Source: Octopus sinensis
Taxonomy: Eukaryota
Direction: 5' to 3'
DNA: 64,000 nt
NCBI RefSeq assembly: GCF_006345805.1
Contig: NC_043002.1
Span: 115,692,001 to 115,756,000, forward strand
Both the position numbers and the translations under genes were made by a program. Of the stretch, positions 1 through 64,000 are shown piece after piece. How positions within the stretch are numbered: position 1 is the first letter of the stretch; the number at the start of each line of letters is the position of its first letter. Below the pieces are notes generated by a model. The model was not told the DNA's origin, made no database searches, and saw nothing but the letters and a program-made list of their open reading frames with translations.

Positions 1-109
1 TAGAATAAGTACTGGGCTTACAAAGAATAAGTCCCAGGGTTGATTTGCTCGACTAAAGGTGGTGCTCCAGCATGGCCGCAGTAAAATGACTGAAACAAGT
101 AAAAGAAAG
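1..109 (+). mobile_element. SINE family C, 3' end
   Basis: gatttgctcgactaaagg..gtgctccagcatggccgcagt..tgactgaaacaagtaaaaga, shared with 7706, 23657, 40200, 57790 and 60965. Confidence 0.8.
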
Positions 110-574
110 AATATATATATATGGTTCTCAACCATTTATTATTTATGTACCCCTTTGATTACTATTTTATTCTAGTGGACCCCCCCCCCCCCCATAATCA
201 TTTGATGTTTACAAACTAGTTTTACAGATGCTCCTTTCAAAATTCTTGCTTTGTTATTCACACCATTAACTGGCATTGGTTGAACTATGTGAAACTTTAG
301 AGGAAGAAACCTAGCTGTTTCCTGCAATAGAAACATTTAAATCAAAACTTTACATGGCCCTTAAAATACTACTGTGGATCCCCAATTTACTATTTTGCTA
401 GCGTGGATCTCCAAAAGTCTCAGATGAACCCTTGTTAAGAACACACATATATACATACATGCAAGTATATATACACACAGATACACATACACATATATAT
501 ACATGCACACAATACCCACATATACATGTGCATGCATGTGCCTGCACACACACACACACACACATACACACACA

Positions 575-625
<51 letters not shown>

Positions 626-638
626 ACACACACACAGA

Positions 639-786
639 GTTATCGCCAAGCGAATATGGCAGTCCAGAAAAATAGGACGAATGCTGCCGTTGATTAGCTC
701 CAAGAGGCCATCACCTCTAGCTTGGAGCTAATCAACGACAGCATTTGTCCTATATTTATGGACTGCCATATTAGCTTGGCAATAAC
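639..786. repeat. MITE-like hairpin, 66-bp arms, 16-nt spacer
   Basis: gttatcgccaagcgaatatggcagtcc...ctccaag versus the reverse complement of cttggagct...ggcaataac, about 7 mismatches; abuts a (CA)n tract. Confidence 0.8.
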
Positions 787-1689
787 TATTAATATCCAGT
801 ACCGCTGCCGTACACACACATTCACAGCTCCACATTTATATATACCTGTGTAAAATGTAGAGATATAAAATAATATAAAGAAAGATATATAAGTATTGAC
901 AAATGACAGAGTTAGGGGGTCATACCCCATATTATCAAATATTTCACATATTATTTACATCCAGTAATGTTGGTTGGATTTGTCACAATCAAGATATTAT
1001 CTCACCTGTTTGATACCTGTTCAAAATTTTACTTGTATCTGTTTTTTTATGGTAAGAGGTTTGTTTCCCAACCACCTGGATTTGGTCCCACTCTGTGGCC
1101 TTGGCTAAGTGTCTTTTACTATAACCCTGGGCCAACCAAAGCTTTATGAGTGGGTTTCATAGATGGAAATTGAAAGCACATCATACATGCATATATGTGA
1201 GTGGTTGTGTGTCAGTGTCTCTTTGCTTAGTTGTAAATGAATGTCATTGTCATACAAGCAGTTCCACTTTTCCAATCTTCCAATGGAAAGTCATGGAGAA
1301 ATATTACCTTAGTTGGAAAGAGGTAACAGTTGGTGGCAGGAAAGGCATGCAGCCATAGAAACTCACCATGCAAGCACAGTAAAGTGGATTTTAAAACAAC
1401 AATGATGATGATGATGATACATTATATATACAAATGTATGTGTGTGTGTGTTTATTAAATTTTCACAGAATTGTTATCAACAACACACTCTGTATGTTGC
1501 AGCAATTGTAGAAGCAAGTGAGATGTAAACAAATATACAAACACCCTCACACACACACACACACACCTGCATATACATGCATACAGGTTGTGTCAGTTTT
1601 TTTTTTTTTTTTTAGGTCATTTGTATGATTTTAGAAAAAGACGCATATCTCTTCAAAGAAAAGCTGTATTTGAAAAAAAATGTGTACTA

Positions 1690-2560
1690 ATAATCTCGAG
1701 ATTTCTTTTATCACACCTATTCAATGAAGCCACCTTTAACATCAATGGCTGCTTCAGTATTGGGTCAGAGGCATTGACATGCCCAAATTGGATAATCTTT
1801 ATCAATTTTGAACATAGTGCTGGTTATGGCAGACTTGAGAGATTGTATGATGTTATGAGGGTTGTGATTGATCGCTCTCTCCACAATGTCACATACATGA
1901 TAATGGATTGAGGTGAACTGAGAGGCTGTGTCTAGGAGAACATGATACTGGAGATTGGAATACATCCATGCTTTGGTTGTCCTAGCTTTATGAGAATGTG
2001 CAGGCTTGTTGGAAGATATATGGTCTTCCATTGCATAGTCTCTTTCCAGGGCCTCATAACGTTCTCCAACATCTCTGTACTCTGTATAGACAGTGACATT
2101 GACTCTTAAGCTCAGTGGAAAGAAAAGTGAGGGGGCATGACAATTCCCAGGACAAAATCAAATGATTCTCTCTTGTCACATCTCGCCTAAACTGACCCCT
2201 CCACATCACATGCAACTTTTCCTGGTTGTCCTCACACACAGCTCTTCCAATGGAGTATTCTGAAACCTTGAGGTCCTTTGCAGTGGTTCTGATTGATTTC
2301 CCAGGTTTTTTTATCAATTATTTCTTGGGTTTTTGTAGATATGTGTTCTGATGGTTTTAGGAACCTGTACATGCATTTTGCATTTAGCTGCTGATGTTGG
2401 ATCCCTATCAGCAGCTTCTAGCTCCTTTCAAACTTTCTCAACAAAGGATTATGCAGCTATCAGGAAGCAAGCTACCTCTGCATTACTATGTTGCACTTTT
2501 ATGGTAATGATTACAGCATGCTTTTTCATTTACTGAGTCAACCTGATGTCTGCCATTCTT
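1690..2560 (-). mobile_element. Decayed Tc1/mariner transposase (DD37D/maT-like)
   Basis: Fragments KHAVIITIK...SFVEKV, KPGKSIRTTAKDLKVSE...MWRGQF, and YHVCDIVER...HN...SLKSAI...EAAIDVKGGFIE*. Confidence 0.75.
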
Positions 2561-2650
2561 TCTCCGGAAAGCAAGGTGAAAACAATAAGAAGATAGAACC
2601 CTTGAAAGAGGTGTCCTTAAAAATCTAACATGCTCAGTACATATGTGTGT

Positions 2651-2694
<44 letters not shown>

Positions 2695-3085
2695 GATAGA
2701 GAAAGTTTGTGTGTGCATACAGTGGTAATCTTTCAGTTTCTGTCTACCAAATCCACTCAAGGTTGTTCCATGGCTATAATAGAAAATTTTCATCCAAGTT
2801 ACTTTACAGTGGGAATGAAATATTATGTATTAGCTTAAAAGCCACATTCTGTGTGAACTTTTAAGCCAGTGTCTGCAGAGGGCTAATTGGGTCTGTGGCC
2901 CAAAACTAAAGAGAGCTAAATATGTTTGATTGGAGGTTAAGGATGGATGAGAATTAATTCTGCAATGCAATCATTCTATTGTTCCAGTCCCAAATTGAAT
3001 TCCAACTGTTGGCCAATTTGTCTCAAAGTTCTTATCTCAATGTAAAATTAATGAAGCAAATGTCCTTTATCTCCCCATTGAGCTC

Positions 3086-3120
3086 TGACGTCATCTGACA
3101 AAACCAACCAATATGACGTG
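3086..3120 (+). promoter_or_regulatory. Cluster of CRE (TGACGTCA), CCAAT and TGACGTG motifs
   Basis: TGACGTCA 3086-3093, CCAAT 3108-3112, TGACGTG 3114-3120, in apparently non-repeat, CpG-depleted DNA; function is inferred only. Confidence 0.3.
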
Positions 3121-3621
3121 AATCGGCTAAGCTCTATCTACTAGAATTAGTAACCCAAATGCTTTTAAATCAGATCCCAATGCTGGTTGTTCAAGAACCA
3201 AATGAAGGGCAGATTTTCAATCCTGCTATCATCCTGATTCCAAAAAGGTATAATATGTCTATGTAGACAGAAATACAGGGGTCCTAGATGAAACAGACGA
3301 GATTTCGCTTTTATTATTATGCATATATAAAACATTTTAATACACCTAATATATACGAAATTGGCTAAAATAATCAGTGAGAGTCACAGATTTAGAAGAA
3401 GCAGGGGGAAAGCATAAATTTCACATATATTTCATAAGTTAATTTTGCTTAAAAGTTGTTTCATTGGCAATAAACACTATCATTTATATAATTGCCTTAT
3501 TAGCATACATAATTAATTAATCTAAAAGTGTTGTTTGCCCAAATTGTCAGAAGAAAAATGATTATCAAGAAATTGTTACAGAATTAAGTGCAAACTAGAC
3601 AAAAAAATAATTAAAAATATA

Positions 3622-4346
3622 CAGGGTGATTGAAAAGTAACTCCCTATTTTAAAATACTTATAATTTATTTATTAACTAGAATTTTTAGAAAAACGAATA
3701 TGTAAAGAAAGTGGATAGCATGGAATATTATTTAAAATTTGCTATAGGCATCAGCATTCACCACTAGCTTCTGAAACTGTCTGGGAACCACGTCAACTGA
3801 TTTCATCAGGAAGTCTTGTGGAATGGAAGACATAACTTCTCATATTCACCCTTCAAGTTCTTCCAAAGTCATAGGTTTGGTAGAGAAGACTTCCTCCTTT
3901 AACCAACCCCAAAGAAAACAGGGTGTTAAATCATGGCTTCTAGCCAGCCAGTCATGCGGACCTTGATGAATTGGAAGGACGACCACTTCAAGTATCAGCT
4001 ACAAATCCTGTAGTCATGAATTTTGCATGGCAATTCTTGATTATCTTTGCATCAACTTGAGCATGTCTTCCTCTAATGGTCCTCCACCATCTTTGCACTT
4101 GAACAACTGATCTCCAAACTTCGTAATCTGCAGCTAGCTGGGTACACTCCTGCACAGTAAAACACCCAGCCATGTTTGTAGGGTTTCTAAATTTCAAACA
4201 AAATTATCAATCTGAAAAAAAAATCAACAACATGGAATCAATTCCCGTACATTAAAGAACATACACAACAAATTTGAGAAAAAAATTCTAGTTAATAAAT
4301 AAATTATAAGCATTTTAAAGCAGGTAGTTACTTTCCAATCACCCTG
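3622..4346 (-). mobile_element. Internally deleted Tc1/mariner element with TIRs and TA TSDs
   Basis: TA|CAGGGTGATTGAAAAGTAAC ... GTTACTTTCCAATCACCCTG|TA. The N-terminal HTH-like ORF 3988..4197 is joined to a decayed WPARSPDLTP-like C-terminus (WLARSHDLTPCFLWG). Confidence 0.88.
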
Positions 4347-5137
4347 TATATATAAAACATCTCACAAAACATGTATATAAAAGTGTGTACATAAATGCAG
4401 ATCAACATTCATGTCATAGTATATATTGATACATTTACATACTTCATATGCATGCTAATGGAAGTATCTGCACAGACAGATTTGCATAGAATAAACCATA
4501 CACAAGTATAAATATAAAGGTAAATATTTATAAATGCCCAATGCATCCATATTCTCACACACATTCTTAAAACATTTTAAAGGCAACTTTCCACCACAAC
4601 ATAAATATTATCAAATCTTTTATAAGTTAACCTTTAAACTTTATTATTCTACCACACCTTACTTAGCTTCTTATAACAACCACAAATTGCTCCAAATTAA
4701 ACAAATAAATTCTAAAATTCTAAACATACCAAACATTTCAGATTATAGGTTATGTTAGTAAAAGTAGTATGCATTGTAGTCCTAGTTGCAGCACTAGTAC
4801 TTGTAGTCATAGTAATCATGATGGATTCTCCCATTGAAGGTGACGTATGAGCATTCAGCTTTTGCCCAATGAACTGCACAAATGTTTTGTTTATTGTGAT
4901 CAAATGTATGTGTCGTGCATTAGCTCACACCTTCCATCAAGTCAATGTTGTCTGAATAGGTGCATAGTGTACTACGTATCAGGTGTTGAAGTGATCACTG
5001 AGTAACATGAGATCATGTGTTTTCCTTAAGAGCACAATACACCACTCGGTCTAGAAATTGAAACCATGATGTCTCGACCATGAGTGCAACACCCTAATCC
5101 CTAGGCCATGTATCCATAATAATACTCCTTTCTATTA

Positions 5138-5335
5138 TAGGCACAAGGCCTGAAATTTGGAGGGAGGGAACTAGCCGATTACATCAATCTCAGTGTTCCA
5201 CAGGTACTTACTTTATCAACCCCAAAAGGATGAAAGGCAAAGTCACCCTCTGCAGAATTTGAACTCAGAACATAACAACGAAATGTTGCTAAGCATTTTA
5301 CCCAGCATGCTGTTGATTCTGCCAGTTCGCCACCG
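5138..5335 (-). mobile_element. tRNA-derived SINE family A (further copies 10610-10825 +, 24100-24290 +, 30628-30822 -, 44272-44470 +, 51765-51968 -)
   Basis: Shared ggtgagctgg.agaatc...ttctgagttcaaattc...tttgcctttcatcct...taagtaccag...ggccttgtgcc. Confidence 0.8.
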
Positions 5336-5340
5336 TAAAC

Positions 5341-5383
<43 letters not shown>

Positions 5384-6492
5384 GCAATAATAATCATAGT
5401 AATAGTAATAATGGCAATGAAAATATAAAATGCATCCTAAATAATTTTTGCATCCCTCCATCCATCTGTCCCTCCATCTTCACCACCCATTATTTTTGAG
5501 TGGATCATCAGGTACTTCACCTATGATCAACTAAGACCATAAATATTATCCAACCACCTTATGTGGTGCATCCCTAGGTTTCTTGCAATGCAATTCTTGC
5601 CTGCAACATTCCAGTTACTCTGTAGTGCCTGAGCTGTGACCTCATTGCAGAAAAGTAATGGCACGACTTGAACGTCTTTCAGTTTCCATCTACCATCTTC
5701 TCAATAGGTTTTGGGTAGCCAGGGCTGTAGTAGAAGACACTTGTCCAAGGTGCCATGCAGTGAGGCTGAAACTAAGACCCACATGGTTAGGAAAAAGTTT
5801 TCAAACCACACAGCCATGCTTGCACCATCTAAATTCCTTTCTTTTCATTAAATGCACAAAACATAGAGATAAAATTTTACCTTGCTTTCCATGAAAGGAC
5901 AGCTAGTAACCACAATGAGGACCTTAATACTTCGTATCACTGTATCAACTAAACTATCAGTTGTTGTTGTACACAGCTAGTCTCAGTGCATTTTCTCACA
6001 TTGTTGTAGCTTCTAAATGATGCCACTCTGCTATCCAAGTAGGCAAGCCAATGTTCTCCTTGATTTGAATGCTGGTCCATTGTAGAGCTACACATTTACA
6101 GCTGAGTGAACTGGCACAATGGGGAATTATGTGTTTTGCTCAAGAAGACAATGCACTGATGTCTGGGAACTGAAACCACAACACCTTAATCACTTGCTTA
6201 CACACCTTCGCAATATTATAATTACTAAGAACATTCCTATATAACTAATGAGTCTTAATATATACACAAACACGTATATGTATGTGAGACATAGTTTTTT
6301 TTTTCTATTTCTTGCATTCTTTTGTTGAGATACATAAGTATACATATATTTATATGTGCACATATGCATCTGTATGTGTATGAGTATGTGTGTTTCTGTG
6401 TGTATATATATGTATGCATGCACACATACAAGTGTGTGTATGAATGAATGTATGTGTGTGTGTGTATATATATATACACACACATTGTTGTG

Positions 6493-6544
<52 letters not shown>

Positions 6545-6546
<2 letters not shown>

Positions 6547-6740
6547 AGGGTGTGCCGAAAAGTTCCTGGCATTGGGTAAAAAAAAAATACAGAAGGATTA
6601 GTTAATTACGATTTTATTCAATATATTCCCCTCTCAGATTCACACTATTATTGCAGGGCCTGTGAAAGAACTCAGAAGGTTGGGCCTCCAACCAGGCTTT
6701 TCATGATGCCCTTGAAGTCAGGAACTTTTCAACACCCCCT

Positions 6741-6742
<2 letters not shown>
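6545..6742. mobile_element. Mariner-derived MITE
   Basis: TIRs caagggtgtgccgaaaagttcctg / caggaacttttcaacacccccttg, about 200 bp long. Confidence 0.7.
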
Positions 6743-6783
<41 letters not shown>

Positions 6784-7409
6784 ATATAATACAGTGTTGA
6801 ATTGTTGTTGTAACCATGATGTTCCTATGGTATGATGTGCTAGCTTTCTTTTTTTGTACCAATTACTAAATACACAATTTTATTGTATAATGCTGAGCAT
6901 ATGTATTAATTCAAACATGCATGCATAATTTCTTCCATACTGAACTTAATGCCACATGAAGAAGGTTGCAAAACAACCATAATCGTATGGAAGTCACATG
7001 GTTAAATACATATTCACCTTTCCTACTTCTTGAATTTATGGGGGGTTTTTTTGTATATATAATTCATTATTTTGAATAGGTGCTTGTGCACTGGAACAAA
7101 TATATCTACAAAATTCTAGAACTCGGTTCTTGAGTATAACATTAAACCCTAATATATCATTATCTCAATACAATAGTAATAGCAGGGATGGTATTGCACT
7201 AAGTTTTAAACTGCTTGTTATACTATAAAATAAGCAGTAAACTTCTTTCTTACAATTTGGCGTTAATAGCTGTTGTTCATAATGCAAAACTGAGCATACA
7301 TTTTTATTAACTAGTATGTATCCTTCATATTGCACATGCCGGTAGGATAACTCTTCCTCTATATTAATTCTTTTTCTTGTTCTTCATTGAAAGCAAATAA
7401 TAGATTCCA

Positions 7410-8600
7410 AATAGAAACAACATGCCATCATTGATTTCTTGACAAAGTAGGGGTGTAGTCTGTCTGACATCCATAGAAGACTACAGGTCATTAACAGATA
7501 TGACATCATTAACAAGAACAATGTGCACAAATAGGATGCAGACATTTAAAGAAGCATTGAAGACAAACTACTCAATGAAAAGTCAGTGAGATATTATAAC
7601 CACCGGCATAAATGCCAGTGAATGAGCAAACTGATTCATGCAGACAAACAAGTCACATTTCATGAGCTTAATGCACTGCTCCACTCTGGTCACAAAGCAA
7701 TGCAGAACACTTTACTCTCTTACTTGGTTCAGTCATTTGACTGTGGCCATGCTGGAGCACTGCCTTTAGTCGAACAAATCAATCCTAGGACTTATTCTTT
7801 GTAAGCCTAGTACTTATTCTATCGGTCTCTTTTGCCGAACCACTAAGTTACAGGGATGTAAATACACCAGCATCGGTTGTCAAGCAATGTTTGGGGACAA
7901 ACACAATCACACAAACATATACACACACATACATATATATATACATACACGACGGTCTTCTTTCAGTTTCCATCTACCAAATCCACTCACAAGGCTTTGG
8001 CCAGCCTGAGGCTATAGTAGAAGACACTTGTCCAAGGTGCCACGCAGTGGAACTGAACCTGGAACCATGTGGTTCGTAAGCAAGCTACTTACCACACAGC
8101 CACTCCCACACCTATGTATCAAAAAAATACGTTGAAAGTGGCATTGACACCAGATTTGAAGAAGAGTCAGGTGAAGGTCTACTGTGACCTACTGGAAGCA
8201 TTTGAAACCAATGGAGACATTTTTCTGCTCTGATGATGGGGAATAGAATATAGGCATACCTTTATGATTGGGAAAGTAAGTTAGTCCATGAGTTAGGCAT
8301 TACACCTCCTCTCCAAGAGCCAACAATCAGCACAGAAAGTCTTCATGACTAATTCTTAAGCTGATGAAGGCAACATTCGCTTTGATTTTCTGCAGTGGTT
8401 AGCAATACATTAAGATATGTAAAGGGCTTACAGAAACCTTTTGGAGGAAGAGGCTGAACAAGAATCTAAAAGTGATCTACATTCACCAAAACAATGTGAC
8501 CATACATATTTTTGGCAATAAATCTGGCAACCAGCAGGGTAGACAACTGCCCCATGAGCAAAGCAAAGCCAGAACACTGGACTGTACAGTTTCATCTTAA
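7410..8600 (+). mobile_element. Mariner transposase relic interrupted by a SINE (7706-8112)
   Basis: KLIHADKQVTFHEL upstream of the SINE and LTPDLKKSQVKVYCDLLEAF downstream resemble the collinear mariner HTH-to-catalytic region. Confidence 0.55.
7706..8112 (-). mobile_element. tRNA-derived SINE family C (near full length)
   Basis: tRNA-like head (A/B boxes), internal (TA/CA)n, conserved tail; multi-copy in the window. Confidence 0.85.
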
Positions 8601-8814
8601 TGGGAATTGTCATTAGTGTGCCTCCATTGCTTCTATGGCACAGCAAATTCTTTCCATCTGACATCTAAATTTTGCCCAGGACAGTTTGTATTGTGCTCGG
8701 CTGCCCATATTAATTTCATACTATATGCTTTGGCATTTCACTAAATCAGCCATCATATACATATGTATATATATATCAAAATGAAAATTGAAATGGAAAT
8801 TGTAGTTAAGCTAC

Positions 8815-9131
8815 CCGTGCCAGGGACACGTTAAAAGCACCATCCAAACGTGGCAGTTGCCGGCGCCATCTAACTGGCGTCCGTGTCAGTGACGCGTAAA
8901 AGCACCAACTGATCGTGGCCGTTTGCCAGCCTCATCTGGCCCCTTTTCCAGTGGCACGTAAAAAGCACCCACTACACTCATGGTGTGGTTGGCGTTAGGA
9001 AGGGCATCCAGCTGTAGAAACACTGCCAGATCAGACTGGAGCCTGGTGCAGCCTCCTGGCTTCCCAGACCCCGGTTGAACCATCCAACCCATGCTAGCAT
9101 GGAAAACGGACGTTAAATGATGATGATGATG
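8815..9131 (+). mobile_element. RTE LINE 3' tail ending in (GAT)n
   Basis: Same sequence as the tails of the RT-bearing RTE copies at 18605 and 24555. Confidence 0.8.
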
Positions 9132-9133
9132 AT

Positions 9134-9188
<55 letters not shown>

Positions 9189-9391
9189 CAAACACAAAGA
9201 TAGGGATTATGAGGGTAATCCACTATGGGATATCAGTTATCCAGTATACTGCTAGTATTATTAATTTGCATATTGATGAATATTGTTTTGTTCGATTTTC
9301 ATGTTCCTATTTGTATAATTAATAAATAATATGAAATTGGAATATCTGTAAGTTGATGATCGAAATGAATTTGTTCCTCCATTTTCTTATT

Positions 9392-9444
<53 letters not shown>

Positions 9445-10969
9445 CAAATATGTATACTAACAGAGAGAATTAGCTGTTCCATAGAAGCAGTGGAGGCACT
9501 CTGGCAACAACTGCAGTGTAGTGTTCTACCTTTCTTTCACTCATGGGAAGTTATCTACCCTGCCAGTATATATAAATGTGCTTTTACCCAGCTATAAGTG
9601 GTTTAACTCTTATTTCTAGCAATATTTGTGATTGTAGCACATACAGTCATATTTAGAGATAACTAAATTTTGTGTATGCAGTTTATAATATACCTAGCTA
9701 GCTGCCCACATTAATTTTATACCATACAATTTGACATTTCTCTGAATCAGCCATAAATATATATGGCAAATATATATACTGATGCAGAGAATTAGCTAGG
9801 CCATAGAAGCAATAGAGACACACAGGTGACAGTTCCCATTAGGGTGAAACTGTGCAGTCCAGTGTTCTACTTTTGCCACACTTGTGGAGCAGTTATATAA
9901 TTTTAACATTTTTCTTCCTTGTGTTTTAACCATTTTTGCAACGACAATAATGCACAAACTTATAAAATGTTGTTAACGTAGCCCAATCTCCTAGCATTAA
10001 ACATTGATATTTTCTCTTCAATACAGAACCATTTAACGAATCTAGGTTATAATATTGCATTCCCAGTGACTTTTTACACAAGTACAGATATTTATTTACA
10101 AAAATGTTACTGAAATATGACCTTTTTTTTATTAATTGACTTATATCCATAATTAATTAGTCATTAAATTTTGTTTGTTCACCTTAGCCTAAATTTTCTA
10201 CATTTCTGTAAATTCTAGATTTTTTTAGCTCAGTTGTAACTACTGATTAGTTATGTTCTTAATCCTACTTAGAAACTTCTTTATTTCTACTGTGCTAATG
10301 AAATCTTCCACTTGCAAGCAATTATTTAAACTAGACTGCTAATTAACATTACACATCCAGGGAATTAAATTTTGTTCTTTTCTATGTCTTATCTGTTTAC
10401 TTCTTAACAATTTCGACATGAACATTGATAACATTTCCCTTAAGCACAAAACATCTAACATTTTTACTCCAAACTTTGTAAAACAACTTCTACATCTCAA
10501 CCTGCTAAATGTAACAGCTAAATTTTCTTTCTTAAACTCCCTATCTTCCTCAGAATGAAGTTATGTTTTTTAAACTTGTTCATAATAATGTCTGTATGAT
10601 ATCTAAACACTAAGGCAATGAGCTGGCAAAATCATGAGGCCACCAGGCAAAATGCTTAGTGGCAATTCATCCATCCCTACATTCTGAGTTCAAATTCTGC
10701 TATGGTCAACTTTGCCTTTCATCTTTTCAGGGTTAATAAAATAAGTACCAGTTGAACACTGGGATTGATATAATCAACTTTGCCCCGAAGTTTTGCTGGC
10801 CTTGTGCCAAAATTTGAAACCAATATCTAGATACTAATCAACGAATCTTTCATTCCAACTAAATCTTATGCCTTGTTTAAATAGGGAATACCCAGAACTC
10901 CTTCACAACCAGCTTGTTGTGACTGATTTTACTTACTTTATTGTCTTATTCTGGTGGTAGATATGCTCT

Positions 10970-11471
10970 TGTAGGAAGTGAGGTTGGCACTGGATGGGTG
11001 CCTCACAATACCTTACGTAGTCGTGGAAAGGAAAATAGCGGGAACAAAAATCTTTGAATAAATAGCAATAATAATTTATTTCGCCTGAATAAACATTTCA
11101 TCTCTGCGCATCGGTAGCCTGGACACTTTGGTGTGTGAGAAGCAGCAGGGTTGGTAGTTAGACACAAAAATACGAAGGCATTTTCACATCGCTCGCCATC
11201 AGAATCCCAGCTCCACGGAGCTGGTCTAAGTTGCTTCCTGTATGGTCAGAAGCCGGGGCCAAAGAGAGAGAATGGCGGTCAAGCCTAGCTGCTGCTGATG
11301 ACTGTGTATGCACATAACAGGGCTTCTGGCAGGCCTTCCGGAAGACTCTAATCCTTGTGCATGTGTGGATGAAAATCCCAAAATGGCATCTGGAACCAGG
11401 CGTCACTCTTTTACAAGTAACATTATTTAACAATTACTTCACTGATTTTTTTTTTTTTGTAATTTGTTACA
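10970..11471 (-). mobile_element. Possible solo LTR
   Basis: GC-richer 500-bp block, TGTAACA...CTACA on the - strand with AATAAA about 100 nt before the end; no TSD found. Confidence 0.35.
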
Positions 11472-12561
11472 GTACAGTTCCAAGCATGGGCTGGGCCCAA
11501 TAAATTTGTTAGTCACTAGTTTAGTAATGAGTTTGACAACATTGTCTGAGCACAATAATATACAACTTCATATACTCTCTGTAACCATGTCTATTGATGT
11601 CTATTGATGTCTATTGTAACCATGTCTATTGATCCATAGAAATCAAACTGAATGTGACCATTTTTCAAAGAGTCATTTATTGTCTAATTTTGTATGCAAA
11701 ATATTGTTTAGGTATTTTCTTGAGTAAGAATATAAATAACTAGTATTTTCTCATGAATGTTTCTTTTTGGTCATGAGATTTTGTTTTCAGGACTTAGAAT
11801 TGTAGAACTTAAAAGAAATGATTTTTTTCCCTGTTTTTTGTTGGTTTTTCTTTTTTTTTCTTTTTTTTGAGGGATGGGGGTAAGTGTTTGTTTAGCCATA
11901 GAGCAGATCAGTTTAGACTTCATTGACTAATATGTTCTTTCATTTTTAAGATGGTTGAAGCAAGTTGTAAAATGTTTTGCTGCTATTTCTAGCAGCTCAG
12001 TTAACCGTATAGAGGCTTTCTTGTAGCCTTATAGTTTTTTGGGGGGTTGTATTTATTGGTTTAGTTTCAATCCCTACCATCTCATATTCATAAGTTTCTT
12101 TTATTTGAGATTAAGAAGTTCTAGCCAAGCTTGTATACAAGTTTCGTACTTATCTCATCATCATCATCATTTAATGTCCATTTTCATGCTGGCATGGGTT
12201 GGACGGTTTAACTGAAAACTGGTAAGCTGGGAGCTGCACCAGGTTCCAGTCTGATTCGGCATAGTTTCTATGGCCGGATGCCCTTCCTAATGCAAAGAAA
12301 ATAATGTCTGTAGAAAATATATTAAGCATCATCATCATCATCATTATCTTAACATCTACTTTTCCAAGTTTGCTTGGGTCAGATGAGAGTACATTGCAGC
12401 AGGGTTTTTCTGTGACTGGATGCCCTTCCTGTTGCCAACCTCCACTTGCTTTCGAATGAAGTAAGAAGCTCCCAGTTTATCAAACAGCATGAAGAACTAG
12501 AAACAAACATCACCATTGGCAAGATCACTTCTACAAACACACATATATCCATGAGCACACA

Positions 12562-13268
<707 letters not shown>

Positions 13269-15019
13269 TGAAAACATTTAAGTGAGGCTTTTTGTGATAA
13301 TGGTTAAGACTCCCTTCGGCCATGAATAATAATGGGATTGCACCTAGAAAGTTCCCCTCCAAGGTACAAGTCCCAGCAAGGTTGTTTATGGAAGACCAGT
13401 AGTCATCCATGCATACCAGCCTCCCTTCTCCACACTCCCAATTTTATTCAAGGGAAAGGTAAAGGGGCTGATACAGCTTGGCACCAGTAATTTCGCAACT
13501 CATTTCTACAGCTGAGTGAAATGGAGCAACATGAAATAAAGTGTCTTGCTCAAGAACATAGCACACAGACCAGTCTGGGAATCGAACTCACAACCTCATG
13601 ATTGTGAGCCCAACGCTCTAACCACTGAGCCATGCACCTTCGCCTTAGTGATAAGAGAGTGTACAAAAACATCATCATCGCCATTTTACATTCACTTTCC
13701 ATATTGGCAATGGTAAGATGATTCAACAGACTTCATCAAGTCAAACAACCATGTCTTCCTCCAATGTCTCATTTTTAGACATGGTTCCTACAGCTGTATC
13801 CCTTTCATAACTCTCACCACTTTACAGAGTGAACTGTGTGCATTTTTTAATGGCACCAGCTCTATAGAGGTTGCCTTTCCTGCATTTCCCTGTTTGAATT
13901 AATTTCTAATCACTGTGCACTAGGTACTTTTTGTGGCACCAGCACTGTTGAGGTTGCCTTGCAGCTTGCAAAGCAAAAGAGAGCACCCCATGATGGAAGG
14001 GACAGATTTACTATGAGAAGATGGTAATGAAGGGGAAACAGGGTTGGAGAGGGAGTAGAGGAGACAAAGGAAGAGGGAGAGAAGGTGTAGTGTCAGGTAT
14101 TAGTGTGAAGGAGAGAAAGGTAAGGGGTAATGAGTGGCATTGAATAGGTGGAGCCAGTGGTGCGATGGCCAAGTCCCTCTACCATGCCAACATGGGTCTG
14201 ATGATACCTTAGTGTCCAAGACAGTTGTTAGTGAAATTACAAAGATTAATTATTGAGAGAGAACAGGGACACTTTTAGGTAAGGAAATAATAGGAAGTAA
14301 GTGAAAAGTAACATCAAGGGGTTAGTGAGAGGGTGTTAGAGTGATAAGATAGTGGGAGGGGTTGAATAAGGGGGTGGATGTAGTGCTACCCCACATTATA
14401 CATGAGAGGGTAAAGTAGTACTTGTGGGAAACATGAGAGCTTGTGTGGAAAGGAACCGGTAATATCAGGAGATTAATGAAAGTGATAAGGGTAATGAGGA
14501 AAGAAATTGAGATAGTTGAGTAGATGGTGATACAGTGCTACACCATGTTATAAAGGGGTGGGTAGATTGTGGAGGAGGGATAGATAAAATGATAATGAAG
14601 GTCCAGGGTATAACCACAAGTTAACATGAGTCATGCTTACTGAAGTACAATCCCTCCCCACTCAAATATCATGATTCAGGAGAAAGTAAATGGGAGTATG
14701 ATATCGGTGGTGGAAGTATGGGATAGGAAGATATTCAATATGCAGAAATTGATATGAGTGTCATGACACTTGAGTATGAGTGGGTAGAGAATAGACACAA
14801 TAGTTAGGGAAATATATGAGTGTTGAATGTGAGGGTATAGAATAGACAACATGTTGGTGGGGAATCCTGCACTAAGTCTGTGCAGGAGGTCAGATCTTCT
14901 GCAGCACTGTGTGTCACCAGTGGACATGGTCTTCAATTATCTCCTTCTTTAGATAGGATGCCTTGAAATTATCTTTCACCCCATCATGCCAAATCTTCCT
15001 TTTCCACAGATAGCATTCA

Positions 15020-15480
15020 CTCTTAGTTATATATAGTTATATACTCCATTTGCATCCCACACCCAGACCAGCACAGTCTCCTCTCTTACAACGGATTCCT
15101 CTTATTCTCAGTTTGTCTTTTTATTCATTTATACTTTGCAGGTCATACAATCTAGCATTGTACATGCAGTGAAGCATGCTCACCTCATTCCTTTCCAGCC
15201 TTTGCATGTCTTCTACTCTCAACGTTCACCTCTCACTGTCATGCAGCAATGTACTTCACACACAAGTATTGCAATCTGCTCTTGATCTTGAAGCATAAGC
15301 CCTTTGTTGCCAGCAAAATTAATAGCAATCTGGATTTTCTCCAGCCGATTCTTATTCTAGCTAACACACGTTTGAAACATCTACTCCACACTGCTAATTT
15401 GGTCACCTAGTTGCGAAAGCTATCAACCACTTCTTGGGAAGCATATGGGCATTTAAGAGAATCTATTCACCTGCTGCATC
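15020..15480 (-). mobile_element. Old RTE relic
   Basis: Degenerate match to 25440-25720 (ggtcacctag...gctatcaac; attcttattctagc). Confidence 0.55.
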
Positions 15481-18400
15481 TGAAGTCTGTCTTTTCTATT
15501 AACCTGTCTTTAATCCAAATACACTTCTGTGTATCCACTGATTACACTGATCAAATTTTAGAGAATTTTTACTAACTCCTTTTCTACAGTTGGAGCATGG
15601 CCATTTCGCTGATGTTACAAGGGTCCTGAATTCCAACTTACAATTTTTTTTTGTTTTTGCTAAGGTCCTTCAGTTCCAGATTTTGCTACCATGCCTGAAA
15701 TTTCAGATTCAATTCTTCTAAGAGCTAATTCATATGTATACAGGTGTTTCCAAAGGCAGCCTCACTTAAATTCCAGCCATGGCTTAAAGGATTATAATAA
15801 ATAGGAATGGACTGAGACCTGAGCTTTGATCTACTCCAACCTGCAATATTCTCACATTACTGGCTGCTCCTTCATACATAGCTTGTTTAGCCATCACAAA
15901 CTATCAGTTTATTCTTAGTTTCCTTAGCAACCACCAAATCACAATGTGAGGTGTCTTGTCAAACACTTTCTCATAATTGTGTGAAATTACGATGGTTCTT
16001 TATCTTGTGGCTTTTGTAAGCAAAAACACTTCCAGAGCTAAAGCTGAAACAAATAGTTTAAAGTGATTTTTATGTGAGATTAGCCTGACACAGCCTGACT
16101 ATAAAATTGGTAGTAATAAGACTAAAGCACTTGGTACTTGAACAAACAAGCAAATTTACGTGCATAATAATCCATGAACTGTCTCATCACACAAATATTC
16201 TTACTATTAAACCCAAGAACAGTCTACTGTCTATGGTTCTCAGGTACTATTTTCATTAATCATGATCTCCACATGAAAAGTCTAGTGCAGTGATCAAATG
16301 TCGACACATGAAGATACTTAGCAACATCCACTTCAAATTAATTGCTGATATGACTAATCCCTTGTATGGCTTTACTTATATTCATTCATTTAATGAATCA
16401 GCCTTCTTGATTAGCAATTACTAACCACTCATTTAGTTATTGTAGAAACCAAATTTAGCTCTGATAATGAACAGTTAATTTTCAACTCTCATTTTGTAAA
16501 AGATTGTTCCTGGTAAACTTGGTAATGAACTGCTTAATTACTTTAGGCACCACATGAAAATCTACAGGTGAACTGGTTGGTTTAATTATAAACTTTTTAC
16601 AGACATTTAGAAATATAATTCATTATTTGGAAATTTTAGTAAATTTAGTTAAATATCTATTACATTATGTGCATATATTTATATATTTGTATTTAAGTAA
16701 ATACATGTGATGTTAATGAAGACAGAAGTGGGCAAGTGACTATCTGTTTATCATGATTTGACAGTAGAAAAAGAAGGCTTGAGAAAATACAAAATTGAGT
16801 GAATAATTATACTGTTGTGTTGGACTAATGTCAGCATGATGTTGATAACTTTGATTATCAGGAGATGATTTAAGGAAAAAACATGCCACAAAGTCATCAT
16901 TTCTCCTCTGATAATATAGTCCAAGGCACAGTAAAACTCACCTGTGTTTGCTCCACAGGTGCATAATACTGTTGGTTTACACTGGATTATATACTTGTTT
17001 TGATATTTGTACATTAAAGATGTGTGAGTCATATAACTTGAGAGTAAACTCCTAAGTCAAGTCAGTGATGCTGACTCAACTTCTGGTTGGACCATATCTC
17101 TTACTCCTTATATTTTGCTTTTTTCCTTTCTCTCACCTTAGTTCATCTGAAATTGTGATTTCCCCTCTCTATTCTAATATATTTTCTTGAATGAATAGAA
17201 ATGAAATATAGAAGTTAGGTGCTATGATAAGGTTTATCCAGTATACTTTGTAAAGTGGATGACTAACCAGTGTTGGCATCATGGGGGTTAAGATCCATAG
17301 TCTGGTTTTATGAAGTACATGACAACTTCTATAGTTCTGCTACCATGACAAAATGCACCCAGTACACTCTGTAAAGTGGTTGACAAATGTGTGAAGACAT
17401 TGTAGAATGAGGAAGGCTATAACAACCTTTCTAGTACCATGACAAAATGCACTTAGTACCCTCTGTGCATCCAGCCATAGAAGCTGTACCAAAATGAAAA
17501 TAGATGAGTGAGGCATGGTTGGAGACCATACCTAGGTGGGTAAAAAAGGGCTCAAACTATGACAATTCATCCAACATAAAATGATGGTAGTGACAATCTG
17601 TAAAATTCCATTTGAGAAATGAGGAGGAATAAGCTAAATTAGGTTCACTTGTCTTTGATAGACTAACTGGATATAACTCCTTCAGTGGTGACCCAATGAA
17701 ACTGAAGTGTGTGCATATGAGATGAATGTTTGCATATATGGAAACATCTTGGATATGCCTGTGAACTATTCATGCAACAAGGGATTAATTACAACTGGCT
17801 CATTAAAGAACCCAACGTTAAATTTATACTCCAACTAATCATCATCATCATCATTATTTTTTTGCATGTTTTTTTCTATGTTAGTGTGGATTGGACGAGT
17901 CTGTTGCAGCCCTTCATCATCTGGTGCCATCATTAAAAATAAAATTCCTATTCTCTATGTATGCCATGATTTTTTTTTAGGGATTGAGGTCACTTTTTCT
18001 TTTTTTTTTTTTACAACCCTTTCTGTCATTGACCACTCTACAGCATGTACATCCGAATGTCATCTATAATGTTACTAACTTAAAAGAGGGGGTTTGCCAA
18101 GATTAAAACATCTCCTCTACTTGTATTTTAGCCAATGTCATGCCTGTGATGCTAGGGTTACTCATCTCTTAGATGGGCTGCCTTCGCTACAGCTATTGAC
18201 ATCACATTGTCTCTGTGCTTTTTATGTTTTGAACTTCGTTTTTACAGATGATTGCCATACCTATCATTATCCACTTTACAGCATGGACTGGGTACCTTTT
18301 ATCATGTCTCTAGCTCTAGAAAGGTTGTCCATTGAACCTAACAGCATTTTGCGTTTTTATTTACTGCTCTCCTAAACAGAATACCTTCCTGTAGAGTCCA

Positions 18401-18604
18401 TATGTGTGTGTCTGTGTGTACATCTTTTGTTTCAGTCATGGAATTAAAGCTTTGCTGGGATTTTGTCTTGAAGGGTTTACTCAAACAAATCAACCTCAAT
18501 ACTTATTTTATCATCTCTTTTACCAAACTGCTAAGTTATGGGGATGTAAGTGAGTGGTAGAGGGGAACAAACAAACGTACACACATAAAGATATATACCA
18601 CTAC

Positions 18605-20085
18605 CTATCATCATCATCATCATCATTTAACGTCCGTTTTCAATGCTAGCATGGATTGGACGGTTCAACTGGGGTCTGGAAAGCCAGAAGGCTGCACCAG
18701 GCTCCAGTCTGATCTGGCAGTGTTTCTACAGCTGGATGCCCTTCCTAACGCCAACCACTCCGTGAGTGTAGTGGGTGCTTTTTACGTGCCACAGGCACAG
18801 GTGCCAGACGAGGCTGGCAACAGCCACAATCGGATGGTGCTTTTTACGTGCCACCAGCACAGACGCCAGTCTGGGTGGCACTGGCAACGGCCACTTTCAG
18901 ATGGTTCTCTTATGTGCCACCGGCACTGGTATCACAGCTACAATTTCCATTGATGTTGAACAATTTCGATTTTGATTTTCACTTGCCTCAACAGGTCTTC
19001 ACAAGTAGAGTTTTGTGTCACAAAAAGGAAAGGTATGCATAAGTGGGCTGGCTACGTCCCAGGTAGAGGCCACGGGTTATGGGCTCACTTGTCCTGCCAG
19101 GTCTTCCCACACACAGCATACTTCCAAAGGTCTCGGTCTCTGGTCATTTCCTTGGTGAGACCTAAAGTTCGAAGTTCGTGCTTCACCACCTCGTCTCAGG
19201 TTTTCCTGGGTCTACCTCTTCCACAGGTTCCCTCAACCACTAGGGTGTGGCACTTTTTCACACAACTATCTTCATCCATTCTCTCTACATGACTGGCTTC
19301 ATTTCTTGTGAGCTTACACATATCCTCAGCAGTCACGGCCCAAGTTTCACTGCCATGTAGCATGGCTGTTCGTACACACGCATCATACAGTCTGCTTTTA
19401 TTCTGAGCGAGAGGCCTTTTGCCACCAGCAGAAGTAAGAGCTCTTTGAACTTTGCCCAGGCTATTCTTACTCTAGCAGTTACACTTTCAACACACCCGCC
19501 CCCTGCTACTGACTTGGTCACCTAGGTAACAGAAGCTATCAACAATTTCTAGTTTTTCTCCCTGGAATGTGACAGAAGTTGGTCTCTGAGCATTTTCAGT
19601 GTTTATTGCTCCTGAGCATCTGCCACATACAAAAACTATCTTCCCAGTTAGCCTTCCTTTGACATTGCTGCACCTCTTATGTGTCCATAGCTTATGCTTG
19701 GTGCATCTTATAGAGTTTCTACCTACACCTTTTCTACAGATTGAGCAGGGCCATCTACCTGAAGGCGTTTGTGATTTGTCTACCTTCCTACTTATTAGGA
19801 CTTAGTTTTAGCTTGGTTGATTTTAAGGCCCTTCGATTCTAATCCTTGTCTCCACACTTGAAACTTTGCCTCTAGTTCTGATAGTGACTCAGCAATTAGA
19901 GCAAGGTCATCAGCATATAGGAACTCCAAGGGGCATCCTGTCTTGAATTCCTCCGTTATTACCTGGAGGGCTATGATAAATAGGAGGGGGCTGAGGCCTG
20001 AACCTTGGTGGACGCCTACCTCTACCCTGAATTCTTTAGTGTACTCGTTGCCAACCCTCACCTTACTGACAGAGTCCCTGCACAT
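18605..20085 (-). mobile_element. Truncated, internally deleted RTE-clade LINE
   Basis: VGVHQGSGLSPLLF...LYADDLAL (ORF 19795..20121), RTE C-terminal fragments, 3' UTR and (GAT)n tail. Confidence 0.9.
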
Positions 20086-20159
20086 GAGGGGTAAGAGAAA
20101 TATGTTAAGAATGAGGTTCATGGTGCAATCTAAACGTTTTAAGCCAAACCTACAATGAC

Positions 20160-21330
20160 TCCATGAACAGAGATTGGGAATAATTTATCCTCAAATGAAG
20201 CCAGACTAATCTTGTTTCCTTCCACTACACATTTCAAGAAAACATAATTGCACCCCAACTCTTAAGCATGTAACAAGAATTCTCAAGATGGTTACAAATG
20301 CTAGACTTCACCATCAAAGGATCTTCAACTTAGCAAATACTGCATTTCAAAGTGACCTTCTTGGTAGTCAGAATATACTTTGAACAACTAGTATCTCTTT
20401 GCAAAATACCAGTAAGACCTACTATGGAATGCTGCTGCTACACACTTAGGCACCGTTCTCTTCTGAAAAATAACTTTTTGGCTGATTGGTATGAAGTTGC
20501 TTGCCTATACTCTCCAACTTGTGGCCCACAGATGTTTCCGCTTTCTACTTTTCATACCAGCAACAGAACTGCCAGCCACATATAAAAATCATAAAAAGGA
20601 ATAAACAAACAGCTACTACAGTGGGGCATTTGTACCTCATAGTTGCTGATCTCATGTTGTCTCCATTCAGGCACTTCCAAATTTGATTTGTTTCTCCTAC
20701 TCTCATTAGTTGTACACTAAAACCTGTCTAAAACTTCCTTTCTAGAATATCAGACTGCTGGAATTTCCTCTCTACACGTTTCAATGTAACTGTAAACTTG
20801 TAACATTAACAAAATCAGTTTTACCTATCTTTGAAGGCTTTAGAAGTTCATGAACATAACCCATCTTCTGATCAAACTAATAAAGAATTAGCAAGGGAAT
20901 AGATGTAAGATAGTCGGAGCCATTGGTTTTATTGGTTTGAATAGGCCAGATATTTTTTCACTCAGCATGTATGTTTATGGTGATGAAACTGGTGAAACAG
21001 AGAAGAAAATATTTGGAGAAATTATTCATGTTCTCTACAATGTTGAGTTGGATGCAAGGTGGGCATCAAGTATGAAGTATTTTTTGGTAGGAGTACAGCT
21101 TATGGAATCTTCCTTCCTTCCACTCTTCAAACATGATAGCTTAGAGAGCTATCATGTTTGAATAGCAGAGGGAAGGAAAATTCTTTAAAATTGAAGAAAT
21201 CCTTTTAGCAATGGACGAAAAGGACCAGTTACAGTTTGAGAGATGGCAGAGCTTGTATATGATACACAAAGATATATCTTGCATTTCAGATGGTAGCCTT
21301 ACAGGAATTGTGATGGTGAATAGAAGCCAT
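20160..21330. mobile_element. Two decayed CR1/L2-like fragments (20160-20480 on +, 20840-21330 on -)
   Basis: VRPTMECC resembles VRP.LEYC; the rest is weak similarity judged by eye. Confidence 0.35.
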
Positions 21331-21479
21331 ACAGTTGTTGGTATGGGTAAATGATTTTCCTTTTTCCAGGTTTTTTTTTTTTAAGGGTTTCATGTGAAAC
21401 CCTTAGATTTGGTGTTATATGTTTACATTGGAATACCTGGTTAAAATAATAAAACAAATTATACTAATTTTTTTAACAG

Positions 21480-21498
21480 TTACCTGCCATTGCTACAG
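21480..21498 (+). CDS. 19-nt micro-exon (LPAIAT+G), phase 0 to 1
   Basis: Branch-point-like CTAAT, then a T tract and ACAG acceptor; donor CAG|GTATGT. A 124-nt intron follows and the phase matches the next exon. Confidence 0.6.
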
Positions 21499-24400
21499 GT
21501 ATGTATTTTAATAATTCTGTAGCTGAAACTCAGTAGTACTTTAGTATAATTAACAGATTTTTTTTATCACTTCTCTTTTCTTTAGAATTGTGATTATTTA
21601 TTTCCATTTTCTTCTGTTCTAGTTGGCAGTAAATCAAAGAAAGAAATTGATTCCTTGGTCAGCCCCTTTAACAAGCCACTACCTAAACAGGATGAAGATA
21701 TGTTTATTGATGACAGACAGTCTTTTAATCAATGGGATCCAGTAAGATATTCTCTCTTTATATCGCTGTATAAATGTTATTATGTAGCTGTGTTATTTTT
21801 CACTCAGTCTTTGCACGGTCATCTGTCAACAAGAATCAAAATTGCCACAAAAATTGTATTTAGAAACAAGTTGGTATTTATTATGTAACTTAATAACTTC
21901 ATTTTGTCTGATACAACAAAGTCTGGGTGACAGAATGACTTCACACTGAAATTTGATTATTGAAACTACATATAACAATATGGCTGACGGGAAGCTAACT
22001 TCAGTTTCCAGTTTAATGGCATCCATGGGTGTTCAACAACTCTGAAATATCACAAGCAAAATTACATAACAAAATAGCTATATCTTAGTGTATACTAAAG
22101 TAAGGATAATTATTATTATTTAATTACCAGTGAGATTACCTCCTGCCTAATATCATGAACTTTATTATATTTCTATATAATACTTTGTCTAGTTATTCTG
22201 TCTCCCAAATGGTTAGCCTTAAATGTCAAAACAAAACAAAACATATCCATGGGAATAACATCAATTCAAAAAATAAGGTAGGACTATTTTGTATTTCACA
22301 TAAATAGTTTCTATTTTGTAAACCAAGATAAGCATAGCTTCATATTTCATCACCATCATCATCATTTGATATCCATGTTCCATGCTGGCATGGGTTCATA
22401 CTCCAATGTCTGCTTTGGCATGGTTTCTACAGCTGGAAGTCCTTCCTAATGCCAACCACTTTACAATGTGTAAGGAATGCTTTTTTATATGCCACCCACA
22501 CTACTGAGATTCCTTTGTAGCTCATAGAACTATGAAACCTGGATGTGGTGGTGGGTGGTCAGCTTAGGACTTGGAAACAAGGAGTTACACTAAAAGGGAA
22601 AGATTGTCAAAGCAGGTTCTTGCGGAGGATCTTCATAACTACTCCCATTTTGAAGAAGAGAAAGAGAAATGAATGATCAGTAGGGGCTGCAAAGAGATAA
22701 TAACAATGAAGTGCCCAAGTAGCCCCACGAGACACAAAGTGAGTAGAAGCAGGTGGTTTGCAACATTATATGGGGAGCATTTAAAATTTTCTGTTCTAAG
22801 GTTTGTTAGACTCATTAACCCATATCACACAATTTCAGTCCTAGTTCTATCTACATTTTGGTCACCAGCTTCTCGATTTATCAGCAGTTCCCTTATCTTA
22901 TATACTTAAATTTATTTGTAAGTTTTAGGATATACATATACCTAGAAATATATCTTTAAACCTATCTAGAATTGTATAGTGAACAATGCATGTATATAAA
23001 TTTTTATATGGGGTACATAAAAACAACTCATCATTATCATCATTTAACATCCGTTTTCTTTCCTGGCATGGATTGGACAGAGCTGACCAGCTGACCGGCT
23101 GTTCAGGCTGTAAGTCTCTTTTGGCATGGTTCCTACGGTTGGATGCCCTTCCTAATGCCAACCACTTTACAGAATGTATTCGGTACTTTTACACAACACT
23201 GGTATGGGTGCTTTTATGCAGCACTGGTACAAATGCTTTTTACATGGCACCAGCAAATACGAACCCGCAAGATTAGGAATGCTCAGCCGGAGAGGGTTGC
23301 AAGGAACAAGCCTATATGCAAGGGCAACCACCTTTTTACTTAACTTGAAATGTCTTTTCAAGCACAGTAAACCGCCAGGGGTCTCAGTCCCCTGTCACCT
23401 CCTCTGTGAGTCCCAATGTTTGAGACTTGAAGAGTATTGGTACATAATAAAAACAACTATATTTTTGAAATCAACACTGTTATTTTAAGTCGCTCATGGC
23501 CACAAGTTTTATGGAATTAATCTTAGAACATAACTGGTACTTTCTTTAGTAATCCCTGGGAATAAGAAAAGACAAAACTGATCCTAGCAAAATTTGAACG
23601 CTGTACAACTTAATACTGTTTGTACACTACTACTTTTAAATTCCCACATCATTACTCTTTTACTTATTTCAGTAATTTAATTATGACCATGCTGGAGCAC
23701 CACCTTTAGTCGAGCAAATCGACCCCAGGACTTATTCTTTGTAAGCCTAGTACTTATTCTATCAGTCTCTTTTGCCGAACCATTAGGTTACGGGGACGTA
23801 AACACACCACCATCGGTTGTCAAGCGATGTTGGGGGGACAAACACAAACACATAAGCACACACACACACACATACATACATATATATATATACACATATA
23901 CATATGACAGGCTTCTTTCAGTTTCCATCTACCAAATCCACTCACAAGGCTTTGGTCGGCCCGAGGCTATAGTAGAAGACACTTGCCCAAGGTGCCACAC
24001 AGTGGGAATGAACCCGGAACCATTAGAATAAGGAAAGTTAAATTCTTCCAGACAATACTCAAACCAGATAATCTTATTGTGATAATACATTCCCATCAAA
24101 GGTGGTGAGCTGGTAGAATCATTAGCATACCAAACAAAATACTTAGCGGCTTTTCATCCACCTTTATGTACCGAGCTCAACTTTGGCTTTCATCTTTTTG
24201 GATCAACAAAATAAGTACCAGTTGAGCACTGAGATCAATGTAATTGGCTCAACCCCTCCCTGAGCTTGCTGGCCTTGTGCCAAAATTTTAAACTCTCCCA
24301 CCAGAAATGTTTTATCTTTATAGTCCATATCCTGATACCAAATATAGTCTATCCATCTCATCTCTGTTCTGTCCCAGAGTTTTAACAACACTATTTTCAT

Positions 24401-27400
24401 TTTTAATCAATTAGCTTAAATCTGTTATAATCTGCTTTCTCAAATAATTGTTTGCTTATTCTTTAATTAGTTTAAGATTGAAAAATATTTTGAAAAAATA
24501 GATTTTTTCATATTAGAAATTCACAAATAAATTAATAAAATATGCATTTATATATTCATCATCATCTTCATCATCATTGTTTAACGTCCGCTTTCCATGC
24601 TAGCATGGGTTGGACGATTTGACTGAGGACTGGCAAACCAGATGGCTGCACCAGACTCCAATTTGATCTGACAGAGTTTCTACAGCTGGATGCCCTTCCT
24701 AACGCCAACCACTCTGAGAGTGTAGTGGGTGCTTTTACGTGCCACAGGCACGAGGGCCAATCAGACGGTACTGGCAACGGCTACACTCAAATGGTGCTTT
24801 TTATGAGCCACCTGCACAGGAGCCAGTCCAGCGGCACTGGCAATGACATCGCTCGAATGTTGTTTTTCACGTGCTACCAGCACAGGTGCCAGTAAGGCGA
24901 TGCAGGTAATGATCACACTCGAATGGTGCTTTTTACATGCCACCGGCACGAAGGCCAGTTGCTCTGGCAACGATCATGCTCGTATGGCACTCTTAGTCCT
25001 CCACTAGCACGGATGCCAGTCATCAAATTTGATTTCAATTTCACTTGCCTCAACAGGTCTTCGCAAGCAGAGTTTAGTGTCCAATGAAGGAAAGGTACGC
25101 ATAAGTGAGCTGGTTACACCCCTGGCATAGGCCATAAGGTTATGGTCCCACTTGAGCTTGCCGAGTCTTCTCAAGCACAGCATATTTCCAAAGGTCTTGG
25201 TCGCTAGTCATTGCTTCAGTTCGAAGGTCATGCTTCACCACCTCATCCAAGGTCTTCCTGGGTCTACCTCTTCCACAGGTTCCTGCAACCACTGGGATTG
25301 GCACTTTTTCACACACTATCCACATCCATTCTCCCACATGACCATACCAGCAGTCGTCTTCTTGCACACCACATCTGATGCTTTTAGGTACAACTTTTCT
25401 CTCAAGGTACTACACTCTGTCGAGTATGCACACTGACATTACACATCCATCGGAGCATACTGGCTTCATTCCTTGCGAGCTTACGCATGTCCTCAGCAGT
25501 CACAGCCCATGTTTCACTGCCATGTAGCATGGCTGTTCGTACACACGCGTCATACAGTCTACCTTTTACTCTGAGCAGGAGGCCCTTTGTCACTAGCAGA
25601 GGTAGGAGCTCTCTGAACTTTGCCCAGGCTATTCTTATTCTAGCAGCTACACTTTCAGAGCACCCACCCCCCACTACTGACTTGGTCACCTAGGTAATGG
25701 AAGCTATCAACTACTTCTAGTTTTTCTCCTTGGAATGTGGCGGAAGATGGTCTCTGCACATTTTCAGGGTTTATTGCTCCTGAGCATCTGCCACATACAA
25801 AAACTATCTTCCCAGTTAGCCTTCCTTTGATATTACTGCACCTCTTATGTGTCCATAGCTTACACTGGGTACATCTTATAGAGTTTCTACCTATGCCTTT
25901 TCTACAGATCGAGCAGGGCCATTTACCTGAAGGGATTTGTGGTTTGCCTGCCATCCTACTTATTAGAACTTTAGTTTTAGCTAGGTTGACTCTAAGGCCC
26001 TTCGATTCTAATCCTTGCTTCCACACCTGAAACTTCTCCTTTAGTTCTGAAAGTGACTCGGCAATTAGAGCAAGGTCGTCAGCATAGAGGAGCTCCCAGG
26101 GGCATCCTGTCTTGAAGTCCTCCATTATTGCCTGGAGGACTATGATAAATAGGAGGGGGCTTAGGACTGAATCTTAGTGGATCCCTACCTCTACCCGGAA
26201 TTCTTCACTGTACTTGTTGCCAACCCTCACCTTATTGACAGAGTCCCTGTACATGGCTTGCACAGCTCTCACTAACCATTCATCTATCCCTAGTTTCCTC
26301 ATTGACCACCAAATAAGGGATCGGGGGCTTATCTTTGGCTAGGTATTTCTCCTGCAGCTGTCTTACCAGAAATATGGCATCAGTGATGCTTTTCCCTGGC
26401 ACGAACCCAAACTGTATCTCATCTAAACTGTCTCTCTCCCTAATTAGTTGGGCTATGACCCTCTCCATGACCTTCATTACCTGATCCAACAACTTGATAC
26501 CTCAGTAATTTTTTGTATCTAAAGCGTCACCTTTACTTTTGTAGTAGTTGACTATTATGCTGCTACACCAGTCACTGGGTATGACTCCTTCATGTATCAC
26601 CTGGTTAAATATTTCTATATGACATTTGATAAATAAAAGTATGTCGGTTATAGGTCTCCAATGGGATAATTCCTGTTTCATGCTTTGGCAATCAGGCCAG
26701 AACAGAATGTATGGGCGGCCTGCAGTGCAATGGTGTAAAATATACAAACTTTAGATCAGTTAAAATAGAGAGAATTTTTCTCTTGACAGTTACCTTTTCT
26801 GGATCAAATATCTTCCAAACATATTTGAACTTATCTAAAGTTGGCTTATTTTACACTACTGCTTTTTTTTTTCTTCTATTTTGTTATCATTGATACATTT
26901 TTTTTGTATTTTCTCATGGGTGGTGACTTCTGTTCTGTCACCAACAATTTATGGACATACAAGAAACCAAAAACAATTATAAGTATGAAAATTCACTATG
27001 TGCTTTACATTGTTTTTGTTTTTTTCAATTTCAAATGATGTCACCCGACTAGCTTGGTGAGCAGGGCCAGCATTCCCCTGAAGTCTAATCCGTCACAGGG
27101 TTACCCATTTACAGCTGAGTGGACTGAAGCAATGTGAAATGGTTTTGCTCAAGAACACAACATACCACTCAGTCCAGGAGTCAAACCCACAATCTGGTGA
27201 TCATGATTACAACATAATCTTATTAGATTATCATTATTAATCCTATTTATTAATTTGTCATTATTAAGATCATTTTAAGGCTTAGATTATAGCAGCACTT
27301 TTTCTTTCATTGACAGTTTCATTACATCAATGTCCTGAATTTGTGTAAACAATTTTCATGACATACCTGTCTCACTGGTTTAACCCAATCACTGCTGCAT

Positions 27401-30400
27401 AGCTTAATATCTCTCTTGACAGAATACTACAAGAAACTTAAAATGAAATTATCAGCATTTTGGCTCAAACCAGAGTTATCTAATTCCACTGGTCAAGTGG
27501 CTCCATTTTTGGGAGCAAAACAGACGCTTGCAAGAAATGCCATATCGCTGTTTTTGTGTTGAGCATATCAGACTGAATGTTCTTCTCACACAAACACATA
27601 TATGGCAGACATACACACATACATTATGAGGAGACAAACAAATCTTTTCATATTTTTTTTTTTTAATATTGTCTAATCTCTGTTAATTTTGACCTGAAAA
27701 ATGATTTTTGTAGTTCTGAACTCTTTCACGTCCAGCTTCATTCAATCATTCATTTTCATTGAACCTTTTATCACAAACTGCTGTTACTTTCTATCAACTT
27801 TATTTAGCATCCATTGTCAACTGAAATTTTTGTGTATTTTCATCATTTGTTTGCATCTGTTTTTGTATTGTGTGGTTTTCAATATTATTTTTGTATTGTT
27901 TCAATCCATGGAGACCAACATATTCTTTGTAACATAATTCATTTTGATATGCAAGTTATTATTATTATTATTATCTCTCAAATATTCCCTTTGACATTTA
28001 TTTTGCTTTAAAATCATATGAGTACAGTAATTCTTATCTGAATTAAGGAAACAATGTATTAACTTGATCCAGTTAATCTTACACATTCTTTTTTATTGGA
28101 AATATGCTGTAATTACGTTTAGCACTCGCAACAGTAAATTTCACCATTACACAATCAAAGTGGTATCAGTTTAAAAGTGTTATTATAACAGCTGCTATTG
28201 CCAGTGATAATGAGATTTGAATGTCATTGCTTCCCATTGGGTCGACTAACCATTACTGAGTGGTTGATAAATAACTCTCTTCAGCCATCAAATGCATTTT
28301 GGTTTCCCTATTTCTACTGCACTTGCTGATGGATCAAGTTCCTACTGCTAAGACCAAACAATGTCTAGAAGATTGTTTGCAATCCAGGCATGGACAAATT
28401 TGGTTACAGACCTTCCTTCCAACACCCATAAATGTGACAGTAAACTTCATTACCAGATGGGAATGAATGCTGGATGTAATAAGGAGGCTAGATTCCTCAT
28501 AGCATTTGATTTGAAACACATAAAAATTATGATGTAGGCATAGGAAAAAAAATTATGGTGATGATGACAGCAGCCGTCTGGATTTAAGACTTAATATCCA
28601 GTTATGGGGTGGGGGGTGAAGGTGTGTGGCCTAGTGGGTAGGGTGTTGTACTCATGATTGCAAGATTGTGGTTTCAATTCCCAGACCAACAATATATTGT
28701 GTTCTTGAACAAAACTTCATTTCACATTCTTCCAGTCCACTCAACTGTAAATGAGTAATCTTATGATGGACTGGCATTCTGTACAGGGGTGTGTTGGCTT
28801 GCTCTTTTAACCAATGGGCAGCATCCTTTAAATGCTAAAACAATGAGAGGAAGTCATTATGTCCAGCAGCATATAACAACATCCAATAGTCTGGTCAGTA
28901 CAGTGATATAGTGATATATATTCATCATCATCATCATCATCGTCGCCGTTTAACGTCCACTTTCCATGCTGGCATGGGTTTCACTGGGGCTGGCAAGCCA
29001 GAAGAGACTGCATCAGGCTCCAATCTGATCTGGCAAAGTTTCTACAGCTGAATGCCTTTCCTAATGCCAACCACTCTGAGAGTTTAGTGGGTGTTTTTTA
29101 CATGCCAGATGGTACTGGCACTGACCACGCTTGAATGGTGCTTTTTACATGACACTGGCATGGAGCCAGTCAGGTGGCACTGGCAATGACCATGCTCAAA
29201 TGGTGCTTTTTATGTGCCACCAGCATCGGACCAGTCAGCCAGCACTGGCATCAACTATGTTTGAATGGTTCCACCGGCATGGGAGCCAGTCAGGCAGTAC
29301 TGTCATTGGCCATGACAATAGCTTCACTTGCCTCAACAGGTCTTTGCAAGCACAGTTTATTGCCAAATAATTGAAGGGTACTCTTAAATGGGCTTGTTTT
29401 ATTGCACTGGCATAGGTCACAATTACAGTCTCACTTCTCAAGCACAACATACCTCCAGAGGTCTCGTCCACTTGTCATCGCCTTGGTGTGGCCCAACGTC
29501 TGAAGGTCATGCTTCACCACCTCATTCCAGGTCTTCCACTGGTTTCCTCTACTGCTAGGGTGTGACACTTTTTCACACAGCTGTCCTCATCTATATGCAT
29601 CACATGGCCATACCAGTGCAGTCAACTCTCTTGCACTCCACATCTGATGCTTCTTAAATCCAACTTTTCTCTCAGGGCCCTTACACTCTCTCGTGTGTGC
29701 ACAATGACATTACACATCCAGTGGAGCATACTGGCTTCATTCCTTGCAAGCTTACGCATGTCCTCAGCAGTCACGGCCCATGTTTCACTGCCATGTAGCA
29801 TGGCTATTCACACACATGATGATATCATCATCATTATGCATATATCTTTCTGTTCATTATGATACCTAATGTATTCATAATATAATAATTGTACTTATTC
29901 TGTAGGCAAAGAAAAGTAAAGGGTAGGAGATTTCTTTGTAGCACCCCTGAGCACTATATACAATTATTTCATTATTATATTATAAATATTAAGGACATTT
30001 AATTATAATGTACATTTTAATGCATTTAATTGTTTTAATACCTTTCTCTCCTTTATAATTTTACTTTTGATTTGTCAGCTTTTACATTTTAATTTATGTG
30101 TTTTAAATTTATTTTCAGTCCCCACTTTTTATGGATTTATACAATATCCATTTGGTTCCTGATGTAAGTTTTACATTTTATTACAATTAACCCCAAAAAT
30201 GCAGCTATTTCCTGTCATTATCTTTTACATTTTTCTAGTAATCACAGTACAAAGAAGGGTGTTGTCTTTGTACATGCATGTATAAATATAATGTCTTTTA
30301 ATTTCAAATCCTTTCATTGGGTTGTATTATTAAATAATAGCATTTTATCTGAGTGATAAGAAATAACTCTATTCTCAGGGGGGGGGGGTTATACTTGAAA

Positions 30401-33400
30401 ATAGAATAAACTAATATTAATAAATCTACAAAGTATTTCTTTGGTTTTACAATAAGCATTTCTGTTTAGCACAGATCACAAATAATGTACTAATGAAATA
30501 GCAGGTTGACAGAGATCTGCATTAAAGATCATTAACTTTATATAGGGTGCCAGGAAATATGAAATATAGTTTGAAAAATAATCTCTGTCAGTTGCCTTAG
30601 AAAGTTCAAATATTGCTTTAAGTTTTTGACACAAGGCCAGCAATTTTGGGGAAGGGAGTAAGTCAATTATGTTGACCCCAGTGTTCAATTGGTACTTATT
30701 TTATCAACCCCCAAAAGGATGAAAGGCAAAGTCAACTTTGGAGGAATTTGAACTCAGAATGTTAAGACAAACAAAATGCTGCTAAGTATTTTGCCTGTAG
30801 TGCAAATGATTCTGCTGGTTCACTGCCAAAGGAAATTCAAAAATATTGATTACAGATATCCAATATCAAATATATTCTGCAATGTCTTCAAAAAATCACA
30901 AAACAAGTGGCATTGTATTCTTTTTGATAGTTTTACATTTTCATCTGTAGTGTCAACTGCTTTTCAAACCATCCCTACCACAATCAAATTGTTTGACTTT
31001 ATCTCCCTTAATTGATGAAGCCTGCCTCAACCAACTCATCCTTCTCAGTAATTTTGATGTGCTCAGCTCTTCCTGACATTCTCACATTTCTTCTACAAAT
31101 ACTGCTGGCACTGAGGTTGAATTATTTAACAATTTGTACATTTTGTATCAGTTAGTCTCTTCATATACTTGTATGTCTGACTGACGTAGTCTTTTTCCGC
31201 AAACCCAACTTTTATCTTATGGTCCAACTACTTCAGCTGTGAAGAATTGTTAAGCAATGAAGTATGCTCAACCTTAGAGTACTACTAACATATTCAAGGA
31301 AAAGTAACTGTGACATATATATATATTCCAGACCATAACCAAAAGGCCATCTGAGTAATCAGCAAACATCCAGTCATTGGCAAATTGTATCCCCATTCTC
31401 TTTCTTCTGTGCTCACTAAAATCGGGTTTTATTGAACTTGCAAACAACTCTTTAGTATGTCTTCAATTCTTTAGTATGTCTTTAAAACATTGCATTAAAT
31501 ACTTTGCCCAAAGTCCCTGTCTGCCCATATTTTCCATACATGCATCAACCTGCAAATATATACACTGAACATTAGCCACATAAATTCAACAGTCTGGTTG
31601 GACTTGTAAATGGCCATTAGTTGTAAACCTTAAACTTTACTTACCATTTTAAGTCTATTTCTGACTTTCTCAAATTTTTTTGTTTCATAACATAATTATA
31701 TATCCAACATACCATTTTTACTGCAACTTCTTTGTATTCTTGACAAATTCCATGATACTCCATTTCTGATACAGACAGTAAAGAACTAAGCATAAAAGGG
31801 GAAAAGGTTTCCTGGATTTTATGTCTGCAAACAACTAATATTTAGTTTTGGGATTTGGTTTGCAAGATTCTTTATGTGAGTTCATGTGTTGAAACATATT
31901 CTGTTGTGTCTGGGGAGAGTCATTTTCTTTTTGTGCCTTATAATTTAACACACTCACTGGTAAAATTTCCACTTATTTCTTATTTTTATTTTCCTAAAAT
32001 TTTCTTTGCATCTTGCAACCTTTTCAATAGTCTTGACTCTCAAGACTATTGAAAAGGTTGCAAGATGCAAAGAAAATTTTAGGAAAATAAAAATAATAAG
32101 CGGACATTTTACCAGTGAGTGTGTTAAATTATAAGGCACAAAAAGAAAATCACTCTCCCCAAGCACAACAGAACTAATTATTTATTTCAACAAAAAAAAA
32201 CTTTATTACATCATAGTAGTTGATTCAAAGTAAATTTTAAAAACTAGTAGGCAAACAATAGAGAATCACTGAGTCTGTTATTGAGAAACATGGTTCTGAA
32301 GTTTTTGACAAATTTTGAAAAATCTAAAGTTGATGAACACACTCTTATGCTTTTCACCACATTGCTAGATGCCAGATGTTGCTTCTTTTTGTTTTCACAC
32401 TTTTTAAGGCTGAGAAACCATACTCACTGAGCCATGAACTAGGGAAAAACTATGATTTCTGACTGACAAACTGGATATTATTTTTACTAGATATCCAGAT
32501 GCTGTCAATGATTCTTTAAACTTCAACACAAAAGTGTGATCATTTTCCAAGTTTACAAGCTTCTTGTTCTTGAAGTTTGAAATTTTACATTTCCACTGTT
32601 TTTGAGAAAGGTTTTCTTATCCATTTGTATTTCTTGATGTCTTATTCTGGAAAGTACCATTTTAATACAGGCTAGAAACTTAACTAGTGACTTTCCACAC
32701 AATCCAGCAAGATTAAGTTTTTCTTCACTTCTAAGAAGGGGAAATATATTTGTTGCTCTCCTTCACAAATGGTGCAGCCACATTGTAATTTTATCCTGAA
32801 GTTAACTTGTCCTCCATTGGTCCTTACATGCTTGTGTGCTCAAGCGGCAAGGTAAACAAGCTTTGCATACCAATAGTCATCAGTTGATAAACTCTTTTGT
32901 GCATTTTTCAAACCCTTGGGACAGACCTAGTTAACATGGTGTCATCACTCTCATCTAATATGTCACAAAGATTATTTACTTTTGCACATTTACTGCAATT
33001 TCATTGGCTGGTCAGCCATCACATACAAATTGCTTTTTCTCTACAACAAATCTATTTTAACTGGACCCCAACTTGTAAAGCAAATAACAAACACTCTAAC
33101 AAAACATTAATTAAACTGTTTCAAAATTTCAATAGAATTATACAGAAACTTATTATTTAAGTTCTTTTAATTTTTGTTTTAAAGAACTACGTTTTTGTCT
33201 TTGCATAATTCTCATTTAATAAATAATAATTGTTGGTACTAATTATCATATAAATATATACAAACACAAAAACATAAATACAAACATACTTATCACACAC
33301 CAGTTACACATTCGTACACATCTACACCCACACATTTATTTGCTTATGCACACACAGACACAACATTTTACAAGAAAAGTGTTGTTACATTGAAACTGAC

Positions 33401-36400
33401 AATGTTAACTAGGTATCATATGCATTGTATGATTTATGTAAATCACCCAAACACTCCTTTTACGAATCTAAATAGACTCACACCCAAACACACACTCACA
33501 CATGCAGACACTGACATATACATGAGTGTGAAAAAATGTTTCTGAAAGTCATGGGAGCTGTGCTGTTTTCTGACTTTGTAGGCATGCCCACATGTGTTAG
33601 ACACACGGGGCTCAAAAAGGTGCTCAGGGTGGTTATTGGCATGATGGTTAATAATTTTGTGGGTGTTTACCAAGCTAGTTGCCAGACGTCGGAGCTTCAC
33701 TGTACCTATTCCCAGGGAAGCAACACATTCAGAGTATGGTAGATGCCTGATGGAGGGTAAAGTGGCATCGAGTAATAGGGAACCAATGTTTTACTTTCTG
33801 TGTATACATATTGATTTTTCACTCAAACGTTTCATTTTATTTACAACAAATTAATTAACTTGTGAACTTTCTATATCTTCCCCATTTTTTTTTTAAGATA
33901 TTATTAACCAACAACAATCTTCTCAATCTGATTCTTCTGTTGATTTTTACTTCTTCTTAGACAAAATGGACTGATTTCACATACCAATCTAATACATTCA
34001 AATGGAAATTGATCATTGCTCTTTTGACAATTCTTCCAATTTAAACTGTTATTTGTGTTATATATTTCTTGAATGTTTTTTTCAAAAATATAAAGTTTAC
34101 TAAAATACAATTTAAAATTTTCTATATCTTCTTCAGGATACACAAGATTTTTCCTCTGATTTTATTGGAATGGAAGGAGTTATGGAAAAACTACCTATGA
34201 ATAAAAAAAAGTCAACCCTACTGAAAACTTGGAAAAGAAGATATTTTATGGCAAAAAATGGATGGCTTGTTTACTATGATGTACATCTATAATTTAATTT
34301 TTTTTTTTAAACAACTTTTTTTAAAAGCACACTCATTTATTGCAATTCTATTAATTATTGATAGGGTAACACCTGATGAATCAATGATGAGGGATAGATC
34401 AAATGTATTAGTCAAGTGTGTTTATTGATCCAGATTCAAGCAAGATCGTTTGCCATAGATTTGTATGTATATCTCTTCCCTTTAGAATTATTCTGCTCAC
34501 TGAGTGAATAGTGCTGGAACTTTTCTAGCTTTCACTGCATTAAGAAGCAGAAACATATTCCTGTTTGAACTGGAATCACAGATTTGTATTTTGCCAAGAT
34601 ATGATTCGATCATCATATTGCAAAGGAACACTTGTTAATATGTTATCTGTTTATACAAAGATGAACTGCGGCTTCGACAGTTTAATGTCTTAATCAAAAG
34701 AGAGAATGTAGGCGTTTGAACTATTAATGTTTTGGTTAGTTGACTAACATCTTAAACTTGTGAAAATCCCATCAGTTATGACATTTAAAACTTTTTTATA
34801 TAAAACACTTGAAAATACATAATTACTGAACAAAGCTATATATATATATAGAACACAAAGTTATTTTATTCTACAGAAGTTGAAAATGCACTGAGAGTAG
34901 TTAAAATATTTTTTATTAATACATTTCAAGCTTTAACTGGTTTCACAATTTACACTGATTATCAAAAGGTCCAAATAGAAAGACGTGACTTACGCCACAG
35001 CTGTCTTGCTTTTGACTAGGGTTTGAAGTTTGCGCTATCTTTATAGGAAGTTCATGGCCAAAGTTAGTATATGTTTTGAATAGGATTTGATTGGTAGAGG
35101 ATAGTCACATGACTGGTCTTAGAAATTTTTTTAGATTCCCCTTCTAGGTTCCATGTGTTAATACCAAGTGACAATGTTTGGCATTATAAGTTAAGGCTGA
35201 CACAGTTCTGTCAACTGAAATAGTAGCAGAATCACTATAAATGTTTTTGCTCCATGGATTTTAAACTATGTTAAATCACTACAAATGTCCTTTATTTTGA
35301 AGTTCATGAATTCATCTGACAAAAATGGTTTCTTTACAATATAATGTTTTCATTAACCAATTAAAGGAGTCGTTAGTAACATCCATAATGGATTGACACC
35401 TGTACCTCTACTGTTACTCATTTCTATTTTATTCAGCTGTCTCGGAATCTGCCATTCATAAATATTACAGACTGTATATTTAATATAATGTACATGTCTG
35501 AATAGCTCAAGAGCAGATTTCTTTACTCAACTGGGTCTAATTGTCTACAGACACTGCAAGAATATCATTCAGCCGGTACTTATGTGCCAAGTTGATATTT
35601 ACATAATATTGTTGTGCGCGTATATTATTCCAACCTAACAAGGTGCCTCAACTTAAATACCTAATTCAACTGAATCTTACTTTTATATATATATATTTAT
35701 ATATATACACATATATATATATTCTTTTTGCATATTTTTAGAATTGTGGAGACCAGCAACCCAGTGATGAGATATTGTTGATGGGAGGAACCATAACAGT
35801 TATGGGCAACAATGTAATTGGTATTGATGATGGTGTAAGTTTTTTTTTTACTTTATTTATTTATTTATCTATTTTGTTATGCTCTGATAGGTTTATAGTG
35901 AAGCCTGTGGCAATGGAGACCTCCAATGTTCTCCACCACCAGACTATATTCATGCTCACCACTATCCACAAGTCATGAGTCAGAGTAGCTGTTCCAGCAC
36001 ATCTCCCTCACCATCCTCCAGGGCAGCGCCTTTTCCATTTCATCAGTTGGGACCATGAGACAGTCTACATTACGGGAAATTGTACATTCCACTCAGTAAT
36101 TTAAAATTACTCCATATAAATTGCTCAGTTGAATTCTCATTTCTTTTAGAAATTCATAAAGATGCAGCTGCATTATTGAAACTAGATTATTTAATTATGC
36201 ACAAAGGTTGTAAGGTTTAGGCTATGTGGTCATGAATTTAAAACCTGTCACTCCAGTCTTATAAACATACCTTATAACTCTGCTTTCAGCAGTCTGTATG
36301 GTTGATATCAGATTCCATTCTTTTTTCAAGGTTGAGTGATTTGAAGTAAGAGAGGCATCCAACAAAAGAAGAGTGAATGTTCAATTTACTAGAAATTGCC

Positions 36401-39400
36401 ATCATGGCTCTCTCACATTAAAGCCTACAATCTTCAATAAGTAACTGAATAGTGTCATCTACACAATCTAGAAATAAAGATTGAATGGTCACAGTTTGAA
36501 CACCTTCCATCATAGGTTTCTTCAGTCAGGCTTGACCTGAGATTAAATGACAACATTGTTCCAACAATTGTCCGATTGAAAACAACAACAAAATTTATAA
36601 AATTCTTTTAAATCCAACTTCCTTAGCAAATTCATCAGTTCTTATTTCACAGTGTATGACATGGCCTTTCAGTATCATTGTTTTAATTTCTTGGGAATTG
36701 TTTTTGAAGAATCATCATCATTATTTAATGTCAATTTTCCATTTGGCATGGGTTGGATGGTTTGATTAGAGCTGTTAAGGCCAGGGGCCTCACCAGACCC
36801 CATTGTCTGTTTTGGAATGGTTTCTTTGGCTGGATGCCGTTCCTAACAGCAACCGCTCTATAGAGTGTACTGGTGCTTTTTACATAACATCATCACCAGT
36901 GCTTTTAACATGGCACCGGTATGAGTACCTTTTATGTGACACCAGCACCAATATCAATTCTGCTGGAATGGACAGGTCTTCTTGAGTACAGCAATGCACC
37001 AGGTATTTCAGTCCAAAGTCATCTTCATAAGACTCAGTACCTTGAGATCAGCCTTCAATACTTTGTCCCTTGTCTTCCTGGGTTCCCCTCTTCCTCAAGT
37101 TTTATCCATTTTAAGTGATCAGCTCTTCATGGTTAAGCAGATGAGAAATATGATATTTATAATATTTGGGTCATATTTTCCTAATCTTGAATTTTTATGG
37201 CTGAAAAACAGTAAATTTTTAAATCATTATATAGTCAAGAGTCAAAAGCCGGCCAGCTTTGAAAAACAATAATTTCTAACATTGGTACAATATTGTAAAT
37301 CTTAATGAGTCCACAGGGGTGCTGGGGTGATTCATTGATTTAATTTACCCTAGTACTTGATTGAAATGGATGAAAGAGCAAGAATACTGTGCCAGAATTT
37401 AAATTCAGATTGTAAGGAGCCAGAACAAATACCACAAGGCACTTTGTTCAGTTCTCCAGGGATTAAAGGCAGTTTGGATTAAGCTTGCATGAATTGAGGC
37501 AGTCTGGATAAAGTCTGATCATACTTAGTTTCTTCTTCATCCACATATATAAACTTAGCTTACACACACCCACACAGCATTTCACTTTACCATCTTCCCC
37601 CACACTTGCAATACACATACACCGAATTCACACATACTATATTTTTACTTTCACACTTATTTTCCTGAGTATTGTTCACTCTTCTTTGCCTAAAATCAGC
37701 TTCTTTGCTCCACTATACTTCCAGCCTGCCGTCTTTGAACCAACATCATGCTTTTTCTTTCCATTTTTTTCTTTTCCCTCTCTTTCTTTCCGTTTTGATA
37801 GAGGACTAATGTCTGAAATATTGACTTCCTTTTATTTTCTCCATTCCATTAATTATATTGGCTTTTGATAGTTTTCATTATTCTTTTTTCTTTACTAGTT
37901 TTTAATGTGACCCACCTGGTTATTTCTTTTTTTTTACTTGGATATTAAGTAGGTATATGGTTAAAGATTTGCTGGTTTGTATCCCAACATTAATGTTGCA
38001 TCCATAGCCAAGATGCTTAATTCTTACTGGTATTTATAGGGCTATGAGTTTGTATAGCTCAGTACAAAAAGGAGCAGATGTATTGCATAATTAACAGATA
38101 TTTTGCTAGTAGTAGTGTTAGGTCCAAATTCTGGTGTTGACCTGGAGTAAGTAATGCAATATTTCAGTGTATCCTCTTAATAATCATCAAAATCACCATG
38201 AGCATTCGCAGTGCAACAATGTGATTTTTTTTTTGTAATGCAGTTTCAGATTGCCATTTCTAAAATATTTACAGTTTCATGACAGAATAATTAAAAACAT
38301 TACACTTAATCGCTATGAAATTCTTGCAGCTGTTTTGTTTAATTTTGTTTGATGATGTCCTAAATTTAGTATAAACTCCCTAGTTGTTTTTCAAATTTGC
38401 TTTAACTCTTTTCTGTCCATATCTAAAGCACAACTGTTTATATTGTATACAAACAAGTATACGAGACAAATTGACTCTCCTATTCAGTGAATCACCTCTA
38501 TTCTTTTAATATTTAAAAAAATTCATACCTGAAGCTATTGGGTGTCTATTTGTCAGTTACATACTCTGTACAGCTCAATATCTAAACAAAATCTTTTGTC
38601 ATTAACCTGTTGTCACCAAACTACCACTTTTTTTTACAGTTCATTGCTTTAGCAGGTCACCTAAATATTAGTCTCTAGTTACTCGTAGCCTGCCTATCAT
38701 GCTGTCCCATTTCCAAAACCGAGTGCACTTTTTCTTGTTCTATATTCAGACCAACCCTCTTAAATATTTCTTTTTGTCATTTTGTCATTTTAGTTGTGCT
38801 GGCTCTCAAATAGCAAAAAATATTCATCCTAATAAGTGTATAATTATGGTTATGACCAATGCAGTGAGATACTAGTGTATGTGTATTTAGCAGTCAAAAC
38901 ACTCTCCTAAGACATTTTAGGTTTGCCTTATTGACAATATTCATAACTAGCATTACTACTTTCTTTTCTTCTCTCCCATAAATATATATATACAGAATAT
39001 CATCATATCATCATCATTGTTTAACGTCCATTTTCTATACTGGCATGGGTGGAATGGTTTAGGAGCTGGCAAACCAGAGGACTGCAGCAAGATCCACTGT
39101 CTCTTTTAGCATGGTTTTTACAGCTGGATGCTCTTCCTAATGCCAACCAAATTACAGAATGGACTAGGTGCTTTTTACATGGCACCAGCACTGGTGAGGT
39201 CTGTTTTGGCATGGTTTTTACAGCTGGGTACCTTTCCTAACACCACCCTTTTACAGAGGGAGGGAGTGCATTTTACGTGACACCAGCACTGGTGAGGTCT
39301 GTTTTGGCATGGTTTTTACAGCTGCATGCCCTTCCTAATGTCAACTCTTTACAGAGTGAAGTGAATGCATTTTATGTGGCACCAGCATTGGTGAGGTCTG

Positions 39401-40945
39401 TTTTGGCATGGTTTTTACAAGTGGTTCCCTTCCTAATGCCAACCACTTTACAGAGTGGACGAATGCCTTTATATATGGCACTAGGACCAGTGAGATTACC
39501 AAGTAACTTGCAAGATAAAGACCCTTTGAGGGGTAGTTTTATGCCAGGTAATGAAAAGTTAGAACATAGAAAACAGGAGTCTTGCTGTATGGGAGATGCA
39601 TGGTGACCCTAGTTAGAGGGAGACAGCAAAAGAGAGAGAGAGAGTGAGGGAGAATGAGAGAGAGCAAAAGTGAGAGGGAGCAAGAGAGAAGGTATGGTAG
39701 AACACAGCTGAGTGTGCATAAGTAAGGAGTACATGTGAATGCAATAAGTGGGGGTTAGGGAAATGCAGGGACTAATGAAAAACTGATCACCCCTTTTTCT
39801 TGCCAACTGAAGTGGATATACTTCTTCCAAGATGAGATCTAAGTACATCAAAAATGTCTGTTGCTTTCACCAGTTGGCTTTAAAGACAGGACCCACTCGT
39901 AACGCCATTGTCTTTATTTTCTGAACAGTTGCATTCGCTGATTTCATTAAAGTTATGTTTCTCTTGCTGTTTGGTTAAACGTTTGCTTCACAACCACATG
40001 GTTTCAGGTTCAATCCTACTGGACAACATCTTGGACAAGTGTCTTCTACCATTGCCCTGTGTTGGCCAACGCCATGTGAGTGGATTTGGTAGATGGAAAC
40101 TGAAGGAAACCCATCATGTGTGTCTGTGTGTGTCTTTGTGTTTATGTTAGACCACCACCACCTATTGACAATTGGTGTTGGTTTGTTTATGTCCCTGTAA
40201 TTCAGCAGTTCACCTAAGAGACTGATAGAATAAGTACCAAACTTAAAAAGAAAGCAATATTGTGGTTGATTTGTTCAACTAAACCCATCAAGGTGGTACT
40301 CCAGCGTGGTTGCAATCCAATGACTGAAACAAATAAAAAAGATTAAAGATAAAAGATAACTTAGGAGATAATTTTTATCCTATAATTTCAAGAATAATCA
40401 AAGTTAAAGTTTTTTAAGCCATTTCATTGCATTTTAGACTAACTTCATTGTATGTGGTATATTTAGCATCTAGAATGCTCACCCAAGGCATTTCCCTCCT
40501 GCATGATTGTCTTGTATGTACAGATATATATCATCACCGTTTAACACCCACTTTCCATTCTGGCATGGGTTGGGCAGTTTGACTGAGGACTGGCAAGCCA
40601 AAAGGTTGCATCAGGTTCCAATCTGATTTGGCAACGTTTCTACAGCTGGATGCCCTTCCTAACACCAACCACTCCGAGAGTGTAGTGGGTGCTTTTAACG
40701 TGTCACCGGTATGAGGGCCAGTCAGGTGGTACTGGCATCAACCATGCTCGAATGGTGCTTTTTATGTACCACTGGCACATGAGCCAGTCAGGCAGCACTG
40801 GCAACGACTATGCTCAAATGGTATGTATGTATGTATGTATGTATGTACGTGTGTGTGTTTATATATGTATATATATATGTGTGTATATATATGTATAAAT
40901 ATATGTGTATATATGTGTATGTATATATATATGTATGTATGTGTG

Positions 40946-40992
<47 letters not shown>

Positions 40993-41485
40993 GAGTTATG
41001 GAATGGAGTACATAAGATTTGGGCTATATATGTTTCATAGTAAACGGAACCTCAGAAGTGGTAAATATCCAGACAAGGAGTATACTGCAAGCTACTCTTC
41101 AGACCAAGGATATCTTGATAAATGAAAGTTTACACTGCTGCAAGGGGGTACATGGAAGAGGGTATGGAAGATTCAATCAAAATATACTTGGCCTGAAGAG
41201 TAGCCAGCGCTATACACTTCGCCTAGATCTTATCTACTCCATTCCATACATCTTGAGTTGTTATTCACACACCTGGCAACCCTGGTTGACTACTGTGAAA
41301 TATAAAAAGAACTTTTTTCAGTTTTTTGCACTTCGATACAATAAATATCCAGAACTTCCGTCCCAATAAACCACTATTGTCCTTGAAAGTTATTTTTTAT
41401 ATTTACTGTGGATTGCTTGAAGCCAACTTTCTTCCTATACCTCAATATCTAGATCTTACATTTATATATATATATATACACACAA

Positions 41486-41520
<35 letters not shown>

Positions 41521-44500
41521 GAATATATATATATGGGTGTGTGTGATTGTGTATAGAAGAATATATTAATAAAAAGAATTCCAACCTTGTCTGATTTTCA
41601 CGTTTTATTTACAATCTTATAATGATATATTATAAGATAATATATTATAATTGAATAAAATAAAATGAAATAGTAGAATGTTAAATATTCATTCTGATTG
41701 AACTAGTACTTTCATGCATTGAATTCTGCAATCTTCGGGTTCATGTAGTAGTGTTGACAGTCATGCTTCACAATTTTTGACTGTAGCAAGATGATTGATT
41801 CTGTGCTATAAATACAGCTGGGTAGGCTCCAGAGTGCTAGGTTTTGCAAACAGTATTCTGACCAATCAGTGTGTAGTATCACTCAATTACTTAAGCTGAT
41901 TGGTTGGTTGAGCTGATTGGTTTAGGCGTCACGCTTTGTTGGACATGTCAAGAGTCCTGTATCTTGACCCTGGCCGAAGCAGCAATTGTTGGGTTATTTT
42001 TAGAAATGTTGTAAATATCCTTTGTCAGAGATTTTTATATTTTTATATTTCAATTGTCATCATCATCATTGTCAGCACCTTAATTATTGTTGCTAGTGGT
42101 GATGGTTATGGCAATAGAACTTTTAACCCTAAATAAGATAATTTTCCTGCTATCTTCGTCTTGATCACCTTTAGTATTGTTGTTGTTGTTAGTGGTCATG
42201 GTCGTAGCAGTGGAAGTAATACCTCTAAGTATTATTATTATTATTATTGCTTATTTAGCTTGGGTTCGAATTTATCAATAAAATTCTTTTCTCTGATTTT
42301 CCTCTCGATTTCACTTGGGCTGTGTAATTTGTAGAATGGAAATATTATATATATTTTCCGACCACATGTTGCTAGGTGGTTACTCAAAGGTATCTGACGG
42401 ACCTCTGGGTCTCTAATCTGTTGCCGGTGTACACGTGAGCGTTCTAATAGTGCGTTTCCCGTCTGACCTACATATTTCTTCACAATTTGGGCATTTGATG
42501 CAGTAAATTAAATTTCTGCTTTTGCAGTTCATATTCGCGTTTGTGAATATTTTCCCGGTTTTGTGTTTATATATTGACCGGTATGTATGAATTGGCATGT
42601 GCCACATCGGCTATCATTGCATTTAGATACCGTGAATGTTTGGTCTTTGTTGCTGAGGTCAAATTTTGCCTTTGTTAGTAATGTTTCAAGTTTTTAGGCT
42701 GTCTTTTACTAAGCACCATAGCTCGATCCGTGATTATGTCTTTTAATTCATTACTTTGGGCAATGATTGGTAGGTTTGCTTTGGCAATGTTGAAGATATT
42801 CTGGTGACATGGGTTGTGTGTCACTATGAATGGTATGACTTGTTCTTGTTTCCTCTTCCTTGGGTTGTCCTAAGTTGTTGTATAGGTATTTTTATAGCCC
42901 GCTGTATGCCATTTTCTATAAGTAGAGATGGGTATTTTGTTTGAGCAAAAATTCTCTTAGTTCTATTAGGCGTTTGTTCCTGATATTTGCATCTTCTACA
43001 ATGGTACAAATTCTTCTGGCTAGGCAGTATGGGATGTTACGTTTTGTATGTGGTGGATGGCACGACTTAAAATTTAGGTATTGATGTGTGTCTGTGTGTT
43101 TATAGTATATATCTGTGGTGATGGTGGTGTCTTTTTTAATTACCATTATATCCAGGAATGGTAATTTGGTACTACTCATCTCCTTTGTAAATTGGAGAGA
43201 TGGGTGTAGGTTGTTCAGGAGGATATTGAACTCTTCCAGAGTATTTAGAGATTCTGTCCAGATTATGAAACAGTCGTCTAGGTATCTCTTCCATGCCTTT
43301 TCAATATACTTTCTAAACCCAGTGCCATAGTTTACCTCCACCTCTTGGTAGAGTTGTTCTTCTAAGTATCCCATTACAGAGTTGGCGTAAACGGGAGCAA
43401 ACCTCGTTCCCATCGCCGTGCCTCTAATTTGGATGTAATTCTTTCCATTGAAGAAGAATGTGTTATTTTCTAGAATAAGCTTGACTGTGTCTAATATAAA
43501 AGGCACTGTGAATCTGCTGGGAATCACTTCTCTATGTTTTTCTAACCAGTATTTAATCGCCTTTATTCCTAAATCGTGTGGAATATTGGTGTAGAGGCTT
43601 ACCACATCAAAACTTAGTAAAACTGAATTTGTTTCTGTTGTTTTGGGAAGATGGGACAGGAAGTCGATGTCATATATTGTATATATATACAATATGTTAC
43701 ATTACTCGGTAGTCAAGATAAAACTCTGAGTTTCAGATGCCGAAGTGGAAATCCACAACACCATCTCTTCGGTTATCTGGCTATTTGAAAACGTTATGAA
43801 AAAATCTTTTTCATAACGTTTTCAAATAGCCAGATAACCGAAGAGATGGTGTTGTGGATTTCCACTTCGGCATCTGAAACTCAGAGTTTTATCTTGACTA
43901 CCGAGTAATGTAACATATTGTATAGATAAATTTCCTCTATTTACATAATATTGAGGTCTCTTTCTTTCTTTTGTTATCTTACCGTTTTATCAATATATAT
44001 ATATATATATATATATATGTAAGTTGTTATGATGAAGTCAAACCAAATAGTTATATTTTGAAATCATTTGATATGTATATTTCAGGTCTGCATGATATAA
44101 AATAGAAAATGCATCTGTTATGCAAGACCTTTCTCAAAATGTATTTACTGATGAAGATCTTGTGTAATGGATGCATTTCCTATTATATATCATGCGGGTC
44201 TCAAACATACATATTAAATGATTTCACAATATAACTATCTAGTTTGATTTCATTTTTACAACTTTTACGTAAGGTGGTGAGCTGGTAGAATCATTACCAT
44301 GCCGGGCAAAATGCTTTGTGGCATTTCATTTGTATTTATGATCTCAGTTCAAATTCCACCAAGGTCGACTTCACCTTTTGTCCTTTCGGGGTCAATAATA
44401 TAAGTACCAGTTACATATTGGGAGTGTTGTATATAACTAGACCCCAAAATTTCAGGCCTTGTGCCTATAGTAAAATGGATTACTACAACTTATACGACTT

Positions 44501-44619
44501 GATGCCTGTACAAACTAGCCAGTCCAGATTCCACTTACGCAGATATACTAACAAGGATTTGGAATTGTTATATTTAAATCGAGTCACAAATCCTAGCATC
44601 ATGCATCGCTTTTTAGAGT

Positions 44620-44718
<99 letters not shown>

Positions 44719-47700
44719 TGTATGTATGTATGTATGTATGTATGTATATATGTATGTATGTATATATATATATGTATGTATGTATATATATGTATGTATG
44801 TATATATATGTATGTATGTATATATATATATGTATGTATGTATATATATGTATGTATGTATATATATATGTATGTATATATATATGTATGTATATATATA
44901 TATATATATATATCATATATGACGTTCATAACATAACCATTGTTTTTCCTGTGTCATTTCTTTTTCTTATTACTGCTCTATGGTCATATAATACTTTGTT
45001 CTGAAACATACATACAACATGTTGTTAGTCTCGCAATGCCTAGGCAAGATATATGTGTCTGTGTACACAAGACATATATCTGTATATGTGACCAAGACAT
45101 GCAGATATTGTAGTATGGAATGGGAAAATGTCAAGAAACAATATTTTAACCACACTATCAGCCCTGCTCAAGTAGATCTGGAATCAAAAGCATTCCAAAA
45201 ACAACCATCCCATTTTTATTATGTAAATATCATAAATAAAATTCTACGTGTGTATATCTTTTTTGGTACTGCTTCACGCGATTCTAATTATTTCTAGCTT
45301 GAACAAACTTCATACACATCAGTAAATTTACTGTTTGTTGTTGTTGTTATGTATGAGACCAACTGTTCTTATCAAAAGGTTGTTCAGTATTTGTGGCTGA
45401 TGATGTTTAACAATGCAGAAACACGTGCAATGATGTAATTCACTGCCCATAGTGTTTTCACACATATTTTCCAACAGGATAACCTTTTCATGAAACTATT
45501 TCATGAAACAATTTCATGAAACAATGGACAGTTTTCTCACTTTTGATTGAACAGGAATTTGTCAAATATCATTGTACCCACTTCTATTTTATTCAATATT
45601 ACTCTGTGTGACTCTGTTTAATATACGTGTGGGTGTGGGGAGTATTTATTTGTGTGTGTGTGTGTGTGTACATATCTAAGTGTAACCCAGCCAGTGGCAC
45701 GTAAACAGCACCTTTCAAGCCGCATAGAGAGGCCAAGACAACACATTACCAAGACATTTGGCAACATGCTCTGCTCTAAAACAAAACCCATCAAGCAAAA
45801 TAAACTTGTAGTCATGGCACATACTGGTGTCATGCACCAGTATGTGCGCATAAGTGGGCTGGTTACACCCCTGGTAGAGGCCATGGGTTATGGTCTCACT
45901 TGGCTTGCCAGGTCTTCTCAAGCACAGCATATTTCTCAGTCACCAATCATTGCCTCAGTGAGGCCTAATATTCAAAGGTCATGCTTCACCATCTCATCCC
46001 AAGTCTTTCTGGGTCTACCTCTTCCACAGGTTCCTGTAACCACTAGGATGTGGCACTTTTTCACACAGCTATCCACATCCATTCTCACCACATGACCATA
46101 CCAGCATAAACGTCTCTCTTGCACCCCACAACTGATGCTTCTTAGGTCCAACTTTTCTCTCAAAGTACTTACACTCTGTCGAGTATGAACACTGACATTA
46201 CACATCCAGCGGAGCATGCTGGCTTCATTCCTTGCGAGCTTATACTTGTCCTCAGAAGTCACGGCCCATGTTTCACTGCCATGTAGCATGGCTGTTCATA
46301 CACATGCATCATACAGTCTACCTTTTACTCTGAGCTGAAGACTGGTAAGCCAGGAGGCTGCACCAGGCTCCAATCTGATCTGGCAAAGTTTCTACAGCTA
46401 GATGCCCTTCGTAACGCCAGCCACTCCAAGAGTATAGTGGGTGCTTTTTAATTTCCACTGGCACAGGGGCCATTCAGGTGGCACTGGCATTGACCATGCT
46501 CAAATTGTACTATTTACATCCCACTGGCACATATATAGATACATGTGTGTGTGTATATATGTATATATTTGTGTGTACATATATATAATATACATTTGTG
46601 TGTGTGCATATGCTTAAATTTATGTAATAGTTATTAAGATGATAAAATTATTTTATACTAGACTGTTCATTGATGGCATTTGTTTTGTGTTGAATAGAGG
46701 GGTCATTACCTGATGGTGCGATGTCCTTCATCAAAAGAATATGATCAGTGGTTAGCTGCACTTCAGAGTCAAACAGTAGACAACTTGAAAGCTAACTATA
46801 TCCAGCCTTTAGTAGATGCTCCAAAATCTTCTTATAAGGTAAGAAATTTACAAGACTTTCCTCTTTTATATTTTGATCAGTTGAACACATTCTACCAGTC
46901 TACATCACCACCTAAACTGAACATTTTGCATAAAGAGTCAGCATGCTTGGGAACAACTCTCTGTGGCATTTCTATCAACTAGAAATAGCAGCAAAATCAC
47001 CTTCAAATGACCTACTAACTTAAAAGGATGCATTTAATATGTTCCTAAATAGGCTTGAAAAATACAAAAGGTTGAATGGTCTTGGTTGAAATGTCTTTTG
47101 ATCATAGATTTTTAATCAAATCTAATCCAGTACTAAACAGAAATGTAAATCTTTTGCATTTTCTGAGAGGTTTAACCTAGACTAGCAGAGACATTCACCT
47201 CCAGAATCTCTTTGCAGTATTTTCATTAAAGTCTGAACCACCTTATGCAAATTTGTCTCTGGATTATGGATTTGATTTTTCTAATAGGTATTTAAAAATG
47301 CTGCTAGATAAATCTAAATCCTAGATTTGAAAAACATTCTATTCCAATATAACAAATGATAATAAACAAAATAAAATCTCTCAAATGTATCAAAAATTGT
47401 TATCAAATCTATTTCTTAATCTTTTATGATTTCTTATATATCAAACTGTGAAGCATGTGGCCTAGTGGTTAGGATTTTGCACTCACAATCACTTGATCAT
47501 GGGTTCAGTTCCCTGACCAGACAGCTTGTATTCTTAAGCTAGACACTTCATTTCACATTGCTCTGCAGGTGAGAGCATGGCAGAATTGTTGACACATGAG
47601 CAAAAATGCCTTACAGTATATCTCTTGACTTTCTACACTCTGAGTTAAAATTCCACCTGCCTCGAAAAGGCAATGGGAAACCAATCCACTATTCCTCACA

Positions 47701-50700
47701 AGTCTAGTCAGGGTAGCCAAAGTGTCAGTAATCTGTTTAGCAGTGGCAGGGGAGGGTATGGGGCCACCCAGGCCCTATAGAAAATGCTAGGAGAGGTTCA
47801 CATGCACAGGGACCTGCCCAAGTGTAGACCACTGTTAGACTAGAGTAGCAATAATAATAACAAGAGCACTCACAGAGCACAAACCTCCTCCAAGGCAACA
47901 CCAACGTCCTCTCAACGATTGAAATGAGAATATCTGAAAATAAACTCAACTGCTCTCACAAACAAGAATACTAAAAATTAACCCGACCGCTCTCAAAAAT
48001 TAAGTAAAAAAAACAGGAAAAATAAGCCATAATCCTTGTCCAGTACCAGATCAATCCCAAAATCTAATCAGTTTGTGCCAGTCACGAGGCCAAACATCCC
48101 TGAAAGTTTCATCTGAATCTATTCATCGGTTCCTGAGATATCTTGACCACAGACAAACAAACACGACTGAAAACAATACCTCCGCCTTCACTAAGGCAAA
48201 GGTAATAATAATAGAATGCAGTTTCAGGTAAATAATTGTGCAGTGCTAATTATGAAGAGAGGCTAGATGATAAACTTTCATGGCATAAAATTACTATACA
48301 TCATTAGATTGCTGTGGAATAGTGAGGAATATAAATACCTAGGGATATTATAAGTCAACAGGATAATGAAAGAGGAAATGAGAGAGAAAATCTTAAAAGA
48401 GTACAAGAGGAGAATTAGTAATGTACTTGAAACAAAATTAAATGAAAGGAATATCATTAAAGCAATAAATACAAGGACTATGTCAGTATTAAGATACTCT
48501 GCTCCCTTTCTGAAATGAGCATAATTTGAGCTAGAGAACTTAGAGAGAAGAACTAGAAAGCTGCTCACAATGCACAAGGTACACCACCCTAAAAGTAATA
48601 CTGACATACTCTGTGCCTGAATCCCATGCAAGATTGAGCCATGTGTACAATAATATTATGCATGACACCAAGAAAATCCTTACTTAGTTCAGAAATGGAG
48701 CAACATGCTTACTCCCCAAAAGTGATGAAAATAATAACCCTCAAAGAAATTAATAACATGCTTTACAGCCATGTATAAAATACCCACATCTATCATTTCT
48801 GTAAAAACCCATGTAATTTATGCACTTTTTTTACAAACACATTAAGGGCGCATAAATTACATGAGTAGACCATTTCCAGAATTTTTTTAGAGATTTTTTT
48901 TGTTCATTGGAGAATATCTTGTTATCCACCAGGAAGATATATAAGTGTTAAGTACCATAAAAACTCATGTAATTTGCACACCTGTGTAACTTACACAGGT
49001 GATTTTTAGGATAAAAACTGTTAAAAAAAGCTTCTACTCATGTAAAATTTGCACCCAAAAGTTTTCAGAATTGCCGATATGGACAGGGGGAAAAAGTTTT
49101 CAATTTAGTTGTCTTTAGCATAATTTCACTTTAATGTCAGAATTGGTTTTTACAGAAAAAATATAATGAAGTTGACTTTTATTTATGCTGGACAGGATAA
49201 TGCTTACTTTTTCTGTATAAATTTACTAAAACCATAAAATGGTTAACTACTTTTTGAAATTTGACATTCATGCTGGGCCATATTTTATATTGCTTGACAT
49301 TTCTACCTATTGAAATAGAGCCCAGCAATTTTCTTAAATAGATCAGTTTTTCTCCGCTTAGGGAGTCTAGCTTGCATTTGCACCAGGAAGCTATTTGCTC
49401 ACTTTCTCCACGTTATGACACAGTGAAGATCCAATACATGTCACTGATTGGTTAAAATTACCCAAATACAACAACTTTAACACTAAATAACTTCTAAATT
49501 ACAAAATGTTGTCAAAAACGTTAAGAGTAAACCCTGTTCTACATAACACATTCTACCAGTATCTGAAATTTTCAAAGTGTTTACTTAAAAAAAATTAATT
49601 AAAAAAACTGTATGTGAAATGGAATAGATCCTGAAATTCCTCACCATTGATATCGCCGCTCTATCAGTTCTTACTGTACCCAATGTCGACAGTGACATCA
49701 TAATTCATCCTTGCGCATGTAACCTCACTAAGTGAATATAACTTAGCATTCCTACAGAAACCTTCATTTACCCTATATGATTTTTAATGTCGTTTCACAT
49801 TCATGTTGAATTATGCAGCAATCTTATGTTCTCTTCATAGAACACTTGTAATGTATGTATTACCAGTTCTTATGGTAGAGTAGATTTTTGCTATTCTTGT
49901 TTATGTCTCCTCACAGACATGTATATTCTAACAAGTCAGTTCTTGAATTTCGCACATCTCTTGTTCAATAAACACTGAGTTAAACTTGCAAAACTGTTTA
50001 TTTTCTCCCTTCAATTGTTAATATTTATTTTAGTGGATTACCAAACTATCAGTTTGGTCTCCCGGCTAAAACGGTAATGACAAATTCTTAAGTTTGCTTG
50101 ACATTTTATAAGTGTGAAAGGCATTAAAATTTCAATATTCCATATCAGAGATTCGGACAAGAATAGACAGAAAATCAGAGCTTGAAACAAGAAGACACTT
50201 TCAACCAATCATAATTCTGTTTACATAATCAGTTTGATCAGTCACCTTCCTCTGTCGGTTGAGTAAAGTGTCATCCAAGCAGATGTTTATTGGTTATTAA
50301 ACTTATTTTGCAACACTTATGCATATTTATCAGCTTTATTTTTGTTAATAAGAATTATCAACAAATTTTCCTGTAATCATGATTTGAGAAGGCATACAGA
50401 AGTATGCTGAAGATCGGACATAATCTTCTGTGGGCAAGAAATATAAAATAAAGTTTATTATAAACAACACAAACACTTCGTAATTTAATAGCTTTCAATG
50501 TTAAACAGAAATTATTTTTATCTAATGAAAATTTAATAAAATCTAATCATAAGTAAGTGAAATTATGCTAAAGACAACTAAATTGAAAACTTTTTCCCCC
50601 TGTCCATATCGGCAATTCTGAAAACTTTTGGGTGCAAATTTTACATGAGTAGAAGCTTTTTTAACAGTTTTTATCCTAAAAATCACTTGTGTAAGTTACA

Positions 50701-53118
50701 CAGGTGTGCAAATTACATGAGTTTTTATGGTACTTAACACTTATATATCTTCCTGGTGGATAACAAGATATTCTCCAATGAACAAAAAGACTGTAAACAT
50801 GGTTCATATGGGTGTGAAAGCTAACTTTTAAACAATAAAATTATTCTAGAGGACTACCACAAACAACACTGTTGCATGGATTGATAGACTTCCTTGTTGC
50901 ATGGATTGATAGACTTCCTAATTTAGAATGCTGTGAATGCTGGTGATATTGATATAAATGCCGCATTTTTCAAGGTGACTGTTGGTCACTGCTTCTCTTT
51001 TACATGGTTTTCATTTCCCTAAGTAAGTTGTAGAATGGCATAAGACTTGGGTAAAGAATAAACACCAGATCATGGTATCATCTCTTGTACATGGATGATC
51101 TAAAGCATTTCATCAAAGGTAATGAGCAACTGGAATGATTTCTAATTATAATAAAACAATTTAGTGATGATACTGAAGTAGAGTTTTGCCGTTATAAATG
51201 TACTGATGCCACATTCTTTAAAGGATAATCTTGAAAATATGCAAGAAATAAAGCCTAAAGAAAACTACAAATATTTAGCCATGTAAAGTATTACAGGGTC
51301 AATACTCTGATACAGAATGACCTCTGGGGATAACCGAGTAACCCCACTGATAATAATAATCATTTAGGCACAAGGCCAACAATTTTTGAGTGAGGAGGTT
51401 AGTAGGTTGCATTGACCCCTGTACTTGACTGGTACTTTATTTTATCAACCTTTGAGTGATAAAAATCAAAATTGATCTCAGTATGATTTGAACTCAGAAC
51501 ATAAAATAATAATAGCTAAGAAAAAAAATCAAAAGCATTTTTGAGTTGGCTGAAAACAAGTTGATGAACCAAGCATGCAGGATCCCAAAAAGTGGTTTGG
51601 CTATACCAGTGAAAACAGGGGTTAGAGAGAATTAGTGAGGTGATGGTGTTGGATTAGCTTATATTCTCAGAAAGGTGCTTTCTGTTTAAAGCACTTAGTA
51701 TGCACAAAGAAACAACAAAAGCCAGTATTTTATATCCTTACTGTGCAATGAAACATTGGTTTTAAATTTTGGCACAAGGCCAGCAACTTCAGAGGAGGAG
51801 GTAAGTTGATTACATTGACCACAGTGCTCAACTGGTACTTATTTTATCGACCCTGAAAGAATGAAAGGTAAAGTTGTCCTCAGCAGAATTTGAACACAGA
51901 ATGTAAAAATGGATGAACTGTCACTAAGCATTTTGCCCGGTGAACTTACAACTCTGCCAGCTCACCACTTTACTGTGCAATAAAATATTACTGATAATAA
52001 TATTGTTGATATTTTCATCTTATTAAAAAAAACTGTAAAAGAGTCAAGTTCTGTTCACTTATCTTGTTACAGAATATTCTGATTGTTGAAATGGGAAGTA
52101 TGTCAGTTAGAGCTGGCATTTTGAAAGAAAATGGTAAGTACTCTTTTCCAAACATATTACCACTAATTTCCCTTCTTTAGCCATCCTCTTCCATAACCCT
52201 TTGTCCTTACTTCCCACTTCACATACATTTTTATTTAACATGGTTTCTTTTGTCCTAGACAAGGTCACCTACTCTGGAGGATATTACAAAGAAAATAATC
52301 TTGAAAAGCTTTAATTCTTTAGGTCTTATCAATGATCAGCTAGAGTACAACTCTAACTCAAATATAGTTTTTGCTATCCATTTGTTCTTTTTTTCTCTTT
52401 ATCTTATATTTCTTTCACCACAATAATACCTCTGTATAACCATTTGTATTGTTTTAGCAGTAACATAGAGCTTAGTTTCGCAGAAAGTAATTTGCCTAAA
52501 ACAGCAACTATTCTGATATAAAACTGATATAAGATAGTCATGAACTTTTGTCTTGTTTAAACTATTTTCAAGTGCCTCAGTACATAACCATAAGTGAATA
52601 ATAGACGTCTGTGTGAATATGTATGTACACACACACTCATACACTGATATTTTCATTATGTACAACAGAAGCAGTATTACTTTAAAATAGCAATCTGTAT
52701 ATCCTATTCAAAGCAGATTTAATACTATATGTCTCAGGAGAAATACTACAGTTAATTAGGCCTTTCATGGTGTATCTACTTTTAATATGATACTCAGATT
52801 GCACATGGCTTAGTGGTAAGGGTATTCAGCTTGTGACCATAAGGTCATGAGTTCAATTCCCAGCCTGCATTGTGCCCTTGAGCAAGACACTTTATTTCAC
52901 GTTGCTCCATCCACACAGCTGGCAAAGATGAGTTGTACCTGTATTTCAAAGGACCGACCTTTTCACATTTTGTTTCACGCTGAATCTCCAAGAACTACAT
53001 TAAGGCTACACATGTCTGTGGAGTGCTCAGCCACTTGCATGTTAATTTCACAAGCAAACTGTTTCATTGATCAGATGAACTGGAACTCTTGTCATCATAA
53101 CTGACAGAGTGCCATGTA

Positions 53119-53182
<64 letters not shown>

Positions 53183-56100
53183 GGAGTAAACACATAAATG
53201 TGAAACAAGGTGGAAAAAAGAGTACTCCAATACCAGTGGTAGAGTAATATGCTTTATTTAAAGCAGCAGAAAATTCAACAAAATCTGTTACTCTGAGTTT
53301 CTCGTTGCCGTTCATCAGACAGTTTTTTTCTAACAAAAACTGTCTGATGAACAGCAACGAGAAACTCAGAGTAACAGATTTTGTTGAATTTTCTGCTGCT
53401 TTAAATAAAGTATATATATATATATTTACACACATAATTAGCATCATTTGAAAGCTGCTAAAATTATGTAAAATACATTGTGACCAGGATGTATAACAAC
53501 ATCCAATAGTTTCATTGAACATGAGATCACATCATATAAATGTAGCATGTGTCTTCTACTATAGCCCCAGGCCACCTAATGCCTTGTGAGTGAATTTGGT
53601 ATATAGAAATTGTAGAAAACCTACAATATATACGTGTGTGTATGCATGCATGTGTGTGCACACATATGCATAAGTGTTAATTCCACGCTTAACACCATAT
53701 GAGAAAAACAGTTATGATGTTGACATTGTGACTGGTCACTCCGCACTTTCTGAATAAAAAAATAAGTGGCAATGAGAGGAACACCTGGCCATAATGTCCC
53801 ACCTCAAAAGATTCCCCATCCGACCTATGTTGGCATGGAAAAACAAATGTTAAACAAACAAATTAATATAAGTTAAAGCCATCTGAATGCTAGTGACACT
53901 TGAAGAGGAGAGGGGACGTGTTGCAAGATTCACAGACAGCAGATGGACCTGTGCAGCTGCTGAGTGGTAGCCAAGAGATTGGAAAAGGCCTCTTGGAAGG
54001 CATCCATGACAATGGGAATGCAATTTAGTCAAGCAATTTGGATCGAGTTGGAAAAGAATGGCACAATCAAGACAAAATTGGAAGTGCATTGTGACCAATG
54101 GTGTATCACAGCATCTGATGGTCTAATCAATACTGTGATATATATATCCAGCTTATTCTGCTGTAAAACACCATCCAAACTGAACAATAAAAAATAATGT
54201 GATAATTTTCTGTTTTGATTATAATCAACAAAATTGAAATGGTTTTTGATATTTTTCTGATTATTATTTTATTCCTATGATTTGGATAGTACTTCCAGTG
54301 AATCACTGTTAGAAGCCTCCTCTTCTAATTTCAATTAATCTATAAGCTGACATATAGATCAGTTATACAGTTTCCAATTCAGAAAACCTATTTCTTCTTA
54401 ATTTCCCTAAAGCCTACTTATTGCTAAATTTATCCACTATGATTTGTAACATCTGTATTTTTGTTTAATGATGTTTATGTACCAAAAGCTTGAGCAGGTT
54501 TTTAAATTCTGGCAAATCCTGATATTCTTTCAGCCAATTAAGTGATACACTTTTACTTGTTCTTTTCTTTATATGCTCAGACATTATACACATTTTTCCC
54601 CCTCAATATCCACAGACAAACATTTCCAACGTTTCATTGACTCCACACTTTCTGTTACAGTCACTTTGCCTCAGATCTTCTTCCCTAGTGTTGTTGCAGT
54701 AAACTATTCTGAAAAGAAGCATTTTGTTGGATTTGAAGCTTATAAACCCAAGAATCGTCTTTCTTCAAAGATCATGCATGTATTTGGACTTTCGGACAAA
54801 GTAGATAAGGTAAGAGATCACTGTAATACCTTTTCTTGCTAACATTCAATTGAGGAGGATGTGGAATGAAACAGTGGATGCTCACATTTCAAGAAAAGCA
54901 TTTTTTTATAAAGGTTTTGGCATTTATAAGCAGCCCTCTTTCCCTCTTTCTGGCGAGGATGTAGTCAACTGGCTAGTGTGTCTGCCAGAACGGTAGGTGA
55001 CTAGGTGAGAGGTGGGTTTCCTGAAGTTGGTATTGCAAACCATAAGGTCATTTGCATCGCAGAATTCCAGGAGCCTGGTTCCCTCCTCATTGCGAGAACC
55101 AAAACAGTAGCCTCCATGTACACCATGGAAGCCCCCGATGTGCCATCCAACATGTCCATTGAAGTCACCTGCCACAAAGAGAAGGTCCATGTCATTTGTC
55201 AACGAGGTAGTCTGCAATAGGGTGTCGTAGAATATGCTCACACACAAATGCACATACACATATATGATCAATTAACAACTACTTTTCCATACTTTCATGG
55301 GTCAGGTGAATTTATTGAGGCAGATTTTCTTTGGCCAGATGCCCTTCCTGTCACCAACTCTGACCTGTTTCTAAGCAATGTTGTATTTTCCCATAGATAG
55401 ACATGTTTTTCATAGAAGGCTGGAAATGAACAATCTCATTTGTATGACGATGATGATTACAACCATCACAAGATGTCTACACATGGGTATACATAAACAC
55501 AAACACTCTCACAAATATAACTATACATACATTAATATATGTATACATTCACACACATGAAGTGTGTGAAGGTGCATGGCTCAGTGGTTAGAGAGTCGAG
55601 CTTACGATCATGAGGTTGTGAGCTCGAATCCCGGACCGGGCTGTGTGTTGTGTTCTTGAGCAAGACACTTTATTTCACGTTGTTCCAGTTTACTCAGCTG
55701 TAAATGAGTTGCAACGTCACTGGTGCCAAGCTGTATCGGCCCCTTTCCCTTGGATAACACTCGTGGAATGGAGAGGGGAGGCCGGTATGCATGGGTGACT
55801 GCTGGTCTTCAATAAACAAACTTGCCCGGACTTGTGCCTGGGAGGGTAACTTTCTAGGTGCAATCCCATGGTCTGTGTCATGACCGAAGGGGGTCTCAGA
55901 ACACTCACTCACACACACATACACACACACACACATATATATATCATCATCATCACTTAACATCTGTTTTCTATATTGGCATGGGTTGGATGGTTCAACC
56001 AGAACTTGTGAGGTCAGGGGCCGGACCAGGCTCCATAGTTTGTCCATTTCTATGGCTGGATGCCCTTCTTAATGCCAACCAATCCACAGAGTGCACTGGG

Positions 56101-57683
56101 TGCTTTTAACATGGCACCAGTGCTTTTTATGTGGTACCGGCACCAGTATCAATTCTGCTGTAACAGATGGATCTTTTTGAGTATAGCAATGCGCCAGGTA
56201 TCTCAGTCCAAAGTCACCTCCCTCATAGGGCTCAGTGTCTTGAGATCAGCCTTCAATACTTCATCCCATGTCTTCTTAGGTCTCCTTTTTCTGCAAGATC
56301 CATCCATTTTAAATTATCAGCACTTCATGGATAAACAGATAAGGAATATAATATTTATAATATGTGAGTCATATTTTCCTCATCTTGAATTTTTATGGCT
56401 GCATAACAGTAAATTTAAAAATCATTCTATAGTAATGTTCTGAGTCAAAAGCCAGCTAGCTTTGTAAACCAATAGTTTTGTAAATTTTAATGAGTGTTCA
56501 GGGGTGCTGGGGCAATTCATTGATTAAATTGACCCTAGTACTTGATTGAAACGGATGAAAGAGCAAGAATACTGTACCAGAATTTAAATTCAGGTTGTAA
56601 GGAGTCAGAACAAATACCACAAGGCACTTTGTTCAGTTCTCCAGGGATTAAAGGCAGTCTGTATGCAACTGTCTACATTCATATACAAAACTCTCCTTGT
56701 AAATTAGATAATACATGAAGGCAAATCTCCCATCATCGCCTCAACAATGCAATGGTTTTTTATCCTTTTGTTCTTTTACTTATTTTTTTAAGCCTAGTAC
56801 TTATTCTATTAGACTCATTTGCCGAGCAGCTAAGTTACAGGGACATAAACACACCAACACCGGTTGTCAAGCAGTGATGGGGGGGAACAAACACAAAGAC
56901 ACACACATAGATATATACATACAACAGGCTTCTTGGTTGCTTGATTGGGGACAAAGACACACACAATGGGCTTCTTTCAGTTTCCATCTACCAAATCCAC
57001 TCACAAGGCTTTTGGTAAGCCCAAGGCTATAGTGGAAAACATCTGCCGTAAATGCCATGCAGCAGGACTGAACCTGGAACCTTGTGGTTGGGAAGCAGGC
57101 TTCTTACCACACAGCCATGCCTATACCTGCAAAGTATTATCTATAAAATCCGTTCTGTCTGTGTGTATGTCTTCTAGGATCTCAGGCATCCTCCATTCAA
57201 TTGCGCTCAAATTTGATATGTAAATAGCGACGGTATCAGGGCGTGTATAAATCTTGAAAACATTACAAAAATCGATTCCAGGTGAGAATGTGATTGATAA
57301 AGCCATTTTTGTCCTGCTTTTATTCCATCAACTTGTACATAACTGCACCTTCCATTTTTTGTTGTTTTTGTTCTGCTTAAAGGCACGTTTCTTTCCTGCC
57401 AAGCTTACTGTTTAAACCATGTTTGTGTTCTCCCAGTCAACAGCCTTATCATTACTGGTACTTTAAACTCTTTGGTTGCATATTTGTGTGAATAAAATCG
57501 TTTTTCTTTGGAATAGAAAAAAAGTCTATCTTTATTTTTTCTTTTGCTGGTGTCTCAATTTAGGTTAAATCAGTGTTTCTCAAAGGGGAGGCCTATGGGA
57601 CGGTCGGACAAGTTGTTTTGAGAAAATTTGGTTTAAATGTTTGACAACTCAGCACCATCCGTTGGACAGAAAGAAGCCCATCG

Positions 57684-57714
<31 letters not shown>

Positions 57715-60700
57715 TTGTCCCCCCAAAATCACTCGATAACTGATGCTGGTGTGTTTACGTCCCCATAACTTAGTGGTTCAGCAAAAGAGACCGATAGAAT
57801 AAGTACTAGGCTTACAAAGAATAAGTCCTGGGGTTGATTTGCTCGACTAAATGCAGTGCTCCAGCATGGCCAAAGTCAATATATCTGTATATACATCTAC
57901 ATTTGTCAGTATACATGGCTAGATGCTTTTATCTTGTAGTTCACATGCTATAATTTACCACACCCTAACAAACCACAAGAAGTCCATTACTATTATTTTA
58001 TAAATACTATTAATAAACACCAGGTGTTCAAGTATGGAGCTCTGCTTGTTGTAGACTAGTGTTAGTAACAATATATTTACAACATATCAATATATTTATA
58101 AATATTGATATAGGCAAAACGTGCTGTGGCATATACATGAGAAGAATCAACTTTGTCTTTCAGCCTTTCAGAGTTGATAGAAATATGTACCAGTTGAGTA
58201 CTAGGATTGATATAATCAATTTGCATCCTCCCTCACAATTGCTGGCCTTGTGCCAAAACTTGACATCAATATGGACAGTGAAAATGCATTTTGTTTAAAA
58301 TTCCATTGAGTTATCAAAGCAGTTTTTCTCATAAAAACAAGCACTTGAACTTTCAATATATTAGAAAATATTATTTTTAATTTCTTCTCTTTTATTGAGA
58401 AAAATGAATCATTCTGATTTTACTTTTTAAAAATCTGTTTTTTATAACAGACTGTATTGAATGAATTGACCTATTTAAACATAGGTAAAATGTGTGTATG
58501 TGTGTGTGAAGTTATTTTTCATACATATCCAGTGTTTGTATAAAAGTTGTTGCTTATTTTTAATTTTGTTTGGAGCCAAGCTTCTGCCAAGTGTCTGTGT
58601 AAAAATCATTGCTTTTTTGTAATTTTGTTTCGTGCTAAGTTTCTGATAAAGTTCTGAATGTTAGATTTTTCTCTTCAAATTGTTTATGGAAAAGACTAAA
58701 ATTGTTGAAATCTTTTTTATATTTCAGTTCAAAATTGAATACGAAATCTTTCCATCCGTTTTCTCAGCTATCTTCCAGGATTTGAAAATAAAACCTCCAG
58801 ATTATCAAGTAAGAAATTACAACCTTCCTTTGCTGAACGGGTGAAAATTTATGTAAACCTAATTTGAGAGGTAGGCCCCGAAACAGCATGCATTCTCTCC
58901 TGATGACCCCATACACTTGCTGGCTTCTAGTATGCAGAGTTCTTGACTGGTAGTACTTGCATGTGTAAGTTGTTAGCAAGACATCGATATCGTTAGGAAT
59001 TATATCATTAGATCAACACATAATGAAGATAAATTTTAGACTATCAAAAGCCACATTGTTATCAGTGTAATGTTTTTATCCTTTTCTAGAAGATACATGT
59101 TCATAATTTTATAAGTTACAAAACAAACATTTAGGCAGCGTTGACTCTGACTCAAATGCTAGAGTCATGTGTGCTGCTTGCATCTGTTTACAAAAAGCAA
59201 TCTAAATTCTCTCCTACCACTTAAAAGAATATGTGTGTGTATATTGAAGGATAATGTACAAGTATAGGTGTATATGTATATACAGGGTGCTGACAGTATT
59301 CATTTGCTTGATGACTATCTCAGGAAAAACTAAAACAATGTTTTTATTTTTTGTGATGTTTTCATCAAATTTGAGTCAGTTTGTCTTCATGACATGTTCT
59401 GTCAATCTCCCTCAATGAACCCACCTTTGACCTTGATAACAGCCCCCAGGCAACCTTAGAACTGGCCACAGGCTTTCATCACTATCTCCCATTTTAGACC
59501 CTTTGAAGGCCCTTGTAATCCTGGTCCTCAGCTTACCTTTCATATTGCAACTAAATTTATTGGTCTCTCATTCCACTGTGCCTCACACAAACAAGTTGAG
59601 TGGGTTGCAGTCAGGCAAGTTGGGAGCCCAAATGTCAGGTGCTGTATAATTGAAGATATAATTGATGTATAATTGATAACACATATTCTGATAATACCCA
59701 GAGGATGTCCAATTTCATGCAGACCTCATGAACTCACTGCATAATTCAATAACCAACTATCATTCCTTGATGTTTTGATGTGAAAGACAGAGGTGGGTTT
59801 CAAAACATCAAAATATTGAAAGCCATCAGCTGCTGAACTGTACTTAAAACTATCTCTCTATCTTGTGTTCAGTGTGTGTAGAAGGGAATTGTCTAATGCC
59901 TATGTTATCAGGCAAATTATTCTTCAGTATGTCAGATTATATAGACAAAATGAGTCACTTGAAGTTTGTATTCCTGAATTATACCCACCGTCAAGTATCA
60001 ACCCTACTCTGGACATATTGTTTCCCTGGGTGTGGACACATTAAAGCTCCAATGTCTGGTAACTGACTTGACAGACATCCACAAGATTATTAACCATCTT
60101 TTCAACGACAACCTTTGGGCATCTTTTTGAATTCCATATTTCTAACATTCATTGACATGCTTACAAAATCAGACAACACAGCATCCATGACTTCCAGAGA
60201 CATTTTTTCACACTCAGAATTGCTGAAGCTTAGAATAAACTACCCACGTCAGTTGTTATCTGTCAGGACACTATATCCTTCAAAACTGCCAAGCTTCTTG
60301 AAATTCACCAACAGTACACCTGATGCCCCTAACCCCTGATGCCCCTAACCCCCGTATTTTTCTTTTTTAAAGACTCGTCTGCTGTTCACTTCTTGTGCAT
60401 ATTCTCTGTAGTCTTCATGCAGCCTTGGTTTCTTTCTCTGATGAATTGTAGTACACCTGGGCACTGTATATGATAAGTTCTTTATATATTACAAATACCT
60501 TAACCATTATATGAAGCTACAGTCGTTCTTGAGTTAGAGATTAAACCAAAACCCATTGTGTCTCAATTTGTCTGAAAAAAAAATTCAGAGAATTTGTAGT
60601 GTATTAGAAACTGTGTTTGAAAGTAACACCAAATTTTTAAAATTCTTTACCTGCATTAAATTTAGCCAACAATGGCAAGAACATAAGAGTGGCATCTATA

Positions 60701-61664
60701 TCTGATGAATCTGTGGAATATTTTATGAGAGAGAAACCAAAGTTAGAAGAGAGGAAAATAAGAAGCCTTTGCAGGAGGGGAGGAAATATGTGTCCGGACC
60801 ATCTCAACATGTATATAGTGCAAGAAAGAAAAATCATCCAAAGAATTGTCTTATATATCGCATTACACACATCTAACAACAATGAATTATGCCCTAGAAG
60901 AGAAGGTACTACAAAATGAATGTCACTTGTTATCACCTTTTCTTTTTATTAATTAAATGATCTTTTATCTTTCATGTGTTTCAGTCATTAGACTGTGGCC
61001 ATGCTGGGGCACCACCTTGAAGAATTCTAGCTGAACTAATCAACCCCAGTACTTATTTTCTTTTTAAGCTGGTATTTATTCTATTGATTGTTTTTGCCAA
61101 ATTGGTAAGTTTTGAGGACATAAACAAACCAACAATGGCTGTCAAACAGTGGCAAGGGGACAAACACAAATGTAGACACAAAGACTAACACACACACACA
61201 CACGATGGGATCCTTTCAGTTTCCATCTACCAAATCTACTCAAAAAGCTTTGGTAGAAGACACTTGCCCAAGTGCCATGCAGTAGGACTGAACCTGACAC
61301 CCTGTGGTTAGGAAGCAAACTTCTTAGCACACAACCACCACAATTTTTATAATTACAATATATTTTTATAGAATATTTCATTAGTTATATGATTCCAATT
61401 TGTTTATTTTGTATGCATTTTTTCTTTCCACAATAGTCTATAACATGTTTTTGTCTTTATTTTAAAGGTCATGCTGGTTATGCCTTTGAATATTAGTAAA
61501 AAAGATAAGGAAAATATTATGAAAATATTGATGAACCGGTTCCATGTACAAGGAGTGTGTATGGTAACACAAGCTATCACAGCTCTCTATTCCTACAAAT
61601 CCAAATCTGGTATAATGGTTGATATTGGTGAAAGACTGGAGGTTATTCCTATTTATGATGGAAA
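21480..61664 (+). CDS. Multi-exon gene (partial, open at both ends): PH domain fused to a divergent actin-like (Arp) domain
   Basis: Exons 21480-21498, 21623-21741, 30119-30163, 34137-34280, 35742-35834, 46698-46838, 52073-52133, 54661-54809, 58728-58808 and 61468-61660/61664 join in one frame with matching phases: [46 protein letters not shown]|[15 protein letters not shown]|[48 protein letters not shown]|[31 protein letters not shown]|[47 protein letters not shown]|[21 protein letters not shown]|[49 protein letters not shown]|[27 protein letters not shown]|[66 protein letters not shown] count the 19-nt and 119-nt segments as one linked unit where I say nine exons; there are ten segments if the micro-exon is counted separately. 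Confidence 0.88.
21623..21741 (+). CDS. Exon, linker upstream of PH (GSKSKKEID...NQWDP), phase 1 to 0
   Basis: Acceptor ttttcttctgttctag, donor gtaaga, open frame (overlaps ORF 21655..21888). Confidence 0.75.
23657..24021 (-). mobile_element. SINE family C
   Basis: Matches 7706-8112. Confidence 0.85.
24555..26625 (-). mobile_element. Truncated RTE-clade LINE (RT, 3' UTR with ~65-bp subrepeats, (GAT)n tail)
   Basis: [33 protein letters not shown] and LHGSETW across ORFs 26280..26492, 25655..26125 and 25402..25689. Confidence 0.92.
28920..29815 (-). mobile_element. RTE LINE 3' fragment
   Basis: HGSETW-region homology to 25400-25540, plus the tail. Confidence 0.8.
30119..30163 (+). CDS. 45-nt exon ([15 protein letters not shown]), phase 0 to 0
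   Basis: Strong acceptor tttattttcag and donor gtaagt; frame-preserving and stop-free. No motif support. Confidence 0.6.
31000..33100 (-). mobile_element. Possible highly decayed DNA transposon (hAT-like), carrying the 31899 palindrome
   Basis: Coding-like composition on the - strand with many stops; no motif I can pin down. Confidence 0.25.
31899..32173. repeat. Fold-back palindrome, about 135-bp arms, 3-nt loop (CTC)
   Basis: Inner ~57 bp are perfect; the outer part has about 5 mismatches and a 4-nt indel. Confidence 0.93.
33500..33780 (-). mobile_element. CR1/L2 3' end relic
   Basis: [21 protein letters not shown] resembles the CR1 RGH..KL.K......R..FFS terminus. Confidence 0.55.
34137..34280 (+). 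CDS. Exon, PH domain N-terminal strands (EGVMEKLP...KTWKRRYF...LVYYD)
   Basis: Acceptor tcttcttcag, donor gtacat; 48 codons; PH beta1-beta3 pattern (G-x-x-x-K, WKRRYF, L-x-YY). Confidence 0.9.
35742..35834 (+). CDS. Exon, PH domain middle ([16 protein letters not shown]...IGIDDG)
   Basis: Acceptor catatttttag, donor gtaagt; 31 codons, phase 0 to 0; P-x-x-x-I-x-L pattern of PH beta4. Confidence 0.88.
36711..37465 (+). repeat. Composite duplicated block, copy 1 (copy 2 at 55943-56660)
   Basis: Same order and junctions of RTE tail, AT-rich spacer and decayed SINE in both copies. Confidence 0.85.
39000..39470 (-). repeat. RTE-type tail with 3-4 tandem ~90-110-bp units
   Basis: Repeated ggcaccagcactggtgaggtctgttttggcatggtttttaca. 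Confidence 0.75.
39955..40355 (+). mobile_element. SINE family C
   Basis: Matches the family consensus seen in the other copies. Confidence 0.8.
40530..40820 (-). mobile_element. RTE LINE 3' tail
   Basis: Tail consensus as at 18605 and 24555. Confidence 0.75.
41570..43672 (-). mobile_element. 5'-truncated, frameshifted Penelope-like element (RT + GIY-YIG), Neptune type
   Basis: ORF 42916..43692 has [26 protein letters not shown] and HP-H-K motifs. A Cys linker CNDSRCGTC lies near 42590-42625. The GIY-YIG is split over ORFs 42413..42607 and 42244..42483 ([10 protein letters not shown] / KYVGQTG). Confidence 0.92.
43686..43924. repeat. Perfect palindrome, 118-bp arms, 3-nt loop (ATC)
   Basis: Arms are exact reverse complements about position 43805. 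Confidence 0.97.
43832..43894 (+). ncRNA. Type I hammerhead-ribozyme-like motif (identical mirror copy on - strand at 43716-43778)
   Basis: Stem I agataa/ttatct; core CCGAAGA (U4C variant); stem II gatg...catc with inner gtgg/ccac; GAAA at 43876-43879; stem III act-cag-agt; predicted GUU cleavage after 43888. There is one extra nucleotide before GAAA. Confidence 0.6.
44021..44264. mobile_element. MITE-like inverted repeat (~110-bp arms)
   Basis: atgaagtcaaaccaaatagttatattttgaaatc...gcaagacc versus the reverse complement of the right arm; several mismatches are TG/CA at former CpGs. Confidence 0.7.
44626..44912. repeat. Compound (TA)n/(TATG)n microsatellite; similar tracts at 470-635, 6340-6540, 9135-9185, 9395-9442, 12690-12785, 40820-40990, 53120-53180, 63300-63380; (AAT)n at 5340-5400 and 62315-62370
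   Basis: Visible directly; these tracts are the source of the YI/CV/TH low-complexity ORFs. Confidence 0.98.
45680..46345 (-). mobile_element. RTE LINE 3' fragment
   Basis: ORF 45972..46289 reads [10 protein letters not shown]...GRGRPRKTW. Confidence 0.85.
46698..46838 (+). CDS. Exon, PH domain C-terminal strand and helix ([22 protein letters not shown]) plus linker
   Basis: Acceptor tgaatag, donor AAG|gtaaga; 47 codons; conserved Trp helix S-x-x-E-x-x-x-W-x-x-A-L. Confidence 0.9.
47859..48205 (+). mobile_element. Helentron-associated (HINE/DINE-1-like) non-autonomous element
   Basis: 5' acaagagcactc...acctcctccaaggc, an (ACAG/ACAA) tract, and a 3' hairpin acctccgcctt...aaggcaaaggt. Confidence 0.55.
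48325..48620 (+). mobile_element. R4/Dong-like non-LTR RT C-terminal relic
   Basis: YKYLGIL...[24 protein letters not shown]...[17 protein letters not shown]. Confidence 0.7.
48896..50788. mobile_element. Non-autonomous DNA element with ~235-bp near-identical terminal inverted repeats
   Basis: 48896-49131 is the reverse complement of 50555-50788. There are internal repeats of a ctcatgtaatttgcac-like motif and no transposase ORF in the track. Superfamily and TSD are not resolved. Confidence 0.85.
51030..51280 (+). mobile_element. R4/Dong-like RT relic
   Basis: HLLYMDDLK ... KQFSDD ... YKYL. Confidence 0.65.
52073..52133 (+). CDS. Exon, actin-fold phosphate-1 motif ([17 protein letters not shown])
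   Basis: Acceptor cttgttacag, donor G|gtaagt; aligns with actin ALVVDNGSGMCKAGFAG; phase 0 to 1. Confidence 0.9.
53252..53410. repeat. Near-perfect palindrome, 76-bp arms, 7-nt loop, between (TA)n tracts
   Basis: One mismatch (53309/53353) at a CpG. Confidence 0.95.
53280..53327 (-). ncRNA. Type I hammerhead-ribozyme-like motif (mirror copy on + strand at 53335-53382 with one stem II mismatch)
   Basis: Reads ctgt CTGATGA a cg-gcaa-cg a GAAA ct-cag-ag TA acag: canonical CUGAUGA core, GNRA-capped stem II, GUA cleavage triplet, stem I ctgt/acag. Position 10.1/11.1 is A-A, which is non-canonical. Confidence 0.62.
54661..54809 (+). CDS. Exon, actin-fold subdomain 1/2 ([12 protein letters not shown]...FVGFEA)
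   Basis: Acceptor ttctgttacag, donor AAG|gtaaga; aligns with actin PRAVFPSIVG...YVGDEA; phase 1 to 0. Confidence 0.9.
54935..55235 (-). mobile_element. RTE LINE APE endonuclease fragment
   Basis: AGDFNGHVG...[24 protein letters not shown] (ORF 54924..55271). Confidence 0.85.
55567..55898 (+). mobile_element. tRNA-derived SINE family B, CORE/MIR-like (further copies 13305-13640 -, 28615-28905 +, 52800-53100 +)
   Basis: Head ggctcagtggttagag..gctcgaatccc; central ttgagcaagacactttatttcac..ccagt..actcagctgtaaatgag. Confidence 0.78.
56757..57124 (-). mobile_element. SINE family C
   Basis: Matches 23657-24021. Confidence 0.8.
57660..57872 (+). mobile_element. SINE family C, 3' half
   Basis: Matches 1-109 and 13050-13268. 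Confidence 0.8.
58728..58808 (+). CDS. Exon, actin-fold helix ([27 protein letters not shown])
   Basis: Acceptor ttatatttcag, donor gtaaga; 27 codons; positionally equivalent to actin IWHHTFYNELRVAPEEH. Confidence 0.85.
59690..60940 (-). mobile_element. Decayed CR1/L2-like LINE
   Basis: Degenerate RT segments (SCLT..., D..AFD-like region) antisense to ORFs 60115..60339 and 59863..60066, with many stops. Confidence 0.5.
60965..61338 (-). mobile_element. SINE family C
   Basis: Matches the family; ends about 130 nt upstream of the last exon. Confidence 0.78.
61468..61664 (+). CDS. Exon, actin-fold connect and phosphate-2 region (VMLVMP...[29 protein letters not shown])
   Basis: Acceptor tttattttaaag; aligns with actin [66 protein letters not shown]. 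The donor is ambiguous (61661 GA or 61665 GT). Confidence 0.92.
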
Positions 61665-62314
61665 GTAACATTTTTTTATTATACTATCCTTTTATTATTC
61701 ATATGTTAATTGTATGTCTTTAATCCTTTTGCATTTAAACTGGCTATATCCAACCAAAATAATCTATTTGTTTTATCTTCAAACTGGCCAGATCCAGCCT
61801 CTCACACTTACCCTACAATATTATTCTAAAAATAAATAATCACATCATTAAAATCTCAAAGCTTCAAGGTAATGCATGACTAATTCCAATCAGTGTGAAT
61901 AAATAAGTGTTACATTTGATACAGAAATCTGAATGTGAAAGAGTTAGATATTTTACACTGACAAAACAATATTCTACGAGGTTTGAATCCTAACCCTTTT
62001 GATACCAACTTACCTGAGACCACCCCTGGTTCTATTATACAACCTTCCTGTTTTAAAATGTTCTAAATTAAAACCTTCCATCAAAATTTTATATCAATTT
62101 ATGCTCCTAATTCCAGTTAAATAATGACAAAGTTATTTTCAAAATTAGTTGAAACAAAGGCATTGTATATCAACAGATATATGATAATAAAAGGGTTAAG
62201 AGAGAATTTTAAATGAATGCAAGTAAAAAAAAACTGTGATTAGGGACCCAACTATAAAAGCTCAGTACATTTTTAGACATGAAGCAGCAATATTGGGATT
62301 GCTTTATTGACAAA

Positions 62315-62373
<59 letters not shown>

Positions 62374-63300
62374 AATTCACTAATGGGAAGAGCTTTCATT
62401 ACTCCTACAATATGTGGATTTACATATGCTTGTATACTGAGTTGAAAAGAAGTAACATTTTTAATGTTGAATTGTTCTGAGATTTCATAATGATAAAGTT
62501 TATATTGCAATGTCACACATCTTAATAGTTGTTTATTTAATAAGAAAGATTTTGAATTAATCCATCATCATCCTCATTTAACATTTATTTTCCATGCTGG
62601 CATGGATTGTAGGGTTTGACAGGAACTGGCAAGCCAGAAGACTGCACCTAGCTCTGTTGTCTGTTTTGGCATGGTTTCTACAGTTGGGTGCCCCTCCAAA
62701 TGCCAACTATTTTGCAGAGTGTACTGGGCGTTTTTTGCCAAATAACTGGAAAAACAAGACCCTCTCCACCCAGCAATCTGAGAATGGCATTGAGGGAGGT
62801 GGGTTTGTGTCAGATGATGAGAGGTTAGAGTATTGAAGAAGGACAGAAATAGGAGGAGAAACATATCTAGCTCAGCAGGAGCAAGAGAGGAAAGAGAGAG
62901 AGAGCAAAGATGGTGAACATGGAGGGTGGGGTAACACATCCCAGCCGAGCTGCAGTAATTTGTCTGGTTCCCAAAGCATCAAGTGCCAAAAATGAACTTT
63001 CTTATCTTCCATTTTCAAGGGTTACAGAATTAACACAGGTTATAGGAACATAAACCTTCTTCCACGAAAAGATAGCTTAAACTATGCTCTAAATGGAGGT
63101 GTAGTCAAATCCTATTTTATGGACTCAACCATGTTCTAAAATAAGTCGAAAGGTAAGCTACTATAAATCGGCAAGAACTTTCCGGACAACCCAATATATT
63201 GTTCAAAACAGTTTGATTCAGAATCTGATTCAGACCGTTTTGAACAATACATGTAACTCCCAATAAATATGTAGAGTGCTCTTCCTTTTGTTTGTCCACT

Positions 63301-63379
<79 letters not shown>

Positions 63380-63685
63380 CATGCACGTGCCGGTGGCACG
63401 TAAGAGAACCATCCGAACGTCGCCGTTGCCAGTGCCGCCACGAATGGCCTCCATGCCGGTGGCACGTAAAAAGCACCATCCGATTGTGGCCATTGCCAGC
63501 CTTATCTAACACGTAAAAAGCACCCACTACACTCACGGAGTGGTTGGCGTTAGGAAGGGCATCCAGCTGTAGAAACATTGCCAGATCAGACTGGACCTGG
63601 TGCAGCCTTCTGGCTTCTCAGACCCCAGTTAAACCATCCAACCCATGCTAGCATGGAAAGCGATGTTAAACGATGATGATGATGA
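63380..63685 (+). mobile_element. RTE LINE 3' tail starting at (TA)n
   Basis: Tail consensus ending cgatgttaaacgatgatgatgatg. Confidence 0.8.
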
Positions 63686-64000
63686 CACACACACACACAC
63701 ACACATACAATGGGCTTCTTTCAGTTTTCATCTACCAAATCCATTCAAAGGGTTATAGAAGACAAAGCAATTTTTAAAATATCTGATAATGCATTTCCCC
63801 CTCCCTACATTCAAATTTATCTTTTCAATCAAATTTAGCCTCTTTTAAGATGTAAGCTTCAAAATATGATTTGCTGTTTTCTTGCTGCTCAAATTTTCTT
63901 TCGCTGTTAGTATACGATATCTCTGTTAGTATACGATATCTCTTAATGATTATAACGTGATGTATTATTTATTTCTGTTCTGACATTTGTTTCCATCTCT

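What the first reader, a model, noticed from the sequence alone, without database searches (positions are those of the whole stretch)
21480..61664. PH domain fused in-frame to a divergent actin fold, invisible in the ORF track as a whole
Seen: short exons scattered over 40 kb splice with consistent phases into a complete PH domain followed, after a ~25-aa linker, by the N-terminal half of an actin-family fold. Established: conventional actins and the named Arps (Arp1-10) are stand-alone folds, and PH domains commonly bind phosphoinositides or small GTPases. Inference: this is a membrane-targeted actin-like protein that could nucleate, cap or anchor filaments at lipid sites. I know no gene symbol for it. 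I recall similar uncharacterised PH+actin models in marine invertebrates, so it may be an ancient, unstudied family rather than a lineage-specific one. A polypyrimidine tract with a CTGAC branch-like motif at the very end of the window (63960-64000) suggests the next exon starts just beyond it.
Basis: partly seen in the sequence, partly recalled or inferred. Interest (0 to 1): 0.85.

Follow-up and report, generated by a model that had tools for sequence, protein, structure and literature searches.

The report
Octopus PH-domain actin-related protein gene
The window holds nine small exons of an annotated but unstudied octopus gene whose protein ends in a lipid-binding-type PH domain fused to a divergent actin fold, an architecture found here in cnidarians, molluscs, arthropods, nematodes and echinoderms.

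Summary
Nine + strand exons (21623-61660) have AG acceptors, consistent phases and GT donors on the eight internal introns. Together they encode 343 residues that are 100% identical to residues 1916-2258 of Octopus sinensis XP_036360167.1, "uncharacterized protein LOC115213538", 2473 aa. The spliced peptide passes Pfam thresholds for PH and Actin.

One exon (58728-58808) was not listed. The PH-actin module is the C-terminal ~500 aa of a much larger protein, and its first ~1915 residues are not encoded in the window. The last exon most likely ends at 61660, at a conserved intron position where this sequence reads GA instead of GT.

The same PH+actin architecture occurs in Cnidaria, Mollusca, Annelida, Nemertea, Brachiopoda, Priapulida, Arthropoda, Nematoda and crinoids. 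Every named hit is uncharacterised or mislabelled by automatic annotation, and five full-text searches found no paper on it.

A relative's predicted structure (pLDDT 87) shows a canonical PH domain followed by a full actin fold, closest to conventional actin rather than a solved Arp. The nucleotide pocket is conserved but altered, the D-loop is shortened, and lateral-contact residues are not actin-like.

The most likely role is a membrane-recruited, non-polymerising actin-related protein. That role is inferred, not shown.

The parts
21623..21741 (+). Coding exon, residues 1916-1955 of XP_036360167.1 (V)GSKSKKEID...NQWDP. It holds the first part of the conserved WDP..L...LY motif that precedes the PH domain. 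It starts with 2 bases that complete a codon begun in an exon upstream of the window.
   Evidence: tblastn gives 100% identity. Acceptor ttctag|TT and donor CCA|gtaaga are seen. The acceptor is inferred from the RefSeq junction KKD|VGSK.
30119..30163 (+). Coding exon, [15 protein letters not shown] (residues 1956-1970).
   Evidence: tttcag|TCC ... GAT|gtaagt.
34137..34280 (+). Coding exon, DTQDF...[37 protein letters not shown] (residues 1971-2018). It covers PH strands beta1-beta3, including the K...K-R-R basic signature.
   Evidence: Pfam PH; family alignment.
35742..35834 (+). Coding exon, [31 protein letters not shown] (residues 2019-2049), the middle strands of the PH domain.
46698..46838 (+). 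Coding exon, [47 protein letters not shown] (residues 2050-2096). It covers the last PH strand, the C-terminal helix with the invariant Trp, and the ~22-aa linker.
   Evidence: the Trp is invariant.
52073..52133 (+). Coding exon, [20 protein letters not shown] (+1 base). These are the first strands of actin subdomain 1 with the phosphate-1 loop, equivalent to actin LVVDNGSGMCKAG.
54661..54809 (+). Coding exon, [50 protein letters not shown]. It covers subdomains 1/2 with a shortened D-loop.
58728..58808 (+).
   Evidence: tblastn with P0014, P0011, P0015 and P0022. Splice sites tttcag|TTC ... CAA|gtaaga.
61468..61660 (+). Coding exon, [12 protein letters not shown]...[17 protein letters not shown](G) (residues 2194-2258). 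It includes the Q137 equivalent and the altered phosphate-2 loop DIGER. It is the last exon of the gene inside the window.
   Evidence: The exon boundaries sit at the same codon positions in a bivalve-like genomic contig, L002.
61661..61668 (+). Donor site at the conserved intron position, reading GAAAGTAA, so GA where GT is expected. The nearest GT (61665) would add 4 nt and shift the frame relative to the RefSeq protein (IYDG|FAIEGG).
   Evidence: Sequence; RefSeq protein; L002 has GACG|GTGAGT at the same position.
14718..14779 (+). Doubtful alternative 5' exon-like segment, MG*EDIQYAEIDMSVMTLEY. It resembles the first 20 residues of the fragmentary model P0001, but it has an in-frame TAG at codon 3 and an awkward donor.
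   Evidence: It is not present in the RefSeq isoform.

Best explanation
Shown. The window is an internal 64-kb piece of Octopus sinensis gene LOC115213538, or of its orthologue in a very close relative. It is mostly intron filled with LINE and interspersed-repeat debris. Nine small exons encode residues 1916-2258 of a 2473-aa protein. These cover a short conserved WDP..L...LY motif, a canonical seven-strand-plus-helix PH domain, a ~22-aa linker, and the first ~170 actin-equivalent residues of a complete actin fold, which continues beyond the window. This PH-actin module is the conserved C-terminal unit of a family found here in cnidarians, protostomes and crinoids. The N-terminal extensions vary in length, and in octopus the extension has no detectable similarity outside a second cephalopod-like protein.

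Inferred mechanism. The PH domain carries the basic K-Xn-K-R-R pattern on beta1-beta2 that is typical of phosphoinositide-binding PH domains. I propose it recruits the protein to a phosphoinositide-rich membrane. The actin-like domain probably binds nucleotide: G13, Q137, G156 and G301-G302 are invariant, and D11(D/E), D154 and E214 are kept. Its chemistry is changed, because H161 is deleted in every member, G158 is usually Arg and K336 is usually Tyr. It probably cannot build a normal F-actin lattice, given the shortened, unconserved D-loop and lateral-contact residues that are only 17% actin-like. Its barbed-face cleft is the most actin-like of the contact surfaces scored. It therefore most likely acts as an Arp-type unit that docks one filament end or an actin-binding partner at the membrane, with the long N-terminal region serving as a scaffold.

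The confidence of 0.5 blends about 0.97 for the gene and family identification with about 0.3 for this specific mechanism.
For: Identity:
- 343/343 residues are identical to XP_036360167.1 across nine colinear exons.
- Splice sites and phases are canonical apart from the last donor.
- Pfam PH and Actin both score above their cut-offs.

One protein rather than two genes:
- The architecture appears in more than 100 cluster representatives that match both parts of the profile.
- Named gene models come from many phyla.
- A 1881-nt contig (L001, SRR26439019) carries PH and actin in a single uninterrupted ORF.

Fold:
- The AlphaFold model of Physella P0013 has pLDDT 87.4 and pTM 0.75, with seven strands and a helix followed by a full actin fold.
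- Foldseek against the PDB gives TM 0.88-0.92 to conventional actins at 25-28% identity.
- phmmer against the PDB returns conventional actins for all of the top 60 sequences, at E 1e-41 to 1e-49.

PH class: the family's PH profile hits ARHGAP25, ORP11, FARP1, beta-spectrin, cytohesin/Grp1, FAPP1 and TAPP1 PH domains, at E from 5e-10 to about 1e-5. K21, K36 and R38 are conserved in at least 90% of 27 sequences.

The pocket is the most conserved set (0.69 against 0.53 overall). H161 is deleted in 17/17, G158 is Arg in 14/17, the D-loop columns are 42% gaps, lateral contacts are 17% actin-like, and the barbed cleft is 50% actin-like against 32% overall.
Against: - No experiment or expression data on any family member was found, so lipid binding, nucleotide binding and any actin interaction are inferred from sequence only.
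- Most PH domains do not bind phosphoinositides specifically (general knowledge).
- The basic signature is degraded in the nematode members, so lipid binding cannot be essential to every member.
- A residue that is Arg in Grp1 on beta3/4 (position recalled from memory) is not conserved here.
- I could not inspect how the PH domain packs on the actin domain in the model.
- The octopus junctions rest on a RefSeq computational model, not on reads I examined.
- The GA at the last donor could mean a defective allele or an assembly error.
Confidence: 0.5

Rival explanations
1. The module is not a cytoskeletal regulator. The actin-like domain would be a structural or ATP-sensing subunit of some other complex, as Arp4-Arp8 are in chromatin remodellers or Arp11 is in dynactin. 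The PH domain would serve as a protein-protein interaction module.
For: The phosphate-2 loop is altered and H161 is lost in all 17 members scored. The PH basic signature is lost in nematode members while the module is retained. A long N-terminal region with no recognisable domain is typical of scaffolds.
Against: By sequence and fold the domain is closer to conventional actin than to any solved Arp. The barbed-face cleft is more actin-like than the average position. The PH basic signature is conserved in the cnidarian, mollusc, annelid, arthropod and echinoderm members.
Confidence: 0.25
2. It is a genuine polymerising actin isoform tethered to membranes. It would co-polymerise with cytoplasmic actin or form its own filaments, in the way filactin carries an essentially conventional actin domain.
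For: The model shows a full actin fold at TM about 0.9 to actin. The plug region keeps actin's length, with no gaps. The adenosine loop LSGG.T.LPG is conserved.
Against: Identity to actin is only 25-28%. The D-loop is shortened by about 8-9 residues outside cnidarians, and its columns are 42% gaps. Lateral-contact residues are 17% actin-like. H161 is deleted and G158 is Arg. Filactin's actin domain is described as nearly identical to actin (PMC2441452), which this one is not.
Confidence: 0.1
3. The PH part and the actin part are two neighbouring genes that gene predictors have wrongly merged.
For: I saw no octopus transcript reads directly. The exons are tiny and spread over 40 kb. The cuttlefish model P0014 is clearly faulty, since it lacks the exon at 46698-46838.
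Against: The same colinear fusion is found in independent annotations from many phyla. It is also found on short contigs almost filled by a single uninterrupted ORF: L001 at 1881 nt, and contigs of 2.9-4.2 kb that encode 665-1212 aa. All phases match, and there is no stop or start signal between the parts. The linker is conserved in length.
Confidence: 0.02
4. In the sequenced individual, this copy is splice-defective or a pseudogene, because the conserved donor after 61660 reads GA instead of GT.
For: The window reads GATG|GAAAGTAAC, whereas L002 has GACG|GTGAGT at the same codon phase. Using the next GT, at 61665, would shift the frame.
Against: All 343 codons in the window are intact and identical to the RefSeq protein, which itself reads across this junction. 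Positions +3 to +7 match the donor consensus perfectly. GA-AG introns are documented in animals, and about 19% of annotated ones have RNA-seq support (PMC7072748). A single-base assembly error is equally possible.
Confidence: 0.07

Closest known systems
Conventional actin (e.g. beta-actin)
   Same: Complete four-subdomain actin fold, with TM 0.88-0.92 and rmsd about 2.5 A in the model of a relative. G13, Q137, D154, G156, E214 and the G301-G302 adenosine loop are conserved.
   Different: Identity is only 25-28%. The D-loop is short, H161 is deleted, G158 is Arg and K18 is Arg. Lateral-contact residues are not conserved. An N-terminal PH domain is present, and in octopus it is preceded by about 1900 further residues.
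Actin-related proteins Arp1-Arp11 and 'orphan' Arps
   Same: A divergent actin fold with a retained but modified nucleotide pocket and altered polymerisation surfaces. It most plausibly works as an end-binding or scaffold subunit rather than a polymer. 'Orphan Arps' are a recognised category (PMC2441452).
   Different: It does not group with any solved Arp: the top 60 PDB sequence hits and the top 50 fold hits are all conventional actin. No named Arp that I know of carries a PH domain (from memory).
Dictyostelium filactin; primate POTE-actin fusions
   Same: An actin domain at the C-terminus of a larger multidomain protein. NCBI's pipeline even mislabels the Hydra and Mya members as 'POTE ankyrin domain family member J'.
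   Different: Filactin's actin domain is described as nearly conventional and its extension is not a PH domain (PMC2441452). POTE proteins carry ankyrin repeats fused to an actin retrogene and are primate-specific (from memory). The PH-actin family is old and its actin domain is divergent.
Phosphoinositide-binding PH domains (cytohesin/Grp1, TAPP1, FAPP1, ARHGAP25)
   Same: Seven-strand sandwich plus C-terminal helix with the invariant Trp. A K...(K)-x-W-K-R-R-[YF]-F beta1-beta2 pattern. Profile hits at E from 5e-10 to about 1e-5.
   Different: Lipid binding and specificity are untested. The signature is lost in nematode members. Apart from this family, I know of no PH domain followed by an actin fold (from memory).

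Membership tests
Actin superfamily fold (Pfam PF00022 Actin) | Significant match to the Actin profile above the curated cut-off | tested here: met
   The window's spliced peptide scores 46.2 bits against a cut-off of 27. Full-length relatives score 162-196 bits over profile positions 4-407 of 410.
Actin superfamily fold (Pfam PF00022 Actin) | Four-subdomain actin fold in three dimensions | tested here: met
   AlphaFold model of relative P0013, pLDDT 87.4. Foldseek gives TM 0.88-0.92 to solved actins. The window itself encodes only the first ~170 actin-equivalent residues.
Conventional actin | High sequence identity to actin (more than about 80% among conventional actins, from general knowledge) and an intact DSGDGVTH phosphate-2 loop | tested here: not met
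   Identity is 25-28%. The loop reads D-I-G-E/H-R with H161 deleted in 17/17 members.
Conventional actin | A full-length D-loop and conserved longitudinal and lateral filament contacts | tested here: not met
   D-loop columns are 42% gaps. Lateral-contact positions are 17% identical to actin.
A named Arp subfamily (Arp1, 2, 3, 4, 5, 6, 8, 10/11) | Closer to that Arp than to conventional actin | tested here: not met
   The best 60 distinct PDB sequences by phmmer, and the best 50 Foldseek hits, are all conventional actins. That the PDB holds structures of these Arps is my own knowledge. A proper phylogeny with a full Arp set was not run.
PH domain (Pfam PF00169) | Match above the curated cut-off, with the seven-strand sandwich, C-terminal helix and conserved Trp | tested here: met
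   32.7 bits against a cut-off of 25.1. Strands lie at 15-21, 36-43, 46-50, 60-63, 68-73, 76-80 and 86-90, with a helix at 94-106 in the model. The Trp is invariant.
Phosphoinositide-binding PH domains | Basic K-Xn-(K/R)-X-R signature on beta1/beta2 | tested here: met
   The octopus sequence is [22 protein letters not shown]21, K36 and R38 are conserved in at least 90% of 27 sequences. The signature is degraded in nematode members.
Phosphoinositide-binding PH domains | Measured lipid binding | not testable with these tools
   This needs liposome flotation, a lipid overlay or SPR on the purified domain.
PH-actin family (defined here) | A colinear PH domain, a linker of about 20 aa and an actin fold on one polypeptide, with the WDP..L...LY pre-motif | tested here: met
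   The window's exons align colinearly with P0010-P0015 and P0022. More than 100 representatives match profile positions about 2-509.

The most novel reading that the evidence does not exclude
The PH-actin proteins are a previously unrecognised, ancient class of actin-related protein, absent from every vertebrate among the named hits seen here. They would couple phosphoinositide signalling directly to an actin-fold seed: a membrane-tethered pointed-end mimic that nucleates or anchors filaments independently of Arp2/3 and formins.
Probability: 0.15. Interest if true: 0.85.

Novelty: new variant of a known kind. Interest (0 to 1): 0.6.

Why it matters
Actin-related proteins are a small, intensively studied set. 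Each class that has been worked out turned out to run a core machine, such as Arp2/3, dynactin or the chromatin remodellers.

This is a conserved actin-fold protein hard-wired to a PH domain. It is found here in cnidarians, protostomes and crinoids, but in no vertebrate, Drosophila or Caenorhabditis sequence among the named hits. That would explain why it has never been studied. It may represent an unexamined way of linking membranes to actin.

The question is directly testable, because family members exist in tractable animals such as Hydra, Clytia, Owenia, snails and oysters.

For genome annotation, the case shows how automatic naming ('actin', 'POTE ankyrin domain family member J', 'Arp8', 'Arp10', 'SETMAR') hides a coherent family.

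Tried and rejected
I used an alignment of database homologues instead.
- A beta-actin tblastn hit at 60029-60115 ([20 protein letters not shown] 4.5) looked like the missing exon. I rejected it because it has no usable splice sites. The real exon, 58728-58808, was found with homologues.
- The segment at 14718-14779, which matches the N-terminus of P0001, was considered as the first exon. It has an in-frame TAG and is absent from the RefSeq isoform. P0001 also contains pieces that lie in the intron after 35834, so it is probably a fragmentary ab initio model.
- The N-terminal 1915 residues of the octopus protein were searched for in the window and not found, even with word size 2 and exact pentapeptides. 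They show no similarity to other family members except P0023.
- The look-up of encoding contigs had no record for P0022, and the cuttlefish gene range (about 132 kb) was too long to fetch.
- A weak minus-strand hit at 15413-15454 to RCPYGSQKVVDSLK (E about 0.1) is flanked by stop codons and was treated as chance.
- Five literature searches found nothing on the family.


Full report
**What the window is**

The window is AT-rich (32-41% G+C) eukaryotic DNA. It is full of microsatellites, interspersed repeats and reverse-transcriptase fragments. No long ORF covers the finding. The coding signal sits in stop-free stretches of 45-197 nt on the + strand.

**Checking the observation**

A concatenation of the three most obvious pieces retrieved P0001, a fragmentary model from a close relative. 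It also retrieved single-exon ORFs from other animals. tblastn with these and with beta-actin located most of the exons, and the flanking sequence showed splice sites.

The first spliced peptide passed both Pfam thresholds. PH scored 32.7 bits against a cut-off of 25.1, and Actin scored 46.2 bits against 27.

A second database search with that peptide returned mollusc proteins of 360-529 aa. Those that cover the junction carry PH and actin on one chain.

The final model has nine exons:

| Exon | Coordinates (+ strand) |
|---|---|
| 1 | 21623-21741 |
| 2 | 30119-30163 |
| 3 | 34137-34280 |
| 4 | 35742-35834 |
| 5 | 46698-46838 |
| 6 | 52073-52133 |
| 7 | 54661-54809 |
| 8 | 58728-58808 |
| 9 | 61468-61660 |

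All acceptors are AG, all donors but the last are GT, and the phases are consistent. The 21623 acceptor is inferred from the RefSeq junction; itself used 21630.

**Identity of the gene**

A profile of five mollusc homologues was scored against 1.84 billion cluster representatives. More than 100 proteins matched the whole profile, PH plus actin. In most, the match lay at the C-terminus of a longer protein of 600-3000 aa.

One of these, P0022, is XP_036360167.1, [quoted passage not shown], 2473 aa. Its residues 1916-2258 are identical to the translation of the nine window exons.

- The nine exons total 1026 nt: 2 bases that complete a split codon, 341 whole codons, and 1 base that starts another. 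That fits 343 residues.
- The first 1915 residues are not encoded anywhere in the window.
- The protein continues for 215 residues beyond the last window exon.

The window is therefore an internal slice of a gene that runs off both ends.

The N-terminal region has no Pfam domain in the relatives scanned. The octopus N-terminus matched only P0023, a second cephalopod-like protein.

**Is the fusion real?**

I could not see octopus reads, but three lines of evidence support the join:

- The join is phase 0 with GT/AG sites, and it is present in the RefSeq protein.
- The same PH-linker-actin order appears in independent gene models from many phyla.
- It also appears on short contigs almost filled by a single uninterrupted ORF. 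L001, for example, is 1881 nt from SRR26439019, its ORF is open to the 5' end, and it encodes PH plus a full actin domain.

Genomic copies in octopus and in L002 have introns at these positions. Such intronless contigs therefore look like transcripts. I rate the two-genes reading at about 2%.

**Distribution**

Named members come from the following groups:

| Group | Members seen |
|---|---|
| Mollusca | gastropods, bivalves, cephalopods |
| Annelida | Owenia, Dimorphilus |
| Nemertea | Lineus, Tubulanus |
| Brachiopoda | Lingula |
| Priapulida | Priapulus |
| Arthropoda | Ladona, Megalurothrips, Ixodes, Chamberlinius, Panulirus, Petrolisthes |
| Nematoda | Trichinella, Trichuris, Meloidogyne, Pristionchus |
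| Echinodermata (crinoids) | Antedon, Anneissia |
| Cnidaria | Hydra, Clytia |

All are labelled uncharacterised or hypothetical, or carry misleading automatic names: actin, POTE ankyrin domain family member J, Arp8, Arp10, SETMAR. No vertebrate, Drosophila or Caenorhabditis protein appeared among the named hits. I could name only a sample of the hits, so absence from those groups is not proven. Five full-text searches found no paper on the family.

**Anatomy of the module**

An AlphaFold model of the Physella member was built with a 27-sequence alignment and is confident (pLDDT 87.4, pTM 0.75). It shows seven strands and a C-terminal helix, which is a PH fold, followed by a full actin fold.

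- Foldseek against the PDB returns conventional actins for the top 50 hits, with target-normalised TM 0.88-0.92, rmsd about 2.5 A and 25-28% identity.
- phmmer against the PDB also gives only conventional actins in the top 60, at E 1e-41 to 1e-49.

The domain is therefore a divergent actin-like protein that does not belong to a solved Arp subfamily.

Seventeen family members were aligned with beta-actin.

- *Nucleotide pocket.* This is the most conserved part (0.69 against 0.53 overall). G13, Q137, G156, G301 and G302 are invariant, and D11 (D/E), D154, R210 and E214 are kept. However, H161 is deleted in all 17 members, G158 is Arg in 14, K18 is Arg in 16, and K336 is mostly Tyr.
- *Filament contacts.* The D-loop is about 8-9 residues shorter outside cnidarians, and its columns are 42% gaps. 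Lateral-contact positions are only 17% actin-like.
- *Barbed face.* The cleft positions are 50% actin-like, against 32% overall.

The PH profile hits lipid-binding PH domains: ARHGAP25, ORP11, FARP1, beta-spectrin, cytohesin/Grp1, FAPP1 and TAPP1. The beta1-beta2 segment, [21 protein letters not shown], carries the K-Xn-(K/R)-X-R pattern. K21, K36 and R38 are conserved in at least 90% of 27 sequences. The pattern is degraded in nematodes.

**How it most likely works**

This section is inference. The PH domain brings the protein to a phosphoinositide-rich membrane. The actin-like domain binds nucleotide but does not polymerise like actin. It uses its relatively actin-like barbed face to dock a filament end or an actin-binding partner, in the manner of an Arp. 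The long N-terminal region acts as a scaffold.

I put about 0.3 on this specific mechanism and about 0.97 on the gene and family identification. The rivals are:

- a non-cytoskeletal Arp-like subunit (0.25);
- a genuinely polymerising tethered actin (0.1);
- a splice-defective copy (0.07);
- two merged genes (0.02).

**The last donor**

The RefSeq protein reads ...IPIYDG|FAIEGG. In L002, a genomic contig of another mollusc, the same exon ends GAC G|GTGAGT, which is phase 1 inside the Gly codon. In the window the equivalent site reads GAT G|GAAAGTAAC, so the intron would begin with GA.

That adds 4 nt and would shift the frame.

- Positions +3 to +7 of the GA site match the donor consensus.
- GA-AG introns are known in animals (PMC7072748).
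- The possibilities are a real GA-AG intron, a polymorphism or an assembly error. Spliced reads would decide.

**Comparison with what is known**

The module works most like an Arp and is built like a PH-tagged divergent actin. It is not a conventional actin, because identity, the phosphate-2 loop and the D-loop all fail. It is not a member of a solved Arp subfamily. Filactin and the POTE-actin fusions share only the idea of an actin domain at the end of a larger protein (PMC2441452).

I class it as a new variant of a known kind. The octopus gene model is already in RefSeq, so the sequence itself is not new. The family as a biological entity appears to be undescribed.

Noticed in passing
window 61661-61668: At the intron position conserved with another mollusc, the donor reads GAAAGTAA, so GA instead of GT. 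The options are a GA-AG intron, a variant allele or a base error. The nearest GT, at 61665, would shift the frame.
   Followed up: partly
window 14718-14779 (+): This segment is 90% identical to the first 20 residues of the fragmentary model P0001, but it has TAG at codon 3. It is either an alternative 5' exon that is dead in this genome, or simply conserved intron sequence picked up by an ab initio predictor.
   Followed up: partly
window 35891-36208 (+): The C-terminal 50 residues of P0001 ([18 protein letters not shown]..., ...[17 protein letters not shown]) match stretches inside the intron after exon 35742-35834. They suggest read-through or spurious exons in that model, or a truncating alternative 3' end.
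   Followed up: no
window 19795-20121 (-), 25655-26125 (-), 42916-43692 (-): Intronic reverse-transcriptase fragments. PF00078 scores 52.3 bits at 19795-20121; the other two copies score 29.3 and 27.8 bits, just under the 29.6 cut-off. The 25655-26125 copy also carries a PHD-type zinc finger. The copies near 19.4-20.1 kb and 25.6-26.3 kb are about 90% identical direct repeats.
   Followed up: partly
window, many sites (e.g. 12843-13040, 18669-18866, 24623-24820, 40583-40780, 46335-46532): A dispersed repeat family of about 200 nt. Its translation gives the recurring [12 protein letters not shown]... ORF fragments on both strands, so it is probably a SINE-like element. Long (TATG/TACA)n-type microsatellites lie at 40.8-41.0 kb and 44.6-44.95 kb.
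   Followed up: partly
P0097 (Pristionchus fissidentatus): This nematode model continues after the actin domain into a long hydrophobic, seven-transmembrane-like region. It is probably a merged gene model rather than a real architecture.
   Followed up: no
P0052, P0053, P0060 and relatives (ENA contigs of 3-17 kb): Long PH-actin proteins of 900-1630 aa are encoded on unnamed environmental or assembly contigs. The source organisms are unknown and could extend the family's range.
   Followed up: no
window 15413-15454 (-): A 14-aa minus-strand match (KCPYASQEVVDSFR) to a part of the family protein that lies downstream of the window. E is about 0.1 and it is flanked by stop codons, so it is probably chance.
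   Followed up: partly
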